Shown here: piece after piece, positions 1 through 64,000 of the stretch
Position numbering within the stretch: the first letter of the stretch is position 1
How the letters are laid out: the number at the start of each line of letters is the position of its first letter
NCBI GenBank assembly: GCA_963762115.1
Contig: CAVXJH010000003.1
Span: 128,001 to 192,000 of the forward strand
DNA from: Candidatus Babeliales bacterium
Lineage (GTDB): Bacteria > Babelota > Babeliae > Babelales > JANWKD01
Length of the DNA stretch: 64,000 bases
Direction of reading: 5' to 3'
Program-made: the position numbers and the translations under genes
Notes under the pieces: model-generated
What the model was told of the DNA's origin: nothing
What the model saw: the letters and a program-made list of their open reading frames with translations, nothing else
Database searches by the model: none

Positions 1-1
1 T

Positions 2-634
2 GCGAAATTTGATAAAGTGCTTGAACTGGTTGATACATCTTCAGAAGGAGTGAAAGATAAAAGATCGATAGAAGAAGCAGCTGTTGAGGCAAAAATTATA
101 GTTTCAAGTATGTTAACGCAACTTAACCTTTTTAGAGCAGGGAATTTACGGACTGGTTTTTTGGCGAGCATTATTCCTAATTTTTTACGTAATGATGATG
201 AAATACTATTTGATCATCAAACAGATGCCGCGGTTTCTACTCTTACTGAACTCAAAAATTATACTAAGGAAGAGGCGGGTGTTTTCAGAAAAACTTTGTT
301 AGAAAGAACTTCCAGCCTAGAATTGATACATCTATGGGGATTAAGTAAAATAAGGTTAAGTTTGTCAGCTATAATTGAAGAATGCATAGCTAAGGCAATA
401 ATTAAGGGAAATGATTATAATATACCAAGAAGTCTTCAAGAAATTGTTATGCTACGATATGATGAGCTGGATAAAGACGCATCAAGAATACAGGATATTC
501 TGAAAGCTATTGATAGTGGTGAAATACGTTGGCTTTATGATCTAGAAGTACTTATAAAAAAATTATATGTTGATCAAGATGAATTAACATCATGGTTGAA
601 ACAATTGGTTATGAAAAGGCCTTATTTATTGTAA
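2..634 (+). CDS. hypothetical protein, 5'-truncated by the window edge
   Basis: Frame is open from base 2 (GCG AAA TTT GAT AAA GTG...), so the listed GTG at 17 is probably internal; no family recognised. Confidence 0.6.
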   Translation, partial: AKFDKVLELVDTSSEGVKDKRSIEEAAVEAKIIVSSMLTQLNLFRAGNLRTGFLASIIPNFLRNDDEILFDHQTDAAVSTLTELKNYTKEEAGVFRKTLLERTSSLELIHLWGLSKIRLSLSAIIEECIAKAIIKGNDYNIPRSLQEIVMLRYDELDKDASRIQDILKAIDSGEIRWLYDLEVLIKKLYVDQDELTSWLKQLVMKRPYLL

Positions 635-650
635 TAACTTATCAAGGTTC

Positions 651-1841
651 TTAATGCTTAATAAATCTTATTTTGGTAGTTAAATTATTAAAATACTTGC
701 AAGCCTTGCAATTAAGGTTTGCCATAGGAACAATATCACTCTGTAATGATTCCAATGCATCATAAATTGTTGCCTGGACCCAGGAATCATCAATTTTATG
801 CGCAAATAAATATGGTTCAAATTCAAGCTTCCAATCAAATGAATTTTTATCGGTAATTGCATTGCAAAAAAGTAAATAACCCGTTGAGCAAACAGTATAA
901 TTATTTTTTTTGAATATCCAAGCATAAAATTCTATTTGCTTCTTGTATTCGTGAAGATATGGAATATTGCTAAAATTCGGATAAATTATAGATTTAACGA
1001 TAGTCTTATAATCAACTATAACCAGTTCTTTTTTATCATTTATCCATACATCATCAACCCCACCATTCACAAACCAATTCTCCCAAACATGATGGAATTG
1101 AATTCCATATTTTCTTTTTTCTTCCCATGACCAAGCGGTTTGCCATTTTTTTAATTTTTTATGACGTAATGGTTTAAAACCTTCGGGCATAATTGGATGC
1201 GCTTCTCCTCTAGTTCGATATTGGTCGAATTCTTTCTTCAAAAGACTATCAACCGCTCTTGATAAAGCAAAAACCTCTCCATCAGCAATTGGTTGCTTAA
1301 TGCCAAGCTTTTTATCAATATAGAAACATCGCTTACAGTATAAGAATGTCTTAATATCAGTCCAACTAAATTCTCTGCGTACTGGCAATTCAGAATTTGT
1401 TTTTTCCTCAATAGGAGGTATATTGCGAGGGTTTATTTTAGGGGCAAATAATTCAGCTTCAATAGCATTATTACAAGAGGCAATTCCAAGCAACCCTTCA
1501 TATAAAATTCTACTCATTAGAAATATTTCTGGAGAATTTTCTTCTAAAGAATTTCTATATTTTTCTTTTGGTAAAATTATTTGAGATTTTATATATTGGC
1601 CAGATGGATTATGTAAAAGAGTTAAAGTTATTTTGATAGATTCGTTTTTTAATTTATCAATCGCATGTTCTATAGAAAGACCATGCTTGATTAAAATATT
1701 ACGGTTTTTTTCGAGCAATGATTTATAATCAGCTTCTGGGTCAATATTTGTTAAAATAATACCATCAATTCCGCCTTTAGCTGCTTCAATCAGAGCTCGA
1801 ATTAATTTTTTTCGTTCGGAGGATTTATATAAGATAGACAT
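651..1841 (-). CDS. PD-(D/E)XK (Cas4/RecB-like) nuclease with ~150-aa N-terminal extension
   Basis: FSWTDIKTFLYCKRCFY, GGVDDVW...VIVDYKT, QIEFY motif, terminal CKAC. Confidence 0.85.
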   Translation of the reverse strand: MSILYKSSERKKLIRALIEAAKGGIDGIILTNIDPEADYKSLLEKNRNILIKHGLSIEHAIDKLKNESIKITLTLLHNPSGQYIKSQIILPKEKYRNSLEENSPEIFLMSRILYEGLLGIASCNNAIEAELFAPKINPRNIPPIEEKTNSELPVRREFSWTDIKTFLYCKRCFYIDKKLGIKQPIADGEVFALSRAVDSLLKKEFDQYRTRGEAHPIMPEGFKPLRHKKLKKWQTAWSWEEKRKYGIQFHHVWENWFVNGGVDDVWINDKKELVIVDYKTIVKSIIYPNFSNIPYLHEYKKQIEFYAWIFKKNNYTVCSTGYLLFCNAITDKNSFDWKLEFEPYLFAHKIDDSWVQATIYDALESLQSDIVPMANLNCKACKYFNNLTTKIRFIKH

Positions 1842-1881
1842 AGTATATTACTTTTGCTGCAGGATAAGAATAATATAGATC

Positions 1882-2112
1882 TTAAATATTTTCATTTATC
1901 ATTCCTACATAAGTAGTCTTCATCATACATCTAAGCATCATCAAGCCCATTTTCATAACCATTTTTTTTTCTTGATTAGTTGCACAACACCAGGCCCGCT
2001 CATCTTCCCATGCAGCCTCATAACCCTTATCATATGTGCTATATTTGCTGCATTCAGCAAAAAATAATAAACCAAAGAGAGTAATACAAAGACCAAAAAA
2101 TTGAATATTCAT
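1882..2112 (-). pseudogene. probable frameshifted small membrane/secreted protein
   Basis: Hydrophobic N-terminus then YDKGYEAAWED; after an A9 run the alternative frame reads NGYENGLDDA*MYDEDY, continuing the GYE repeat. Confidence 0.45.
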
Positions 2113-2311
2113 ATAAAACTTTCAATGTTTACTATATATTAATGTAGCCATATAGAATAATCTGTCAAAAAAACCTTTATATGTGCATATTTATTATTTT
2201 ACAAATTAATTTATACATGAAAATTTATATATCGTGTAGCTAATTGATAGTTATAAAATCAAATACAGAATATATTAATTTTGCTTATGTATTTCGATAA
2301 AGGAGAAAATT

Positions 2312-2917
2312 ATGGCTCATTGGGGATGGTACTGGAAGGTAAAGCAAAAACACATTCCAAGAATTATTTGCACAAAATTACCCACCATTGACTCATTTAA
2401 GTTAGCGCAGCATATTAAGGCTATGGTTGGATTTAGCGTGCAGCCTTTAGGGGTTAAAGCTATATTCCAAGGCAATATTCTGAAGATTACCTATAGAAAG
2501 CATAAAGATTATTCCTATATCATCCCTATAGATAAGCAGCCCTGCAATTATGGCGGATTCCGTTATTTTTTTAAATGTCCTTTATGCCAAAGACGCATGC
2601 GAATACTTTATTTTGCACAGCAAAGCATTTTTCTTTGTCGTAAGTGCTTAAACCTAAGCTATGAAACTCAATGCCTAAGACCAACTAAGCGCTATGAATA
2701 CATGAGTCAAAAAGTTAAAGATAGTATGAAAGACAAACAAGGCAATCTAGAACTTTCCAAAAAACCTCCTCGAATGCATAAAGGGAAATATCAAAAACTC
2801 AAAGACAAGCAGTTTGATTATGAATGCAAATCTCACGAAGCTCTATGCCAAGAATTACGACTTTGGCATGGAGTAAAAATCGAACCTTTTTTGGATGACT
2901 TTTTTGATTACAGATGA
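2312..2917 (+). CDS. Zn-finger hypothetical protein of integrative elements
   Basis: PCNYGGFRYFFKCPLCQRRMRILY...LCRKCLNLSYETQ (two CxxC pairs); RBS AAGGAG upstream. Confidence 0.75.
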   Translation: MAHWGWYWKVKQKHIPRIICTKLPTIDSFKLAQHIKAMVGFSVQPLGVKAIFQGNILKITYRKHKDYSYIIPIDKQPCNYGGFRYFFKCPLCQRRMRILYFAQQSIFLCRKCLNLSYETQCLRPTKRYEYMSQKVKDSMKDKQGNLELSKKPPRMHKGKYQKLKDKQFDYECKSHEALCQELRLWHGVKIEPFLDDFFDYR

Positions 2918-2940
2918 AAATAATGGGATATTATCTTCAT

Positions 2941-3190
2941 AAGTTGAAATAGTTGAAGTAGATTGAAAAAAAGTCAACTTATCAATATTGGCAATAGATC
3001 GTCATTTCAAGCAAGAATAATCTTGTAGATTTAAAAGTTGAAACCAATCAATTTCCATTGTTGTAATGTTAATAGAAGAGGATTTGTTTCAACTTTTAAA
3101 CTTAATCGTTAATAATATTCATAACCATCGTCTACATCGAAATGTTCCTATGTTGAAATTATTGTTCAATTTTCATCAACTTTTTCAATT
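2941..3190. repeat. GTTGAA/TTCAAC hexamer iteron cluster, putative replication origin of the element
   Basis: GTTGAA at 2943, 2952, 3037, 3152; TTCAAC at 3088; AAAGTTGAAA (3034) is inverted to TTTCAACTTT (3087); lies at the primase 3' end. Confidence 0.55.
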
Positions 3191-5574
3191 GATTGCTCTA
3201 GCAATTGATATAACCAATCGTTTTTTTGGCCAATTTGATTACATGAAATTTTTCCCTGTTGGATAAGTGTTTCAAGAATGTAATCATACTCTTGGCATCC
3301 GCCATCCAGTTGATGTGAATTGAGAAGGGATTGCCTTCTAACAGAGGATTTTGTTTTTACAATTTTCTTGCAAATCCATTCAAGTATTTTACGGCACTTG
3401 CGCTGATGTTCAGATTCCCCGAGTTCTCCTTCAATTAAATTAGCGGTTGATTTTATAGCCGGCATAAGAATGGCAAAGGCAGAATAAAGGGCTTCAACTC
3501 CTATTTCTTTAGATTTCGTGTCTATAAAAAGTTGCATAATCATAGCCAATTTTAAAAGGCAAGGACTCCAGCGTTTAAGGTGTGGTTCAAGTATTTCTTG
3601 GCATTTATCGCTATAGGAAGGCATTATTTTGTAAATATCCTGATGAAAGCCCTCAAAAATCACTTCTGCTTGATGTGAAAAAGTATAGCTATAGAAGTTG
3701 TCCATATTTTGTAATATTTCCTTGACCTTTTGTTCTGCTTGTTGATTTGATTTTGTTTTTTTAGTTGGCAAAGCAGGTGGTATTTCATATTCATGCGGTG
3801 GAGCGAAAATAAGAAATCTTGCAAAAAAACCACTAGCAAAATCTTCAGGTTTAATGTGTGCCTTTAACCATGCAAGTGTAGAAACAGCGCATATAGAAAT
3901 ATATGGCTCATTTAAAATAAAGTCGCCTCGTGTTACTGTTTTGTAGCGATAACTACGAGGAACATCATACAGCTCTGTAAGTAGTGCTTTAAGATCGCCA
4001 TTGTAGCTTTTTTCCAGATTTAAAAGCCAACCACCAAATTCGCTTGGTAAAATAATACCGGAATGTCCTTGTCCAAGATGCTCAAGTAAAGCTTCCGTAG
4101 TAACTTTAGTTGGCAAAACAACATCTTTGATAGATATTTCAATGATTTGTGCTTTGAGTTCCTTTATTTTTTTGGTATCAGTTTCGAGTTGCAGTTCTTT
4201 GCGTAAATCTTTAGTAAGTTCTCCGACATCCTTTGAAATTTCTAATGCAAGTTTGGTGCCTTTAGTTAATGCGGTGCTTTTGAATTGTCCACTACCGGTA
4301 ACATTTATCATCCAAATATTTGGATAAAGAGTTTGAAAATACTGATCATCTGAAATGAACACACGTTTTCCAATATAAGCTGATATCATGCCCATAACAG
4401 CACTTGTTACCATGATCGGATGTGCATTCGTTGTTGCGCAGATAGAGTTTACATAGTTACCTAAGATTGGCGGGAGAAGGGTTGTAGAGAATGTTGCGCA
4501 TGGATCATTTACTTTAAGAGGTTTTTTTGAAACAATTTTGAGATCATCAGTTTTAATAGCTTCTGAAGAGCAATGTATCGCACTTGCAGAACAGAGTTGC
4601 ATTCTAACTTCTTCTAATCCGCATAGTTGATGAAGGTCGTTGAAATCAGTATAGGGCTTATCATGGGGATCTAATCTTTTGTCTGTTGGAAATACCGGAA
4701 AAATAGTTTTGCATTGAAAAACATCAGCAGCCGCATTAGCCTTTTTTATGCCGGTTTCATCATTATCTCCGGCAATTATAATTATACTTTTTGGAAATGC
4801 TTTTTTTAGGTTTTCAATTACTGGAAGTAGATTGTAAGCATCATAAGCAATGACGACTGTTCCAACATTTGTTGAATAAATACTGACACCGGTTGCCCAG
4901 CCCTCAGTAACATACAGAGTATTACCATCGAGAAGTTCTCCAAGATTATAAAAATTTCCCCTTTTTTCTCCGTCTTGAAGAAAACGCTTAATTATTTTGC
5001 CTCGTTCATCAACATAAATAGATTGTAGTGAGCGGATCTCACCTTTTATATTTTTTAAGGGAAGCAATATTCTTGGGAATTTATTAAAAATAGTAAACTT
5101 TGCACCTATTGCTTCAATTCCTTTAGATTTTGGATATCTAAGGAAATCTTGAGAAGATGGTTCGTTTAAAGCTTCATTCCATACTTTTGTAGCAAGTATT
5201 GCGGCATTATTTTGTGCATCTTTTATTTGTTGTTCCGCTTCTTTTTTCTTTTTTTCGAACTCTGATTGCAGATGTTGTCGTTCCATATCTGATATGTTGC
5301 ATTTGTCATAAGATTTGAAAATATATTGGTTTCCTGTGCTCCATGAGCCATATATGACCGTTAAATATAGACGATCTTGCAAAGAGGTTCCTTCATAGGC
5401 AATATACCATTCATCACGTTTGTTTCTTTGTGTATCTGTTGAATATCGGTGAATTCTACCATCTGTAATGATTTGATCTTCGCATGGCAAACCATTTTCT
5501 GTCATGTGATTGTGGAGTTCTTCTACTAAATCATGTTGATTTTTGATATAATTATTCATAAGAAATTCTTTCAT
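3166..5574 (-). CDS. primase-helicase: TOPRIM primase plus DUF3987 (YfjI-like) P-loop domain
   Basis: LYVTEGWATG, IIIAGDND, DFNDLH; Walker-A-like TGSGQFKST; SEFGGWL, SGFFARFL. Confidence 0.9.
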   Translation of the reverse strand: MKEFLMNNYIKNQHDLVEELHNHMTENGLPCEDQIITDGRIHRYSTDTQRNKRDEWYIAYEGTSLQDRLYLTVIYGSWSTGNQYIFKSYDKCNISDMERQHLQSEFEKKKKEAEQQIKDAQNNAAILATKVWNEALNEPSSQDFLRYPKSKGIEAIGAKFTIFNKFPRILLPLKNIKGEIRSLQSIYVDERGKIIKRFLQDGEKRGNFYNLGELLDGNTLYVTEGWATGVSIYSTNVGTVVIAYDAYNLLPVIENLKKAFPKSIIIIAGDNDETGIKKANAAADVFQCKTIFPVFPTDKRLDPHDKPYTDFNDLHQLCGLEEVRMQLCSASAIHCSSEAIKTDDLKIVSKKPLKVNDPCATFSTTLLPPILGNYVNSICATTNAHPIMVTSAVMGMISAYIGKRVFISDDQYFQTLYPNIWMINVTGSGQFKSTALTKGTKLALEISKDVGELTKDLRKELQLETDTKKIKELKAQIIEISIKDVVLPTKVTTEALLEHLGQGHSGIILPSEFGGWLLNLEKSYNGDLKALLTELYDVPRSYRYKTVTRGDFILNEPYISICAVSTLAWLKAHIKPEDFASGFFARFLIFAPPHEYEIPPALPTKKTKSNQQAEQKVKEILQNMDNFYSYTFSHQAEVIFEGFHQDIYKIMPSYSDKCQEILEPHLKRWSPCLLKLAMIMQLFIDTKSKEIGVEALYSAFAILMPAIKSTANLIEGELGESEHQRKCRKILEWICKKIVKTKSSVRRQSLLNSHQLDGGCQEYDYILETLIQQGKISCNQIGQKNDWLYQLLEQSIEKVDEN

Positions 5575-5580
5575 TGTATT

Positions 5581-5616
5581 AAAGCTACCTAGGCAGAAAC
5601 CCTAGGTGGCTTTTTT
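5581..5616. terminator. hairpin (terminator/attenuator) between the small ORF and the primase gene
   Basis: AGCTACCTAGG-cagaaac-CCTAGGTGGCT followed by a T run. Confidence 0.6.
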
Positions 5617-5619
5617 CAT

Positions 5620-5889
5620 TTACTTAATATTTTTAAATGGTTCTTGTGGATGGGATAAATAGGTATATTGTTGTTTGCTGTCATTCTCTAATCCATACGT
5701 GCACATTAATGATTCTTCTTCATCAAACGGATTTAAAAATGCGTTATAGTGAGCAGTTTTTAATTCTCCATTGATATATGCTTCATATTCATGTCTTTCC
5801 CCATCAGCGATAATTCCTTCATATGGATTAGGATCAAGGTTGTGTCTTGTCATATGTTTTCTGAGCTCGCGTTCTAAGTTAATGTTCAT
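5620..5889 (-). CDS. stand-alone paralog of the primase N-terminal domain
   Basis: ELRKHMTRHNL...IIADGERHEY...LMCTYG...QQYTY aligns with primase ELHNHMTENGL...IITDGRIHRY...LTVIYG...NQYIF; RBS GGAG. Confidence 0.7.
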   Translation of the reverse strand: MNINLERELRKHMTRHNLDPNPYEGIIADGERHEYEAYINGELKTAHYNAFLNPFDEEESLMCTYGLENDSKQQYTYLSHPQEPFKNIK

Positions 5890-6034
5890 GCTTATTCTCC
5901 ATTGTTGAGGACGCGTTTTTTTTATGTATTTTATGTGCGATTGTTATGAGAAGGGCTACATAGTCGGTAAGGCGCTTCCAGTCGGTTTGTGAAAATTGAG
6001 ATATACCGATATCTTCTTTTTGCAGTACTTGCAT
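5879..6034 (-). CDS. 51-aa small protein missing from the ORF track (MQVLQKEDIGISQFSQTDWKRLTDYVALLITIAHKIHKKNASSTMENKHEH)
   Basis: RBS GAGGT just upstream of the ATG; its 3' end overlaps the start of 5620..5889, suggesting translational coupling. Confidence 0.6.
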   Translation of the reverse strand: MQVLQKEDIGISQFSQTDWKRLTDYVALLITIAHKIHKKNASSTMENKHEH

Positions 6035-6257
6035 ATAACTACCTCTTATTAAAAAAATTAATATTTTGAGTAGTTATCCACCAAAATGGGGGGGACTTAT
6101 AGGAGAAATTCGCCGAGATAATTGAGGAGATGATTGAATGCTAGCGCCCAGACGTAAAAAATGGGCGCATCTTTTATTTTTTGAAATGGAGGATTCGTGC
6201 TAATTATAAGCGAAGCTATGTGCAACATATCTAAGTTTGTATGTGTCAAAATAGGTA

Positions 6258-7451
6258 TTACGCGAGATAAAATTTTGTTGGGTACTTATCGTTAATTTTT
6301 AATTTTCCCTTGATTCTAGAAATATAGTTATCAATGATGCGCCAGGAGTCTTTGAGGCGGTTATTAATGCTACTACAAGATTTGTAAATTTTTCTGGCAG
6401 AGACCGTTAATTCTTTCTCTAGTTCTTTCTGTAAAATGCCTGCCGGTTTATTCCATAAACGAGAAAGCAGCTTAAATTGTAGAGTTTCGTCTTGTTTTCC
6501 ATGGTTGATGTTGTATTTCTTAAATTCTATATCATCTTTGTTATCGGCTGACAGTATAATTTTATTATTAGAACCGAGCCTGGCCATAATAATTGGTTGC
6601 TTATTATTAATGGAAGTGATGATTGTTTTTTGTTGCAAATTTTCTGTATTCGATATTGATTCTTTATCAGAAGAAAAGACTTGTGATACAGTTCTGGTAT
6701 TTTTTTGTAAGTTAACTAATTGATTAAGTGTGTGTGCATATACTTTTTTTGCATGTGCTTTTCCCTCTATCAAAAATTGTATTTCATTTTGTAATGTATT
6801 TTTTAGGATAATGTTAAGCATAGACTCTAATCGATTTGTTGGTGCTGTATCAGATGAAATTTCTTCTATTAGCAAAGTTCCATAGAGGTTGTGTTGTATG
6901 AGCCACAATAAACTGGTCCATACAGAATCTTGAAGATTTTGGCGTTCAAGGTTCCAAGTTGTGAAGCCTTGAAACTCAATATTGAATGGATCTAAATTTT
7001 TAGCATTGATAATATAAAGCATATCTTGCAACGCATCATGCAGACTGACAACTAGGGGATTGCTTGATTGAAGATAATGCTTTTCGTAGGCTTCGAATGT
7101 ATTTATGTTCATTAAGTGTGTATATTCTTGATGATCTTTAATTTTATCTAGTTGAAAATCATTTCGATAGGGAGGAATAACGATTTCATTTTTGTCGCAA
7201 ATGTCTTTTATTTCAATATATTTTTCCCTGAGTTCTTGTAGGGCTCTTTGTTCAAGTTCAGTAAGCCTATCTTTTTGTTGATAAAATTTTTTTTTAATCA
7301 AGAGAAAGGCTTCTTTCAAAGCTGTGTTTTGAACGAATTTATCGAGAAACTTTGGTAGCTCTGTTTCGAAATCTTTGCTATTCTTGGCGCTATCTATCGT
7401 GATATAACAATCTCTAAATACAACAATTGCATTTTGAATATCGGTTGTCAT
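6258..7451 (-). CDS. hypothetical protein with C-terminal winged-HTH DNA-binding domain
   Basis: QFKLLSRLWNKPAGILQKELEKELTVSARKIYKSCSSINNRLK resembles an OmpR-type wHTH. Confidence 0.6.
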   Translation of the reverse strand: MTTDIQNAIVVFRDCYITIDSAKNSKDFETELPKFLDKFVQNTALKEAFLLIKKKFYQQKDRLTELEQRALQELREKYIEIKDICDKNEIVIPPYRNDFQLDKIKDHQEYTHLMNINTFEAYEKHYLQSSNPLVVSLHDALQDMLYIINAKNLDPFNIEFQGFTTWNLERQNLQDSVWTSLLWLIQHNLYGTLLIEEISSDTAPTNRLESMLNIILKNTLQNEIQFLIEGKAHAKKVYAHTLNQLVNLQKNTRTVSQVFSSDKESISNTENLQQKTIITSINNKQPIIMARLGSNNKIILSADNKDDIEFKKYNINHGKQDETLQFKLLSRLWNKPAGILQKELEKELTVSARKIYKSCSSINNRLKDSWRIIDNYISRIKGKLKINDKYPTKFYLA

Positions 7452-7491
7452 GATTTTCCTTTTGGGTTAGGTGATTGATATGACAACCGAT
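7440..7491. promoter_or_regulatory. 12-bp perfect inverted repeat covering the start codon of 6258..7451
   Basis: ATCGGTTGTCAT (7440-7451) and ATGACAACCGAT (7480-7491); RBS lies in the loop. Confidence 0.55.
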
Positions 7492-7676
7492 TATACCTTA
7501 TAACAAGTTATTCTTATAAAAAATAAAAAAAATGGGATGGAATCTGAATATTTAAAGTGGAATGATTATTGAGCAGGAAATGTATGGTTATGCGTAAGAC
7601 TTGAAACTACGGTCTGTACGTGTTGCAAACTAAAGCTAAATTGGATATCCTGACTAAACATGTCTATGATGGGCAG

Positions 7677-7723
7677 CCATACTATTAATCATGTTTTTCT
7701 ACATGATTTTTTTTGATTTAAAG
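7677..7723 (+). repeat. 47-bp direct repeat, copy 1 (contains AATCATGT-N6-ACATGATT palindrome)
   Basis: 46/47 identical to 13545-13591. Confidence 0.9.
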
Positions 7724-7778
7724 ATTTTTTATCCCTGTTGAACCTGTTTTTCCCTATTATTCTAATAGGGCATATATA

Positions 7779-7806
7779 TTGACTTTTGTTAAATATAGTT
7801 TATAAT
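7779..7806 (+). promoter_or_regulatory. sigma70-like promoter for the WD40 gene pair
   Basis: TTGACT-N16-TATAAT. Confidence 0.55.
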
Positions 7807-7860
7807 TGAATATATAAATATTGGTTCTTATCGTTGTTTTTTCAAATAGGGGAAATTATT

Positions 7861-9753
7861 ATGTTTTTTAAGAAAGCCTTAAAGTTGGTATTATGTACTC
7901 TGACACTTTTTACCACAATAACCATGCATCCTATGGGCCCTAATGAGCTCATAGATTTTCTCACTAAAAATGGTGATACTGTCAGTCTTAAGCGTAAAAT
8001 TGCTGAGCAATCAGGGACAATTTCACATTTATTGGGTGATGTTGATGATCAAGCGCAAGAAGCAATTCCCTTGCCCATTTCAACTGCAATGTTTAAAAGT
8101 ATAAAACCTTTGTTGAAAAAAAACTTTAAAAGTTCTCGATTGCCACAACCGGACACTCAATTATCTCAACAAAATTTACAACAACAATATACTCAGTTAT
8201 CTCAAAAAATTTTACAACAACAATCTGACAACACGTTATTAAAACTTATTCAAACAACTAACTATTTAGATTGCCCTCCTATTTTAGAAAAGTGTGCAGA
8301 TGTTCTTGCAGAAAGAACTTTTAAAAAAAATAGTAATCTTTATATTGTTAGCGCATTTGTATGGACCCAAAAAATGTTACAAAAATTACCCAATGAGCTT
8401 TTGGTCTTAATTCAACAAGCATATCTTAAAAAATCTTGTGATCTTTTTGAGCATGTTCATAATCCTATGCAAACAGAAATTAAGCCAATAACATTAACTG
8501 ATAATAACGGTCAAATTCGATCAGTTCATTATGATATTGATGGAAAAAACATTATTACTCAGATAGATGATGATACCATTTGTCATTGGGACCCTGAGAC
8601 ACAACAAAAAACAACGTTAATTAATAAAACACATTGGCCGTCTCTTGCCTCGAGAAATGAAAATAGAATACACAGCAATAAAATATATTTTGAGACAAGT
8701 GCTTATTCTCCAGATGGTTCAACCTATGCAATTGGTGGAAGCGATACAGTTTGTATTTGGGATCTTAATAAAAAAGAATTACTTAACCATAAAAAGCTTC
8801 CACGTCAATTTAGGACAATGTGTATGTCATATCATCCAGCTCTAACAAGACTTGCTGTTGGCAGTGGCCCTAGAGGAGAAGTTGTTATTTTTGATATAGA
8901 AACTATGGATGTTATTCATACTTTGAAAACTAATGGTATTTGGGTTAAAAATATAAAATATGCGCCGGATGGAAGAACTCTTGCAACAAGTAATATTGGA
9001 AGAAGTAATTCGGTAAAAATATGGGATCAAGAACTAGAAAATTGCCTAAAAACTATTGATGTTGGTGATGATAGTGATGATACTTTCGGACCTCCAGTTA
9101 TATGTTATTCACCTAATAATCAATTTTTGGCCTGCGCAGCAAGTAATAAAATTACTATTTACGAAACAACTAATAATTATGCATGTATTAAAGATATTAA
9201 AAGAGGTGAAAAACCTTTAAATAATGATAAGCAAATTAACTTAATTCAATATACATCAGACGGAAAATATTTGATTGCTGGATTGCAAGATGGAACAATT
9301 GAGTTTCGGGAAACAAATAATTATACTTGCATAAAAACACTTTCATACGATCGACCAATCTGGTCTGTTGCTTTTAATAAGAATGGATCACATATGGCTA
9401 GCATTTCACCAGGAAAAGAATATCCTGAAAGCCGTCTTGTATTGTGGGATATTTCTAGTTTATTTCTTGAAAATATTTTTAAAGAATTAAATTTTGAAGA
9501 ATTATTATTGATAACTAAAGTTGCACTGGCAAAAAAGAACAGTACTAAACTTGAAGTTTGCCCTCTTCATACTAATGAACTTGATGCAACAACAGGAATA
9601 AAAATTTCAGATATTTATGCGAATATACCAAGTCAACTTAAAGAAAAATTAGAACCATATATTAGATTGAATAGATCATGCAAATGTACTTTTTTGCCTA
9701 TTAAAGTTCCTGGGACCCCAAAAACTACGGAAAGAAATAATTATGATTTTTAA
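7861..9753 (+). CDS. secreted Skp1/BTB-like + F-box-like + WD40 repeat protein, copy 1
   Basis: Signal peptide; Skp1-like IAEQSGTISHLL..IPLP..LLKLIQTTNYLDCPPILEKCADVLA; LQKLPNELL; WD repeats (YSPDG..IWD). Confidence 0.85.
   Translation: MFFKKALKLVLCTLTLFTTITMHPMGPNELIDFLTKNGDTVSLKRKIAEQSGTISHLLGDVDDQAQEAIPLPISTAMFKSIKPLLKKNFKSSRLPQPDTQLSQQNLQQQYTQLSQKILQQQSDNTLLKLIQTTNYLDCPPILEKCADVLAERTFKKNSNLYIVSAFVWTQKMLQKLPNELLVLIQQAYLKKSCDLFEHVHNPMQTEIKPITLTDNNGQIRSVHYDIDGKNIITQIDDDTICHWDPETQQKTTLINKTHWPSLASRNENRIHSNKIYFETSAYSPDGSTYAIGGSDTVCIWDLNKKELLNHKKLPRQFRTMCMSYHPALTRLAVGSGPRGEVVIFDIETMDVIHTLKTNGIWVKNIKYAPDGRTLATSNIGRSNSVKIWDQELENCLKTIDVGDDSDDTFGPPVICYSPNNQFLACAASNKITIYETTNNYACIKDIKRGEKPLNNDKQINLIQYTSDGKYLIAGLQDGTIEFRETNNYTCIKTLSYDRPIWSVAFNKNGSHMASISPGKEYPESRLVLWDISSLFLENIFKELNFEELLLITKVALAKKNSTKLEVCPLHTNELDATTGIKISDIYANIPSQLKEKLEPYIRLNRSCKCTFLPIKVPGTPKTTERNNYDF
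8155..8226 (+). repeat. 36-bp tandem in-frame repeat (TQLSQQNLQQQY/TQLSQKILQQQS); also present in copy 2
   Basis: actcaattatctcaacaaaatttacaacaacaatat / actcagttatctcaaaaaattttacaacaacaatct. Confidence 0.8.
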
Positions 9754-11617
9754 GAAAGCTTTAAAGTCTCTTTTATGTATTCTGACATTTTTTACGATAG
9801 TAACCATGCATTCAATGCAGCAACCAAATGATCCTAATGAGCTCATAGGTTTTCTCACTAAAAATGGTGATACTGTCAGTCTTAAGCGTAAAATTGCTGA
9901 ACAATCAGGGACAATTTCACATTTATTGGGTGATGTTGATGATCAAACGCAAGAAGTAATTCCCTTGCCCATCTCAACGGCAATGTTTAAAAGTATAAAA
10001 CCTTTGTTGAAAAAAAATTTTAAAGGTTCTCGATTGCCACAACCGGACACTCAATTATCTCAACAAAATTTACAACAACAATATACTCAGTTATCTCAAC
10101 AAATTTTACAACAACAATCTGATAATGCGTTATTAAAACTTATTCAAACAACCAACTATTTAGATTGTCCTCCTATTTTAGAAAAGTGTGCAGATGTTCT
10201 TGCAGTAAGAACTTTTTCAAAAAATAGTGATCTTTATATTGTTAGTGCATTTGTATGGACCAAAAAGATGTTACAAAAATTACCAAATGAGCTTTTGGCC
10301 TTAATTCAGCAGGCATATCTTAAGAAATCTTGTGATCTTTTTGAGCATGTTCATAATCCAATGCAAGCAGAAATTAAGCCAATAACATTAACTAATAATA
10401 ACGGTCAAATTCGATCAGTTCATTATGATATTGACGGAAAAAAAATTATTACTCAGATAGATGATGATACCGTTTGTTATTGGGACCGTGAGACACAACA
10501 AAAAACAACGTTAATTGATAAAACACATTGGCAGTCTCTTGCCTCGAGAAATGAAAATAGAATGCTCAGAGATAAAATGTATTTTGAGACAAGTGCTTAT
10601 TCTCCAGATGGTTCAACGTATGCAACTGGTGGAAGCGATACAGTTTGTATTTGGGATCTTAATAAAAAAGAATTACTCAACCATAAAAAGCTTTCATGGC
10701 AATTTAGGCCAAAGTGTATGTCATATCATCCAACATTAAAAAAGCTGGCTGTTGGCAGTGGTCGTAGAGGAGAAGTGGTTATTTTTGATATGGAAACTAT
10801 GGAAGTTGCTCATAGTTTGAAAACTAATGATATTTTGGTTAAAAATATAGAATATGCGCCGGATGGAAGAACTCTTGCAATAAGCACTATTGGAAATGGA
10901 AGCAATTCATTAAAAATATGGGATCTAGAACTAAAAAATTGCCTAAAAACTATTGATGTTGATTATGATACTTTCGTATCACCAATTATATGTTATTCAC
11001 CTAATAGTCAATTTTTGGCCTATGCATCAAGTAATAAAATTACTATTTACGAAACAACTAATAATTATGCATGTATTAAAGATATTAAAAGAGGTGAAAA
11101 ACCTTTAAATAATGATGAGGAGCAAATTAACTCAATTCAATATACATCAGACGGAAAATATTTGATTGGTGGATTGCAAGATGGAACAATTAAGTTTTGG
11201 GAAACAAGTAATTATACTTGTATAAAAACACTTTCATACGATCGACCAGTCTGGTCTGTTGCTTTTAATAAGAATGGATCACATATGGCTAGCATTTCAC
11301 TAGGCAAGAGATATCCTGAAAGTCATCTTGTGTTGTGGGATATTTCTAGTTTATTTCTTGAAAATATTTTTAAAGAATTAAATTTTGAAGAATTATTATT
11401 GATAACTAAAGTTGCCTTGGCAAAAAAGAATAATAGTAAGCTTGAAGTTTGTCCTCTTCATACTAATGAACTTGATGCAAAAGCAGGAATAAAAATTTCA
11501 GCTATTTATGCGAATATACCAAGTCAACTCAAAGAAAAATTAGAACCATATATTAGATTGAATAGATCATGCAAATGCACTTTTTTGCCTATTAAAGTTC
11601 CTGGGGAAAAAAAATAA
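9743..11617 (+). CDS. secreted Skp1/BTB-like + F-box-like + WD40 repeat protein, copy 2 (recent tandem paralog)
   Basis: Colinear and highly similar to 7861..9753. Confidence 0.85.
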   Translation: MIFKKALKSLLCILTFFTIVTMHSMQQPNDPNELIGFLTKNGDTVSLKRKIAEQSGTISHLLGDVDDQTQEVIPLPISTAMFKSIKPLLKKNFKGSRLPQPDTQLSQQNLQQQYTQLSQQILQQQSDNALLKLIQTTNYLDCPPILEKCADVLAVRTFSKNSDLYIVSAFVWTKKMLQKLPNELLALIQQAYLKKSCDLFEHVHNPMQAEIKPITLTNNNGQIRSVHYDIDGKKIITQIDDDTVCYWDRETQQKTTLIDKTHWQSLASRNENRMLRDKMYFETSAYSPDGSTYATGGSDTVCIWDLNKKELLNHKKLSWQFRPKCMSYHPTLKKLAVGSGRRGEVVIFDMETMEVAHSLKTNDILVKNIEYAPDGRTLAISTIGNGSNSLKIWDLELKNCLKTIDVDYDTFVSPIICYSPNSQFLAYASSNKITIYETTNNYACIKDIKRGEKPLNNDEEQINSIQYTSDGKYLIGGLQDGTIKFWETSNYTCIKTLSYDRPVWSVAFNKNGSHMASISLGKRYPESHLVLWDISSLFLENIFKELNFEELLLITKVALAKKNNSKLEVCPLHTNELDAKAGIKISAIYANIPSQLKEKLEPYIRLNRSCKCTFLPIKVPGEKK

Positions 11618-11618
11618 T

Positions 11619-11670
11619 AAAAGACTCATGAAGAAACGGAATTAATTTACTGTTTTGTCATGAGTCTTTT
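11619..11670. terminator. inverted repeat/terminator
   Basis: AAAAGACTCATGA ... TCATGAGTCTTTT. Confidence 0.6.
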
Positions 11671-11775
11671 TGTTGTCAATATTAATCGATATTTTTAATT
11701 GCTTAACGTATTCATTTTTGTTTAAAATCACACCAAAAAGAGTATGTGTAGTTTAAAATTCTATAAGGCGTCACA

Positions 11776-12021
11776 ATGTTTATGAAAAATTACTTCCCCT
11801 TATTCATATTTTCTATGTTGTTTTATCAAGTAAATGCTATACAACAATCGCAACTAACAAAAGAGCAAAAACTGGAAAAATTACGTGAAAAATTTAATCG
11901 TGATTGTAAGCTTGAGTGTGTACTTCGCCATGATGAGCTACAGAGGCATTGTTGGAGGATGTGCGAGCTTATGAACAAAACACTTAAAGAATTTGGCGAA
12001 GTTTTATCTGAAGATAAATAG
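11776..12021 (+). CDS. small secreted protein with twin CX3C motif
   Basis: Signal peptide ending VNA; CKLEC...CWRMC. Confidence 0.65.
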   Translation: MFMKNYFPLFIFSMLFYQVNAIQQSQLTKEQKLEKLREKFNRDCKLECVLRHDELQRHCWRMCELMNKTLKEFGEVLSEDK

Positions 12022-12157
12022 ACAATAAGTATAATTTCTTTTGCTCTTTTACTCTTGCTTTGCATTCTTAAAGATTAGTATATCTATGAAAAATATCTAT
12101 AAAAAAATCTTTATGTTTTTTTGATTAAGAAGATTTAAAAAATATCGGTCTTTGCCT

Positions 12158-13324
12158 TCATGTTTTTTTTACTTTTGTTTGAGATCTTTTTTTAGCTTTT
12201 GTCTTACTCGGTGCGGTTGCTTTTTTAGGTTTTTCTGTTAATATTTCATGTTTTTCAAACTCTGCTTCGATTTCTTCTATGGTGGGCAAATTGCTTTTTA
12301 ATGCTTTTGGCAACTTTTTCATTATTTCTGTTTCATAACCGGCTACTCCAATTGGTTTATTAATATCTCTCAACGCATATTCTGCGGTAAAATTATTTTT
12401 TGTTTTACACAATAAGAGGCCTATTGTTGGTTTATCTTCAGGTCCTTTTACCAGATCATCAACTGCTGAAAGATAAAAATTTAATTTACCTGCATGTTCT
12501 GGTATGAATTCACCTGTTTTTAATTCAACAACAATGAAACATCTCAATTTAAAATGATAAAAAAGAAGATCTAAGTAATAATCTTTATCGCCAACGTGGA
12601 GATGATATTGTCTTCCAACTAAAGCAAATCCTTTACCCATTTCAAGCAAAAGTTCCTGCACATTATCAATCATGCCTTGTTCTAAGTCATGTTCGAGGTA
12701 TTCATCATGTAACGTTAAAAAATCAAAAACATAGGGATCTTTAAATGTCTGTTGGGCCAACATAGAATGCGGGTCTGGTAATGTTAGTCGGAAATTAGTG
12801 ATTGCTTTGCCTTCCCTTTGATAAAGATTAGATTTAATTTGTGCTTCAAGAGTTCTTGTACTCCAGCCATTGGTTATAATTTGTTGTGCGTACCACAACC
12901 GCTGTTTAGTATCTTTTAATTTTATTAATAAAATAGTATTGTGTGACCAGCTAATAGTAAATAAAGGATTATTTTCTAATTGTGTCGACACTGTCGATAC
13001 TTTTTCATAAGCTCGATAGAATGCTTGCATGCGAAAAATATTTGATCTCGAAAAACCGCCTAATCCAGGGAACTCATTTTGCAAGTCTTTTGCTAATTTT
13101 TCAATATTTTTATTGCCCCAGCCACTTTCTTCTTGCTTGTTTACTATTGTTTGCCCAATAAACCAGTATAATTTTATTAATTCTTTATTTGCAGCAAAGA
13201 TTGCCTTAACTTGTGCTTCTTGAATTTGTTTTTTTAATCTAACTAATGTTTGAATATATTCTTTTGCAGAAATAGTATCAATTGCATTTTTAGAAACTGC
13301 TTTTAATTTTTTTATCATTAGCAC
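12158..13324 (-). CDS. YhcG/DUF1016 family PD-(D/E)XK nuclease
   Basis: NKELIKLYWFIG, GFSRSNIFRM, ISWSHN, KDPYVFDFL, LLEMGKGFALVGRQ, DLLFYH..LRCFIVVELK, PTIGLLLC. Confidence 0.95.
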   Translation of the reverse strand: MLMIKKLKAVSKNAIDTISAKEYIQTLVRLKKQIQEAQVKAIFAANKELIKLYWFIGQTIVNKQEESGWGNKNIEKLAKDLQNEFPGLGGFSRSNIFRMQAFYRAYEKVSTVSTQLENNPLFTISWSHNTILLIKLKDTKQRLWYAQQIITNGWSTRTLEAQIKSNLYQREGKAITNFRLTLPDPHSMLAQQTFKDPYVFDFLTLHDEYLEHDLEQGMIDNVQELLLEMGKGFALVGRQYHLHVGDKDYYLDLLFYHFKLRCFIVVELKTGEFIPEHAGKLNFYLSAVDDLVKGPEDKPTIGLLLCKTKNNFTAEYALRDINKPIGVAGYETEIMKKLPKALKSNLPTIEEIEAEFEKHEILTEKPKKATAPSKTKAKKRSQTKVKKT

Positions 13325-13544
13325 ACCTAATATTTTTTAAAAATATATGTATGGATTAAATTTTACTATGTTAAAAATTACTATACAACTATCGGATAAT
13401 TAACCCAAGTTATGGCTCAATTATAAAATCCTTTTAATTTAATTATTCGCTCTGTAATTTATAACGAGTTGTTGGTGAAAATCTGCTGAATTTGCTAATA
13501 TCATTTAAGTTATTGTGGAGTTGAAGTGTAATCAGTGACTTCAC

Positions 13545-13591
13545 CCATACTATTAATCATGTTTTTCTACATGATTTTTTTTCATTTAAAG
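13545..13591 (+). repeat. 47-bp direct repeat, copy 2
   Basis: 46/47 identical to 7677-7723; immediately upstream of the ankyrin gene RBS. Confidence 0.9.
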
Positions 13592-13612
13592 GTTTTTTCA
13601 GAGGACAGAAAT

Positions 13613-14440
13613 ATGAGAATAAACGTTCGTTGTTTTTCTATTATTTTTTTGTTGATTTTTACGGTGATTTTTTCTTGTACCGCCATGAATAAAAAAAGCC
13701 GACGAGAAAATGAAGGCAATCAAATTGTTCAAATTTTTAATCCTAAAAAATTGATGGATATTCTTGCTAAAGAAATTTATGATTGGCAAGATTATAGTGA
13801 TCAAGATGTTGGATTTGATGTATTGGAACAATTGCCAGATGATGTTGCTTTCCAAGTAGTAAAGCAGTATAAAGATAAAATTGATAATACTTTATTGCAT
13901 ATTCATGCATCGGGCGGAAGATGTGAGAATGTGAGGTATCTTATACGCATTGGCCTTAGTCCTTTGGAAGAAAATAGTAGAGGGCAAACGCCAATGATTT
14001 TTGCTGCACAATGCGGTCCTTTTGAACTATTTGAACTATTATTTTTACATGATAAAGATTATTATTTTGCTGAAAATAATAAATCTATGTTACATGAATT
14101 AACGCGACATTTAGTTGCCATGCCAAGGGTAGAAGCATTTAATTTTTATAGACAATATATTGCCGAAAAAAATCGCCGTTTTATTGATTTATTACATTTT
14201 CCTGCATTAAGGGGTGGAAATCTTAATTGTTTAAAATATTTATTGCAAAAAATTTATGAAGAAGGGGGAGTTCAGTTAATTAAAGAAATTGATTTTCGTG
14301 AATCTCTTTCGTATAAAATGGCGAGAGTTGGGCTTAACCGGAGTTTGGCATTATTCTTATCTTTTTACTCTGGTATTCCAAATGAAAATATTGTAGGTGA
14401 AGAAGATCGGGGTAGTAAACGAATGCCACTTTTAATATAG
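13613..14440 (+). CDS. secreted ankyrin-repeat protein (shorter paralog)
   Basis: Signal peptide; NTLLHIHA, GQTPMIFAA; paralog of the next gene. Confidence 0.8.
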   Translation: MRINVRCFSIIFLLIFTVIFSCTAMNKKSRRENEGNQIVQIFNPKKLMDILAKEIYDWQDYSDQDVGFDVLEQLPDDVAFQVVKQYKDKIDNTLLHIHASGGRCENVRYLIRIGLSPLEENSRGQTPMIFAAQCGPFELFELLFLHDKDYYFAENNKSMLHELTRHLVAMPRVEAFNFYRQYIAEKNRRFIDLLHFPALRGGNLNCLKYLLQKIYEEGGVQLIKEIDFRESLSYKMARVGLNRSLALFLSFYSGIPNENIVGEEDRGSKRMPLLI

Positions 14441-14483
14441 GATATATAACAAATAAATTGTGGTTTTTTCAAGGGACAAAAGT

Positions 14484-15833
14484 ATGAAAATGAAAGTTCG
14501 TTGTTTTTCTATTATTTTTTTTGTATCTATTTTTTCCATGAATTTTTCTTGTTTTTCGATGCATCAAGACAAAAAACAACGATCTGATCGTTCAGAAGTT
14601 GTTATATTTTTTAATCCAAAAAGATTAACTGAAATTTGCACTGAACAATACGGTAAAGATATTTATGATCAAAAATATGCTAAGAATCAAGAATTAGGTC
14701 TGGATTTCTTGTGCCAATTCCCAAATGTTGCATCATTTCATATTGCAAAACACAAGAATGCGGTGGGTGATACGTTATTGCATGTATATTCTTATTTAGG
14801 AAAACTTGAAGAAGTGCACTATCTTCATAGTATTGGTTGTGATGTAAAAGCGAAAAATAAAAAAGGTGAAACGCCCATTGTGCATGCAAGTTTTGCAAGC
14901 CATTTTGAGGTAATGAAATATTTGTTTGAAAATAAAGGTTATCAGCCTGAAGATTATATGAAGGTGGCAATTGGCTTTATGAGCATGCCAGATGAAAAAG
15001 CGGTAGATCTTTTTAAGCAACATTCGGGTAAAACGCGTTGGTGTGGCTTGGTTCATCATGCTGCGCAGGCCGGTGGAAATATTGGCTTTCTACGACATGT
15101 ATTGGAAGAACAAAAAATAAAGCCAAAGGAGACTAATTTTTTTACTAAAAAGATTTGGCAAAAAAGGACCCCCATTCATCTTGCTGCTGAAAATGGCCAT
15201 TTAGAGCATTTGAAATTATTAATTGACAATAAATATCCAATTGATGAAATTGATTATGAAGGATATTCACCTGCTTGCTATGCGGCATATAATGGTCACC
15301 TTGTATGCTTAGCAACATTGTTATCTTTTGATGCATCACTAAACGGTGCTAAAGAAGGCGTTGAAACAACTTTAACACTTTTGCATGGTGCAATATTAAA
15401 TAATCAAAAAGAAGTGATTCATTTTCTTCTTTCTAATGGAGCTAATGTAAATGCGGGAGATTATAATGGTGAGACGCCAATTTTTTATGCAGTTGTAGAA
15501 GGCAATCTTGAGACGGTGCAATTATTATTAGCACATAATGCCGATGTGACTGAATTCGGTTTTGATCTATTACAAGAAGCTTTAAATAATAAACATTTTC
15601 ATGTTGCTGAATTTTTACTTGAACAAAAAATTAGTAGTGTTAATGAGATAGAAGATGAAAAGTTGTTGGGAGCGCCTGAATCAATTTTGGCACGTATGAT
15701 TAAAATAAATGAGATTCAAAGTGTAGAATTTTTACTTTCAAAAGGTGCAGATGTTCATCATCCAAGTGTCAAAATAAACGATAATACAGTACCAGAAATT
15801 GTTGAACGCATAAAAAATGCTAGAAAATCTTAA
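14484..15833 (+). CDS. secreted ankyrin-repeat protein with N-terminal SOCS/BC-box-like motif
   Basis: GDTLLH, GETPIVHA, TPIHLAA, GETPIFYAV; PKRLTEIC...QFPN. Confidence 0.9.
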   Translation: MKMKVRCFSIIFFVSIFSMNFSCFSMHQDKKQRSDRSEVVIFFNPKRLTEICTEQYGKDIYDQKYAKNQELGLDFLCQFPNVASFHIAKHKNAVGDTLLHVYSYLGKLEEVHYLHSIGCDVKAKNKKGETPIVHASFASHFEVMKYLFENKGYQPEDYMKVAIGFMSMPDEKAVDLFKQHSGKTRWCGLVHHAAQAGGNIGFLRHVLEEQKIKPKETNFFTKKIWQKRTPIHLAAENGHLEHLKLLIDNKYPIDEIDYEGYSPACYAAYNGHLVCLATLLSFDASLNGAKEGVETTLTLLHGAILNNQKEVIHFLLSNGANVNAGDYNGETPIFYAVVEGNLETVQLLLAHNADVTEFGFDLLQEALNNKHFHVAEFLLEQKISSVNEIEDEKLLGAPESILARMIKINEIQSVEFLLSKGADVHHPSVKINDNTVPEIVERIKNARKS

Positions 15834-15850
15834 AATAGTTGAAAAATAGT

Positions 15851-16462
15851 ATGAAAAATATTTTATTATTTGCTTCAAAATCAGCTCCTCGTCGTGAATT
15901 ATTGCAAAAGACACAAATTCCTTTCACTATAATTGAACAGAATGCTGATGAATCGCAATGTGATTGGGCATTGCCTTTTCCACAATTATTAGCATCAATT
16001 GCATTGCATAAAATGCATCAGGTGATTTTGCCAGAAGGTAAAGAGGGAGAGCATTGTTTTGTGCTTACCGTTGACACAATGTTACAAGCTCAAGACGGTA
16101 CCATTTTGGGTAAACCATCGTGTAAAGAAGCTGCCATAAAGATGATTCAAGCATCTCGCGATGGCGGAGTTGTAGCTTCGGCATTTTGTTTGGATAAAAA
16201 AATATTCAACAATGGATCGTGGATTGTTGATCAACGCATACAAAAATATGTGAGTGCAAACTATATTTTAGATTTTCCTGATTCTTGGCTTGAAAAATAT
16301 TTTGAAGAATATCCGGAATATTTAAACATTGCTGGAGCATTGAACATTGAAGAGTATGGTATGCAATTTGTTAAAACAATTAATGGTTCCTATTCAACGG
16401 CAATTGGGTTGCCGCTGTATGAATTACGTGAGTCACTTGAATCACTCGATTTTTTTGATTGA
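15851..16462 (+). CDS. maf: Maf family nucleoside triphosphate pyrophosphatase, copy 1
   Basis: FASKSAPRRELL, VLTVDT, ILGKP, AGALNIE, GSYSTAIGLP. Confidence 0.9.
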   Translation: MKNILLFASKSAPRRELLQKTQIPFTIIEQNADESQCDWALPFPQLLASIALHKMHQVILPEGKEGEHCFVLTVDTMLQAQDGTILGKPSCKEAAIKMIQASRDGGVVASAFCLDKKIFNNGSWIVDQRIQKYVSANYILDFPDSWLEKYFEEYPEYLNIAGALNIEEYGMQFVKTINGSYSTAIGLPLYELRESLESLDFFD

Positions 16463-17374
16463 TCCCCATAAAAATTTCATGCGTACTACTGCATGATCAG
16501 AAAAATATTTTTCATCGATGTGTTGGGTATGACGAAGTAATTTTTTATAATCTTCAGGATAGAGTGAAAGTTTTTGTGGCATAAGGCGTTCACTGTTGAA
16601 AAAAATAAAATCATTCAAATTAAACCTTTTCTCACCACTTGTTGATGTTGGTTTTATGTCATAATCAGCATTGCTTTTCATGCCTTTAAAATATTGTTTT
16701 AAATGATGGTAACGCTCTTCATTAAGATCAGCTACTCCTTGCAGTACGGTATAATTAAAATCGCCACAGATGAGCCAGGTATATTTTTTTGGATAGCATT
16801 TCATTTGTGCAACTATTACTTCAAATGCTTCAGACATATCTTGCGATCGGTTGAAAGGAATATGAATATTAATAATGCCTAAATGCTTTTTTCTTTTTTT
16901 GCAGGTAACAATGGTGGTAAGCATTTTTTTGTTTGGTGTAAGGGTATAAAATTCGTATGATTCAAGCGTAAACTTTTCTTTATTAATAAGGGTTAAAATA
17001 CTATCTTTTTGTGCACAACTATCCATGACATAATAATAATTGTCAGGTGAAAAATTTTTTTTTAAACCAGACAAAAAAGAACGTGGTTGTAATGATGCAT
17101 GCTGTTCAAAATATTCTTTTTTGTTTATTGGAGAATTATTTACGATTAACTTTTCTGCTTCAAATTGTGGTCTCAGCGTGCCTGGATTATAGGGCCATTC
17201 TTGAAAGCATAGAATATCAGAGTCAAAAAATGCTGTTTGATTACGTAATGCTTTTCTAAAATATGAACAACGTTTTTTTATTGAAACTGGTTCTGAATTA
17301 ACGTATTGAATATAATAGGCTTGATATAAAACATTACAAGTTGTGACGGTGAAACTAATAAAATCTGATTTCAT
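16442..17374 (-). CDS. endonuclease/exonuclease/phosphatase (EEP) family protein
   Basis: TTCNVL, DILCFQE, NIHIP, LICGDFN, DFIF, FSDH. Confidence 0.9.
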   Translation of the reverse strand: MKSDFISFTVTTCNVLYQAYYIQYVNSEPVSIKKRCSYFRKALRNQTAFFDSDILCFQEWPYNPGTLRPQFEAEKLIVNNSPINKKEYFEQHASLQPRSFLSGLKKNFSPDNYYYVMDSCAQKDSILTLINKEKFTLESYEFYTLTPNKKMLTTIVTCKKRKKHLGIINIHIPFNRSQDMSEAFEVIVAQMKCYPKKYTWLICGDFNYTVLQGVADLNEERYHHLKQYFKGMKSNADYDIKPTSTSGEKRFNLNDFIFFNSERLMPQKLSLYPEDYKKLLRHTQHIDEKYFSDHAVVRMKFLWGSIKKIE

Positions 17375-17467
17375 TAAAGTCCCTTGTTAAAACTTTATAC
17401 GCTAAAAATTATAATTTATTGTATACTAACCATAAAATAACCATATTTTCTAGATTGTATAATAACC

Positions 17468-18076
17468 ATGAACAATATTCTTCTTTTAGCATCAAAATCA
17501 AAATCGCGGCGATTGCTTTTAGCACAAGCTGCTATTCCCTATGTTTTATTAGATCAAGAAGCTGATGAAGCGCAGTGTGATTGGGGAATGCCATTACAAA
17601 AATTAGTTGAATCGATAGCAGTGCATAAAATAGCGCAAGTGATTATGCCAAATGTCAAAGAGGGGCAAGAACTCTTTGTGCTGACTGCTGATACGTTAAC
17701 GCAAAATGCACAAGGTGCAATTCTTGGCAAACCAATTTCACGAGATCATGCCCATGAAATGATTAATTCATTGAGAGTTGGATCTGCGCGTGTTGGAACG
17801 GCATTTTGTCTTGATAAAAAGATCTATAAATTTAATGAATGGCAAATTATTGATCGTAAACTTGTTTTTGTTGAAGCAACGTGTAATTTTAAAGTTCCGG
17901 CACCTTGGATTGATCGTTATTTGGAATATTCTCATGCATTACAGTGTTCTGGTTCAATGGCAATTGATGATTATGGTGCACAATTTTTGCAGTCTCTTTC
18001 TGGTTCGTATACAACAATTCTTGGTTTGCCCATGTGTCAATTGCGAGAAAATCTAGAGATACTTGGATTCTACTAA
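17468..18076 (+). CDS. maf: Maf family protein, copy 2
   Basis: LASKSKSRRLLL, VLTADT, ILGKP, GSYTTILGLP. Confidence 0.9.
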   Translation: MNNILLLASKSKSRRLLLAQAAIPYVLLDQEADEAQCDWGMPLQKLVESIAVHKIAQVIMPNVKEGQELFVLTADTLTQNAQGAILGKPISRDHAHEMINSLRVGSARVGTAFCLDKKIYKFNEWQIIDRKLVFVEATCNFKVPAPWIDRYLEYSHALQCSGSMAIDDYGAQFLQSLSGSYTTILGLPMCQLRENLEILGFY

Positions 18077-19128
18077 AGAAGTTCAAAATCTTTTTTGTTT
18101 TTTAGCTTAAGAATTTCTTTTTTAGTAAGAGTAATATATTTTTGTGTATTGGGAATGCCTGTTAGTCGTTCCCAATGATCGGTGTTTTCTGGATGATCAA
18201 AAAAACTACGATGATCTGTACCATCGTTGCATAATAATATGGTAGTATAAAGCCCTGAAAAAAGGCAAAAGAAACTACCACCTAGCATCATCCAGGCAGC
18301 GATACCGGTTGGCTGTGCTAGAGATATTGTTACACATCCTCCTACTCCCATGTAACAACAATTGAAAGGCACGCCATAACGAAGACATAAGCAAGACTTA
18401 AAAATTTTATTTGCCTTATCTCTTAATTTACCTTCTAGTTGATGAGAATCGTCTAGAAATAGAGTGCGAGTAGTATAATACCCTTGGATAATGGTAGCAC
18501 ATTTTTCATTATATTCTTCATCATCTAATGCCCTATTAAAATGTGCCTGTAGCCTTTCATTTAAATTTTCCGCATGTTCTTCACTATTTTCAAGATATTT
18601 TCTAAATTGTTTTTTTATATCACGTTTTAGTCCCATACCAGTTTCCCATAATGAATACTCTGGAATATCATTCCAATAAGTAACGCCCTTATTGGCATTA
18701 GAAGCCAATTTTCGCAAGGCAATACGTTCTTTAGGTGTTTTACATGAAGGCATTTTTGTTATGATGTGTACTGCATGATATAATGATATTTTGTTTTTTA
18801 ATTCACGTTGAGTTTTATTTGATAGATTAAGGTATGCTGCGGCATAGCTTAAAGGAAGAATTGTTGCTTTATCTTTGTCATCAATAAGTTTTTCAATTAT
18901 TTCTTCGTGCAATTCGATAGGTAAATTAGGAAAAAATAATAAAGGTCCTGTTGTTGATTCTTTTTTATTCTTGTGTGTGTTTAAAAATTGTTGTTTGAGT
19001 GGACTATCATCATCTAAATCTTTTGCTTCCATTGAAAAGCTATCATGAAATTGTATTAAGTTAAAAAAAAAGAAAGTGAGAGTAATTAATGATGTAGATA
19101 AGGAAAAGAAATTATTTTTCATGAGCAT
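18073..19128 (-). CDS. secreted F-box-like protein with Cys-rich two-TM C-terminus, copy 1
   Basis: Start MLMKNN inferred from the paralog; FPNLPIELHEEIIEKL; CLCLRY..CCY followed by hydrophobic helices. Confidence 0.7.
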   Translation of the reverse strand: MLMKNNFFSLSTSLITLTFFFFNLIQFHDSFSMEAKDLDDDSPLKQQFLNTHKNKKESTTGPLLFFPNLPIELHEEIIEKLIDDKDKATILPLSYAAAYLNLSNKTQRELKNKISLYHAVHIITKMPSCKTPKERIALRKLASNANKGVTYWNDIPEYSLWETGMGLKRDIKKQFRKYLENSEEHAENLNERLQAHFNRALDDEEYNEKCATIIQGYYTTRTLFLDDSHQLEGKLRDKANKIFKSCLCLRYGVPFNCCYMGVGGCVTISLAQPTGIAAWMMLGGSFFCLFSGLYTTILLCNDGTDHRSFFDHPENTDHWERLTGIPNTQKYITLTKKEILKLKNKKDFELL

Positions 19129-19309
19129 TTCATAGTTAAGGTATTCTGAAAAAAATATTATAAAAATAAAATATTTTTTAGTATAGCAATAAAGAAAATA
19201 GCTTTCAAATTGGCAGATATAAAAATTAAAATTATTAATGATTTTTTTAATGAAACTTGATTTATTAAAAAAATTGTCGTTATTGTTTAGAATAAATATA
19301 AAAATATTA

Positions 19310-19375
19310 ACAACAATTATTGGTTTGCTAATGTGCAAATTGCGTGAAAATTTAGAAATACTTGAGTTTTACTAA
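19310..19375 (+). repeat. degenerate copy of the maf2 3' end
   Basis: About 55/66 identical to 18011-18076. Confidence 0.85.
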
Positions 19376-20430
19376 AGAAGTTCAAAATTTTTTTCGTTTT
19401 TTAGCTTAAGAATTTCTTTTTTAGTAAGAGTAATATATTTTTGTGTATTGGGAATGTTTGTTAGTTGTTCCCAATAATCTATGTTTACGGTGGGGTTATA
19501 ACCATAAAAAAATTCTTCTACGCTAAATAGTGTTGCTGTAATTAATGATGATATAATGCAAAAACAACTACCACACATAAGCAATGTGCCAACTATACCG
19601 GCTGGACCGGTTGGGCCTACGATACAGCATGTTGTTGTGATACCTCCTATTCCCATATAGCAACAATTGAGTGGTACGCAATAACGAAGACATAAGCAAG
19701 ACTTAAAAACTTTATTTGCTTTATCTCTTAATTTACTTTCTAGTTGATGCGAATCGTTTAGAAATAGAGCGCGAGTAGTATAATATCCTTTGATAATGTT
19801 AGTACATATTTCATTATATTCTTCATCCTCTAATGCTCTATTAAAATGTGCGTGTAGCCTTTCATTTAAATTTTCAGCATGCTTTTCACTATTTTCAAGA
19901 TATTTTCTAAATTGTTTTTTTATATCACGTTTTAGTCCTATACCAGTATTCCATAATGAATATTCTGGAATATCATTCCAATAAGTAATGCATTTGTTGG
20001 CACTAGAAGCAAATTTGCGCAATGCAATGCGTTCTTCTGGTGTTTTACATAAAGGCATTTTTGTTATGATATGCACTGCATGATATAATGCTATTTTGCT
20101 TTTTATTTCACGTTGGGTTTTATTTGATACATGAAGGTACGATGCGGCATAACCTAAAGGAAGGATTGTTGCTTTATCTTTGTCTTCAATAAGCATTTCA
20201 ATTATTTCTTCGTGTAATTCGGTAGGTAAATTGTGGAAAAATAATAAAGGTCCTGTTGATTCTTTTTTATGCTTGTGTGTGTTTAGATATTGTTGTTTGA
20301 GTGGACTATCATCATCTAAATCTTTTGCTTCCATCGAAAAGCTATCATGAAATTGTATTAAGCTAAAAAAAAAGAAGGTGAGAGTAATTAATCGTGTAGA
20401 TAAAGAAAAGAAATTATTTTTCATGAGCAT
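19372..20430 (-). CDS. secreted F-box-like two-TM protein, copy 2 (tandem paralog)
   Basis: Colinear with 18073..19128; FHNLPTELHEEIIEML. Confidence 0.7.
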   Translation of the reverse strand: MLMKNNFFSLSTRLITLTFFFFSLIQFHDSFSMEAKDLDDDSPLKQQYLNTHKHKKESTGPLLFFHNLPTELHEEIIEMLIEDKDKATILPLGYAASYLHVSNKTQREIKSKIALYHAVHIITKMPLCKTPEERIALRKFASSANKCITYWNDIPEYSLWNTGIGLKRDIKKQFRKYLENSEKHAENLNERLHAHFNRALEDEEYNEICTNIIKGYYTTRALFLNDSHQLESKLRDKANKVFKSCLCLRYCVPLNCCYMGIGGITTTCCIVGPTGPAGIVGTLLMCGSCFCIISSLITATLFSVEEFFYGYNPTVNIDYWEQLTNIPNTQKYITLTKKEILKLKNEKNFELL

Positions 20431-20521
20431 TTCATAGTTAAGGTATTTTGAAAAATTTATTATAAAAATAAAATATTCTTTAGTATAGCAATAAAGAAAA
20501 TAGCTTTCAAATTGTCAGATG

Positions 20522-20581
20522 ATTTTTGGGTTGCCAATGTGTCAATTGCGAGAAAATCTAGAGATACTTGGATTTTACTAA
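20522..20581 (+). repeat. third copy of the maf2 3' end
   Basis: 56/60 identical to 18017-18076; encodes IFGLPMCQLRENLEILGFY*. Confidence 0.9.
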
Positions 20582-20709
20582 GCAACTCATTGTTCGCTAT
20601 GAAAATATTTTTAAAACTTAAATTATTAAAAAGTGTTGAATTGAAATAATTTGGAGTGATATACTCATTATTGTAAGTCTTGGAATCTTTAAGGTAGGGG
20701 TATATTATC

Positions 20710-21060
20710 ATGAATAAAAAAAGTGTATTGATCTTATTATTTTTAACCAACTTTGCTTTAGTAAATGCTAAACATCGATATGTAGATAAAAAATCTATTT
20801 CATCAGAATCAAAAGTATATGATTGCCAATGTTATTGTTCTTATAAATGTGGTCCTCGCGATCCAGATCAACCAGGTGATGCACCGTTTATAGATCCTGA
20901 AACAGGTATTTGTTTCTGCAAAGAACGAGATAGAGAAAAATATTTTGTTCATGGTTGTGATAAATATAATAATGCAAAAGGTTTTAAAACATGCTGTGAA
21001 CCAACATATAAGAAAAGACCAAAAAGAAGTTTTGCTAGAACAAATTATTATAAAAAATAA
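20710..21060 (+). CDS. small secreted Cys-rich protein
   Basis: Signal peptide ending VNA; 9 Cys (CQCYCSYKC...CFC...C...CC); basic tail. Confidence 0.7.
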   Translation: MNKKSVLILLFLTNFALVNAKHRYVDKKSISSESKVYDCQCYCSYKCGPRDPDQPGDAPFIDPETGICFCKERDREKYFVHGCDKYNNAKGFKTCCEPTYKKRPKRSFARTNYYKK

Positions 21061-21071
21061 AAGAGAAGAAA

Positions 21072-21254
21072 ATGGCTAAATATAGTAAAAAATCTCAAGA
21101 ATCCGTAGAAGAGGCAATGCATAAATATAAAAAAGGTGAATTGCATAGCGGGAAAAGTGGGCAGAAAGTAAAAAGCAGAGAACAAGCTATTGCAATTGGG
21201 CTTTCTGAAGCGCGTGAAAAAGGGGCAAAAGTTCCTCAACCGCCAAAGAAATAA
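21072..21254 (+). CDS. DUF6496-like small basic protein
   Basis: MHKYKKGELHSGKSGQKVKSREQAIAIGLSEAR. Confidence 0.8.
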   Translation: MAKYSKKSQESVEEAMHKYKKGELHSGKSGQKVKSREQAIAIGLSEAREKGAKVPQPPKK

Positions 21255-21280
21255 TTATATAAAAAAAGAGTATTTTTTTT

Positions 21281-21308
21281 AAAGGGTGTTTGTTAAACAC
21301 CCTTTTTT
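21281..21308 (+). terminator. rho-independent terminator
   Basis: AAAGGGTGTTT-gtt-AAACACCCTTT followed by a T run. Confidence 0.75.
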
Positions 21309-21421
21309 TGTTGGGAAATAAGATCGATTAAACAATATATATAAATCTGGTGATTCATTGATCCGAAATATGATTCGTAGTAGTATCCTGAATAATTAAC
21401 GTTACAAAAAAAAGGGGTCGT

Positions 21422-21817
21422 ATGAAAAATATAAGAAATTTTGTAATAACATGTTCATTATTAGTATCTTCGAGTTCATTCTTTCAAGTAATTGCGATGG
21501 AAAAACCAGAGTATGATGTAAAAAAAATTGAATTATTGCTTACGCCATGGGTAAAGAGAAAAGAGCTTGCGTCGTCTTATATGAATAAAGCAATACAATC
21601 AAACACTGTTCAAGAAGTTAGCGAGCTTATCCAAGATATTAGGGTAATAACTGTTTTTGATCCTGAAGATAAGACCGTAGATCTGCAAACAGGGCCGTTT
21701 CATGATTGTATTGGCTATAACGTATTTATGAGATGGCTTGATTTGGCAAATCCTCAAGAGACAAAAAAAGTGGTTGCAGATGCAGGAAAATCTTCTCGAT
21801 GGTGTAGCTTTCAATAA
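21422..21817 (+). CDS. secreted protein with C-terminal CaaX-like motif
   Basis: Signal peptide VIA-ME; ends KSSRWCSFQ*. Confidence 0.7.
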   Translation: MKNIRNFVITCSLLVSSSSFFQVIAMEKPEYDVKKIELLLTPWVKRKELASSYMNKAIQSNTVQEVSELIQDIRVITVFDPEDKTVDLQTGPFHDCIGYNVFMRWLDLANPQETKKVVADAGKSSRWCSFQ

Positions 21818-21835
21818 AGTAAATAGATTCGGTAT

Positions 21836-21874
21836 AAAAAAAAGCGCTCTAGGAAAAACTAGAGCGCTTTTTTT
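21836..21874. terminator. bidirectional terminator
   Basis: A-run-GCGCTCTAG-gaaaaa-CTAGAGCGC-T-run between convergent genes. Confidence 0.85.
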
Positions 21875-21878
21875 GTTG

Positions 21879-22349
21879 TTAATTCATTAAACTTTTTTTA
21901 TCAGGTTTCCATTGCTTTAAAATTTCTTTTAAAAGCGCATCTTGAAGCTTTTCATTGGAAGTGTGATCTAACTTTGAACTTGCTTTTATCAAGCTTGATT
22001 CAACGGTTTCATTTTTGCAAATAGTTGAATCAATGTGATTCAATGCAGGTATCATATTTCGTTCTAAACTCTTTTTTACGCCTTGTTCGTTTGTTGTTTC
22101 AATTAAGAGAATATCTAAAAGGCTTAAAAAATCTGCAATACTATTTTGAATGTGAGCATCTGAAGATTGTAATTCGATGGTATCATTTGTTTTATGAGTA
22201 ATCGAATCACGAAATCCTTGCCGCACAGCTCGTGCAACAATTTTCTTTAATGACTCAGATTCATGGTCAACAAGCCATTGCAGTAAATAGAGAAGTTCAT
22301 AGGAGAGCACAAATTGTCCATTGTTATTATTATTGAATGATTGAGTCAT
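21879..22349 (-). CDS. hypothetical protein
   Basis: 156-aa ORF with GGGG RBS, downstream of htpX. Confidence 0.7.
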   Translation of the reverse strand: MTQSFNNNNNGQFVLSYELLYLLQWLVDHESESLKKIVARAVRQGFRDSITHKTNDTIELQSSDAHIQNSIADFLSLLDILLIETTNEQGVKKSLERNMIPALNHIDSTICKNETVESSLIKASSKLDHTSNEKLQDALLKEILKQWKPDKKSLMN

Positions 22350-22363
22350 GGCAAATCCCCTTA

Positions 22364-23242
22364 TTAATGTTTGTTTAACATTTTTCGTAATCTATCAACA
22401 CGTTGTTGTACTGGCGGGTGTGTTGAAAACAATGAACTCCAACTTACTTTGGTAAATGGATTTACAATAAATAAAGAAGCTGTCGCTGTTTTTGTTGCGT
22501 CTTGTTGTTGATTATTAAAATTATTTTGTTGAACTCCTGCATGTAGTTTTTCTAAAGCTGATGCCAAAGCAAGAGGCTCTCGAGAATAATAGGCACCTGT
22601 TTCATCTGCCATAAATTCTCGTGAACGAGAAATAGCAAATTGAATCAATGCCGCAGCAATAGGCATAAGAACCGCTATGATTATCATAACAAGAGGATTG
22701 TTACCTTTTTTATCAGAACGAGATCCTTGGAGTGTTCCCCAGAATGCAGCATGTTGCATCATGTTGGCAATATAGCCAATTGCCGTTGCTAATGTTGCAG
22801 CGATGGTACCAATTAAAACATCCCGGTTTTTAATATGGGAAAGTTCATGAGAAAGTACGCCACGCAATTCGTCTTCGTTTAAGATAGCAAGAATTCCTGT
22901 TGTTACGGCAATTGAAGCGTGACTTGGATTTCTTCCTGTTGCAAAAGCATTAGGCACTTCAGTTGTTACAAGCCATAATTTAGGCATCGGTATATTCATT
23001 GTTGTTGTTAATTCTTGGACCATCGCATAAATATCTTTAAAACGATGAGTATCAAGTGGTTGTGCTTTATACATTTTTAATACTATTTTTTCTGAGAAAA
23101 AATAGGTGATAAAGTTCATTATAAGAGAAATGATAAGTGCAATTTTGAGTCCACTTGAACCCCCTAAAAATCCTCCAAGAGCAAGGAGAATCCCGCTTAA
23201 TGCTGCAAGAAGCACAGCGGTTTTTATCGTATTTATTATCAT
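22364..23242 (-). CDS. htpX: zinc metalloprotease HtpX (M48)
   Basis: PNAFATGRNP, HELSH, SRSREFMAD, FSTHP; GGAGG RBS before ATG 23242. Confidence 0.95.
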   Translation of the reverse strand: MIINTIKTAVLLAALSGILLALGGFLGGSSGLKIALIISLIMNFITYFFSEKIVLKMYKAQPLDTHRFKDIYAMVQELTTTMNIPMPKLWLVTTEVPNAFATGRNPSHASIAVTTGILAILNEDELRGVLSHELSHIKNRDVLIGTIAATLATAIGYIANMMQHAAFWGTLQGSRSDKKGNNPLVMIIIAVLMPIAAALIQFAISRSREFMADETGAYYSREPLALASALEKLHAGVQQNNFNNQQQDATKTATASLFIVNPFTKVSWSSLFSTHPPVQQRVDRLRKMLNKH

Positions 23243-23263
23243 TATAATTCCTCCAGGCATTGT

Positions 23264-23728
23264 TTATTCATCATAATCTATTTTCCATTGAACGAGGTCA
23301 ACAGTTTCTTCATGCTGAGGTTTAGACTCTCGATGAGTATCATGCATTTTTTGCAAAAGAGGAGCATGTTTCATGTTCATGAGTTTTTTTGCATTTTCTT
23401 GAGCATTTGTTTTACAGGTAATGACTTCTTTGACCAAAGCATCATTAACATCATCAAATGCCATATTCATCTGTTTTTGCAGCTTTTGTACTTTTTTTTG
23501 TAATTTTAATATCATCTCAACTCCAGCCAGGTTTATACCAAGTTGATGGGTCAAATAAATAATTTCCTCAAGCTTATTAACATCCTCTTCAGAAAATAGG
23601 CGGGTATTGCCATCTGACCTTTTGGGTGCAATAAGACCTTCTTTTTCATATAATCGAATGGTTTGCTGGTGAACTGAAAACATTTCAGCAACAGCTGATA
23701 TTGAAAAATACCCTTTTTTTCTTTTCAT
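23264..23728 (-). CDS. hspR: MerR-family heat-shock repressor, HspR-like
   Basis: SISAVAEMFSVHQQTIRLYEKEGLIAPKRSDGNTRLFS, LGINLAGV. Confidence 0.8.
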   Translation of the reverse strand: MKRKKGYFSISAVAEMFSVHQQTIRLYEKEGLIAPKRSDGNTRLFSEEDVNKLEEIIYLTHQLGINLAGVEMILKLQKKVQKLQKQMNMAFDDVNDALVKEVITCKTNAQENAKKLMNMKHAPLLQKMHDTHRESKPQHEETVDLVQWKIDYDE

Positions 23729-23970
23729 AGTTATTATTCCTATAATGAACCAGTACACACATGTATTGTAGTATGTACATAATTCTAACCTATTTTACCA
23801 CATTTTTTTTAAGAAAGCATTTCATTTGTGTGTAAAGAATATTTAAAAACAACTCGAGTGATAATTCAGATTGAAAATTTGTTTAAATAAAGGCTTATTC
23901 TCTTGTTTTTGTATGATTCTTTATGATACGTATTTTATAGATCTTCTTTTGAAAAATAGGGAATAAAAAT

Positions 23971-25185
23971 ATGAGAATAAAAAGCATTAAAATATGGTTG
24001 ATGAGTTTTCTGATTTGTTTGGTTTTTTCTGGGCAGGGTATGCACCAGCCGGGAACCTTGCGTAATAACCTTGAGCAGCTTATCAGGAGTCTGAACGCAT
24101 TGGAAATTATGCTTAAAAAAGGAAAGAAGCCTGAAAAGAGGGAATTAAGTTTATCAAAATTTGATCAAGAAGCTTTGGAAATATTATTAGCCGAAGCGCA
24201 AAGAAGGGGTATTCCCTTTAATGAATATGTTATGAATGTACTATTGAAAACAGGTGAAGAACAGCCTCCCAGGGAAGGAGTACCCACCCAAATTCCTTTT
24301 GGTCCTGGTGCTCCACCACCGCCACCTCCACCTGCACCGCCAGTTGAGGTGATTAAGGTTAAACCGCTTACAATCACTCCGGGCAAGGGGAAAAAAGAAA
24401 AACCTCAACAGCAGCCGGGTTTATCAATATCGTCTGAAGATATTGGTGTAGCACGTAGGGGGCTTAGGAGCGTAGTGAAACACACTGCGCAAGCAGAAGC
24501 GAAATCAGATGAACAATTTTTAAATGCATTTCGCTCGGCAAATACTATTGATGAAATTATTGCAAAGTTACAATTGTTAGCAGATGATCCTTTGTATTTA
24601 AAGAAAGAATCTTTAAAAGAAGCATCAAAAATACCTTTGCCTAAGAGTGGTTCTTTACCCGCTGGTTATCAAGTAAAAAAAATTATGATTCCTGATCTTT
24701 TAAATAAAAAAAATAGATTAGTATTGCTTAATATTAATCCTGAAGCTGATTATTTAAATGATTATATGTTTAATACTGCATTGTTTACTGACGAGGATTA
24801 TAATCATTTAGAAGAATTAATAAAAATAGAAATAGAGAGCAAGAAAGCATTAGAAGCTGAAAAAGAGTTGGAAAGGGAAAAGGAGTATAAGCCCTGGCAA
24901 GAGACTTTACAACAAGTTATTGTTAACGCAGGTGATTTAAACCACGTAATAAAATTTATAAGGGCTTTTCCTCGTCAATCAAAATTTCTTCCTAATATTA
25001 TTATAAAAGAAGATAAAGGTGGTACTTTTTATGTTGCAATTGGATCAGATGATCTTAGATCTCTAAATACGGCCAAAGAAAAACTAAATGAAAGTCCAGA
25101 AGCCTTTGTGCAAGAATTGAAGAAACATGTTTCTCAAGATGAACAAAATAAACTTGATCAATTATTGAAAGCATTGAAGGAGTAA
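23971..25185 (+). CDS. secreted polyproline + WH2-like protein
   Basis: Signal peptide GQG-MH; GAPPPPPPPAPP; ISSEDIGVARRGLRSV. Confidence 0.65.
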   Translation: MRIKSIKIWLMSFLICLVFSGQGMHQPGTLRNNLEQLIRSLNALEIMLKKGKKPEKRELSLSKFDQEALEILLAEAQRRGIPFNEYVMNVLLKTGEEQPPREGVPTQIPFGPGAPPPPPPPAPPVEVIKVKPLTITPGKGKKEKPQQQPGLSISSEDIGVARRGLRSVVKHTAQAEAKSDEQFLNAFRSANTIDEIIAKLQLLADDPLYLKKESLKEASKIPLPKSGSLPAGYQVKKIMIPDLLNKKNRLVLLNINPEADYLNDYMFNTALFTDEDYNHLEELIKIEIESKKALEAEKELEREKEYKPWQETLQQVIVNAGDLNHVIKFIRAFPRQSKFLPNIIIKEDKGGTFYVAIGSDDLRSLNTAKEKLNESPEAFVQELKKHVSQDEQNKLDQLLKALKE

Positions 25186-25207
25186 TGTTTAATAATTGTA
25201 GGTAATT

Positions 25208-26323
25208 TTAAACATTAAACTTAATGTTAATAATATCACCATCTTGGACAATATAATCTTGACCTTCAGTCTTCATTTTGCCTTTTTCTTTAACTTTAGC
25301 TTCAGTTCCTAAAGCAAAGAAATCAGCACAATTGAAAACATCGGCGCAAATAAAACCGCGCTCTAAATCTGAGTGAATTTCGCCGCCAGCTTGACGAACT
25401 GTTTTTCCTGCTTGGAAAGGCCAGGCATGAATTTCTCGTGGTCCGCAGGTGAAAAAGGTAATTAATCCGAGATTTTTATAGGTTTTTTGAATAATGGTTG
25501 CTAATCCGCTTGATTCAATGCCCATAAAACCCATCATTTCAGCAGCTTCTTCCTCATTGAGCTGAGAAAGTTCATATTCCAATTTTGCACTGATAGGAAT
25601 AACTTTATCACTGCCAAATCTTTTGATGAGCGTTTGATAATATTTATTATTGTCATAACCGCCTTGTTCTGCTTCATGTTCAGCAATATTGGCAACAATA
25701 ATAAAATTTTTAGCCGACAACAAAGATATCGTTTTAATTTCAGGATGTTGTGCAATAATGGCATGCACTGATTCTATGGTGCCTTTATTGAGTTCTTTAT
25801 TGATTGTTTCTAAAAAAATGAGTTCAGCTGAAAGCTCTTTGAATTCTGCAGGTTTGCTTTTGGCTGATTTAAGCAGATGATTTACTTTTTCGATGCGTTT
25901 GGTAACGGATTCGATATCTTTGAGCATAAGTTCTGCACAAATAATTTCATAATCAGCTAAGGGATCAATTTCATTAGCAGTATGGATGATATTAGAATCT
26001 TCAAAACAACGAACAACGTGAATGATCAAATCAACTTCTCTAATATGCGTTAAAAATTGGTTGCCAAGACCTTCTCCCGAAGCGGCACCTTTTACTAAGC
26101 CCGCAATATCAACAAAGCTTACCGTTGCAGGAATTTGTTTTTGACTGTTATATAATTTTTGTAGTGTTCCCAAACGTTCATCAGGAACATTGGTGATGGC
26201 AACATGAGGGTCGATGGTGCAAAAGGGATAATTCTCTGCAGGAACAGAAGATTTCGTTAAGGCATTAAAAAGTGTTGATTTTCCTACGTTGGGTAACCCG
26301 ACAAGACCAGCTCGAATGCTCAT
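25208..26323 (-). CDS. ychF: redox-regulated ATPase YchF
   Basis: GLVGLPNVGKSTLFNALT, ENYPFCTIDP, DIAGLVKGA, C-terminal TGS. Confidence 0.97.
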   Translation of the reverse strand: MSIRAGLVGLPNVGKSTLFNALTKSSVPAENYPFCTIDPHVAITNVPDERLGTLQKLYNSQKQIPATVSFVDIAGLVKGAASGEGLGNQFLTHIREVDLIIHVVRCFEDSNIIHTANEIDPLADYEIICAELMLKDIESVTKRIEKVNHLLKSAKSKPAEFKELSAELIFLETINKELNKGTIESVHAIIAQHPEIKTISLLSAKNFIIVANIAEHEAEQGGYDNNKYYQTLIKRFGSDKVIPISAKLEYELSQLNEEEAAEMMGFMGIESSGLATIIQKTYKNLGLITFFTCGPREIHAWPFQAGKTVRQAGGEIHSDLERGFICADVFNCADFFALGTEAKVKEKGKMKTEGQDYIVQDGDIINIKFNV

Positions 26324-26525
26324 ATATATAACTTTCTTTTAGTGTAAATTTTTATTTACTACCAAGTGTGCTTTAAAAAACTAAATTTATCAAATAATTT
26401 GTTATTTTTTTATCAATATTAGAAATTATTGACTTTTAATTTAAAAATTTTTTATCCTATTTATAACTATAGATTATTGATGTTGATAAAAAATAATAAT
26501 TAAAAATTTTGATAGGGCGGTTGCG

Positions 26526-29438
26526 ATGAAAAAACAATTATTTTTTTGGCTTTTGATGAGTGCAATAAGTATTTCAGTGTTAGAAAATATGGTTGCATCA
26601 GTGCGGGAAGGCAAGGCTAAAGTATGGGAACCTGCAAGAGAGCCAGAAACATTGGAAGCTGCTAAAAAATTGGAAGAGCAATCAAAAATAAAAGAACAAG
26701 ATGCCCAAAAAAAGCTTGAAGAAGCTAAATTAGAAAAAAATACTGAAGAAGTTGATAGGCAGGAAAAACTATTTGAAGGGGCTAAATTTGATAGAATTAC
26801 TGCCGAAAAAAAGATTAACGTGGAAACATTAAAGGCAGAAATGGCAGATCCTGCAAAAATAGCAGAAGCAAATGCCCAGTTGGAAGCGCGAAAAAAAGTA
26901 ATAGAACAAAAAATTCAAGCTATAGAAAATGAATTGGCTAAGGGTGGTACTTCAATAGGCGGTGGAACGATTGCTGATTCATATAAAGATGCTTTTCAAG
27001 AAAAATTCAAAAAATTGGCTCAGAATCAAAGTGAATTAATTGCTTTTATGCAAGGGGAACTTATTCAACTTGGTATGGGTAAATCAAAGATTACATTTGA
27101 GCATACAGGTCCGCTTGACTATGCTGCACAAAAAGAAATATTAAAAGTACTTAATGATGTTCTTGCAACCTACAGAAGTTCTGATGAAAAAATTATTAAA
27201 ATAAAAGATGAAATAAAAAATACGCTTACTCAAATTGATACTTTTGAAAAAAATCCACCACAAGCGATTCCCAATAATGCAGTTGATAGTAAATTGCAAC
27301 TTTCAGAAAAAATTCCTTCTGATCAAATTAAAGTGTTAAAAAAAGAATTAGGACAACTGTTTTTTGAGAAAGAATATAAAACACCTGCACAACAGGCGAA
27401 AGCTCTTGATGAATTGCGGACTATTGTAGATGCTTATGACATTGCCGATAAAGGCGTGATTAATCTTCTTAATGAACGTCTCTTGTCGCCCTCTGTGGTT
27501 GAATTTCGTATTAAAGAAGCAAAATCTTTGGAACGGAAAAATGCAATCATCACCGATGTATTAAAAACTGCACGCTTGCAAAGTGTGACTTCGCCAGAAA
27601 AATATACTCGAGAAGCTGATCTTCTGAAAAACTTAGCAACTGGTGTTAGCAAATTAGGTTTGGAATTTGCTGAAGTTGTTGTAGGCATGAACGAACGATT
27701 ACAGGAAATAAATAATTTTAAACCAGGTCAAAAGCCGCGCCATGAAACTGCACTTGGTAAAGAGTTGAAACTTACTGATAAAATTTCATTTGATAAAATC
27801 GTTGTCTTGCAAGAAGAGCGCGGCAAGGCAATGGCAGACTATAGAGAATTAGCAAAGACTGATGAAAATGCAGCATTAAAAAATCTTGACCAAGCATTGA
27901 AAGATATTCAAGCGACTATGCAAGATTATTCGTTAACTGATGGCCGCTATAAAGAGTTATATGACAGTATTAGCAACGACATTGCTGCCATGAAAGCTAA
28001 AATTCCTGAGAAACTACCGGCAGGCGTTTCCGAAGAAAATGTTGCGCCAGGCGGTGTGATTGACGCATTGGTAAAAGGCACTCTCGATCAAGGCACAAAA
28101 CTATTGATTACTGGCCTTGATGCAATGCAGGGTGGCGTTGATTATCTCATAGCAAAAGAAATGGTTGCCGTTGATATGTTTTCAGAGAAAGTAATATCGG
28201 CTGGAGAACAACTTGCGGATCTTGGCAATTCTTTTGAAACAGTTCCTGACACCGTAAGTAATTCAACAGATCTTCTAGAAACGATCAATCAAAATGTGCA
28301 TGTTCAAAGTTTTAAAGCAGACGGAACGCCAAAGACTATTGTTAATCTTGTTGCCGGGAAAAAGGTTGTTGGGCAAGTTGATCGTGTCCTTAAATCAGCT
28401 GAAAACACAGAAATATTGTTAAAGAATCCTACTGTGAAATATATTGCTTCAAAAGTGGGTGTTTTAGGAAGGGCGTTGCAAGCCGTTGGGAAAGCTGCCG
28501 TGGAAGTTGGCAATTACGCTGGAGAGATTGGCAATGCTTCTAAAAAAGAGCTTGCAGCATTTGATTCTAGTTCAAAAAAACAAATAGCAGAAAAAACTAT
28601 GGCGCGAAAAGAACTTGAAAAAGCGTTAGAGCGTTTAAAAAATGAAAGTCTTGCTCCTTCGGTTGGTGATGTTCTTCCTGTAGAAGTAAAGAGGGGCGTC
28701 AAAAAATTCTTTGCTGATTTGTATGAAAAAATTAACGCCATCTTTAATAAGCCTAAAGGTATTAGAGAACGATTGAATATAGCGAGCAAAAACTATGAAA
28801 ATGCGCGTACTGCTTATGCAGAATTTTTGGGCGTAGCTCCCAATGCTTCAGTTAAGGTCATTGACGCGGCCATAGCAAATAATCCAAATAAAACACAGCA
28901 GAAAAAATTGGAAACAACGTTATTGAATGCTGCAAAATCATACACGGGAATTGTGCAAGAGTATGCAGGAATATTGAAGGGTGTAGGTTCAACGGTAGAT
29001 TTAATTATAAGCGCGCCAGATAGTATTTTGATTGATGCAAATTTTAATAAAAATATTTTAGGGCAAGAAGGTAAGTTAGTCGAAGATATTGATGCATTTA
29101 TTGATATTCGTCGCAAAAGACAAGCATATTTATCATCAATTCAAGGTGAAAGCGCTCGTATATTTGAAGCAGTTAGTAAAATGACCGCTGGAACGCCAGT
29201 TGATGTTATTTCTAATCGCGTAAGGGAAAATATTGCGGCATTAACAGAAGGCGCATTGCTTAATGGATTAGGTATGTTTGTGCAGGAGAATAATCGTTTG
29301 GAAACGGATTTACGAACTCAACGAGATGAAATTCAGAAAAAATTACCAAAAGTTGCAACGCCAAGTTCTGGCGGAAGCACATCGGGTGGAGATGGCCCTG
29401 CTCCTGTTGATGGTGGTGATGGAGAATATAATGGTTGA
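26526..29438 (+). CDS. large secreted coiled-coil protein, unknown function
   Basis: 970 aa, signal peptide, E/K/A-rich helices, Gly/Asp-rich tail. Confidence 0.75.
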   Translation: MKKQLFFWLLMSAISISVLENMVASVREGKAKVWEPAREPETLEAAKKLEEQSKIKEQDAQKKLEEAKLEKNTEEVDRQEKLFEGAKFDRITAEKKINVETLKAEMADPAKIAEANAQLEARKKVIEQKIQAIENELAKGGTSIGGGTIADSYKDAFQEKFKKLAQNQSELIAFMQGELIQLGMGKSKITFEHTGPLDYAAQKEILKVLNDVLATYRSSDEKIIKIKDEIKNTLTQIDTFEKNPPQAIPNNAVDSKLQLSEKIPSDQIKVLKKELGQLFFEKEYKTPAQQAKALDELRTIVDAYDIADKGVINLLNERLLSPSVVEFRIKEAKSLERKNAIITDVLKTARLQSVTSPEKYTREADLLKNLATGVSKLGLEFAEVVVGMNERLQEINNFKPGQKPRHETALGKELKLTDKISFDKIVVLQEERGKAMADYRELAKTDENAALKNLDQALKDIQATMQDYSLTDGRYKELYDSISNDIAAMKAKIPEKLPAGVSEENVAPGGVIDALVKGTLDQGTKLLITGLDAMQGGVDYLIAKEMVAVDMFSEKVISAGEQLADLGNSFETVPDTVSNSTDLLETINQNVHVQSFKADGTPKTIVNLVAGKKVVGQVDRVLKSAENTEILLKNPTVKYIASKVGVLGRALQAVGKAAVEVGNYAGEIGNASKKELAAFDSSSKKQIAEKTMARKELEKALERLKNESLAPSVGDVLPVEVKRGVKKFFADLYEKINAIFNKPKGIRERLNIASKNYENARTAYAEFLGVAPNASVKVIDAAIANNPNKTQQKKLETTLLNAAKSYTGIVQEYAGILKGVGSTVDLIISAPDSILIDANFNKNILGQEGKLVEDIDAFIDIRRKRQAYLSSIQGESARIFEAVSKMTAGTPVDVISNRVRENIAALTEGALLNGLGMFVQENNRLETDLRTQRDEIQKKLPKVATPSSGGSTSGGDGPAPVDGGDGEYNG

Positions 29439-29525
29439 ATTTGAAACTATTGCATATTGCACTGGTTTATGTAATCATATTTTTTGTAGTTGTATAGTAG
29501 TGTCGTCATAAAGAAAGGAGATGAT

Positions 29526-29771
29526 ATGCATTCACCAATGAAATTCGTTTATTACTTGATTGTTTTTATTGCCGCTTTAGGCTCGATCCATCTTGGATTG
29601 TTGGCTGCAGGATATGATATTCTTGCAATGGGAAATTTAGCACATCTTACCAAAGTTATTTATACAGCTTTTGGTGTTTGTGGTGCATTAACTGTTGTTA
29701 TGCTTTTCATGCATTGCAGTGGTCATTGTCACGCAGGTTCATGTGGCAGTTCTTGTGGATGTGGCAAATAA
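29526..29771 (+). CDS. DUF378-like small membrane protein with His/Cys-rich tail
   Basis: ALGSIHLGL..GYDIL..KVIYTAFGVCG; RBS AAGGAG. Confidence 0.7.
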   Translation: MHSPMKFVYYLIVFIAALGSIHLGLLAAGYDILAMGNLAHLTKVIYTAFGVCGALTVVMLFMHCSGHCHAGSCGSSCGCGK

Positions 29772-29796
29772 AAGCTCATTTATCTAAGAATTTTTT

Positions 29797-29830
29797 AAGA
29801 GGTCTGTTTTTAACAAGCAGACCTCTTTTT
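29797..29830 (+). terminator. rho-independent terminator
   Basis: AAGAGGTCTG...CAGACCTCTT followed by a T run. Confidence 0.7.
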
Positions 29831-29901
29831 CATTTAGAATTTAATACAGATTTGGTGAATAGAAGCATGCTAGGCTGAAATAAAGAAACATTAATAACAA
29901 T

Positions 29902-30093
29902 ATTGTCATTGCGAGGCACATTGTGCCGTGGCAACCCAGCGTATAAAATTCTATTAAATTTTCAATAAAAATTTTCCCCGCAACGTAAAAAACTAAAACT
30001 ATGTTCATATAATTTTATTTTTTCATAATGATCTTATTTATTAGAACATTATAATCTGGGTTGCCACGGCACAATGTGCCTCGCAATGACAAT
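29902..30093. mobile_element. MITE/REPIN-like element with perfect 38-bp terminal inverted repeats
   Basis: ATTGTCATTGCGAGGCACATTGTGCCGTGGCAACCCAG at 29902-29939 and its exact reverse complement at 30056-30093; AT-rich spacer. Confidence 0.85.
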
Positions 30094-30102
30094 CGGAGCT
30101 AT

Positions 30103-31095
30103 TTATCCTATTAAATTATTGTTTTTTGTGCCAATAGTGGTTCCCATTTTCAACGATGTTTCTTTACCCTTTTTTGAGTTATGAACATACTCGGGGTTGA
30201 TCTTTAGGATATCTTTTTTAAACAGCAAAACGACCGTTGAGCCACCAAAGCAAAAATAACCAGCCTCATCACCTTTTTTGTGCATGCTATCGGGTGTATA
30301 AGTTTGTTTGATCGCACCAACAAAAAGTGCGCCAACGCTAATCATGACAACATCACCACAATCTGTTTTTAAAAGGGTAAGGTGCCGTTCATTTTGGGTG
30401 AGTGGTTGTACACCACTAAAATAAGCAAGGGGATGAACAGATTCATAAATTCCCTTTATGCGGATTGCTTTTGAAGGTGTGCAATTGAGCGGAAAATGAA
30501 AACGATGGTAATCCCACGGAGCAAGTCTAAAAAGCAGTAATGTGCCGCCTTCATAGTCTTGAGCTAATTTTTTATCACCTAAAAAGGTCGCTAGATCAAA
30601 TTTTGATTCTTTGACAGGAAAATGCATAGTTTGGGAAATATTTTCAATTACTATGAGGGTGCCATCTGCAGGAGAAATTACCGTTGCATGGTGAGAATCA
30701 AAAGGACGAGCATCTGTTTTGAGTTTTCTAATAAAAAAATCATTAAAAGTTCTAAAATGCGTGATGGGGTTTTCTGCTTCGTGCATATTAATATCATAGG
30801 TATTAATAAACGGTTTGATATAATATGAGCTAAAACGCTTATCGCACATCCAACCGGCTAATGAACTAGCCCATGGTTTTGTCAAACAGCTTCGTACTAT
30901 TTTTCCAATGGTGTTTTTATATAAAAAATGGAGTGACGAAGGTGTTTTATGAACTTTATTCATAGAAATAATCGTTGGTTCCGTGGTAATTAAGGGTACT
31001 TTTTGAGTTGTACCATGACTTTTACTAAAAAAGCAAATAAAAGTGACTATCGAGAGTAATAGATACTTTCTTTGAATAGTTATTTTTTTTAACAT
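30103..31095 (-). CDS. psd: phosphatidylserine decarboxylase
   Basis: FNDFFIRKLK, SPADG, RLAPWDYHRFHFP, FGGSTVV cleavage site. Confidence 0.95.
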   Translation of the reverse strand: MLKKITIQRKYLLLSIVTFICFFSKSHGTTQKVPLITTEPTIISMNKVHKTPSSLHFLYKNTIGKIVRSCLTKPWASSLAGWMCDKRFSSYYIKPFINTYDINMHEAENPITHFRTFNDFFIRKLKTDARPFDSHHATVISPADGTLIVIENISQTMHFPVKESKFDLATFLGDKKLAQDYEGGTLLLFRLAPWDYHRFHFPLNCTPSKAIRIKGIYESVHPLAYFSGVQPLTQNERHLTLLKTDCGDVVMISVGALFVGAIKQTYTPDSMHKKGDEAGYFCFGGSTVVLLFKKDILKINPEYVHNSKKGKETSLKMGTTIGTKNNNLIG

Positions 31096-31244
31096 TTTTT
31101 CCTCCGTTAAAGTCTTTTAGCTTTTTAATTCTAACAGATATAGTCACTATTGACAAAAGGTTAGGTAAAAACAGTGACGATTGTATGCTTTTTTTGTAAA
31201 ATGAAAGTTCTTTTAGATTATTTGATTAAAAAGGCTTTATTGGT

Positions 31245-33833
31245 ATGATCATCAGTGAAAATCCAGCATTATCGTTAACTCCCTTAATGCAACAATATTT
31301 TGAAATAAAAACGAACTATCCCGATGCTTTGCTTTTATTTCAAGTCGGTGACTTTTATGAACTTTTCTATGATGATGCCAAACGTGCTGCCGCTTGTTTG
31401 GCAATTGCGCTAACAGCACGCGGTAAAAATAATGGTGAACCAATTCCTTTGTGCGGTGTTCCGGTTCATGCGATTGATCATTATCTTACCAAATTAATTC
31501 GTAATGGATTCAAGGTGGTACTGTGTAATCAGCTTGAACCAGCAACGCCAGGAAAAGTTGTTGCTCGTGGGGTGACGCAGGTTTTTACTCCTGGTACTTT
31601 AACTGATGCAACGTTATTAGATGAAAAGTCTGCATCGTATTTATTTTCTTTTTTTCCTGGGGAACAGTATTCAGGGCTTCTTTTTGGTGAATTGTTAACA
31701 GCACAACTTTTTGCAACAGTACTTTCTCAGGCTCAAATTCGATCATTGGAAGCGGAAATAGGAAGATTTATGCCTGATGAAATTGTGCTGCCAGGTACAA
31801 AACAGGGTAAAGAATATAATCATTATTTTGCTAAATTAGGCTATTATACCACGCAATTTGATCACGATATAAGCTTAACACCTGAAATTATGAAGTGGAG
31901 TAATCAATTTCATGATGATGCAAAAAAACATCTTATGCACTATGAACCTTTGCAAGGAGCTTTGGCTATTTTTTATGGGTATTTAAAGAAAAATCAGGTA
32001 GTTGCGCTTGATCAGTTCAGAAATTTGAATATCTATTCACCGGAAGATTTTTTGAGCATTGATTGTGCAACGCAACGTAATTTAGAGTTAGTAAAAAATA
32101 CGCAAGATGGCAGCAGAAAAAATACCTTATTTCAGGTGATGGATGGTGCCGTGACGGCAATGGGATCACGTACTATAAAAAAATGGCTTATGCGACCTTT
32201 AGTGACATTAGATGCCATTAAACAACGCCAGGATGTTGTTGAGCGATTTATATTTGATATTTCTTTGGCGCAACATATTCGAGCTTTGTTACAGCGCATT
32301 GGTGATGCAGAAAGGGTTATCGGGCGTATAATTTTATCGCGTGCTTCAGTGCATGATTACACTGCTTTATTAACGATTTTGCATAGTATTCCTGAACTTT
32401 ATAGTTCTTTGCAGCAAGATACTATGCCGTCGTTATTGCGTTCTATAGCGCACTATTTGAATAGTGGTGATGTTTTATGCAAAAAATTATCATGTGCATT
32501 GAATACTGATACGTCAAAAGAATGGATTATTGCTGCTGGTTTTAATGAACGATTAGATGTGCTGCGTGATCTTGTGGAAAAAAGTACGGTATTATTACTT
32601 GAATTTGAAAAACGAGAACAAGAAAAGACGGGAATTTCTTCACTTAAAGTTCGCTATAATACTATTCAAGGATATTATATTGAAGTTACAAAACCGAATG
32701 CTCATTTGGTGCCTCTTGATTATATTCGTTCACAATCCTTAGTGGGTAAAGAGCGTTTTACAACGCTTGAACTTAAAAAATTAGAAGCAGAAATGAATGA
32801 AGCGCGCTTGTATATTGATCAAGTAGAAAAAGATCTTTTTGCAAGTCTTAAGGCTGAAGTAATGTCTCATGCAACGAGTTTGCGTAAAATAGCGCAAGCA
32901 TTATCACAATTGGATGCGTTATTTGGGTTTGCACAGATTGGTTATTTGCATGGCTATGTTCGACCAATTTTTAATGATGAACGCACGGTTATGATCAAGC
33001 AGGGGAAGCATCCTGTTGTTGCTTCGCAATTACAGAATCATTTTATTCCCAATGATACACAACTTTGTGATGAAAAAACGTTGTGGATTATCACCGGGCC
33101 AAATATGGGAGGTAAATCGACCTATTTGAGACAAGTTGCTTTGATCAGTATAATGGCGCAGTGTGGCTCATTTGTGCCTGCTCAATCGGCTAATGTACCT
33201 TTGTTTGATAAAATTTTTTCACGTATTGGGGCTGGTGATAATGTTGCTGGCGGTAAAAGTACCTTTTTAGTTGAAATGGAAGAGACTGCTTTAATTTGTA
33301 CACAAGCAACCCCAAAAAGTCTTATTATTTTTGATGAGATTGGTCGTGGCACGAGCACGTTTGATGGGCTTGCCATTGCGCAGGCGGTTATTGAATATAT
33401 TTATTCAATAGTGAAGGCGCGGTGTCTTTTTGCCACCCATTATCATGAATTAACGGTTTTGCAAAAACAATTTCCTGGTATTGTCTGTTATCATGCAGCA
33501 AGCAAAAAAACTGTTGCCGGCATTTCATTGTTATATTCAATTCTTGAGGGTCATGCTGATGGTAGTTTTGGCATTGATGTTGCGAAAGTTGCGCATATGC
33601 CTGATCCGATTATTCGTCGTGCTCAAGAAATATTACAACTGCTTTTGGAGCCTTCACCAGAGCAAAAAGGCGCTCTTATGCAACTGCCCAATGATGTTTT
33701 GATTACCTTACGTGCGACCGTTGAGCAACAGAAAGAACTTTTGTCTGATTTATATGAGTTAGATTATAATAATCTTTCGCCCAAACAGGCATTTGATTTT
33801 TTATGGGCTATGAAAGAGAAGATTGATAAGTAA
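31245..33833 (+). CDS. mutS: DNA mismatch repair protein MutS
   Basis: TPLMQQY, GDFYELF, TGPNMGGKSTYLRQ, STFLVEM, DEIGRGT. Confidence 0.98.
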   Translation: MIISENPALSLTPLMQQYFEIKTNYPDALLLFQVGDFYELFYDDAKRAAACLAIALTARGKNNGEPIPLCGVPVHAIDHYLTKLIRNGFKVVLCNQLEPATPGKVVARGVTQVFTPGTLTDATLLDEKSASYLFSFFPGEQYSGLLFGELLTAQLFATVLSQAQIRSLEAEIGRFMPDEIVLPGTKQGKEYNHYFAKLGYYTTQFDHDISLTPEIMKWSNQFHDDAKKHLMHYEPLQGALAIFYGYLKKNQVVALDQFRNLNIYSPEDFLSIDCATQRNLELVKNTQDGSRKNTLFQVMDGAVTAMGSRTIKKWLMRPLVTLDAIKQRQDVVERFIFDISLAQHIRALLQRIGDAERVIGRIILSRASVHDYTALLTILHSIPELYSSLQQDTMPSLLRSIAHYLNSGDVLCKKLSCALNTDTSKEWIIAAGFNERLDVLRDLVEKSTVLLLEFEKREQEKTGISSLKVRYNTIQGYYIEVTKPNAHLVPLDYIRSQSLVGKERFTTLELKKLEAEMNEARLYIDQVEKDLFASLKAEVMSHATSLRKIAQALSQLDALFGFAQIGYLHGYVRPIFNDERTVMIKQGKHPVVASQLQNHFIPNDTQLCDEKTLWIITGPNMGGKSTYLRQVALISIMAQCGSFVPAQSANVPLFDKIFSRIGAGDNVAGGKSTFLVEMEETALICTQATPKSLIIFDEIGRGTSTFDGLAIAQAVIEYIYSIVKARCLFATHYHELTVLQKQFPGIVCYHAASKKTVAGISLLYSILEGHADGSFGIDVAKVAHMPDPIIRRAQEILQLLLEPSPEQKGALMQLPNDVLITLRATVEQQKELLSDLYELDYNNLSPKQAFDFLWAMKEKIDK

Positions 33834-33859
33834 AAGGGCGAATTATAATTCGCCCTTTT
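33832..33859. terminator. bidirectional terminator
   Basis: AAAAGGGCGAATTATAATTCGCCCTTTT perfect palindrome. Confidence 0.85.
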
Positions 33860-33876
33860 GATTTTGTGTTCAAATG

Positions 33877-34686
33877 TTATTTGATTATTGTTGTGCCTTC
33901 AGTAGTTTTTATAGCTCTTGTTGATTTTGTTGAGCCACCAAAAGAAGTTCCTTCAGTAGTTTTAGGTTGTTTCTTTTCAACGGGCAATATATTTACAAGT
34001 TCGCTTTTATAAATAACTAAGCGACCAATTGCATACGCAATAAAATGTTTTGCTTTTTCGTTTTGAGCAATGAAAGTACCTTCAGTTGTTTTTATAATGG
34101 CAGGAGTTAATGTTGTTGGCGCTGATGTTATGATGCCGCCATGTTGAATATTTGCAGGTATTACTACTTCAGGCAATACTTTTATTTCTGTAAAGTGTGC
34201 ATGTAAATTTTGTACTAAGTTAGCAGCATTCGCTACTAATGCCAATATCATGCCTGCAGGTCCTTCAGTGAAACCAGGAACTTGACCTTTTACAGCATCA
34301 GCATATGATTCGCCGTTATAAAGATTGACTAAAACTTTGATAAGATTATCAACGGTTATTTCTCGAATAGCAACTGTTGTTGATAATACTTTTTCAAGTT
34401 TTTCAGAAGCATTTTTGTATGCATCATGTAATGCTAACGATGCAGCCTGAATGTTCAAAAGTTCATTCTTTGTTAACTTTTTAAAGTTTGCATCAATTAA
34501 TTTTTTGAAATCTGACGCTGCTGTTAATGGTAAAAGTTTTTTTGTTTTTACTACTATTGACTCATTGGTGATATCGGCAATGTCTTTTGCAAGAGCATTA
34601 AGGGTTAATGCAGGAGTGTTTTCTCCAGCAAAGGCCGCGTTTGTTAAAGCTAATAAACCGGTTATTAAGATTAATTGTTTTTTCAT
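33877..34686 (-). CDS. secreted hypothetical protein with three KTTEGT repeats
   Basis: Signal peptide ending AFA; KTTEGT occurs three times. Confidence 0.7.
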   Translation of the reverse strand: MKKQLILITGLLALTNAAFAGENTPALTLNALAKDIADITNESIVVKTKKLLPLTAASDFKKLIDANFKKLTKNELLNIQAASLALHDAYKNASEKLEKVLSTTVAIREITVDNLIKVLVNLYNGESYADAVKGQVPGFTEGPAGMILALVANAANLVQNLHAHFTEIKVLPEVVIPANIQHGGIITSAPTTLTPAIIKTTEGTFIAQNEKAKHFIAYAIGRLVIYKSELVNILPVEKKQPKTTEGTSFGGSTKSTRAIKTTEGTTIIK

Positions 34687-34988
34687 GATAATACCTTTCA
34701 AATTTTTGATATATAAAATTATATGCAATAAAAAAAATTATTGCAGCTTATTAAAATAAGAGCATGGGGAAAAATAGGATTGAGGTCTCTAGTATCATAT
34801 AAAGAGTTTTTAACAAAGCAGCTGATTAAACCAATACTGCTTATCTCTTTTAAGGATAGCCAAAAAAGTGTTTAGAATTCAATGGTTTTTGCATTATTCT
34901 TGGGTTATTACTGTTTTTTTTAAAAATGTATGAGTCTTCCTAACACATAACGCGCTCTAAAAGCAATAGTTACCTCAAAATTGTTGTA

Positions 34989-36578
34989 CTATGCTGTTGG
35001 TATTAAAAACGTATAGGTTCCATACATGCGTTGAATTATTGATTTTTTCTGTTCAACAGTCAAATTTGGGAGTAGGAGATCATTAAGATCTTCAATGAAT
35101 GGATATTGATCATCCAAAGGAAGATCAGTCGTGCTTTTTTTCAATTCATGTACCCAAAAAACTAATAATCCTTGATCGGTATATGATATTTCTGTTGTAT
35201 TACTATATTTGTTTAAGGTGCGATGGAGTAATCTAATAGTTTTTTTTAGGGGTAGATTGTTTTTTTGATTAAAATAGCTAAGACCGCTTTTTCCGGTATT
35301 ATAAAGCATTTTTGCTAAAAGTACGGTGGGGAATAATGCTAGTAATTCAATAATGAGCCTGTATGATCTTAGTGTTTTTACAAGGAGGTTGTGAGTTTCT
35401 ATTACATCTTTAGCCACTTCAGTTCCTTGGGTCTTGGCGTGTAATAATTCAATTTCTATTGCTTGGGGTAGTTCTCCATAGATTGTGTTTCTAATTGAGT
35501 TTCTCATTAAAATATTTCTATCGCGTATAATTTTGGCAATATGGCCTTTATTGGCGTCTTCAATTTCTTTTTCTATGTCATGGTTGCTTGCTGTTTCAGT
35601 AATTTTATTTCTTGGCCAAAAAAAATCTCGCGTTGCTCGCCAATAATACCCTATTGTTCCTGAAATTCCATGCATTTCTTGATTTTGATTCAGTTGTTCT
35701 CGATATGATCGTATTGCTTCATTTCTTGCTTGTCGTTCAATTTCTACTGATTGTTCATCAATTGGTTGTTTTTCTATGAAAGCTGATTTGTCAGTAAGTG
35801 TTTCTATTGAGTTCACAATAGGATCGTGCATATGTGTTTGCCAATAATTATTTAATGCAGTATTGAGACTAGAATACCATTGTTTAATCTGTTCTTGGTT
35901 TTGATAAGCATAGGTTGCCAAAGCAAGAGCACCTATGGTTGTCGCTGAATAGGCAAACCAGTTTCTTCTAAAATGATTTGGTTTTTTATAACCAAAATAG
36001 GCATGCAGCATTCTTTTTTTGAAGGTGATGAGGTTTTTTTTATTACTTATGAGTAATTCTGCCCACTGAGTTTTGGGTAGTTGTTCTGGTTGAATTTCAT
36101 GAGGGGGCGGTAGAGGTTTATAGGAAACGCATTGTTCGATAAGTAAGAGGAGTTCACGCATGTTTTTTTCAATTTCTTCGGTTGATTTTTCCTGGTAGTT
36201 TTGGCCGAGATAATATTGAATACTACCCAAATAATAAGCATTTTGCTCTAATGCTTGTTTTAAAAAGGTAATTTTTTCATTAAGTTCTTGTTGCTGTGAT
36301 TTTTCAGAAAACCAACCGGTTGGTCCTTTTGAAATAAAATAACTTAATGAGGTTAATTTTTGCATTCTCCAATAATCAATATTTTCAGAAAGTTCACGAA
36401 GTATCTCTAATAAATCTTTTCTGAGTTCTTGTGCTTGATTGCAGCAACTTCTGACAAAATGAAAGTTGATTTGGTTCATGGTTGGCAAGGGGACAAGTAC
36501 CGATGAATTTTGTGCCGCTAGGGAAAAACAGGTTAATAGTGCGAATAAATAGAACTTTATTTTTATAGGTATGATCAT
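34989..36578 (-). CDS. NCA2/DGS1-like protein (eukaryotic mitochondrial outer-membrane family)
   Basis: KPNHFRRNW+TM, RNTIYGELPQAIEIE..K, LLALFP, EDLNDL..P.L...K...I.RM..Y.FL recall NCA2/DGS1 motifs. Confidence 0.6.
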   Translation of the reverse strand: MIIPIKIKFYLFALLTCFSLAAQNSSVLVPLPTMNQINFHFVRSCCNQAQELRKDLLEILRELSENIDYWRMQKLTSLSYFISKGPTGWFSEKSQQQELNEKITFLKQALEQNAYYLGSIQYYLGQNYQEKSTEEIEKNMRELLLLIEQCVSYKPLPPPHEIQPEQLPKTQWAELLISNKKNLITFKKRMLHAYFGYKKPNHFRRNWFAYSATTIGALALATYAYQNQEQIKQWYSSLNTALNNYWQTHMHDPIVNSIETLTDKSAFIEKQPIDEQSVEIERQARNEAIRSYREQLNQNQEMHGISGTIGYYWRATRDFFWPRNKITETASNHDIEKEIEDANKGHIAKIIRDRNILMRNSIRNTIYGELPQAIEIELLHAKTQGTEVAKDVIETHNLLVKTLRSYRLIIELLALFPTVLLAKMLYNTGKSGLSYFNQKNNLPLKKTIRLLHRTLNKYSNTTEISYTDQGLLVFWVHELKKSTTDLPLDDQYPFIEDLNDLLLPNLTVEQKKSIIQRMYGTYTFLIPTA

Positions 36579-36771
36579 AAAATTCCTCTTTTTTGCTGTT
36601 AATTTTAGTAAAAATAGGTAAGATATAGTTTATACCATATCACAAAAGGCATTATTATTCTAAGGGTACGTTTTTTAAGGTAATGCATAAACATTCTAGA
36701 CAGAATGATACAATATGGTAAACTAAAAGGCAGATATTTTTTCATTTAAAGTAATTCCAAAAGGAAATTTG

Positions 36772-37110
36772 ATGGCAACAGAACAAAAAACATCTTTGTT
36801 TCCTCGTTATGCTATTTTTCAAACGGGCGGTAAACAGTATCAGGCAATTGAAGGAAAAACAATTGCTATAGAAAAAATTGAAGGTGAAGCTGGTACTAGC
36901 TTAGAATTTAATGATGTTTTGCTTCGCAAAAATAGTGATAATGACATTCAGGTTGGGCAGCCATTTTTAGGGAATCCTATTAAGGCTTCTATTGTAAAAC
37001 AAATGCGCGGACCTAAATTAATTGTTTTTAAATTTAAAAGACGTAAAAAATCACGAGTAAAAAAGGGTCACCGTCAAGCAATTACTGTTATTCGTATTGA
37101 AACGATTTAA
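36772..37110 (+). CDS. rplU: 50S ribosomal protein L21
   Basis: YAIFQTGGKQY, KFKRRKKSRVKKGHRQ. Confidence 0.97.
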   Translation: MATEQKTSLFPRYAIFQTGGKQYQAIEGKTIAIEKIEGEAGTSLEFNDVLLRKNSDNDIQVGQPFLGNPIKASIVKQMRGPKLIVFKFKRRKKSRVKKGHRQAITVIRIETI

Positions 37111-37137
37111 CAGAATTCTTTATCCCTTAAAAAATTA

Positions 37138-37166
37138 AAAAGCCTCCTGAATGGGAGGCTTTTTTT
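37138..37166. terminator. bidirectional terminator
   Basis: AAAAGCCTCC-tgaatg-GGAGGCTTTT. Confidence 0.8.
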
Positions 37167-37812
37167 ATGATGCTAATTTTGCTAGGGTAATAAGTTTTTC
37201 TATAGGACCGGCAAAGAGTAATTGTTCATCTTCATTAACTAAATAATCGACATCAATGGGAATGATGGTATCATTCTTTCTGACTGCTATGCAGTGAATC
37301 ATATATTTATCAAAAAGCCGTAACTCTCCTATTGTTTTTCCAACAAATTTTGAAGGAGTAATGATTTGGCTAAACCCAAAATCTTGGGTAATTCTGGTAA
37401 TATGCGCATAGGGATAGCTTAAATCATCAGCTAATTTGCTACCAATTTCCTGTTCAGGTAAAACAACTTGATCGGATCCAATAAGTTTCAAAATATCTTT
37501 ATGGATTTCACTAACGGCTCTCGTGATAACGCGAGGAATATTAAGTCTTTTTTTTAATAGCGCGGTAACCAAAATAGATTGTGCAAAATTTTCGCCCATA
37601 GCGACAATTACGGTATCCATTTCTTCAATGCCAATAGAGCGCAATGATGATTCATCCTGTACTTTTAAGCATACTGACTGGGTAATTTGATCGCGTATTG
37701 AGGCAACAATTGATTCATTGCTATCAATACCAAGAACCTCCATGCCATTTTCAGCTAAGGTTGTGGCAACTCTAAAGCCAAAACGACCAAGGCCAATAAC
37801 GCAAAATTTCAT
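37165..37812 (-). CDS. ktrA: Ktr/Trk potassium uptake NAD-binding subunit
   Basis: VIGLGRFG RCK-N and RCK-C domains. Confidence 0.9.
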   Translation of the reverse strand: MKFCVIGLGRFGFRVATTLAENGMEVLGIDSNESIVASIRDQITQSVCLKVQDESSLRSIGIEEMDTVIVAMGENFAQSILVTALLKKRLNIPRVITRAVSEIHKDILKLIGSDQVVLPEQEIGSKLADDLSYPYAHITRITQDFGFSQIITPSKFVGKTIGELRLFDKYMIHCIAVRKNDTIIPIDVDYLVNEDEQLLFAGPIEKLITLAKLAS

Positions 37813-37834
37813 ACAATAGTACCCTTTCTTGTAA

Positions 37835-39169
37835 TTAACCTAATATAATTCTTTCTTCTGGATAAGAAAATTCTGGATTTTCATGTTTTTTCCAGAAAGC
37901 GAGTACCAGACCTAAAGCGCCAATTCGCCCAATTATCATGCTTAGTATAATAAAAAATTTTCCTGTTGAAGATAAATAGGGGGTAATTCCTGTTGATAAT
38001 CCTAGGGTGGCAAATGATGACACTGATTCAAAGAGAATATCCAAAAATGACATTCCTTGTTCAGTAATGAGTAAACAGAAGGTGGTTATAAGAATCCAAG
38101 TACAACCAAGAACAATGATAGCAATTGCTTTATACGTTTGATCTTTGGCAATTGTTCTTCCCATAATCGTGACAATTGTTTGCCCTTTGATGGCGGATTT
38201 TATGGTCGCTATCAGAATTGCAAAGGTGGTAACTTTAATACCACTACCCGTTGAACCTGGTGATGATCCAATAAATGCCATTATCATGATTAATAAGAGG
38301 GTAGCTAGTTGTAATTGATCAATGGGTATTGTTGTAAATCCTGTTCCTCTGAGTGCAATGCCATTAAAAAGAGCATTGGTCAGTCCGAGCGGCATCGACA
38401 AGGGAAGGAGTGTATTGTGTCTTTCGAGGATCCAATATAATAGTGCTGATGATGAAATCAGAATAAATGTCATAGAAATAACAATTTTAGAATGTAATGA
38501 GAGATGATTTCTTTTTCTTTGTTTGTATGTTTTTATGCATTGCATGATATCGTACCAGGTAATGAACCCAAGTCCTGAAAAAGTCATAATGCATGATACG
38601 GTTAATAAAAGCATAAAATTATCTTTGTGGGTGATAAATCCTTGGGGGAAAAGTGAAAGCCCTGCATCACAAAATGATGAAACAGCATGAAACGTTGCCA
38701 GAAAAAAAGCTTTAGAAAGTGTGTAATCTTGATAAATACTGCCAAATATTAAAAGAGCGCCAAGACTTTCAATGCATAGGCTAACAAGAATGATAAAAAA
38801 AAGAATACTTCTAATATTTTTCCATGATTCAAGTTCAAGCAATTGTCCAGCCATGAGTTGTGTTGCAAAACCAAAACGAATAAAACAAGACATTAAAAAT
38901 AAGGTCAGTGTTATGAGTCCCAGTCCGCCAATTTGAATAAGTATTAAAAGCATGCAGTGGCCAAATGGAGTGAAATTACTGAGAGGTATGGTTAGTAGGC
39001 CACAGGTGCATAATGCTGAAGTTGCCGTGAAGAGGGTATCAAGGAAAGGAATAGGAACTTTTTGACTCCATGGAACCGATAATAAAATTGTACCAACAAT
39101 GATAGCAGCAATAATTGAAACGAGAATGAAACGGGCCGGTGAAAATTGTGCCATACTCCGCGGCGACAT
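37835..39169 (-). CDS. ktrB: Ktr/Trk potassium uptake membrane subunit
   Basis: LFTATSALC, IQIGGLG, GSSPGSTGSGIKVTT, FESVSSFATLGLSTG. Confidence 0.92.
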   Translation of the reverse strand: MSPRSMAQFSPARFILVSIIAAIIVGTILLSVPWSQKVPIPFLDTLFTATSALCTCGLLTIPLSNFTPFGHCMLLILIQIGGLGLITLTLFLMSCFIRFGFATQLMAGQLLELESWKNIRSILFFIILVSLCIESLGALLIFGSIYQDYTLSKAFFLATFHAVSSFCDAGLSLFPQGFITHKDNFMLLLTVSCIMTFSGLGFITWYDIMQCIKTYKQRKRNHLSLHSKIVISMTFILISSSALLYWILERHNTLLPLSMPLGLTNALFNGIALRGTGFTTIPIDQLQLATLLLIMIMAFIGSSPGSTGSGIKVTTFAILIATIKSAIKGQTIVTIMGRTIAKDQTYKAIAIIVLGCTWILITTFCLLITEQGMSFLDILFESVSSFATLGLSTGITPYLSSTGKFFIILSMIIGRIGALGLVLAFWKKHENPEFSYPEERIILG

Positions 39170-39196
39170 AAGTAACTATTCCTCTGCATTAAACCT

Positions 39197-39781
39197 TTAT
39201 CGAATGAATCGAAACGTTAAAATTAATAAAGCTGTAAATAAGAGTACAAGAAGATTAAAGTACCGGTCAATACATTCTTTAATTTGCGCTCCCCAAATCA
39301 TTATTACTCCTGCTTCAAGAAAGAAGCGTGCTCCTCGAGAAATAAAAGAACAAACAATGAATGGAATAAGCGGTAATTTACAAAAGCCTGCTGATAGCGT
39401 TACTATTTTGTAAGGTAATGGAGTGAATCCTGCAATTAACACAGCCCATGATTCATATAAAGTATACTGTTCTATAGCATGATCAAATTGCTGTTGGCTA
39501 AAGAGAAAACTCACGAGTGTTGTGCCAATTGATTCCCAAATAGCGTAGCCAATATAATAAGCAGCAATGCCGCCGGCAACCGAAGCAAGTGTTGCCAATG
39601 TTGCATAATACAAAGCTCTTGAACGATCTTCAATGCAATATAAAATTAATAACGGATCAACCGGTATAAAAAAAATTGCTTCGATAAAAAATAAAAATAT
39701 TAATAATGGTGTTGCATAGGGTGTGTGCACCTGTTTGCCGAACCAATCGTATACTCGTTTTAATGAGAATGATGCTACCAT
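39197..39781 (-). CDS. YqaA/VTT (DedA superfamily) membrane protein
   Basis: FIEAIFFIPVDPLL, AGFTPLPYKI, SRGARFF. Confidence 0.88.
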   Translation of the reverse strand: MVASFSLKRVYDWFGKQVHTPYATPLLIFLFFIEAIFFIPVDPLLILYCIEDRSRALYYATLATLASVAGGIAAYYIGYAIWESIGTTLVSFLFSQQQFDHAIEQYTLYESWAVLIAGFTPLPYKIVTLSAGFCKLPLIPFIVCSFISRGARFFLEAGVIMIWGAQIKECIDRYFNLLVLLFTALLILTFRFIR

Positions 39782-39805
39782 GAGACTCCTTCCTTTATAT
39801 TTTTT

Positions 39806-41128
39806 TTATGGCAGTGAAAGCATAGCTTTCATATATTCTTTAACAGTTCCTAATGGTATTCGATCTTGCGAAGTTGAATCGCGATGTCGTACCGTAACGC
39901 AATTATCTTGCTCTGAATCAAAATCATACGTGAAACAAAGCGGCGTGCCAATTTCATCTTGTCGTCTATACCGTTTTCCAATTGAACCTGAATCATCAAA
40001 TTCAAGAGAAATAGCCAATTTTTTTATATCTTGATAGAGTTTGTGCATTGGTTCAGATTGTTTTTTTGTTAAGGGTAAAAAAGCAGCTTTGATAGGCGCT
40101 ATGGTTGGTTTTAAACGTAAAACGACGCGTGTTTCATTTTCAACAACATCTTCATGATAGGCATCAAACAAAATAGTTAAAAACAAACGATCAACACCAA
40201 CAGAAGTTTCTACAACATGAGGCATATACGAAGTTTTGGTTTCTTCATCAAAAACTGCTAGATCTTTTCCTGAAAATTTACTGTGTTGTGTTAAATCAAA
40301 GTCGCCGCGATGCGCGATGCCTTCAATTTCTTTCCAACCGAAGGGAAAATGATACTCAACATCACCCGTTGCTTTTGAATAGTGTGCAAGTTCTGTTTTT
40401 TCTTGATAGCGAATTCGTAAGTTTTCTTCTTGTAAGCCAAAATAATGGGAGTAAGAGGCTAAACGATCTTTACACCACAACGTGAAGTAATCATCGGATT
40501 GTTCAGGTTTGCAAAACCATTCCATTTCCATTTGTTCAAATTCACGCATACGAAATAAAAATTGTTTTGGGGTGATTTCGTTTCTAAATGCCTTACCGAT
40601 TTGAGCGATGCCAAAAGGAATTTTTATGCGATTTGAACGCATAACATTTTTAAAATTAACAAAGATTGCTTGAGCTGTTTCGGGGCGTAAATAAGCATCG
40701 GTAGAATGTTCAGCTGATGCGCCAACATTAGTTTTGAACATCATATTGAATTGGCGAACATCGGTCCACGCTTTTTGGCCGCAATGAGGGCACGATTTAT
40801 CAAGATCAATATCATCAGCACGGTAACGATGTTTACAGTTTAAACAATCAACTAAAGGATCATTAAAATTTTCAAGGTGACCTGAAGCTTTCCAAACGAT
40901 TTCAGGGGCAAGAAGGGCTCCTTCAAGTAAAAGAATATCTTCTTGCGCTGCAAACATTGATTTTAACCATGCTTTGCGAATGTTTTGTTTGAGCAGAGTG
41001 CCTAATGGACCTACGTCATATACGCCATTTAACCCACCATAAATATCAGCTGATGGATAGACAAATCCTCTTCTTTTGCATAAGGCAACTAATTTTTCGA
41101 GAGTAACGACTGATTCTGCAGGTTTCAT
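39806..41128 (-). CDS. glyS: glycine--tRNA ligase, alpha2 (GlyQS) type
   Basis: LCKRRGF, YLRPETAQ, FRNEITP, FRMREFEQME, GSIGKRYRRQDEIGTP. Confidence 0.96.
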   Translation of the reverse strand: MKPAESVVTLEKLVALCKRRGFVYPSADIYGGLNGVYDVGPLGTLLKQNIRKAWLKSMFAAQEDILLLEGALLAPEIVWKASGHLENFNDPLVDCLNCKHRYRADDIDLDKSCPHCGQKAWTDVRQFNMMFKTNVGASAEHSTDAYLRPETAQAIFVNFKNVMRSNRIKIPFGIAQIGKAFRNEITPKQFLFRMREFEQMEMEWFCKPEQSDDYFTLWCKDRLASYSHYFGLQEENLRIRYQEKTELAHYSKATGDVEYHFPFGWKEIEGIAHRGDFDLTQHSKFSGKDLAVFDEETKTSYMPHVVETSVGVDRLFLTILFDAYHEDVVENETRVVLRLKPTIAPIKAAFLPLTKKQSEPMHKLYQDIKKLAISLEFDDSGSIGKRYRRQDEIGTPLCFTYDFDSEQDNCVTVRHRDSTSQDRIPLGTVKEYMKAMLSLP

Positions 41129-41269
41129 TGCAATACATATTCCTTTCATTCTAGTCGCTGAGTGCTTTGGAGTTCGTTCTTGTTATATTTTTTGTTTTAT
41201 CCTATTTTAGGAATGATAAAACTCAAATATTATTGTATAGTACCATTATTTATAAGAAATGGAATCTTA

Positions 41270-42916
41270 ATGAAAATCGTTGAATTGTTGCGCACTATTT
41301 TATGTATCTTTTTATTCGTATTACTTTTTGGAGTCGCTTACTTTTTATATAAAAAGCAAGAACAACTTTCTTCTTCACTGCAAGAATTGCATAAAAAAGA
41401 ATTGGCAGTTGCCGGTGAAAAAGGCAAAGAAGCGCCAATTATTGAAAAAATAATTTCTCGACAGCAGACGTGGAGTGATTTACAAACGATTGTAAAAGAT
41501 ACCGTTGTACAAATATTTGCTCAAAAAGCTGCCCCTGACCTATTGCAACCTTATAAAACACCAACGCCGTATCAAGCTACGGGAAGCGGTTTTTTCATTA
41601 ATGAAGAAGGCGAAATTGTAACCAATGCTCATGTCGTTGATCAATCAAAATCAGTTTGGATTCAAATCCCTTCGCTAGGAAAACAGCAAATAGATGTTGA
41701 GGTTGTTGGTGTGAGTCCCGATCGTGATCTTGCTTTGTTACGAGTAAAGCCTGAAGGTATGGAGATTCTCAAAAAAGAAATCGGTTCTATTAAGTTTTTG
41801 CAGTTAGGAAATTCTGATTTTGTGCATCGTGCTGATGAAATCATGGCACTTGGTTATCCGCTTGGCCAACAAAGTTTAAAAAGTACAACCGGTGTGGTGA
41901 GTGGTCGCGAACAGCATTTAATTCAAATTAGTGCACCAATAAATCCGGGGAATTCTGGTGGGCCTTCATTAAATATTCAAGGCGAAGTTATCGGTATTAA
42001 TACTGCCTACGTTCCTGACGCACAAAGCGTTGGGTACCTTATTCCGATTAATGAACTTAAGATAATACTTGATGATTTGCGCAAAGTAATGCTGTTAAAA
42101 AGACCATTTTTGGGTGTTTTATTTAATAATGCTAGTGAAGCATTGACTCAATTTTTGGGTAATCCTTTACCGGGTGGTTTATATGTTGTTGATATTTATA
42201 AAGATAGTCCTTTGCATAAGGCCGGTGTGCAAAAACGTGATATGATTTATGAAATTAATGGTCATAAAATAGATTTTTATGGTGAATTATTATGGAACGA
42301 AGATAAGATTTCAATCGTTGATTATGTTTCACAGTTAAAATTGGGGCAAGAAGTTGATTTAACCGTGTATCGCAACGGCGTTCGCAAGGACCTTAAATTT
42401 ATCTTTGATCAAGCTGAATTTTTGCCCATTCATAAAATATATCCTGGATATGAAGATATTGATTATGAAATTTTCGCCGGTATGGTTGTGCAGCCCTTAA
42501 CGACAAATCATTTACCGTTACTCGTTAATATTGCGCCAGGATTAACGCGTTATGCGGAGATGAAATATCAAATGGAACCAGCACTGATTATTACGCATAT
42601 TTTCCCCGATTCGCAGGCACAACGATCACGATCTATTATGCCTGGAGGAATTTTAAATGAAGTTAATGGTATTCGCGTTAAAACATTAGATGAACTAAGA
42701 AAAGCATTATTCAAGAGTTTCGAAACAAATGTTGTTACTATTGAAACTGCTGATGCGATTTTTGTTGTAGTGCCTTTCAAAAAAATCATTGAAGATGAAA
42801 AACGTTTATCAAAAGACTATTTCTATCCAATGACCCAAGGGGTAAAGGCGCTTGTTGAAAAAGTTGAAGCTGAAGAAAAAGCTCAAGAAGTTGTTGATAC
42901 AAAAGAGAAAGAATAA
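41270..42916 (+). CDS. HtrA/Deg-like serine protease with PDZ domains
   Basis: GSGF, TNAHVV, DLALL, INPGNSGGP; N-terminal TM anchor. Confidence 0.93.
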   Translation: MKIVELLRTILCIFLFVLLFGVAYFLYKKQEQLSSSLQELHKKELAVAGEKGKEAPIIEKIISRQQTWSDLQTIVKDTVVQIFAQKAAPDLLQPYKTPTPYQATGSGFFINEEGEIVTNAHVVDQSKSVWIQIPSLGKQQIDVEVVGVSPDRDLALLRVKPEGMEILKKEIGSIKFLQLGNSDFVHRADEIMALGYPLGQQSLKSTTGVVSGREQHLIQISAPINPGNSGGPSLNIQGEVIGINTAYVPDAQSVGYLIPINELKIILDDLRKVMLLKRPFLGVLFNNASEALTQFLGNPLPGGLYVVDIYKDSPLHKAGVQKRDMIYEINGHKIDFYGELLWNEDKISIVDYVSQLKLGQEVDLTVYRNGVRKDLKFIFDQAEFLPIHKIYPGYEDIDYEIFAGMVVQPLTTNHLPLLVNIAPGLTRYAEMKYQMEPALIITHIFPDSQAQRSRSIMPGGILNEVNGIRVKTLDELRKALFKSFETNVVTIETADAIFVVVPFKKIIEDEKRLSKDYFYPMTQGVKALVEKVEAEEKAQEVVDTKEKE

Positions 42917-43276
42917 TTATTCTTCTTTTTGCTCAATTAATTGTATGAGCATTGTTGCTGCACTAGCAAGCTCAGAATGGTGATATTCTTCAGCATGTTG
43001 TTTTGCAGCAACAAGGGCTGAATAATAGATTTTTTCAAAATTTCCCAGAGGAAATTCGTAATATGCTTTGGTACCTTGGCTTTCTTCGCAATTAATTGCT
43101 AAAAACCATAGACCATAGTTGTGCCATGCATGATTAGCTAGATAGGCATCTTCGCTTTCAGGAGAAGGTTTTTCTTTTTCCCAGGTTTTTTTGTTATGTA
43201 CATAATTACCATTGTTGATCTGGTCTTGTGCAAAAGATACTGCGTCTTTATTAAGTCTGAGATGAGGCGTAGCCAT
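42917..43276 (-). CDS. conserved hypothetical protein
   Basis: YGLWFLA..TKAYYEFPLGNF..ALVAA resembles a widespread uncharacterised family. Confidence 0.7.
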   Translation of the reverse strand: MATPHLRLNKDAVSFAQDQINNGNYVHNKKTWEKEKPSPESEDAYLANHAWHNYGLWFLAINCEESQGTKAYYEFPLGNFEKIYYSALVAAKQHAEEYHHSELASAATMLIQLIEQKEE

Positions 43277-43422
43277 TTTGTTTTTTCCTTGAGGTTGTTT
43301 TGCTATACTAGTATTAAACATTTTTAGAGTACATACTTATTTTATAAAAAAGCAAGAGATGTACCATGATAATAAGAGAATATATTTTTATTGATAGTTG
43401 AAAATACCCCTGAAACAAAAAT

Positions 43423-44157
43423 ATGAAACAAAAAAAAAGACTCGATCAAAAAGTGCTTGAACTCTATCCAACATTAACAAGAACGTATATTCAAAGTTTG
43501 ATTATGCAGGGTAAGGTTTTGGTGGATGATGTCCCCTGCACAAAAGCGGGAACCCAAATTGCTGATGATGTTGTCATCAGACTTCGTGATATACAACAAA
43601 AATTTGTTTCACGTGCGGGATTTAAGCTTGAAAAAGCATTAGATCATTTTGGCATTTCTGTTCAAGATCTTATAGTTTTGGATGCAGGATTGTCAACCGG
43701 CGGTTTTAGTGATTGTTTGTTGCAACGTGGTGCAAAAAAAATATATGGCATTGATGTTGGGTATGGGCAAGCTCATGAAAAAATTCGTCAAGATCCTCGT
43801 GTTGTTGTTATGGAAAAAACGAATCTGAGATATGTTGATTCACTTCCTGAGCTTGTTGATTTGGTTACCTTAGATCTTTCTTTTATTTCAGTCCTCAAGG
43901 TTATTCCTGCCCTTAAAAAACTTATGCAGCCTTATGGGATGCTCATTGTTCTTATTAAACCTCAATTTGAAGCCCGGCGTAGCCAAGTTGGCAGTGGTGG
44001 TATTATCAAGGATGAAAAGATTCATGCCGAAGTTATTCATAACGTTGTTGAGGGTATCAAAGAACAGGGATTCACTTTTATTGGTGTTACTGATTCACCT
44101 ATTACCGGTACTGATGGCAATAAAGAATTCCTCGCGTATTTCAAGAAAATTGAATAA
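43423..44157 (+). CDS. tlyA: TlyA family rRNA methyltransferase
   Basis: S4 domain RLD, FVSRAGFKL, DAGLSTGGFSD, DLSFIS, LIKPQFE. Confidence 0.95.
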   Translation: MKQKKRLDQKVLELYPTLTRTYIQSLIMQGKVLVDDVPCTKAGTQIADDVVIRLRDIQQKFVSRAGFKLEKALDHFGISVQDLIVLDAGLSTGGFSDCLLQRGAKKIYGIDVGYGQAHEKIRQDPRVVVMEKTNLRYVDSLPELVDLVTLDLSFISVLKVIPALKKLMQPYGMLIVLIKPQFEARRSQVGSGGIIKDEKIHAEVIHNVVEGIKEQGFTFIGVTDSPITGTDGNKEFLAYFKKIE

Positions 44158-44305
44158 TTATTTTTAAAATTTCCTTCAAAATATTTTCAGGCAGAAATGG
44201 CTACAGGGAAGGGCTCGCCCTCTGTGTAATTCATTTTGACATTATTATCAGTTTATAATAATCTATTCACTAGTAATAAGTTTCATAATTGAAATGGGGT
44301 TTAGG

Positions 44306-47098
44306 ATGAGTTATAAAAGTCTTTTTTTTGTTATAGTTCTGATTTTTTTCTGTGAAGTGCAGGGTATGCAGCGCAGAGTTATTGGAAATCTCAAGGCATC
44401 AACAAGCCTTTTTTCTGGATTTTGCCAAAAATATAATCCTTTTCGGTCTCTGCATTGGAGTAATCTTAAGGGTACATCAGCTGTTTTTACTAGTGAAAAA
44501 CAACATTTATCACCGGTAAATGGTGCAGCCTTGAGTGAAGGTAATTGGATTGAAAATGTATATCAATTTGGTCCTGATACTGATGCCACCACGACAATGA
44601 CGCGCAGTCTTTTTAATAAATTGGGAAATGAATATATTAGGCCGACAGCTAATAAATCATTGCCGGGTGCCTCTCTTACGCCTGAAATTACAGGGGATAT
44701 TATGAGTGCTTTGGAGCATAAAAATCTTAATAATCCTGAAATAAGAAAAGACATTATTGATAAATGGTGTGCGACTCATAAGACCCTTTTTGATACAAAA
44801 GTCACCAAAGCAAAAATAGAAAGATTGCTTGATACTATTGATCGGGCAGCTCAAGAATGCGATTTTAATAATAAAGATGCTTTATATATGCCTTATATGG
44901 TGCAGGCTATTTTGTTGGGGCATTTATATAAAAAAAGTGATACTAAAAAAGATCTTGAAAGTTATATACATGCAATACAAGACAAACTGCCGAGCGCTTT
45001 AAAACAACCTTATGTGCAAAAAAAATCGTATGTTGATTCTATAAAAAGATTTATTTTTGGAGAAAAATTTAAGGAAGAAGCTAAATTGGCAACCGACCCA
45101 CTTGCAGAAATTCTTGATACACAATTTGAAAACACGGTATTGGATTATTTTAAGCAAAAATATTCATTGCCTTTTGTTGAACAAAAATCATATCCATTTG
45201 CTGAGAAGTCCCCAACGCCAAACTGCATGGAAGCCTCTATGCAAAATATTTTTAATACATTATTGTATGATTCTGAAAAAAATATGTTTGATTTTTCTCG
45301 ATTGCCACAAGGTTTGGTAATACATCCTGATTTAAAAAAATTTTACAATGCGCACGCTGTTGATGCGGTTAATGAATCAACGGTTGGACGGGCTTGGATG
45401 AATCTTATGTCAGGCAAAGATTTTTTGCGTTATAAAAAGGGCGATTATGATTTGAATCCTCGTGTTTCAAATTTTATAAAAGTTATACAATATTTTTTAA
45501 ATATTGATGGTGAATTAACCCTTGAAGAATTAGCAAAAAAACTTTCTGATCACAGGAGAGAAATACAATTTATAAAACACAATGATAAAGATAATAATAA
45601 TCAGATTGATATTCATGTGACCGATAAGATTAATAAAGGGAAAGAAATTATTAAGCTGCATTTGGATGCTGGGCATGCATGGATAGAAAAGCCGAATGAT
45701 AGAAAATTATTATGTGATAATATAATGTTTGATACTTTTGCAGTTCCTTTTTTACAAGAAAAATTTTCTGGTGATCCCCAAAAAAGTAGTAAGCTCGGTA
45801 TTTTACAATCATTGGTATATCCTCGTGAAAGGTGTAATGGTGTTGTTTCGGGATATCGGCCTACAGCAACAAGGATGATGCAAGCTCATTTTTCAAGGAA
45901 TCTACAGGATCTTTTAGAAATTGTTAATACGTTTTCTGAGATTCTTGATCATTTAGATGATGATGATTGTCGATTGTCGTCTGTAATTTTGCGTTTCAGT
46001 AAGCTATTGCAGAGAAATGATCGTGCCGATGGTTGTTATTTATTGAATAGATTAAGAGCAAAACCAATTAATAGGCATCTCATACATGTTGATTTTCCAG
46101 AAGCAGTAGTAGTTGCCGTTGAACAATCTTCTTTTGATAATGATGAAAATAATGCTCTTTTAGACCAGTGGTTACAAAATCTTAATTCTTATCCGGTATT
46201 TAAAATTATTGCATTTGAATCAATTTTAAAAAAATGTCCTGATGAGAATAATCTTTTATTGAAAAATTATATTATTGATTTTGTTGAAAACAATAAAAAT
46301 ACAGTAAGTATGTGTGTAGAAGGGATTTTTAAATCAATAGAATCATATCCAGTAGATTTAATAGTGAAAATAAATAAATTATTGCCCGAATATAGCCAAG
46401 AAATAATTTTTGCGCAACGACCTTTTTGGGTTTCCACTGAAAGAATTGTTCCTCAGATTGTTAAAAATCCTGAGGCCCTTGAAAAACTTTTACAAATTAA
46501 ATTTCCTGAAGCTTTATATGTATCTGCTATGAACTTAATACCATTATTTGTTTCGGGTGCAAATCTGGATATAAATGAGCGGATTGATGCATTGTTAAAA
46601 GATCTTTCAGGGTATCCTGATCTTAAGCTTGACGTGCTGCGTAAGGGTATAAAACATTGTTCAAAAGAAGAAGATGCTGAAATGATCGAAAGACATATTT
46701 TTGACTTTTTATTACCAAGAAAGTCTGAAGTAAAGAAAAAAGAGATTTCAAAAGAAGAATATGATTTGTTATACAAACAATTTATTCAATATTCAGCAGG
46801 GTATCGAGTTCGAAATTGTAAGCAACCATCTGAGAGAATTATTCGTAATGAAAATTTCCTGAGTATTTTGCAAAGCGGTTCATCATTAGTGCGTTATCTT
46901 GTAGAGTATCCAGATAAAATTTTTCACAATATACAATTATTAATTGACTTAGAAGTAGATATTAACGAAAAAGATCGATCAGGATTAACATTCTTGGATT
47001 TTATTAAAAAACATCGTCGCTATCAATATAGTGATAAAATAATAGCTCAAATTCAAGAAGTTTTGGATAGGCATAATTCAGGTTCGGTTGAATCTTGA
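44306..47098 (+). CDS. large secreted protein; central Cys/His-motif domain and C-terminal ankyrin-like repeat
   Basis: Signal VQG-MQ; PNCMEASMQNIFNTLLYD, WMNLMS, LDAGHA; VDINEKDRSGLTFLD. Confidence 0.75.
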   Translation: MSYKSLFFVIVLIFFCEVQGMQRRVIGNLKASTSLFSGFCQKYNPFRSLHWSNLKGTSAVFTSEKQHLSPVNGAALSEGNWIENVYQFGPDTDATTTMTRSLFNKLGNEYIRPTANKSLPGASLTPEITGDIMSALEHKNLNNPEIRKDIIDKWCATHKTLFDTKVTKAKIERLLDTIDRAAQECDFNNKDALYMPYMVQAILLGHLYKKSDTKKDLESYIHAIQDKLPSALKQPYVQKKSYVDSIKRFIFGEKFKEEAKLATDPLAEILDTQFENTVLDYFKQKYSLPFVEQKSYPFAEKSPTPNCMEASMQNIFNTLLYDSEKNMFDFSRLPQGLVIHPDLKKFYNAHAVDAVNESTVGRAWMNLMSGKDFLRYKKGDYDLNPRVSNFIKVIQYFLNIDGELTLEELAKKLSDHRREIQFIKHNDKDNNNQIDIHVTDKINKGKEIIKLHLDAGHAWIEKPNDRKLLCDNIMFDTFAVPFLQEKFSGDPQKSSKLGILQSLVYPRERCNGVVSGYRPTATRMMQAHFSRNLQDLLEIVNTFSEILDHLDDDDCRLSSVILRFSKLLQRNDRADGCYLLNRLRAKPINRHLIHVDFPEAVVVAVEQSSFDNDENNALLDQWLQNLNSYPVFKIIAFESILKKCPDENNLLLKNYIIDFVENNKNTVSMCVEGIFKSIESYPVDLIVKINKLLPEYSQEIIFAQRPFWVSTERIVPQIVKNPEALEKLLQIKFPEALYVSAMNLIPLFVSGANLDINERIDALLKDLSGYPDLKLDVLRKGIKHCSKEEDAEMIERHIFDFLLPRKSEVKKKEISKEEYDLLYKQFIQYSAGYRVRNCKQPSERIIRNENFLSILQSGSSLVRYLVEYPDKIFHNIQLLIDLEVDINEKDRSGLTFLDFIKKHRRYQYSDKIIAQIQEVLDRHNSGSVES

Positions 47099-47174
47099 TG
47101 AACTATTGTTGCAATTTCATAATAAAGTATATTTTGGTAATAAATATCTTAAATACTTTAAAAAGGAGTTGTGT

Positions 47175-47501
47175 ATGATGCTTAAAAAATCTTATTTTTT
47201 CGTTTTGCTTATTACTGTTTTTTCGAAAAATGTTTTTGCTATGGAAGCAATACTTGGCAAAGTAGTGCCAGAATCTGAACTAAAAAATCTACGAGAATGG
47301 AATGAAAAAGCAGTAAAGAGAGGTGCACTTGTTGCGTATAAATCGGGACAACGCTTTTATTATGCTGCTTTACATGAAAAATTAATAGATAATAGTTATA
47401 CAGTCATTATATTACAAAAAACTGATGAGCGCGGGGTGCAATCAGCTCATGGCAGAAAAGCAGAACGTGAAGATTTACGTATTGTTGCTCAAGAAAAATA
47501 A
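47175..47501 (+). CDS. small secreted hypothetical protein
   Basis: RBS AAGGAG; signal peptide VFA-ME. Confidence 0.7.
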   Translation: MMLKKSYFFVLLITVFSKNVFAMEAILGKVVPESELKNLREWNEKAVKRGALVAYKSGQRFYYAALHEKLIDNSYTVIILQKTDERGVQSAHGRKAEREDLRIVAQEK

Positions 47502-47585
47502 GCCTTGTTTTGTATTTTTTATATAAAATTCATCTTTTAGATTAGCTTTTTTCTTTTTTTTTGGTATTTCTATATGGTACCCTTT

Positions 47586-47662
47586 GCGCCTGTAGCTCAA
47601 TTGGATAGAGCACCGGACTTCGAATCCGTAGGTTGCAGGTTCGACTCCTGCCGGGCGCACCA
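47586..47662 (+). tRNA. tRNA-Arg(TCG)
   Basis: GCGCCTG acceptor stem, TAGCTCAATTGGATAGAGC D-arm, CTTCGAA anticodon loop, GGTTCGACTCC, CCA end. Confidence 0.97.
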
Positions 47663-48200
47663 TACTTCGCATAAAGCTTCGTATGGCAGGCCATTCTTCC
47701 GGCCTGTTCTTCATAGCTCGAAGAGCGAAGTAGAACTCGGCAAACTACGCCTGGCTTCGCCAGTTTTTTTAAATGATTAAAATAAATAATAAATAATGCT
47801 AACTTGATGAAGTTGATGCGAAGTAAAAAATACGTCAGAATGTCATTGCGAACCTTCGAAGCTTTTAGCGAAGTAGGTGTGGCAACCCAGATTATGATGT
47901 TCTATTAAGTCAAATCATTAAAAAATATTAAATATAAAAAGAGCGCCCGTAGCTCAGATGGATAGAGCGACAGATTCCTAATCTGTAGGCCACCGGTTCG
48001 AATCCAGTCGGGCGCACCAACCTACGCCAAGGCTTCGGTTGGCAGGCCAGCTTTTTTAATGATTTTAATAAAATATTTATTTACGAATTGAAGGCGTAGG
48101 TTGTTCGCCGAAGCTTGCCAAGCCGGAAGGCGTGGATAAGCAAAGGCTGGACGATATTATCCTCGGCAAACTACGCCTGGCTTCGCCATTTTCTTAAATG
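47663..48200. repeat. REP-like palindromic modules after each tRNA
   Basis: CTCGGCAAACTACGCCTGGCTTCGCCA identical at 47736 and 48162; GCTTCG..TGGCAGGCCA after both CCA ends; relative of the 29.9-kb element arm at 47841-47936. Confidence 0.8.
47943..48019 (+). tRNA. tRNA-Arg(CCT)
   Basis: GCGCCCG acceptor stem, TTCCTAA anticodon loop, GGTTCGAATCC, CCA end. Confidence 0.97.
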
Positions 48201-48208
48201 AATTGATA

Positions 48209-48694
48209 TTAATAACGTGCTCTATCAGGCATTTTTGAAAACTTTTTCCAAACCTCTACTGCTTCTTCACGTAATTTTTCTGTTGATTTAATAACTCGAT
48301 CGACAGGTTTTTTACACACTTCTTTAAAGATATCGACATCTTTAAAATCGCCATATTTTAAAGCATCTTCCACATGTGCACCATAATAAATATGTTCTAA
48401 ATGTGCCCAATAGGCAGCTGAAAGGCACATAGGGCAAGATTCAGCGCTGGTATAAAGTACACAGCCGGTTAAATGTGGTGAGCCTAACTTTTTGCCAGCT
48501 TCTCTAATTGCCTGCATTTCTGCATGCCATGTAGGATCATTTTCTTTGATAACTTGGTTATATCCTTCAGCAATAATTTTGCCATCTTTTGCAATAACTG
48601 CTCCAAAAACTCCACCTGTTTTTTTAACAAGTGATCCTATCTCACTGAGTTCAATCGCTCGTTTCATAAATGCTTCATTATATTCATTTGCCAT
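48209..48694 (-). CDS. nucleoside/guanine deaminase (cytidine deaminase fold)
   Basis: FGAVI, DPTWHAE, SCPMC. Confidence 0.9.
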   Translation of the reverse strand: MANEYNEAFMKRAIELSEIGSLVKKTGGVFGAVIAKDGKIIAEGYNQVIKENDPTWHAEMQAIREAGKKLGSPHLTGCVLYTSAESCPMCLSAAYWAHLEHIYYGAHVEDALKYGDFKDVDIFKEVCKKPVDRVIKSTEKLREEAVEVWKKFSKMPDRARY

Positions 48695-48812
48695 AAGGGA
48701 ACCTTTCTTTTTTTTAAATTTTATCGCGTAGGGATATAACATTTATTTACTATAAGTTGTTAGGCGATAAAATTGTCAATAATTTGGCGTATTAAAAGAA
48801 GAGTTATGGAGA

Positions 48813-49760
48813 ATGCTTATGAATAATGATGCTAAAGTCACGGTGGTAACACAATTGCAGGTAAAATCTGATAAAAGTCATCAGTTTGCCCAATGGCAAG
48901 AAATGTTACATGAAGCAATAATTGCATTTCCCGGGTATATATCACAAACAATTATGGAACCGATGTTGCCCATGCAGCCTCATTGGGTTCTTATGCAGTA
49001 TTTTGTTTCAGAAGATGCAGCAAAGAATTGGTTACAATCAAATCAACGACAAGAATTATTGAAAACAGTTTTGCCCTTGTTAGTGGAAATAGAAGATATT
49101 TATGTGATTGATAAAAATAAACAGGGCCAAAATGTTGCAATTGCTACCATTTCAACACAAGTTCCTGCTGAATTTGAGCAAAAATTTTTAGATTTTCAGG
49201 TAAAAATAGCTGCTGTGCAATCAAAATTCCCAGGATTTTTGGGATACAAATTAGAGCGACCGCGCTCCGGAGTACATGATTTCTGGGTGGTAACGCTTAC
49301 TTTTGATTCAGAAAGTCATTTAGATGCATGGCTTAACTCTCTTGAGCGTCAAAAATTTGTTACTGCTTTAAATGTTTTTAGCGGAGAAAGTCATATTGAA
49401 AAATCTTCACGAGGATTTGCGTTTTGGTTTAACCCAGCAACAAAGCAAAATTCAATATGGAAGCAAAATATGTTAGTGTTGCTCACGTTGTATCCGGTAG
49501 TTTTTTTATTATCATATGTTCAAAATTTTTTGATGCAGCATGGGATGCCATTTTGGCTTACGTTATTTCTGGGAAATGCTTCCTCAACGGCAATTTTGGG
49601 CTGGTTTACCGTGCCTTGGTTAATGCAGCATTTTGTTTGGTGGCTTGAGCCTAAGGAGAAAGATATTCGTAAGAATACTATTTTGGGAACGGTATTTGTT
49701 ATAGTTTTATATTGCTTAAGCTTAATTATTTGTTGGCTACTTTCGACTTTTTCTAAGTAA
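48813..49760 (+). CDS. tandem ABM-domain protein with C-terminal TM helices
   Basis: Two FPG(Y/F)..W..S..R repeats; WKQ..LVLLTLYP. Confidence 0.8.
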   Translation: MLMNNDAKVTVVTQLQVKSDKSHQFAQWQEMLHEAIIAFPGYISQTIMEPMLPMQPHWVLMQYFVSEDAAKNWLQSNQRQELLKTVLPLLVEIEDIYVIDKNKQGQNVAIATISTQVPAEFEQKFLDFQVKIAAVQSKFPGFLGYKLERPRSGVHDFWVVTLTFDSESHLDAWLNSLERQKFVTALNVFSGESHIEKSSRGFAFWFNPATKQNSIWKQNMLVLLTLYPVVFLLSYVQNFLMQHGMPFWLTLFLGNASSTAILGWFTVPWLMQHFVWWLEPKEKDIRKNTILGTVFVIVLYCLSLIICWLLSTFSK

Positions 49761-49842
49761 GTAAAAATAAGTTTGACTTTTACGCTTGTATATTTTACAT
49801 TGTATATACACTGTACAACATTATAACCGTAAAGGGACCAAA

Positions 49843-50604
49843 ATGCTTAAAAAATTGGTAAAATATGGCAACAGTAATGCTCTTGTGCTCGATAAGGCAT
49901 TGCTTGAATTGCTTAATATTTCAGAAGGCTCAGTAGTAAAAATTAAAACTGATGGAACTTCACTCATAATTACGCCGCAAAAAAGCGAAGTTGAGCAAAA
50001 TATTCTTACGCCTACAATAACTCCTGAAGATACCCTGCGCCAAGCCCTGAAGCAAGCGCAACAAAATATGGCACAGCATTATAACAATCCTGAAGAGTAT
50101 ATGAGTGAAGCAAGAAAGCTTTTTGCTCGTTATGATGGAACTATAAAAAAATTCAATTCGCCAGAATATAAAGAGGCGGTTTTGGAAATCGGTCGACGGT
50201 TTAAGGGGAATAGTTTGGATCCTGAATATGGTAAAGCATTAGAAAAATTGGGATATGAATATGCTCCTGAACTTGTGCAAATGGATCAAGAAATGCAAGT
50301 TCTTACTAAAAAATATGCCACGCAAGAGTTAAAAAAATCTCCACAATCTGATAGTGCGTTTTCGTCTTCTATTGTAAAGTTCAAGCATGTTCATGAAAAA
50401 TATCGTCATGTGCAAGAACAAGTTATGAAATTAAGTGAAAATTCAGATTATATTAATGAATCAGTGTTGTTGGCAGAAAAATATCAGGTGACTAAAAATT
50501 CTCCTGAATATATTCAGGAATATAAACAGCTTATTGCTAAATATATTCCTGAATATGCGCAGTATCAGGAAGAAATAACAGCTGTTGGTGACTCGTTAAA
50601 ATAA
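49843..50604 (+). CDS. AbrB/MazE-type DNA-binding domain with long duplicated helical tail
   Basis: KKLVKYGNSNALVLDKALLELLNI...LIITP. Confidence 0.8.
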   Translation: MLKKLVKYGNSNALVLDKALLELLNISEGSVVKIKTDGTSLIITPQKSEVEQNILTPTITPEDTLRQALKQAQQNMAQHYNNPEEYMSEARKLFARYDGTIKKFNSPEYKEAVLEIGRRFKGNSLDPEYGKALEKLGYEYAPELVQMDQEMQVLTKKYATQELKKSPQSDSAFSSSIVKFKHVHEKYRHVQEQVMKLSENSDYINESVLLAEKYQVTKNSPEYIQEYKQLIAKYIPEYAQYQEEITAVGDSLK

Positions 50605-50622
50605 CATATAATTAGGTCTTTA

Positions 50623-50656
50623 ATAATGCTGCCGGCACTGCCGGCAGTTTTGCATT
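50623..50656 (+). repeat. palindromic direct repeat, copy 1
   Basis: ATAATG-CTGCCGGCA-C-TGCCGGCAG-TTTTGCATT. Confidence 0.85.
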
Positions 50657-50774
50657 AGAGGGTAGGCGGCATATACAGTGTGTGGATCTAATTATTTGTT
50701 GGTAGCGTTTTTGTTTTTTTGTATAATTAGGCATTAGGTTGTCTGAATTTACTAGTATTAAAAGGGTGAATGGT

Positions 50775-51335
50775 ATGTACAAATTATTGTTAGTTCTTAT
50801 GTTGTTACAAGGTGTCGTGGCATATGCCATGGAAAAAGATTTAGGTTTAATTGGTTTAGATGCTAGCAAGTCAAATTTTTCTGATCAGCACAATAAAAAA
50901 TTTAGAAAAAGATTAGAAGAAATTCAAAGTAATTCTGTAGTACTTCTGTCGCATAATGAATTTGGTGATGGTGAATTAACACGATTTACAAAAAGTGAAT
51001 ATGCTCAAATTAAATGGATGTTTGATAGAAGGCGATCTGTACTTAGATTACATGAACAGGATGAAAATGGGTTGTTAATATATTATAAGCACTTTGCACA
51101 AATTGTTTTGAATGATGTTTGCCTTGAAGCAAAGGCATGGTCGCTTTATAGAAAAGAAGAAAAAATATACAAAAAAAATTATAATGAATATTTAAGAGAG
51201 ATTGGCAAATTAGCTATATTAGTTGCTGATGTTGAGTCTCGTGCGCCAGAAGTAAATAGGACCAATACTATGGATGAAAATTGTAAGTCATTCGTTGTTG
51301 GGCTTGAAAGTCTTTTTGGTGAAGTTTTTCATTGA
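50775..51335 (+). CDS. secreted hypothetical protein
   Basis: Signal peptide AYA-ME. Confidence 0.7.
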   Translation: MYKLLLVLMLLQGVVAYAMEKDLGLIGLDASKSNFSDQHNKKFRKRLEEIQSNSVVLLSHNEFGDGELTRFTKSEYAQIKWMFDRRRSVLRLHEQDENGLLIYYKHFAQIVLNDVCLEAKAWSLYRKEEKIYKKNYNEYLREIGKLAILVADVESRAPEVNRTNTMDENCKSFVVGLESLFGEVFH

Positions 51336-51382
51336 AACTTTGAGGTTCAATTATTGAAATTACTCAGTATTTTATCGTTTAG

Positions 51383-51416
51383 ATAATTCTGCCGACACTG
51401 TCGGCAGTTTTGCATT
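51383..51416 (+). repeat. palindromic direct repeat, copy 2
   Basis: ATAATT-CTGCCGACA-C-TGTCGGCAG-TTTTGCATT; compensatory G-C to A-T change versus copy 1. Confidence 0.85.
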
Positions 51417-51499
51417 TTTACCTATTTTTTACAACATGAGTTTCATCGACTATACTTTTACTTATTCACTTTTTTCACTTACTCGTATAGAAAAATTAC

Positions 51500-52705
51500 A
51501 TGATAAAAAAACATATAATCATTGGCACTTCAGCGGCCGGTATAGGTGCGGCGCAAGAATTGCGTCAGCTTGATCAGGAATCAGAAATAATCTGTATTTC
51601 AGATGAATCAGAAATGCCCTATAATAAATGCTTTATTGCCGATTATTTGGCTGGTCGCAAAACATTGCAAGAAGTGTATACCAAAAAAACTGACTTTTTT
51701 GAAAAAAATAACATTCAATTATTATTGAACACCGCAGTGATAAAAATTGAACCAGAGAAAAAAAATATTATTCTTAGTGATGGCACATCATTGCCGTATG
51801 ATACGTTATTTCTTGGCATCGGCAGAAAATCACCACAATTATTTAAAGAACAGCATGAACTTTCTGGCATTTTTACCTTTCATGCATTACGTTCTTTGCT
51901 TCTTTTGGAAAAGTATATTGCGCAGCATAAAGTAGATTCTGTAATTATTGTTGGCGCAGGATTGAGTGGGCTTGAATGTGCAGATGCCTTGCAAAAATAT
52001 CAGTTGAGCATGCACATAGTTGATATGAATGATCAGGTTTTGGCAGCGCAAGCAGATGCTGAAGGCGCGAAGTTACTTCAAGAGACTATAAAAAAAGCAT
52101 CGGTGTCTTTGCATTTGCAAAAAACAGTAAGGCGTATTGTCCAAGAAAAAGGTGTTGTGACAGGTGTTGAACTGAGTGATGGCACCATTCTTACTGCGCA
52201 GATGATTATTGTTGCCGCAGGAGCGCGCATTAACACACAATTGGCCCAGGATGCAGGCATTTGTGTTGATGAAACAACAAAAGCAATTATGACCAATGAA
52301 TATTTGCAAACGAATGTTGAGCATATTTACGCTGGCGGTGATGCTATTTTGGTGTACGATCAGTTACAAAAAAAACAGGTGCCAAGTTGTCTGTGGCCAG
52401 ATGCAATGTTGCAGGGTGCAACCGCTGCGCACACTATGGCTGGGCATAAAAAGGCCTATGCAGGGGCTATTTTGTTGGCTGGATCATCTTTTTTTGACTT
52501 ACAATTTGCCAGTTGCGGTTCAATTGTGAAGCCACCTTCAGAATATGAGATTATCGTTAAGCAGGGTGAGCATTTCTATCATAAGTACTTGTTGCATGAA
52601 AATAGGCTTCAAGGGTTCTTGCTTATAGGTAAATCTTTCAATCTGTCATCTTTAAAAAGGGCTGTTTTGACGCAAGAGCAGATAAATGCTGATATGCTAC
52701 CCTAA
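51500..52705 (+). CDS. NAD(P)/FAD-dependent oxidoreductase (NirB-N/rubredoxin reductase-like)
   Basis: IIGTSAAG, IVGAGLSGLE, TNVEHIYAGGD. Confidence 0.9.
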   Translation: MIKKHIIIGTSAAGIGAAQELRQLDQESEIICISDESEMPYNKCFIADYLAGRKTLQEVYTKKTDFFEKNNIQLLLNTAVIKIEPEKKNIILSDGTSLPYDTLFLGIGRKSPQLFKEQHELSGIFTFHALRSLLLLEKYIAQHKVDSVIIVGAGLSGLECADALQKYQLSMHIVDMNDQVLAAQADAEGAKLLQETIKKASVSLHLQKTVRRIVQEKGVVTGVELSDGTILTAQMIIVAAGARINTQLAQDAGICVDETTKAIMTNEYLQTNVEHIYAGGDAILVYDQLQKKQVPSCLWPDAMLQGATAAHTMAGHKKAYAGAILLAGSSFFDLQFASCGSIVKPPSEYEIIVKQGEHFYHKYLLHENRLQGFLLIGKSFNLSSLKRAVLTQEQINADMLP

Positions 52706-52815
52706 AAAATTACAATATGAAAACATTGTGAGAATAAAACAAGTTAATTTATTGTAATTTTATTATTATATGCTATTCTATAAAGTATATAAATGGTTAT
52801 TTGGGAGGTTATTCT

Positions 52816-53838
52816 ATGATACGAATTCAAAAAAATATTCTTTTAGTGCTTATGCTTTTTTGCGTAAGTTCTTCTTTTTCAATGGATTTACTCAAAAATT
52901 GTTATGGCGGTGTCACAAAAGGGGTAAATTGGACCTTTGATACTTATTCTTCAGGATTAGAATCAGTTGAAGATGTATTGCATTTGCCAAAAACAACTCT
53001 TCAAGCAGGGATTCCTGTTGTTACAGCGGCATCATTAGCGTGGTATTTTACTCGTTCAAATGATGATATTAAGAAATTTATTGAACATGTTGATACGGCA
53101 AAAAAAATTACTTTAGGTTGTGGTGCTTTATATAGTGCCCGCTTTTTAAAGCGCTGGTGGGATTTTTCAAGTTTGGAAAAAGAGTTGTTGGATGCTTCAT
53201 CTCCTGAAACGGCGCATTATAAAAAATTTAGATTTGCAACCTGGGCAAAAAGCATGTGGCCTCTTGCATCGAATATTATTGGTGCAGCAAATGCAGTCCG
53301 GGCAAAACTGAAACATGATGTTACGACCTGTGATGATCAAGTTTATTTGCACGGTAATAAAATTGATGGTAAAAAACCTATTACGGCAAAAATGATAAAA
53401 GATTCAATCAATACTGAGTTAGAACAATTAAAAAAAGATCTTGGTTATGTTGGTGCGTGTACTGATGCGCCGGAAGTTTTAGTTAGTCTATTACAACAAC
53501 ATCCAAAAGCTGCTGTTTCCGATACTGTTTCTTCGTTTATTAATATTGCCGATAATATTAATATTTTGCAAAAAAGTGATTTATATTTTATTAATAGCAT
53601 AAAAAAAGCTTCAAAAGCAAATTGGTTTAAACGGTTTGTTTATTTCCCCGGCTACCAATTTTGGAATTTTCGATTTGCTCCCTATTATAAACGAGCCACA
53701 AATTTATATTGTGATTTGTTGAAAAATTATATTCGTTTGAGTGCGCTAAAATCAGTTGCTGATCAGATGGAAGCATGGGAAGAAAAACCAAAAACTCCTG
53801 GGCATACGGTGAACGTTAATTTTAAGAAGGTTAATTAA
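52816..53838 (+). CDS. secreted/membrane hypothetical protein
   Basis: RBS GGAGG; signal SFS-MD; one hydrophobic helix. Confidence 0.7.
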   Translation: MIRIQKNILLVLMLFCVSSSFSMDLLKNCYGGVTKGVNWTFDTYSSGLESVEDVLHLPKTTLQAGIPVVTAASLAWYFTRSNDDIKKFIEHVDTAKKITLGCGALYSARFLKRWWDFSSLEKELLDASSPETAHYKKFRFATWAKSMWPLASNIIGAANAVRAKLKHDVTTCDDQVYLHGNKIDGKKPITAKMIKDSINTELEQLKKDLGYVGACTDAPEVLVSLLQQHPKAAVSDTVSSFINIADNINILQKSDLYFINSIKKASKANWFKRFVYFPGYQFWNFRFAPYYKRATNLYCDLLKNYIRLSALKSVADQMEAWEEKPKTPGHTVNVNFKKVN

Positions 53839-53930
53839 CCTTAAAACTCCAAATCTTTTTAGTAAATGATAATAGTGCTATACTGTTGTCGTCAGTACAT
53901 TATTTTCAACTAAAAAAATAAGGGGCTGTT

Positions 53931-54704
53931 ATGGCAATTACCTTAAGGTCTGTTGCTCAAATGAGTGGTAAGCGGTGTAAAAAATCGCTCTTTCTTATTC
54001 CCTATTGTTTTACGTTTGCGAATGCATTTTTTGGCTTTATTTCCGTTATAGAAGCATTGCAAGGAAATTTAGTTAAAGCAGCCTGCTATATCGGCTTGGC
54101 AGCCTGTGCCGATGCGCTTGATGGCAGATTGGCCAGAGCATTTGGCTCCTCAAGTTATCTCGGTGCTGAATTAGACGGATTATGCGATGCCATTTCTTTT
54201 TGTTTTGCACCAACAATTCTCATTTATAGTCTTTTTCAAGAAAACATACCATCTGTTGGTGTTGGGATTCTTGGTCTTTATTTGTGTGCGGGTTTATTCA
54301 GACTTGCAAAATTCAATGTTACTCAGAGTAGCAGTAAAGCTTATTTTTCTGGGCTTTCCACGCCGGTGTCAGCATTTTTCTTAGCAACATTGGTTCTTTA
54401 TTATGACTGGTTTGCACAATCATGCCTTTGGTTTTTAGTTGAAGTTCACGGCATTATGTTTGTGGTGAGTATCCTTTCAATTTTAATGATATCAACCATT
54501 CCTTTTTCCTCTTTTAAGGGAACTTGTTATTCGCCTTCATTGGTATATTTGATTGCTGTTTATGGCAGCTTATTGATTATTGCTTCACTGCAATGGGGAA
54601 TTCCTATTTTATTTTTGTTGCTTGCGGCGTATATTAGTTTTTCAATTATTGCGTGGCTTATTGCTCCTGGCAAAATTGGTAAAAAAATTAAAAAAATGGG
54701 ATGA
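53931..54704 (+). CDS. pssA: CDP-diacylglycerol--serine O-phosphatidyltransferase
   Basis: DALDGRLAR..S..GAELDGLCDAISF, RLAKFN. Confidence 0.9.
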   Translation: MAITLRSVAQMSGKRCKKSLFLIPYCFTFANAFFGFISVIEALQGNLVKAACYIGLAACADALDGRLARAFGSSSYLGAELDGLCDAISFCFAPTILIYSLFQENIPSVGVGILGLYLCAGLFRLAKFNVTQSSSKAYFSGLSTPVSAFFLATLVLYYDWFAQSCLWFLVEVHGIMFVVSILSILMISTIPFSSFKGTCYSPSLVYLIAVYGSLLIIASLQWGIPILFLLLAAYISFSIIAWLIAPGKIGKKIKKMG

Positions 54705-54707
54705 AGG

Positions 54708-55937
54708 TTACTGCCATATACTGCGCAATGAAAGTATCTTGCATTGTAGGATTTTTTGTGCAACTAAGCCATCTCGATCTATTCTTTCAAGAGGTGTGTT
54801 GGCAGAACACATTTCTAATAACTCTTTGAGGGTGTTTGCATTTTTAAAAATGGCGCGAATATGCGCTTCATGTATTTTTCCCCAACCGTGATCATAAGAG
54901 CGTGCTTCTATGACAAGATTTTTTTTGGCATCACTGATGATCATAATATGGCCGGGCAACCAAATAATATCCCCGCTTTCTGGTGAATCTTTTGGTGTTA
55001 ATTCCTTTAAATGGTGTAAGATTGTTGTGCTATTTTTAAAATAATATGGCATACCGGCAGCTTGCGCAGCTCGCGCGAGTAATCCAGTACAATCAAAGCC
55101 AGTTTTTGTTACTCCTTTGCAATAATTTTCTCGATGATAAGTATTCAAAGAAGATGGTTTTTTTGTAAATGCATCGTGTAAACAAGTGTGCGTATAACTG
55201 CATCCTCCCCAAACATAAGGAATAAAGCCTTGTTTTGGGTGTGCCCATACTTTTATTAATGTTAAAAATGTTTTTATCCGTTCTTCTTGCGTTTGATTTT
55301 TGTTTTCCACGAGAGTAATTTTTTTAGGAATAAGCATTGTCGTTATTTTGGAAGCGTCGGCATTTAAGACATAGACGCTAACGTTGGTTACATTATTGTT
55401 TTTAATAACAAATCGGGTGCCAACAGAAAAGGTATGATTAGTTTGTTCATCATGATGAGGCAATAAGAGTGTTAGTGTCATGCGTGGTTGAATTTTTACT
55501 ATTTTCGTATCATCATACTGTATTGGTTGTGGTAGCATGGCTGCATGAATATTATTTTTTTTGAGAATTTCCAAGGAAACAAAATTTTTTTTGAGTGCCC
55601 AATAGGTACTATTTTTTTTTGTAGTACCAGCAGTTTCAAAAAAAAGATTGGGAACAATAATGCGTACTTCATCATTTTTTTCTTCAATAACGGTGACAAT
55701 TTCATTAAAAAGTAGTTGATGTAATCGTGAACAAGCAGGTGCTTTTTGACTGCATAAGGGTAATTGATTATAACAAGGAGAGATGTTTTTTTGTGAAGTT
55801 ATATTTTGTGCCGCGTCTCCTAATAAATCTGCAACAGGGACAATCGTTATTGCTTGGTAGGGTGTTAAGCAATAAAGAGAAGGTAGCGATGCTCCTATCA
55901 AAGCAGTTAAAAGTAGTCTGCGAGTAATGCTTTTCAT
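54708..55937 (-). CDS. NlpC/P60 cell-wall peptidase
   Basis: PYVWGG, GFDCTGL, GDIIWLPGHI. Confidence 0.88.
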   Translation of the reverse strand: MKSITRRLLLTALIGASLPSLYCLTPYQAITIVPVADLLGDAAQNITSQKNISPCYNQLPLCSQKAPACSRLHQLLFNEIVTVIEEKNDEVRIIVPNLFFETAGTTKKNSTYWALKKNFVSLEILKKNNIHAAMLPQPIQYDDTKIVKIQPRMTLTLLLPHHDEQTNHTFSVGTRFVIKNNNVTNVSVYVLNADASKITTMLIPKKITLVENKNQTQEERIKTFLTLIKVWAHPKQGFIPYVWGGCSYTHTCLHDAFTKKPSSLNTYHRENYCKGVTKTGFDCTGLLARAAQAAGMPYYFKNSTTILHHLKELTPKDSPESGDIIWLPGHIMIISDAKKNLVIEARSYDHGWGKIHEAHIRAIFKNANTLKELLEMCSANTPLERIDRDGLVAQKILQCKILSLRSIWQ

Positions 55938-56169
55938 TGCTCTATGCCTCTCTTGCAATGCATTGAAAAAATAGTGTTTATACTATTATTATTGACAATT
56001 AAAAATAAAAAACTCAAGAGATTGTCATTAATATTTGTTTGCCAATGAATAAATACGTTTTTTTTGTGTGGCGTTTATAATATTTATAAAAAAAACAAAT
56101 TTATTGATAAATAGAAATAAATTTTATTACAATGATGCTAGGTTAAGAGAAAATAGTTGAAAGAGCGTT

Positions 56170-57210
56170 ATGAATTATTTAAAAAAAATAGTTGTTATCT
56201 TTTTGATGATGAATTCTGCCAATTTTTATTGTTATGCACAAAAATCTAGCGATTGGACATGGTCACTTAAGAAAGAATTTACGGCAACAGAAATTCTTGA
56301 GAATACAAATCGTAAACAAATTATATTTTGTAAAAACGATATTTCTTTGTTTTCGCAATTAATTTTTTATTGGAATGCATTTCGCCCTGAAAAGGGCTAT
56401 TTTTCATTTCATGCTCAAGTATTGGATGAAAAAAATAAATGGCATGATTGGCATACCATGATTAACTGGGGGAAAGATATTCAAAAATCTTTTTTTAGTG
56501 AAGGCGCTTTGGGTACCAAATATTGTCATGTTCGTCTTGAAATGCCACCTAAAAAATTAGCAAAAGGAGTACGGATTAAAGTTGTTGCTCATGATGGTGC
56601 TAATTTATCATCATTAAGAGCACTTGGGATTAATGTTGCGAATTTAGCAGCATTTAGTGAAGAATTTAATCATTCAATTGGACTTTTGCCTTCGGTAATG
56701 ATTAGCGGTATTCCAAAACAATCTCAAATGGTTTTGGATCATCCCAAGGCTGATGTTATGTGCTCTCCGACATCCTGCAGTATGCTTATGGGATATTTAA
56801 AAAAACAACCATCAAATACACTAGAATTTGCACTCGGTGTTTATGATTACGGCTTAAATTCGTATGGTAGTTGGCCATTTAATATTGCTCATGCTTTTGA
56901 GCATTGTGAAGGCGAAGTTTTTTTTAAAGTTATGCGATTGCCATCTTTTCTTGAGTTGCATAGCATGTTGCAAAAATCAATTCCCGTTGTGGTGAGTGTA
57001 CGAGGAAAATTGCAGGGTGCCCCGAAGGAATATAACAATGGCCATTTGTTATTAGTTATCGGTTGGGATCAACAAAAGCAAAAAGTGCTTTGTCATGATC
57101 CTGCTTTTGATCAAAGTGAAAAGGTTTATGCAGAATATGATATAAAATCATTTTGCACAGCTTGGGGCCGTTCTCGTCATTTGGCCTATGTTGCTGAACC
57201 AAATTATTAG
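56170..57210 (+). CDS. peptidase C39-like protein
   Basis: SQM..CSPTSCSM, YGSWPFN, GHLLLVIG, HDPA. Confidence 0.85.
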   Translation: MNYLKKIVVIFLMMNSANFYCYAQKSSDWTWSLKKEFTATEILENTNRKQIIFCKNDISLFSQLIFYWNAFRPEKGYFSFHAQVLDEKNKWHDWHTMINWGKDIQKSFFSEGALGTKYCHVRLEMPPKKLAKGVRIKVVAHDGANLSSLRALGINVANLAAFSEEFNHSIGLLPSVMISGIPKQSQMVLDHPKADVMCSPTSCSMLMGYLKKQPSNTLEFALGVYDYGLNSYGSWPFNIAHAFEHCEGEVFFKVMRLPSFLELHSMLQKSIPVVVSVRGKLQGAPKEYNNGHLLLVIGWDQQKQKVLCHDPAFDQSEKVYAEYDIKSFCTAWGRSRHLAYVAEPNY

Positions 57211-57406
57211 AAAATAGTTAAACTTTTCTTAATGTAATCCCCTCTTTTTTTATCTGATACGCTGAGAATACAATTATTAAAATAATCTTACTTAACACAA
57301 ATAAATAATTTATTAATAACTCTATTGACTAACTGAATTAAAAATTGTTACAGTATCAATGAAATAATGAGCTTGATACGATAATTTTTTTTTAGGGGGA
57401 AGGGAC

Positions 57407-58537
57407 ATGAATTATTCAAAATTATTATTATTTTTTTGTATACCGACATTTTTGAGTGCTGCATCAACGATGAATGAATTAACAAAAGTCTTTCATCATC
57501 AAAGTCCGCTTGGAGATAAATTGGTATGTTATTTTACGCAAGATCCAATTTGTAACCGGCTGCCAACAAAGAATGGGCAGAAGGAATCTGAAAAAGCTGT
57601 TTTGCAATTTTTTATGCCGATGACCATTGAAGGCAGTGAGGCCCAAGCAATGATCAAGAAAATTCAAGCAGCAAATCATTCTTTTTATACCGTTGCATTT
57701 GCACAAGTAACCAAACCAATGAAGGGTATTAGTCTCATAATTACCTATGATCCCAAAAAAATTACCTGCAACTACGAATCGTTTGATGCCATAAATACTC
57801 ATAAAGGATTAATATTTTCATTTCATAATAAAGAAATTTTACAGCAGTTAAAATTGAAAACTGATGGATTGTTGCAATATGCTTGTAACAATCCATCAAC
57901 AAAACCCCGTATCATGCTTGATTATGGGCATGGGGGGTCAGATGATGGTAAAGTCGGGTGTTTCAATGTAAAAGAAAAAGATATTAATTTAGAAGTGGGA
58001 ATACGCGTTTCAAGGTTGTTATCTCATAAAGGATATGAGGTGTTTTCCACACGTAAGACAGATTGTTTTGTTGCGCTTGATGCAAGAACAAAATATGCTA
58101 ATCAAAAAAATGTTGATCTTTTTGTTTCCATTCATGCAAATGCCGCTCAAAAATCTGAAATACAGGGGATTGAAACCTATTGGATGAATTATGATTTATT
58201 TAAACCGGGTATGAGTCTCTCAGATCCTACAGAAGTGACGATGTTGAATGCATTGAAACATTCACGGAGTACTCAAAGTCAAAAGCTTGCTGCGCTTATT
58301 CACGAACACGTGGTAGCGGCGACAAAAAAAGTACATAATACTATTGATAGAAAAGTAAAACAGTCAGTAGCACAAGTTTTACTAGGCTCTGAAATGCCGT
58401 CTGCGCTTATAGAAATTGGCTTTTTGTCAAATCCAGAAGAAACAAAATTGTTAACAGATCATCATTATCAACAAATAGTTGCTCAAGGAATTGCTTCTGG
58501 TATTATTGCTTATCTAACTATGCGTAAAATTGCCTAA
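57407..58537 (+). CDS. N-acetylmuramoyl-L-alanine amidase (Amidase_3)
   Basis: LDYGHGG, EKDINL, FVSIHAN, PSALIEIGFLSN. Confidence 0.93.
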   Translation: MNYSKLLLFFCIPTFLSAASTMNELTKVFHHQSPLGDKLVCYFTQDPICNRLPTKNGQKESEKAVLQFFMPMTIEGSEAQAMIKKIQAANHSFYTVAFAQVTKPMKGISLIITYDPKKITCNYESFDAINTHKGLIFSFHNKEILQQLKLKTDGLLQYACNNPSTKPRIMLDYGHGGSDDGKVGCFNVKEKDINLEVGIRVSRLLSHKGYEVFSTRKTDCFVALDARTKYANQKNVDLFVSIHANAAQKSEIQGIETYWMNYDLFKPGMSLSDPTEVTMLNALKHSRSTQSQKLAALIHEHVVAATKKVHNTIDRKVKQSVAQVLLGSEMPSALIEIGFLSNPEETKLLTDHHYQQIVAQGIASGIIAYLTMRKIA

Positions 58538-58656
58538 AAAAAGGCTTTTTTAAAAAAATCTAGACTTCCGCAATAAAGATTGATCTGCTAAAGTAATAAT
58601 AATGTGAAAAAAGCTTTATTATAAAGCATTGTGATAAAAATAGTGTATTACCTTTA

Positions 58657-60090
58657 ATGAATTCAATAGTAAGTGATAAGATTGCTGTGATAAAAACAAT
58701 TTGGGAAGAATTTTTAAAAATAGTTGCTCAAGAAGCAGGTAGTCATGTTGTTCAAACATGGCTTAACGCGGTAACACTTACTGATTGGGATGTACATGAA
58801 AAAATCGTGTACATAAAAGCACCAAATGTATTTGTTAAAGAATGGATTAAAAGTCATTATTTGTCTTTATTTCAAGCGCATTTGAGTAGATTGTTGAATG
58901 TTGATATGGTAAAAATCATGTTTCTTGATAATGATTTTAATCAACGACCATTGATTTCAACAACAGAACACGTTGTTTCCTATCCTACGATTATCCCTGC
59001 CATTTCAGCGCAAGATTTTTTGCTTAAAAAAAATAATTTAATGCTTAAGCGTAATACAGGATCAAAATATCGGAATTCGATAAATCGTAATTATCAGTTT
59101 AATACGTTTGTTGTTGGTCCAAGCAATCAACTTGCTTATGCTGCAGCGCATGCTGTTACGGAAAAATTAGGAAAATTATATAATCCGTTATTCATTTATG
59201 GTGGGTCTGGGTTGGGTAAAACACATCTCCTGCATGCCATTGGTAATAGTATAAAAAATAGTAATAAACGTCTTGAAATCATGTATCAAACAGCCGATCA
59301 TTTTGTAAATGAATTTATTAATGCTATTCGTTTTGATAAAGTTCATCAATTTAAAGAAAAATATAAAGAAATTGATGTTTTGCTTATTGATGATGTGCAA
59401 TTTATTTCCAATAAAGAACAAACACAAGAAGCTTTTTTTCATATTTTTAATATGTTGTATGAATCACATAAACAAATAGTTTTTTCGAGTGATTCTGATC
59501 CGGCAGGTATAAATGGACTTGCTGAACGATTACGATCACGTTTTGAATGGGGCTTAGTTACTGATATTCAAATACCGACAACTGAAACAAAAATAGCAAT
59601 TCTAAAGCGCAAGGCCGAGATTTGTAATCAAAAAATAGGCGATGATGTTATTGAGTTTGTTGCATCCAGAGTTGTCTCGAACATCAGGGAATTAGAGGGT
59701 TCTTTAATTCGTATTACTGCCTTTGCGGCATTTACTGAACAAGAAATTACGTTAGAGCTTGCCAAAAAAATATTACAAAACGGAAAATCACCTAAAACAA
59801 CAAAAATTGACTTTAATGATATTATTAAATTATTACATAAACAATATTCTTATTCATTAGCCGAATTACGATCCCAAAGTCGCGATAAAGATCTTTCATT
59901 TGCGCGGCAACTAGCGATGTATCTCATGAAGAAACATACTGATAAATCATTGCATGAAGTTGGTTATTTTTTTGGGAGAAAAGATCACACAACAGTTATG
60001 CATGCTGTGCAAAAAATTGAAAAATGCTTAGAAAAAGATGTAAGCTTAGCCAACAAGATAAAAGAGATAGAGGAAAATTTGGTTGGGTGA
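58657..60090 (+). CDS. dnaA: chromosomal replication initiator DnaA
   Basis: YNPLFIYGGSGLGKTHLL, LLIDDVQF, RLRSRFEWG, RELEG, RKDHTTVMHA. Confidence 0.98.
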   Translation: MNSIVSDKIAVIKTIWEEFLKIVAQEAGSHVVQTWLNAVTLTDWDVHEKIVYIKAPNVFVKEWIKSHYLSLFQAHLSRLLNVDMVKIMFLDNDFNQRPLISTTEHVVSYPTIIPAISAQDFLLKKNNLMLKRNTGSKYRNSINRNYQFNTFVVGPSNQLAYAAAHAVTEKLGKLYNPLFIYGGSGLGKTHLLHAIGNSIKNSNKRLEIMYQTADHFVNEFINAIRFDKVHQFKEKYKEIDVLLIDDVQFISNKEQTQEAFFHIFNMLYESHKQIVFSSDSDPAGINGLAERLRSRFEWGLVTDIQIPTTETKIAILKRKAEICNQKIGDDVIEFVASRVVSNIRELEGSLIRITAFAAFTEQEITLELAKKILQNGKSPKTTKIDFNDIIKLLHKQYSYSLAELRSQSRDKDLSFARQLAMYLMKKHTDKSLHEVGYFFGRKDHTTVMHAVQKIEKCLEKDVSLANKIKEIEENLVG

Positions 60091-60104
60091 AAGAAAGGGA
60101 CGTT

Positions 60105-60602
60105 ATGAAAGCTACTTTTATTACTCTGTTGTTTGTGTTGGGTGTTTTAGAATCGTATGCATTGGAGACTCGTTCATTAGAGTTTGTTGCACCGGATTAC
60201 TTTATGAAGAATATTGTTGCTTCTGAAGATCGAACAGCTTTTGAAGCATTTTACCAAAATTTTACTTCTCAAGTAAAATTAATGAAAAACGAACAAAAAG
60301 CGAAGGTTTTACAGGAAATACGAGATAGTGCCTGCAATAATCTTGCCATTAAATATCCTCAATGGTCGCAAGAACTTAAGCCTTACAATTATTTTGAACG
60401 TAGTGATAAAAAAATGCTCAATGCACAACAATGTGTTCAAGTAAGATCATTTTTAACACGGTATGGCCTTTACGAAAAATTTCTTAAAGAAAAAGCACAA
60501 CAACAAGCAAGCTTTTGGTGTAAAATAAAATCATATACCAAAGATGTTGGTCAACAACTTGCTCAGTTGGGAAGCTCATTGAGAAGAACTATAGGAGCTT
60601 GA
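60105..60602 (+). CDS. secreted hypothetical protein
   Basis: RBS AAGGGA; signal peptide ending SYA. Confidence 0.65.
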   Translation: MKATFITLLFVLGVLESYALETRSLEFVAPDYFMKNIVASEDRTAFEAFYQNFTSQVKLMKNEQKAKVLQEIRDSACNNLAIKYPQWSQELKPYNYFERSDKKMLNAQQCVQVRSFLTRYGLYEKFLKEKAQQQASFWCKIKSYTKDVGQQLAQLGSSLRRTIGA

Positions 60603-60611
60603 TGTTAATTG

Positions 60612-62285
60612 TTATGTAGCTTGTTCTGAAGTTATATAAGATAATATTTTCTCTTTATTTCTTTTTATAAGGCGTAGAATTTTCTCTTTGGTTTCTTGAT
60701 TTTCAAGTGATTCATAAGCATTCTTTCTTTCATGTGCACTTAAGAGCTTATCAACCATTTCCATAGAAGGTTTTTTTGCTCCTAAATCTATTAAATGCTT
60801 AACAACTTTAGGGAGACTGAATCCTATTGCCATTATGAGTAGTGTTCTATTTATTTTGTCAATTGCATTAATGTTACACCCATGTTCTTTGCAATGACTA
60901 ATAATTTTATTCCACTTTTTCATATATATTTTTTGTTGTTTTTTGGCATTTTCAAAATTTTGAGAATTTTCAGAAATTTTCTTATGAAACATATCATACA
61001 TATAATATAATGGGTGAGATTGGCCCCTTGGAGTATCAATGAGGGATGATTCTAAGCATGTAGTGCCGGCTTTAAGGAGTAATTTTACTCCTTTTGCATT
61101 GCATTCTAAAATTGTGTGAATTAATGGGGTAATGCCATCAAATTCTTTACTATTCAGTAATTTTTCTTTGTTTTCTGGATCATAATGACTGACATGGTTA
61201 AGTAAAATTCGAATTGCTTTATTATGATTTTTCTTTGTTGCACAAAGCAATCCTTTTGCAAGTTCACTATCATTTAGTTCAGTACCTAAAAATAATTGCA
61301 TGGCGATTATATTATTATTTTCTACGGCAAGTTCTATAAGGTCTATGGAACTTTCATTAACATATTTTTTCATTTCTTTGGTTAATAAATCTGGCAGAAG
61401 AGTATTATAACCAAATTTGATTGCGTATAAGATAGGAAGAGGAATTCTGTTCTTATCTATTAGCATTAAGTTTGCACCGGCGTTTAATAATGCCCGTGCG
61501 CATTGAGGTCTATTTTGCTGAAGATGATATAAAAAAGGTTCTTCTCTCCAAATATCTTGCATATTAATCTTATAACCTTTGTCCAATAATTCAGCGATTT
61601 TTTCGGGTGTTTGTGCATAATATAAATCCGTTTTATTGGTTAGATTGTAAGATATTTGTGTTTTTGGTTGTATAAATAGATTGTCTTGACAGAGGCCCAA
61701 TTTGTTCAAAATTTGAATGAGATTTTCATGCATTTGTTCAATATTATCTTCTTCGATTCGATGAAATTCAACACGGTTTGTAGGGTTTATTTTATTATGC
61801 ATGTTAACTAATGATCCAATGAGATTTTCATATTTTTTTAAAGATTGATAATTGTGAGTAGTAAGTGACAATGCTTGTGCTGCGGCCCGGCAATTACCTT
61901 CTCGTATAAAATATTCAATTGTTGATATATCTATTTTATTTTTAACATCTATTGTTGCACCATGTTTAACTAACGTAGGAATTTGTTCAGCGTTGGCAAA
62001 AAAAATTGGTGTACGACCTACAGAATCAACGGGTTTGTTAATATATTCTTCGGTTAATTCTGTTGGTAGTGCAGGAAAAATTGCATCAAGATTTGGTTGT
62101 TGAGGTAGCAAATAAAATGCAACACGTGCAGCAGTATCTTTGAGTGATCGTGGTTGGAATTTTTCTTGGGGTATAACAATAGCTTTTGTTTTTTTATCAT
62201 TATTTTCGTTATTTTCAATAGTTTCCATGCTTATAAGTGGGCAGGCATAAAAAAGCATTAAAAGTGTTAATAATTGTAATTTCAT
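60612..62285 (-). CDS. secreted ankyrin-repeat protein with N-terminal SOCS-box-like motif
   Basis: Signal LIS-ME; PRSLKDTAARV...LPTELTEEYI; GRTPIFFA, GITPLIHT, INAIDKINRTLL. Confidence 0.85.
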   Translation of the reverse strand: MKLQLLTLLMLFYACPLISMETIENNENNDKKTKAIVIPQEKFQPRSLKDTAARVAFYLLPQQPNLDAIFPALPTELTEEYINKPVDSVGRTPIFFANAEQIPTLVKHGATIDVKNKIDISTIEYFIREGNCRAAAQALSLTTHNYQSLKKYENLIGSLVNMHNKINPTNRVEFHRIEEDNIEQMHENLIQILNKLGLCQDNLFIQPKTQISYNLTNKTDLYYAQTPEKIAELLDKGYKINMQDIWREEPFLYHLQQNRPQCARALLNAGANLMLIDKNRIPLPILYAIKFGYNTLLPDLLTKEMKKYVNESSIDLIELAVENNNIIAMQLFLGTELNDSELAKGLLCATKKNHNKAIRILLNHVSHYDPENKEKLLNSKEFDGITPLIHTILECNAKGVKLLLKAGTTCLESSLIDTPRGQSHPLYYMYDMFHKKISENSQNFENAKKQQKIYMKKWNKIISHCKEHGCNINAIDKINRTLLIMAIGFSLPKVVKHLIDLGAKKPSMEMVDKLLSAHERKNAYESLENQETKEKILRLIKRNKEKILSYITSEQAT

Positions 62286-62472
62286 AGTTTTCCCTGTTTT
62301 TTCTGTATTTTTATTATTGAATAAAAGTAACTTATTATTTAATAATAATATATTATGTAAAATTGTCAAATTGAAATATAAAAAAAGAACAGGTTCAGAG
62401 TATGTTAATCAAAAAAGGTTTGGGTATTTATAGGTTAAAAAAAGCCATAAAAGAGGGGTTTGCCAAACTAGG

Positions 62473-63579
62473 TTACCAACCATTATAGGCCTGATACTGT
62501 GCTCGACGGCGGTCATATTTATTGCGAAACATCATAGAACTGAACATTTTATCAGATAAATAGAGGTACCAGTCGAAATAGCAGGAAAAATACTTTTGAT
62601 CCATGCCTACAGCGATGGGAAAACGTTCAAAATCGATTGGAACGATGAGATTACTTTCTTTTTCTATACCAAAATTATTAATATGTGCATCTATGCGATG
62701 CTCAAGAAAGTTACTATAGGCCATAGCAATTTTTCTTTGTTCTGGATTTTGTAAATTATATGGTTCACCCCAAACAATCTCATCACAAATAATTGCATAG
62801 GTACCGGGAATAACGGTGCTTACGTGCCTATTAGGACCAATATTCCAGCCTTCAAGATGTATCCAACGAGGGTTTTTAGGTAACCAAAACCATTTTCTTG
62901 GAAAATCAACTTTTATGCTCCAATACGGATCTGCCTGGGTGAGTTTTTTTATTTCATGCAAATTTTTTATACGAGTAAATCCTAACAAATGCCTACTAAC
63001 GCCACCGGCCGTATAAAAAAATACATTAGGTTCTAAGCCCTTAGCAAGAGGATCAACAAAACTTTCAGGTGTTTCTATAAATAATTTTAAGATGAATGGG
63101 TACTCTTTGAATCGTAGTACATAGAGTCCGGTGTAGTATGATGTTTCGGTGTTTTGATTTTTGATGATAGTAAAGTGTTTGAAATTAATTTTCTTTTGAT
63201 TTTTGGGTAAATATTGTAGCTCTATTAATAATTCTTCGATCAAGATGCTGAGTGTTTTACCGGTTACTGATTTGTTTTTGTGGTAACGAAAAGTGATGTC
63301 AGTTTGAGGAAGCAGATTTGCATAAAAATGTTTTTTATCAAATACCCTAAAAACGACTTCTTCAAGATGAGAATTTTTCAAACTATACATTGTTGTATCG
63401 TTAAGATACCGTGCATGCAGGGTAGGAATTTGTTTATCAACAGGACGATGTGGACTTCTATCGCTGCGGATAAGGTGGGTAGTTAGTATGGTAATGATGA
63501 ACATGTACCAATATATTGATTTTTTTTTTTCACAAGCAGCTCTTTTTTGCTTAATTATTATCTCAAAATACTGATTCAA
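62473..63579 (-). CDS. hypothetical protein, possible atypical kinase fold (start uncertain)
   Basis: FILKLF; DAHINN...PIDFE; N-terminal hydrophobic segment. Confidence 0.6.
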   Translation of the reverse strand: MNQYFEIIIKQKRAACEKKKSIYWYMFIITILTTHLIRSDRSPHRPVDKQIPTLHARYLNDTTMYSLKNSHLEEVVFRVFDKKHFYANLLPQTDITFRYHKNKSVTGKTLSILIEELLIELQYLPKNQKKINFKHFTIIKNQNTETSYYTGLYVLRFKEYPFILKLFIETPESFVDPLAKGLEPNVFFYTAGGVSRHLLGFTRIKNLHEIKKLTQADPYWSIKVDFPRKWFWLPKNPRWIHLEGWNIGPNRHVSTVIPGTYAIICDEIVWGEPYNLQNPEQRKIAMAYSNFLEHRIDAHINNFGIEKESNLIVPIDFERFPIAVGMDQKYFSCYFDWYLYLSDKMFSSMMFRNKYDRRRAQYQAYNGW

Positions 63580-63808
63580 GGTGAATGTTTTATCTCAATT
63601 GTACACAATTTTTGTAATAAAAGTAATGAAAGTGCAGTACATTTAGCAAGATATTGAAATATTGATTTCAGAGAACTCATCATTGTACCTTATCCAATAG
63701 TAAGAAAAGTGTATTGAAAAAATCTTGTTGATCAAGGATCGATCCCATAGTAGCTTGAGGTATGAGAGAGAAGCTGACCAAGTATAAGACTAAAAAAAAG
63801 GTTGAGAT

Positions 63809-64000
63809 ATGGAGAAAAAAAATATGCAAAAACATTATGAGCTTGTGCAATTTTTATCAAATATTCCTGGAAAAATTGTAGAATTGCATGGCCTTGAAAA
63901 TATTACCGAATTTGTTTTACATGATTTATCAAGTCCGCAGTGCTTTAATTTTTCCAAAGTAGGCTATTTTGTAGATAATCCAGATTTTAATTGCTTTAAA
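63809..64000 (+). CDS. hypothetical protein, 3'-truncated by the window edge
   Basis: Open frame MEKKNMQKHYELVQFLSNIP...GYFVDNPDFNCFK runs to the end of the window. Confidence 0.65.
   Translation, partial: MEKKNMQKHYELVQFLSNIPGKIVELHGLENITEFVLHDLSSPQCFNFSKVGYFVDNPDFNCFK

Follow-up and report, generated by a model that had tools for sequence, protein, structure and literature searches.

A methionine, mostly followed by glutamate, behind predicted signal peptides of eukaryote-like proteins in a Babeliales bacterium

Introduction

In the stretch of Babeliales DNA analysed here (the window, 64,000 nucleotides), 13 putative effectors carry a signal peptide whose predicted cleavage site adjoins a methionine, which raises the question of how far this junction extends and what it would mean for exported proteins. 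In Babela and Chromulinavorax, of the same order, 79/126 and 78% of ankyrin proteins, respectively, have signal peptides, and type II/Sec export has been proposed for these effectors (PMC4378268, PMC6561590). The word methionine is absent from the main texts of both articles, where no signature at +1/+2 is mentioned, and the Met-Glu signature was not found in print.

Results

Thirteen sites in the window

All 13 Met-adjacent signal peptides of the original prediction are present in the sequence, and a weight matrix covering residues -13 to -1, complemented by a Met-anchored fallback rule, assigns all 13 to the Met class (Table 1). Cut sites throughout are predictions from our own heuristics, namely this matrix and a rule-based predictor. 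The positions first assigned to the sites proved to be those of initiator ATGs rather than +1 Met codons, and the ATG at 44306 comes second in its ORF, which opens at 44294. The cut of the 7861 protein is ambiguous, falling either at TIT/MHPMG (before the Met codon at 7924) or at MHP/MG (7933), the latter matching the site of its paralog. E/D/N/Q follows the Met in 10/13 sites, as claimed. Four exported proteins cited as lacking the Met do lack it, but the matrix cuts a few residues away from the proposed site in two of them (34686 and the C39 protein at 56170). With the 7861 protein as query, a representative search yielded generic WD40 proteins, and an ESM Atlas search with one Met-class N-terminus gave no usable match.

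Table 1. Coordinates of the junctions in the window, two contrasting exported proteins and a candidate acetyltransferase elsewhere in the genome (G000)
Feature	Position	Strand
Signal peptide + Met, 630-aa Skp1-like + WD40 protein	7861..7935	+
Signal peptide + Met-Gln (MHS/MQ), 624-aa Skp1-like + WD40 protein, paralog of the 7861 protein	9743..9817	+
Signal peptide + Met-Asn (CTA/MN), ankyrin protein	13613..13687	+
Signal peptide + Met-His (CFS/MH), ankyrin protein	14484..14561	+
Signal peptide + Met-Glu (SFS/ME), 351-aa protein without firm Pfam match	19030..19128	-
Signal peptide + Met-Glu (SFS/ME), paralog of the 19030..19128 protein, weak RGS match (E 0.003)	20332..20430	-
Signal peptide + Met-Glu (VIA/ME), 131-aa protein without Pfam match	21422..21499	+
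Signal peptide + Met-His (GQG/MH), 404-aa protein without Pfam match	23971..24042	+
Signal peptide + Met-Gln (VQG/MQ), 934-aa protein	44294..44368	+
Signal peptide + Met-Glu (VFA/ME), 108-aa protein without Pfam match	47175..47243	+
Signal peptide + Met-Glu (AYA/ME), 186-aa protein without Pfam match	50775..50831	+
Signal peptide + Met-Asp (SFS/MD), 340-aa protein without Pfam match	52816..52884	+
Signal peptide + Met-Glu (LIS/ME), ankyrin protein	62226..62285	-
C39-like peptidase and Amidase_3, exported but lacking a +1 Met	56170..58537	+
Candidate RimI-like GNAT, single N-terminal membrane anchor	G000 C6:47313-47894	

Met at +1 across the genome

The rule-based predictor sees only residues before the cut and is blind to +1; of the 1417 ORFs called in the genome, it takes 588 as soluble and signal-peptide-like, and 190 of these receive Met at +1. 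The 588 also include false positives such as membrane anchors, lipoproteins and Rossmann N-termini. At neighbouring offsets from -8 to +8, the same 588 ORFs have 9-31 Met, and the background Met frequency is 1.8%. A relaxed rule flags 236/1417 ORFs as Met class, which makes up about one third to two-fifths of predicted signal peptidase substrates. These proteins show a basic n-region, a hydrophobic core and a -3/-1 site, the sequence features of Sec/signal peptidase I substrates. Residue -1 is small (A/G/S/C) in 235/321 Met-anchored sites versus 22% for Met inside mature parts; the frequent Leu at -3 (35%) is unusual, but common to non-Met exported proteins too. Most scanned Met-class proteins (89/113) are without a Pfam match. 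The Met-at-+1 pattern is real and genome-wide, with about 200-240 proteins having a predicted cut before Met, mostly then Glu.

The same script found +1 Met in 0/54 cases in free-living controls (Fusobacterium, 27% GC, 0/30; Rhizobium chromid, 0/17; Hymenobacter plasmid, 0/7), and on the Hymenobacter plasmid it returned Gln at +1 in 4/7, as the Bacteroidetes Q-rule predicts. An artefact of AT-richness was rejected on the Fusobacterium result. Expansion of a single family was rejected because 206/234 Met-bearing families are singletons.

Translation signals argue against the objection, raised with the original prediction, that the internal Met is just an alternative start: an SD-like word stands before the first ATG in 179/263 genes and before the internal (+1) ATG in 5/263. 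The internal Met can nevertheless mislead gene callers, as in four genes the signal peptide lacks an ATG and opens at an in-frame Val, and these genes seem signal-less when read from the Met. A Kozak-type signal for host ribosomes was rejected, since Ser codons at -1 show no purine preference (AGY 11/38 vs 32% genome-wide) and Ala, Gly and Val are avoided at +2.

Residue +2

The proposed fit to the NatB substrate class (Met-E/D/N/Q) extends from the window to the genome. E/D/N/Q occupies +2 in 165/197 Met-class versus 80/287 other exported proteins, and in 134/162 versus 72/261 with one protein per family (p=2e-29). Starts cleavable by MetAP and Met-hydrophobic starts are avoided, with small residues at +2 in 10 of the 197 versus 93 of the 287, and bulky hydrophobic residues in 5 versus 70. 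The enrichment is mostly Glu, which reaches about 55-56% at +2 of the Met class versus 13.5% at +3 to +6, while D, N and Q are enriched only 1.2-1.5-fold. Basic residues are avoided (Lys makes up 3% of residues at +2 and 15% over +3 to +6); in non-exported genes of this genome, the second residue is most often Lys (94/575), with Glu in 28/575. Met-Glu is retained across changes in length of the spacer that leads to the J domain, and one paralog pair of this genome has M-E in one member and S-D in the other.

Cargo

As predicted, Met is enriched in proteins with eukaryote-like domains and depleted in envelope proteins: a hand-built table, with cuts placed by our own heuristics, gives +1 Met in 40/56 ankyrin/WD40/Skp1/J-domain proteins versus 1/18 cleaved envelope proteins (p=7e-7). 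The former comprise 25/41 signal-bearing ankyrin proteins, 7/7 WD40, 3/3 further Skp1-like and 5/5 J-domain proteins. J-domain and Skp1-like domains work with cytosolic partners. K[KR]x[KR] motifs, counted over the whole mature chain, are commoner in the Met class (94/191 vs 96/275, p=0.002); within the first 45 residues, three of four NLS-like patterns are not significantly enriched. Against a strict Met rule stand the outer-membrane resident BamA (LFA/MQ, i.e. Met-Gln), 16 ankyrin proteins of this genome that bear a signal but no Met, a Met-Val/Ile family and a threonine aldolase. Several of the 16 start with K, E, N, Q, H or L, residues that are destabilising under the proposed N-degron rule.

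Relatives

Recurrence across related genomes holds in part: Met recurs in several Babeliales families, but others favour Ser or show nothing. Families f5, f7, f11, f12, f13 and f15 have 0-2 Met sites among 7-31 proteins; f4, f8, f10, f14, f16, f17 and f19 lie outside the +1 sampling. Pooled relatives have E/D/N/Q at +2 in 42/76 Met sites, and the Met-Val/Met-Ile starts belong to an expanded family of genome G048. The 44 signal-bearing ankyrin proteins of G040 start mostly with Ser, Ala or Gln, rarely with Met. The blind rule gives Ser at +1 in 11/26 (G069), 7/31 (G008) and 10/51 (G040) proteins, and the matrix, more weakly, in 7/37, 3/28 and 31/126, respectively. Ser and Ala often occupy +1 in many bacteria, and a parallel ‘NatA-type’ rule is a lead only. 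In the Chlamydiae loci, none of 6 ankyrin proteins has a signal, and 6 signal-like proteins include 1 doubtful Met. Plasmid searches aimed at further symbionts of protists yielded no lineage usable for comparison.

Discussion

A proposed host-type N-terminus

The favoured reading, to which we assign a probability of about one half, is that the Met-Glu start is kept by selection, in that proteins reaching the host cytosol would pass as having normal, stable eukaryotic N-termini. The sequence itself displays a tripartite signal peptide, a ribosome-binding site at the first ATG and Met-Glu/Gln/Asp/Asn behind a -3/-1 site; Sec export and cleavage by ordinary signal peptidase I are predicted to follow, and the proteins may then leave the periplasm via the conserved type II-like system with its two secretins, or else in vesicles. 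Once in the host, a Met with a large polar residue behind it would not be removed by Met aminopeptidase, would form no Met-hydrophobic degron and would hide Glu, Asp, Gln or Asn that are otherwise arginylated, so that the protein would escape the proteasome. The MetAP rule, the Met-hydrophobic degron and the arginylation of D/E/N/Q are described in PMC8037982. The Met-E/D/N/Q starts would fall into the NatB substrate class, with acetylation only a candidate step: NatB is described as ribosome-tethered (PMC9692967), so a Met exposed by later cleavage would need post-translational action. An extra Met aminopeptidase was rejected, as the M24 genes present are just two, one of MetAP size and one longer, neither with a signal.

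Alternative explanations

It is somewhat unlikely that the Met is instead a vestige, left at the junction when signal peptides, drawn from AT-rich upstream DNA or copied from a neighbour's signal cassette, were added before existing genes, the old initiator sometimes still giving a cytoplasmic form. The threonine aldolase behaves in this way: its +1 Met sits where homologs without signal start, homologs retain Met even at +3 (118/120 among the matches listed), and by this comparison the Met is the ancestral start codon, with +2 unconstrained. J-domain and methyltransferase cases likewise start near their natural start, and adjacent genes with unrelated mature parts have signal-coding DNA in common in 45 pairs, about half of them in one tandem array. 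Against the vestige stand the SD-like words, which mark the first ATG and not the internal one; the Glu at +2 (about 55% vs 5% at native starts, which favour Lys/Leu/Asn/Ile/Ser); and variation at +1 itself, among A, M and F inside one G040 family and between the M-E and S-D paralogs. Under selection for a host-type N-terminus, the Met of some genes may still be an old start codon with a signal peptide added on, and selection would then shape +2. It is very improbable that signal peptidase I of this lineage, or one of its two copies, favours substrates with Met-Glu behind the cleavage site. Two tandem genes do occur here, but they are close, recent, lineage-level duplicates, many genomes have one copy, and the one-copy genome G001 is still Met-rich, so a dedicated peptidase was rejected. 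Moreover, 287 predicted substrates with other +1 residues share the same -3/-1 pattern (in a matrix trained on Met sites, hence partly circular), and such a preference would leave the cargo split unexplained.

Exit from the periplasm is probably through a type II-like system. GspD-like secretins occur in 71/71 genomes, and this genome has two GspD-like and GspC-like matches below curated cut-offs, a T2SSE ATPase above cut-off and a PilM-like gene; with this putative type II-like system present, the uncharacterised delivery route once suggested is not required. A sorting role for Met-Glu in the periplasm, as a tag by which this machine or a chaperone would choose host-bound cargo, would account for the cargo split, the sharp two-residue consensus and the conserved two-secretin locus. 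It is nonetheless quite unlikely, and as a strict signal contradicted, because the tag is present on BamA and absent from the 16 ankyrin proteins; Met is also absent in families that have this same pair of secretins. Known type II systems recognise surfaces of the folded protein and are not known to read a linear N-terminus. A role in sorting is reported to be ruled out for the Q-rule (PMC10653852).

Equally doubtful is capping by the bacterium itself, in which the anchored RimI-like GNAT (Table 1) would face the periplasm and acetylate Met-Glu (in sister families, Ser) starts after cleavage and before type II export, hundreds of effectors being pre-disguised as NatB/NatA products. Its best NCBIfam match is rimI (E 7.5e-15, below cut-off), and 32/33 homologs have more positive charge on the N-terminal side of the anchor. 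The anchored form occurs in 68/68 genomes of 13 families, including all sampled Met-rich and Ser-rich families, and in 0/33 genomes of 8 others; summed, +1 Met is found in 57/320 proteins of carriers other than G000 versus 4/78 of non-carriers. However, a single branch separates carriers from non-carriers, hence one event only, and the carriers f5 and f15 are almost without Met. The gene lies inside an rpsF-rpsR-truA block, as fits a ribosomal S18 acetylase; N-terminal and small-molecule acetyltransferases tie in the fold comparison (Z 17-18), and many cytoplasmic-type enzymes here have N-terminal anchors. An Acatn-type acetyl-CoA transporter (PF13000) was found in 0/61 genomes searched, which also counts against periplasmic capping. 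The analogous ER acetyltransferase candidate of Plasmodium has been discounted (PMC10038149). If true, capping would parallel, in a bacterium, the acetylation that exported proteins of malaria parasites undergo, and it would require a source of acetyl groups in the periplasm.

Comparison with known systems

The closest known system is the Q-rule, in which the residue that signal peptidase I exposes is likewise biased across a lineage and the bias is likewise read as shielding exported proteins from N-terminal attack (PMC5837995, PMC10653852). There, Gln is cyclised by a periplasmic glutaminyl cyclase in most substrates and for any destination (PMC5837995, PMC10653852); the proposed GNAT would cap its substrates in a similar way. 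Here, by contrast, the signature is Met-Glu (Gln at +1 in 27/588 vs 190 for Met), covers about a third to two-fifths of substrates, depends on destination with a bias to eukaryote-like cargo, and has a candidate only as modifying enzyme. NatB substrates and N-degron pathways involve the same Met-Glu/Asp/Asn/Gln and the same avoidance of MetAP and of the Met-hydrophobic degron (PMC9692967, PMC8037982); there, however, NatB works at the ribosome on an initiator Met (PMC9692967), whereas here the Met is internal and proteolysis in another cell would expose it. In Plasmodium, too, cleavage along the secretory pathway gives parasite effectors a new N-terminus, with plasmepsin V making the cut and N-acetylation coming after, but this happens in a eukaryotic ER, with a dedicated protease, a +1 other than Met and acetylation that was measured (PMC10038149).

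Implications

As in the Met class, the PEXEL consensus has an acidic or amide residue at +2. Babelota are widespread intracellular protist parasites without genetic tools, whose secreted proteins are mostly orphan, and likely host-directed effectors would be directly recognisable from a signature of two residues that follow the signal peptide. With the Q-rule as the first case, Met-Glu would be a second in which selection acts on the residue that signal peptidase exposes, and one apparently tuned to the protein-turnover rules of the host; it makes testable whether Sec-exported effectors must obey the host N-end rule.

Met at the predicted cleavage site

The 1.53 Mb genome under study (G000) is treated here as that of a protist parasite of the Babeliales (Babelota/TM6); the window covers its C3:128001-192000. 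Its named close homologs belong to 'Candidatus Dependentiae', 'Babeliaceae' and 'Babeliales' bacteria and one 'candidate division TM6' genome, and TLC-family translocase matches are present. From 1417 ORFs called genome-wide, a heuristic picked 588 soluble signal-peptide-like proteins; signal peptides and cut sites are heuristic predictions throughout, and the signal-like set includes anchors and lipoproteins. All 13 window proteins for which the original prediction had claimed a Met at or next to the predicted cleavage site do carry it (13/13). With a cut-site rule blind beyond the residues preceding the cut, the first residue after it (+1) is Met in 190/588 proteins, vs 9-31 at other offsets. 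A matrix trained on sites from this blind rule gives 197/484 well-scored proteins, and a relaxed rule 236/584. The same script, run on small controls, found +1 Met in 0/30 for an AT-rich Fusobacterium, 0/17 for a Rhizobium chromid and 0/7 for a Hymenobacter plasmid, where it recovered Gln in 4/7. Most Met-bearing families are singletons (206/234). The same Met-class N-terminus stands at the ends of two contigs (C3:585999 and C6:584669), perhaps an assembly overlap.

The following residue (+2) is strongly biased (n=197: Glu 109, Gln 26, Asp 16, Asn 14, His 10). E/D/N/Q are enriched, at 165/197 in the Met class vs 80/287 in non-Met exported proteins, and at 134/162 vs 72/261 with one protein per family. 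Among the same 197 and 287 proteins, small residues number 10 vs 93 and bulky hydrophobic residues 5 vs 70. Relative to positions +3 to +6 of the Met class itself, Glu is enriched four-fold and Asp, Asn and Gln by no more than 1.2-1.5-fold, and Lys is depleted five-fold. Ser codons preceding the internal ATG show no purine bias, so the signature, which spans two residues, acts at the amino-acid level. SD-like words speak against the internal Met being simply an alternative start: they are found upstream of 5/263 internal ATGs vs 179/263 first ATGs.

Proteins carrying the signature

Pfam was scanned for 30 window proteins and for 284 signal-like proteins (113 Met, 171 other) from about half of the genome; ankyrin, WD40 and Skp1 searches were genome-wide. 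In the hand-built domain table, four genes with a non-ATG signal start were corrected, four missed signals added and three signal-less proteins dropped. Eukaryote-like domains and envelope proteins separate in this table as had been anticipated: +1 Met occurs in 25 signal-bearing ankyrin proteins (16 lack it; 25/41), 7/7 WD40, 3/3 further Skp1-like and 5/5 J-domain proteins, vs 1/18 cleaved envelope proteins (p=7e-7). The envelope set comprises TolB-like, autotransporter, amidase, C39, NlpC/P60 and secretin proteins, one protein labelled OmpH-like by eye, and others; its sole Met bearer is BamA. All six Skp1_POZ matches in the genome lie in Met-class proteins. No Pfam match was obtained for 89/113 scanned Met-class proteins; of the Met calls that did match, five proved false on inspection.

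Tandem proteins that each combine Skp1-like and WD40 parts occupy window 7861-11617. J-domain proteins with a signal peptide and Met-Glu start (loci L027:13547-14407 and L036:733-4540) are candidates to recruit host Hsp70. The signal-bearing protein at window 34989-36578 lacks +1 Met and has a domain of NCA2, a mitochondrial family of eukaryotes (E 2e-19). Primase-like (Toprim + DUF3987) and PD-(D/E)XK nuclease genes at window 651-7451 suggest an integrated mobile element, and two similar genes of ~205 aa (window 15839-16462 and 17468-18076) may be Maf-like.

Distribution among relatives

The phylum sample comprised 121 genomes, all within one order; relatives were surveyed in 80-100 kb samples, for which chance predicts about one Met site each. 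Met-bearing families are f1 (3/29), f2 (11/37), f3 (7/38 and 10/41), f18 (12/32), f9 (6/35) and f6 (7/51); poor families are f5 (1/31), f15 (0/26), f11 (2/29), f12 (0/17), f13 (2/25) and f7 (0/7). The expected recurrence in related genomes holds for several families. Because counts differ in this way by family, the Met rule is strong only in part of the order. Pooled relatives have E/D/N/Q at +2 in 42/76 Met sites. In f5, f6 and f15 the commonest +1 residue is Ser. One family of the related genome G048 has Met-Val/Ile after the cut, ankyrin proteins of another relative, G040, start mostly with Ser/Ala/Gln, and in G000 itself two paralogs differ, one with Met-Glu and one with Ser-Asp.

Function and origin of the Met

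According to PMC8037982, a small +2 residue lets Met aminopeptidase remove Met, Met-hydrophobic is a degron, and exposed Glu/Asp/Gln/Asn become arginylated. What is avoided at +2 matches the residues that permit Met removal or form the Met-hydrophobic degron, and +1 Met would hide Glu/Asp/Gln/Asn from arginylation. We give roughly even odds (0.5) that selection for a host-compatible N-terminus explains Met-Glu; function is read here from composition, and exceptions exist. The NatB idea stands in part: the allowed +2 set is the NatB class (PMC9692967), but NatB is tethered to ribosomes, which casts doubt on its acetylating an imported protein. Stability does not require acetylation.

One lead for an N-terminal modifying enzyme is a membrane-anchored GNAT protein. 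Its basic N-terminus and single membrane helix recur in all 20 aligned homologs, and positive-inside asymmetry (32/33 homologs) together with the helix predicts an outward-facing domain. One Babeliales branch has it as a core gene in single copy (68/68 genomes of 13 families, 0/33 of 8 families). Against this role, its presence and absence split along that one branch, the gene adjoins rpsR and truA (rpsF-rpsR-truA in relatives), an Acatn-family acetyl-CoA transporter was not found across 61 genomes, and the protein's model (pLDDT 86) fits RimI, Ard1, NAA60, NatC and small-molecule enzymes equally (Z 17-18, rmsd ~2).

Signals added in front of old starts would also supply the Met. Threonine aldolase has +1 Met where signal-less homologs begin, with +2 free, and keeps Met even at +3 in several homologs; elsewhere, signal-coding DNA is common to neighbours with unrelated mature parts. 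Such addition cannot give 55% Glu at +2, and the origin of +1 Met appears partly separate from its selection. Signal peptides or anchors are also found on many enzymes of cytoplasmic type, namely threonine aldolase, methyltransferases, HAD hydrolases and DOT1-like, HDAC-like and LigD-N proteins.

Probable export route

One gene cluster encodes two large GspD-like secretins along with GspC-like and PilM-like proteins, all with matches below curated cut-offs, and T2SSE ATPases are present. Two or more secretin matches turned up in 71/71 genomes; the pair is order-wide, with a third, shorter secretin in several families. We infer that the Met class passes through a type II-like system. Signal peptidase I is mostly ~400 aa in the other Babeliales branch vs ~290 aa in the G000 branch.

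Features of the G000 genome bearing on the signature (C6 and C3, contigs; L, locus)
Feature	Position	Remark
Membrane-anchored RimI-like acetyltransferase	C6:47313-47894 (L195:114-692)	One of seven GNAT matches
Threonine aldolase with old start Met	L037:5614-6711	Possible dual-start gene
Eleven-copy tandem family	C6:349268-361607	Two unrelated neighbours share its signal-coding DNA: reuse of a signal cassette
Two GspD-like secretins, 920-940 aa, flanking PilM-like genes, with GspC	C6:205033-213979 (L194)	Profile matches
Tandem signal peptidase I pair	C3:457976-459744 (L042)	

Relation to known rules

A search covering the main texts of mostly open papers turned up no Met or Met-Glu rule. The nearest precedent is the Q-rule, a Bacteroidetes +1 Gln bias (PMC5837995, PMC10653852); related known work includes PMC10038149, PMC12172432 and bioRxiv 2023.07.03.547156. 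The Met-Glu signature is real and strong, and apparently undescribed before. We regard it as another '+1 rule' for signal peptidase I products, one that favours proteins probably bound for the host.
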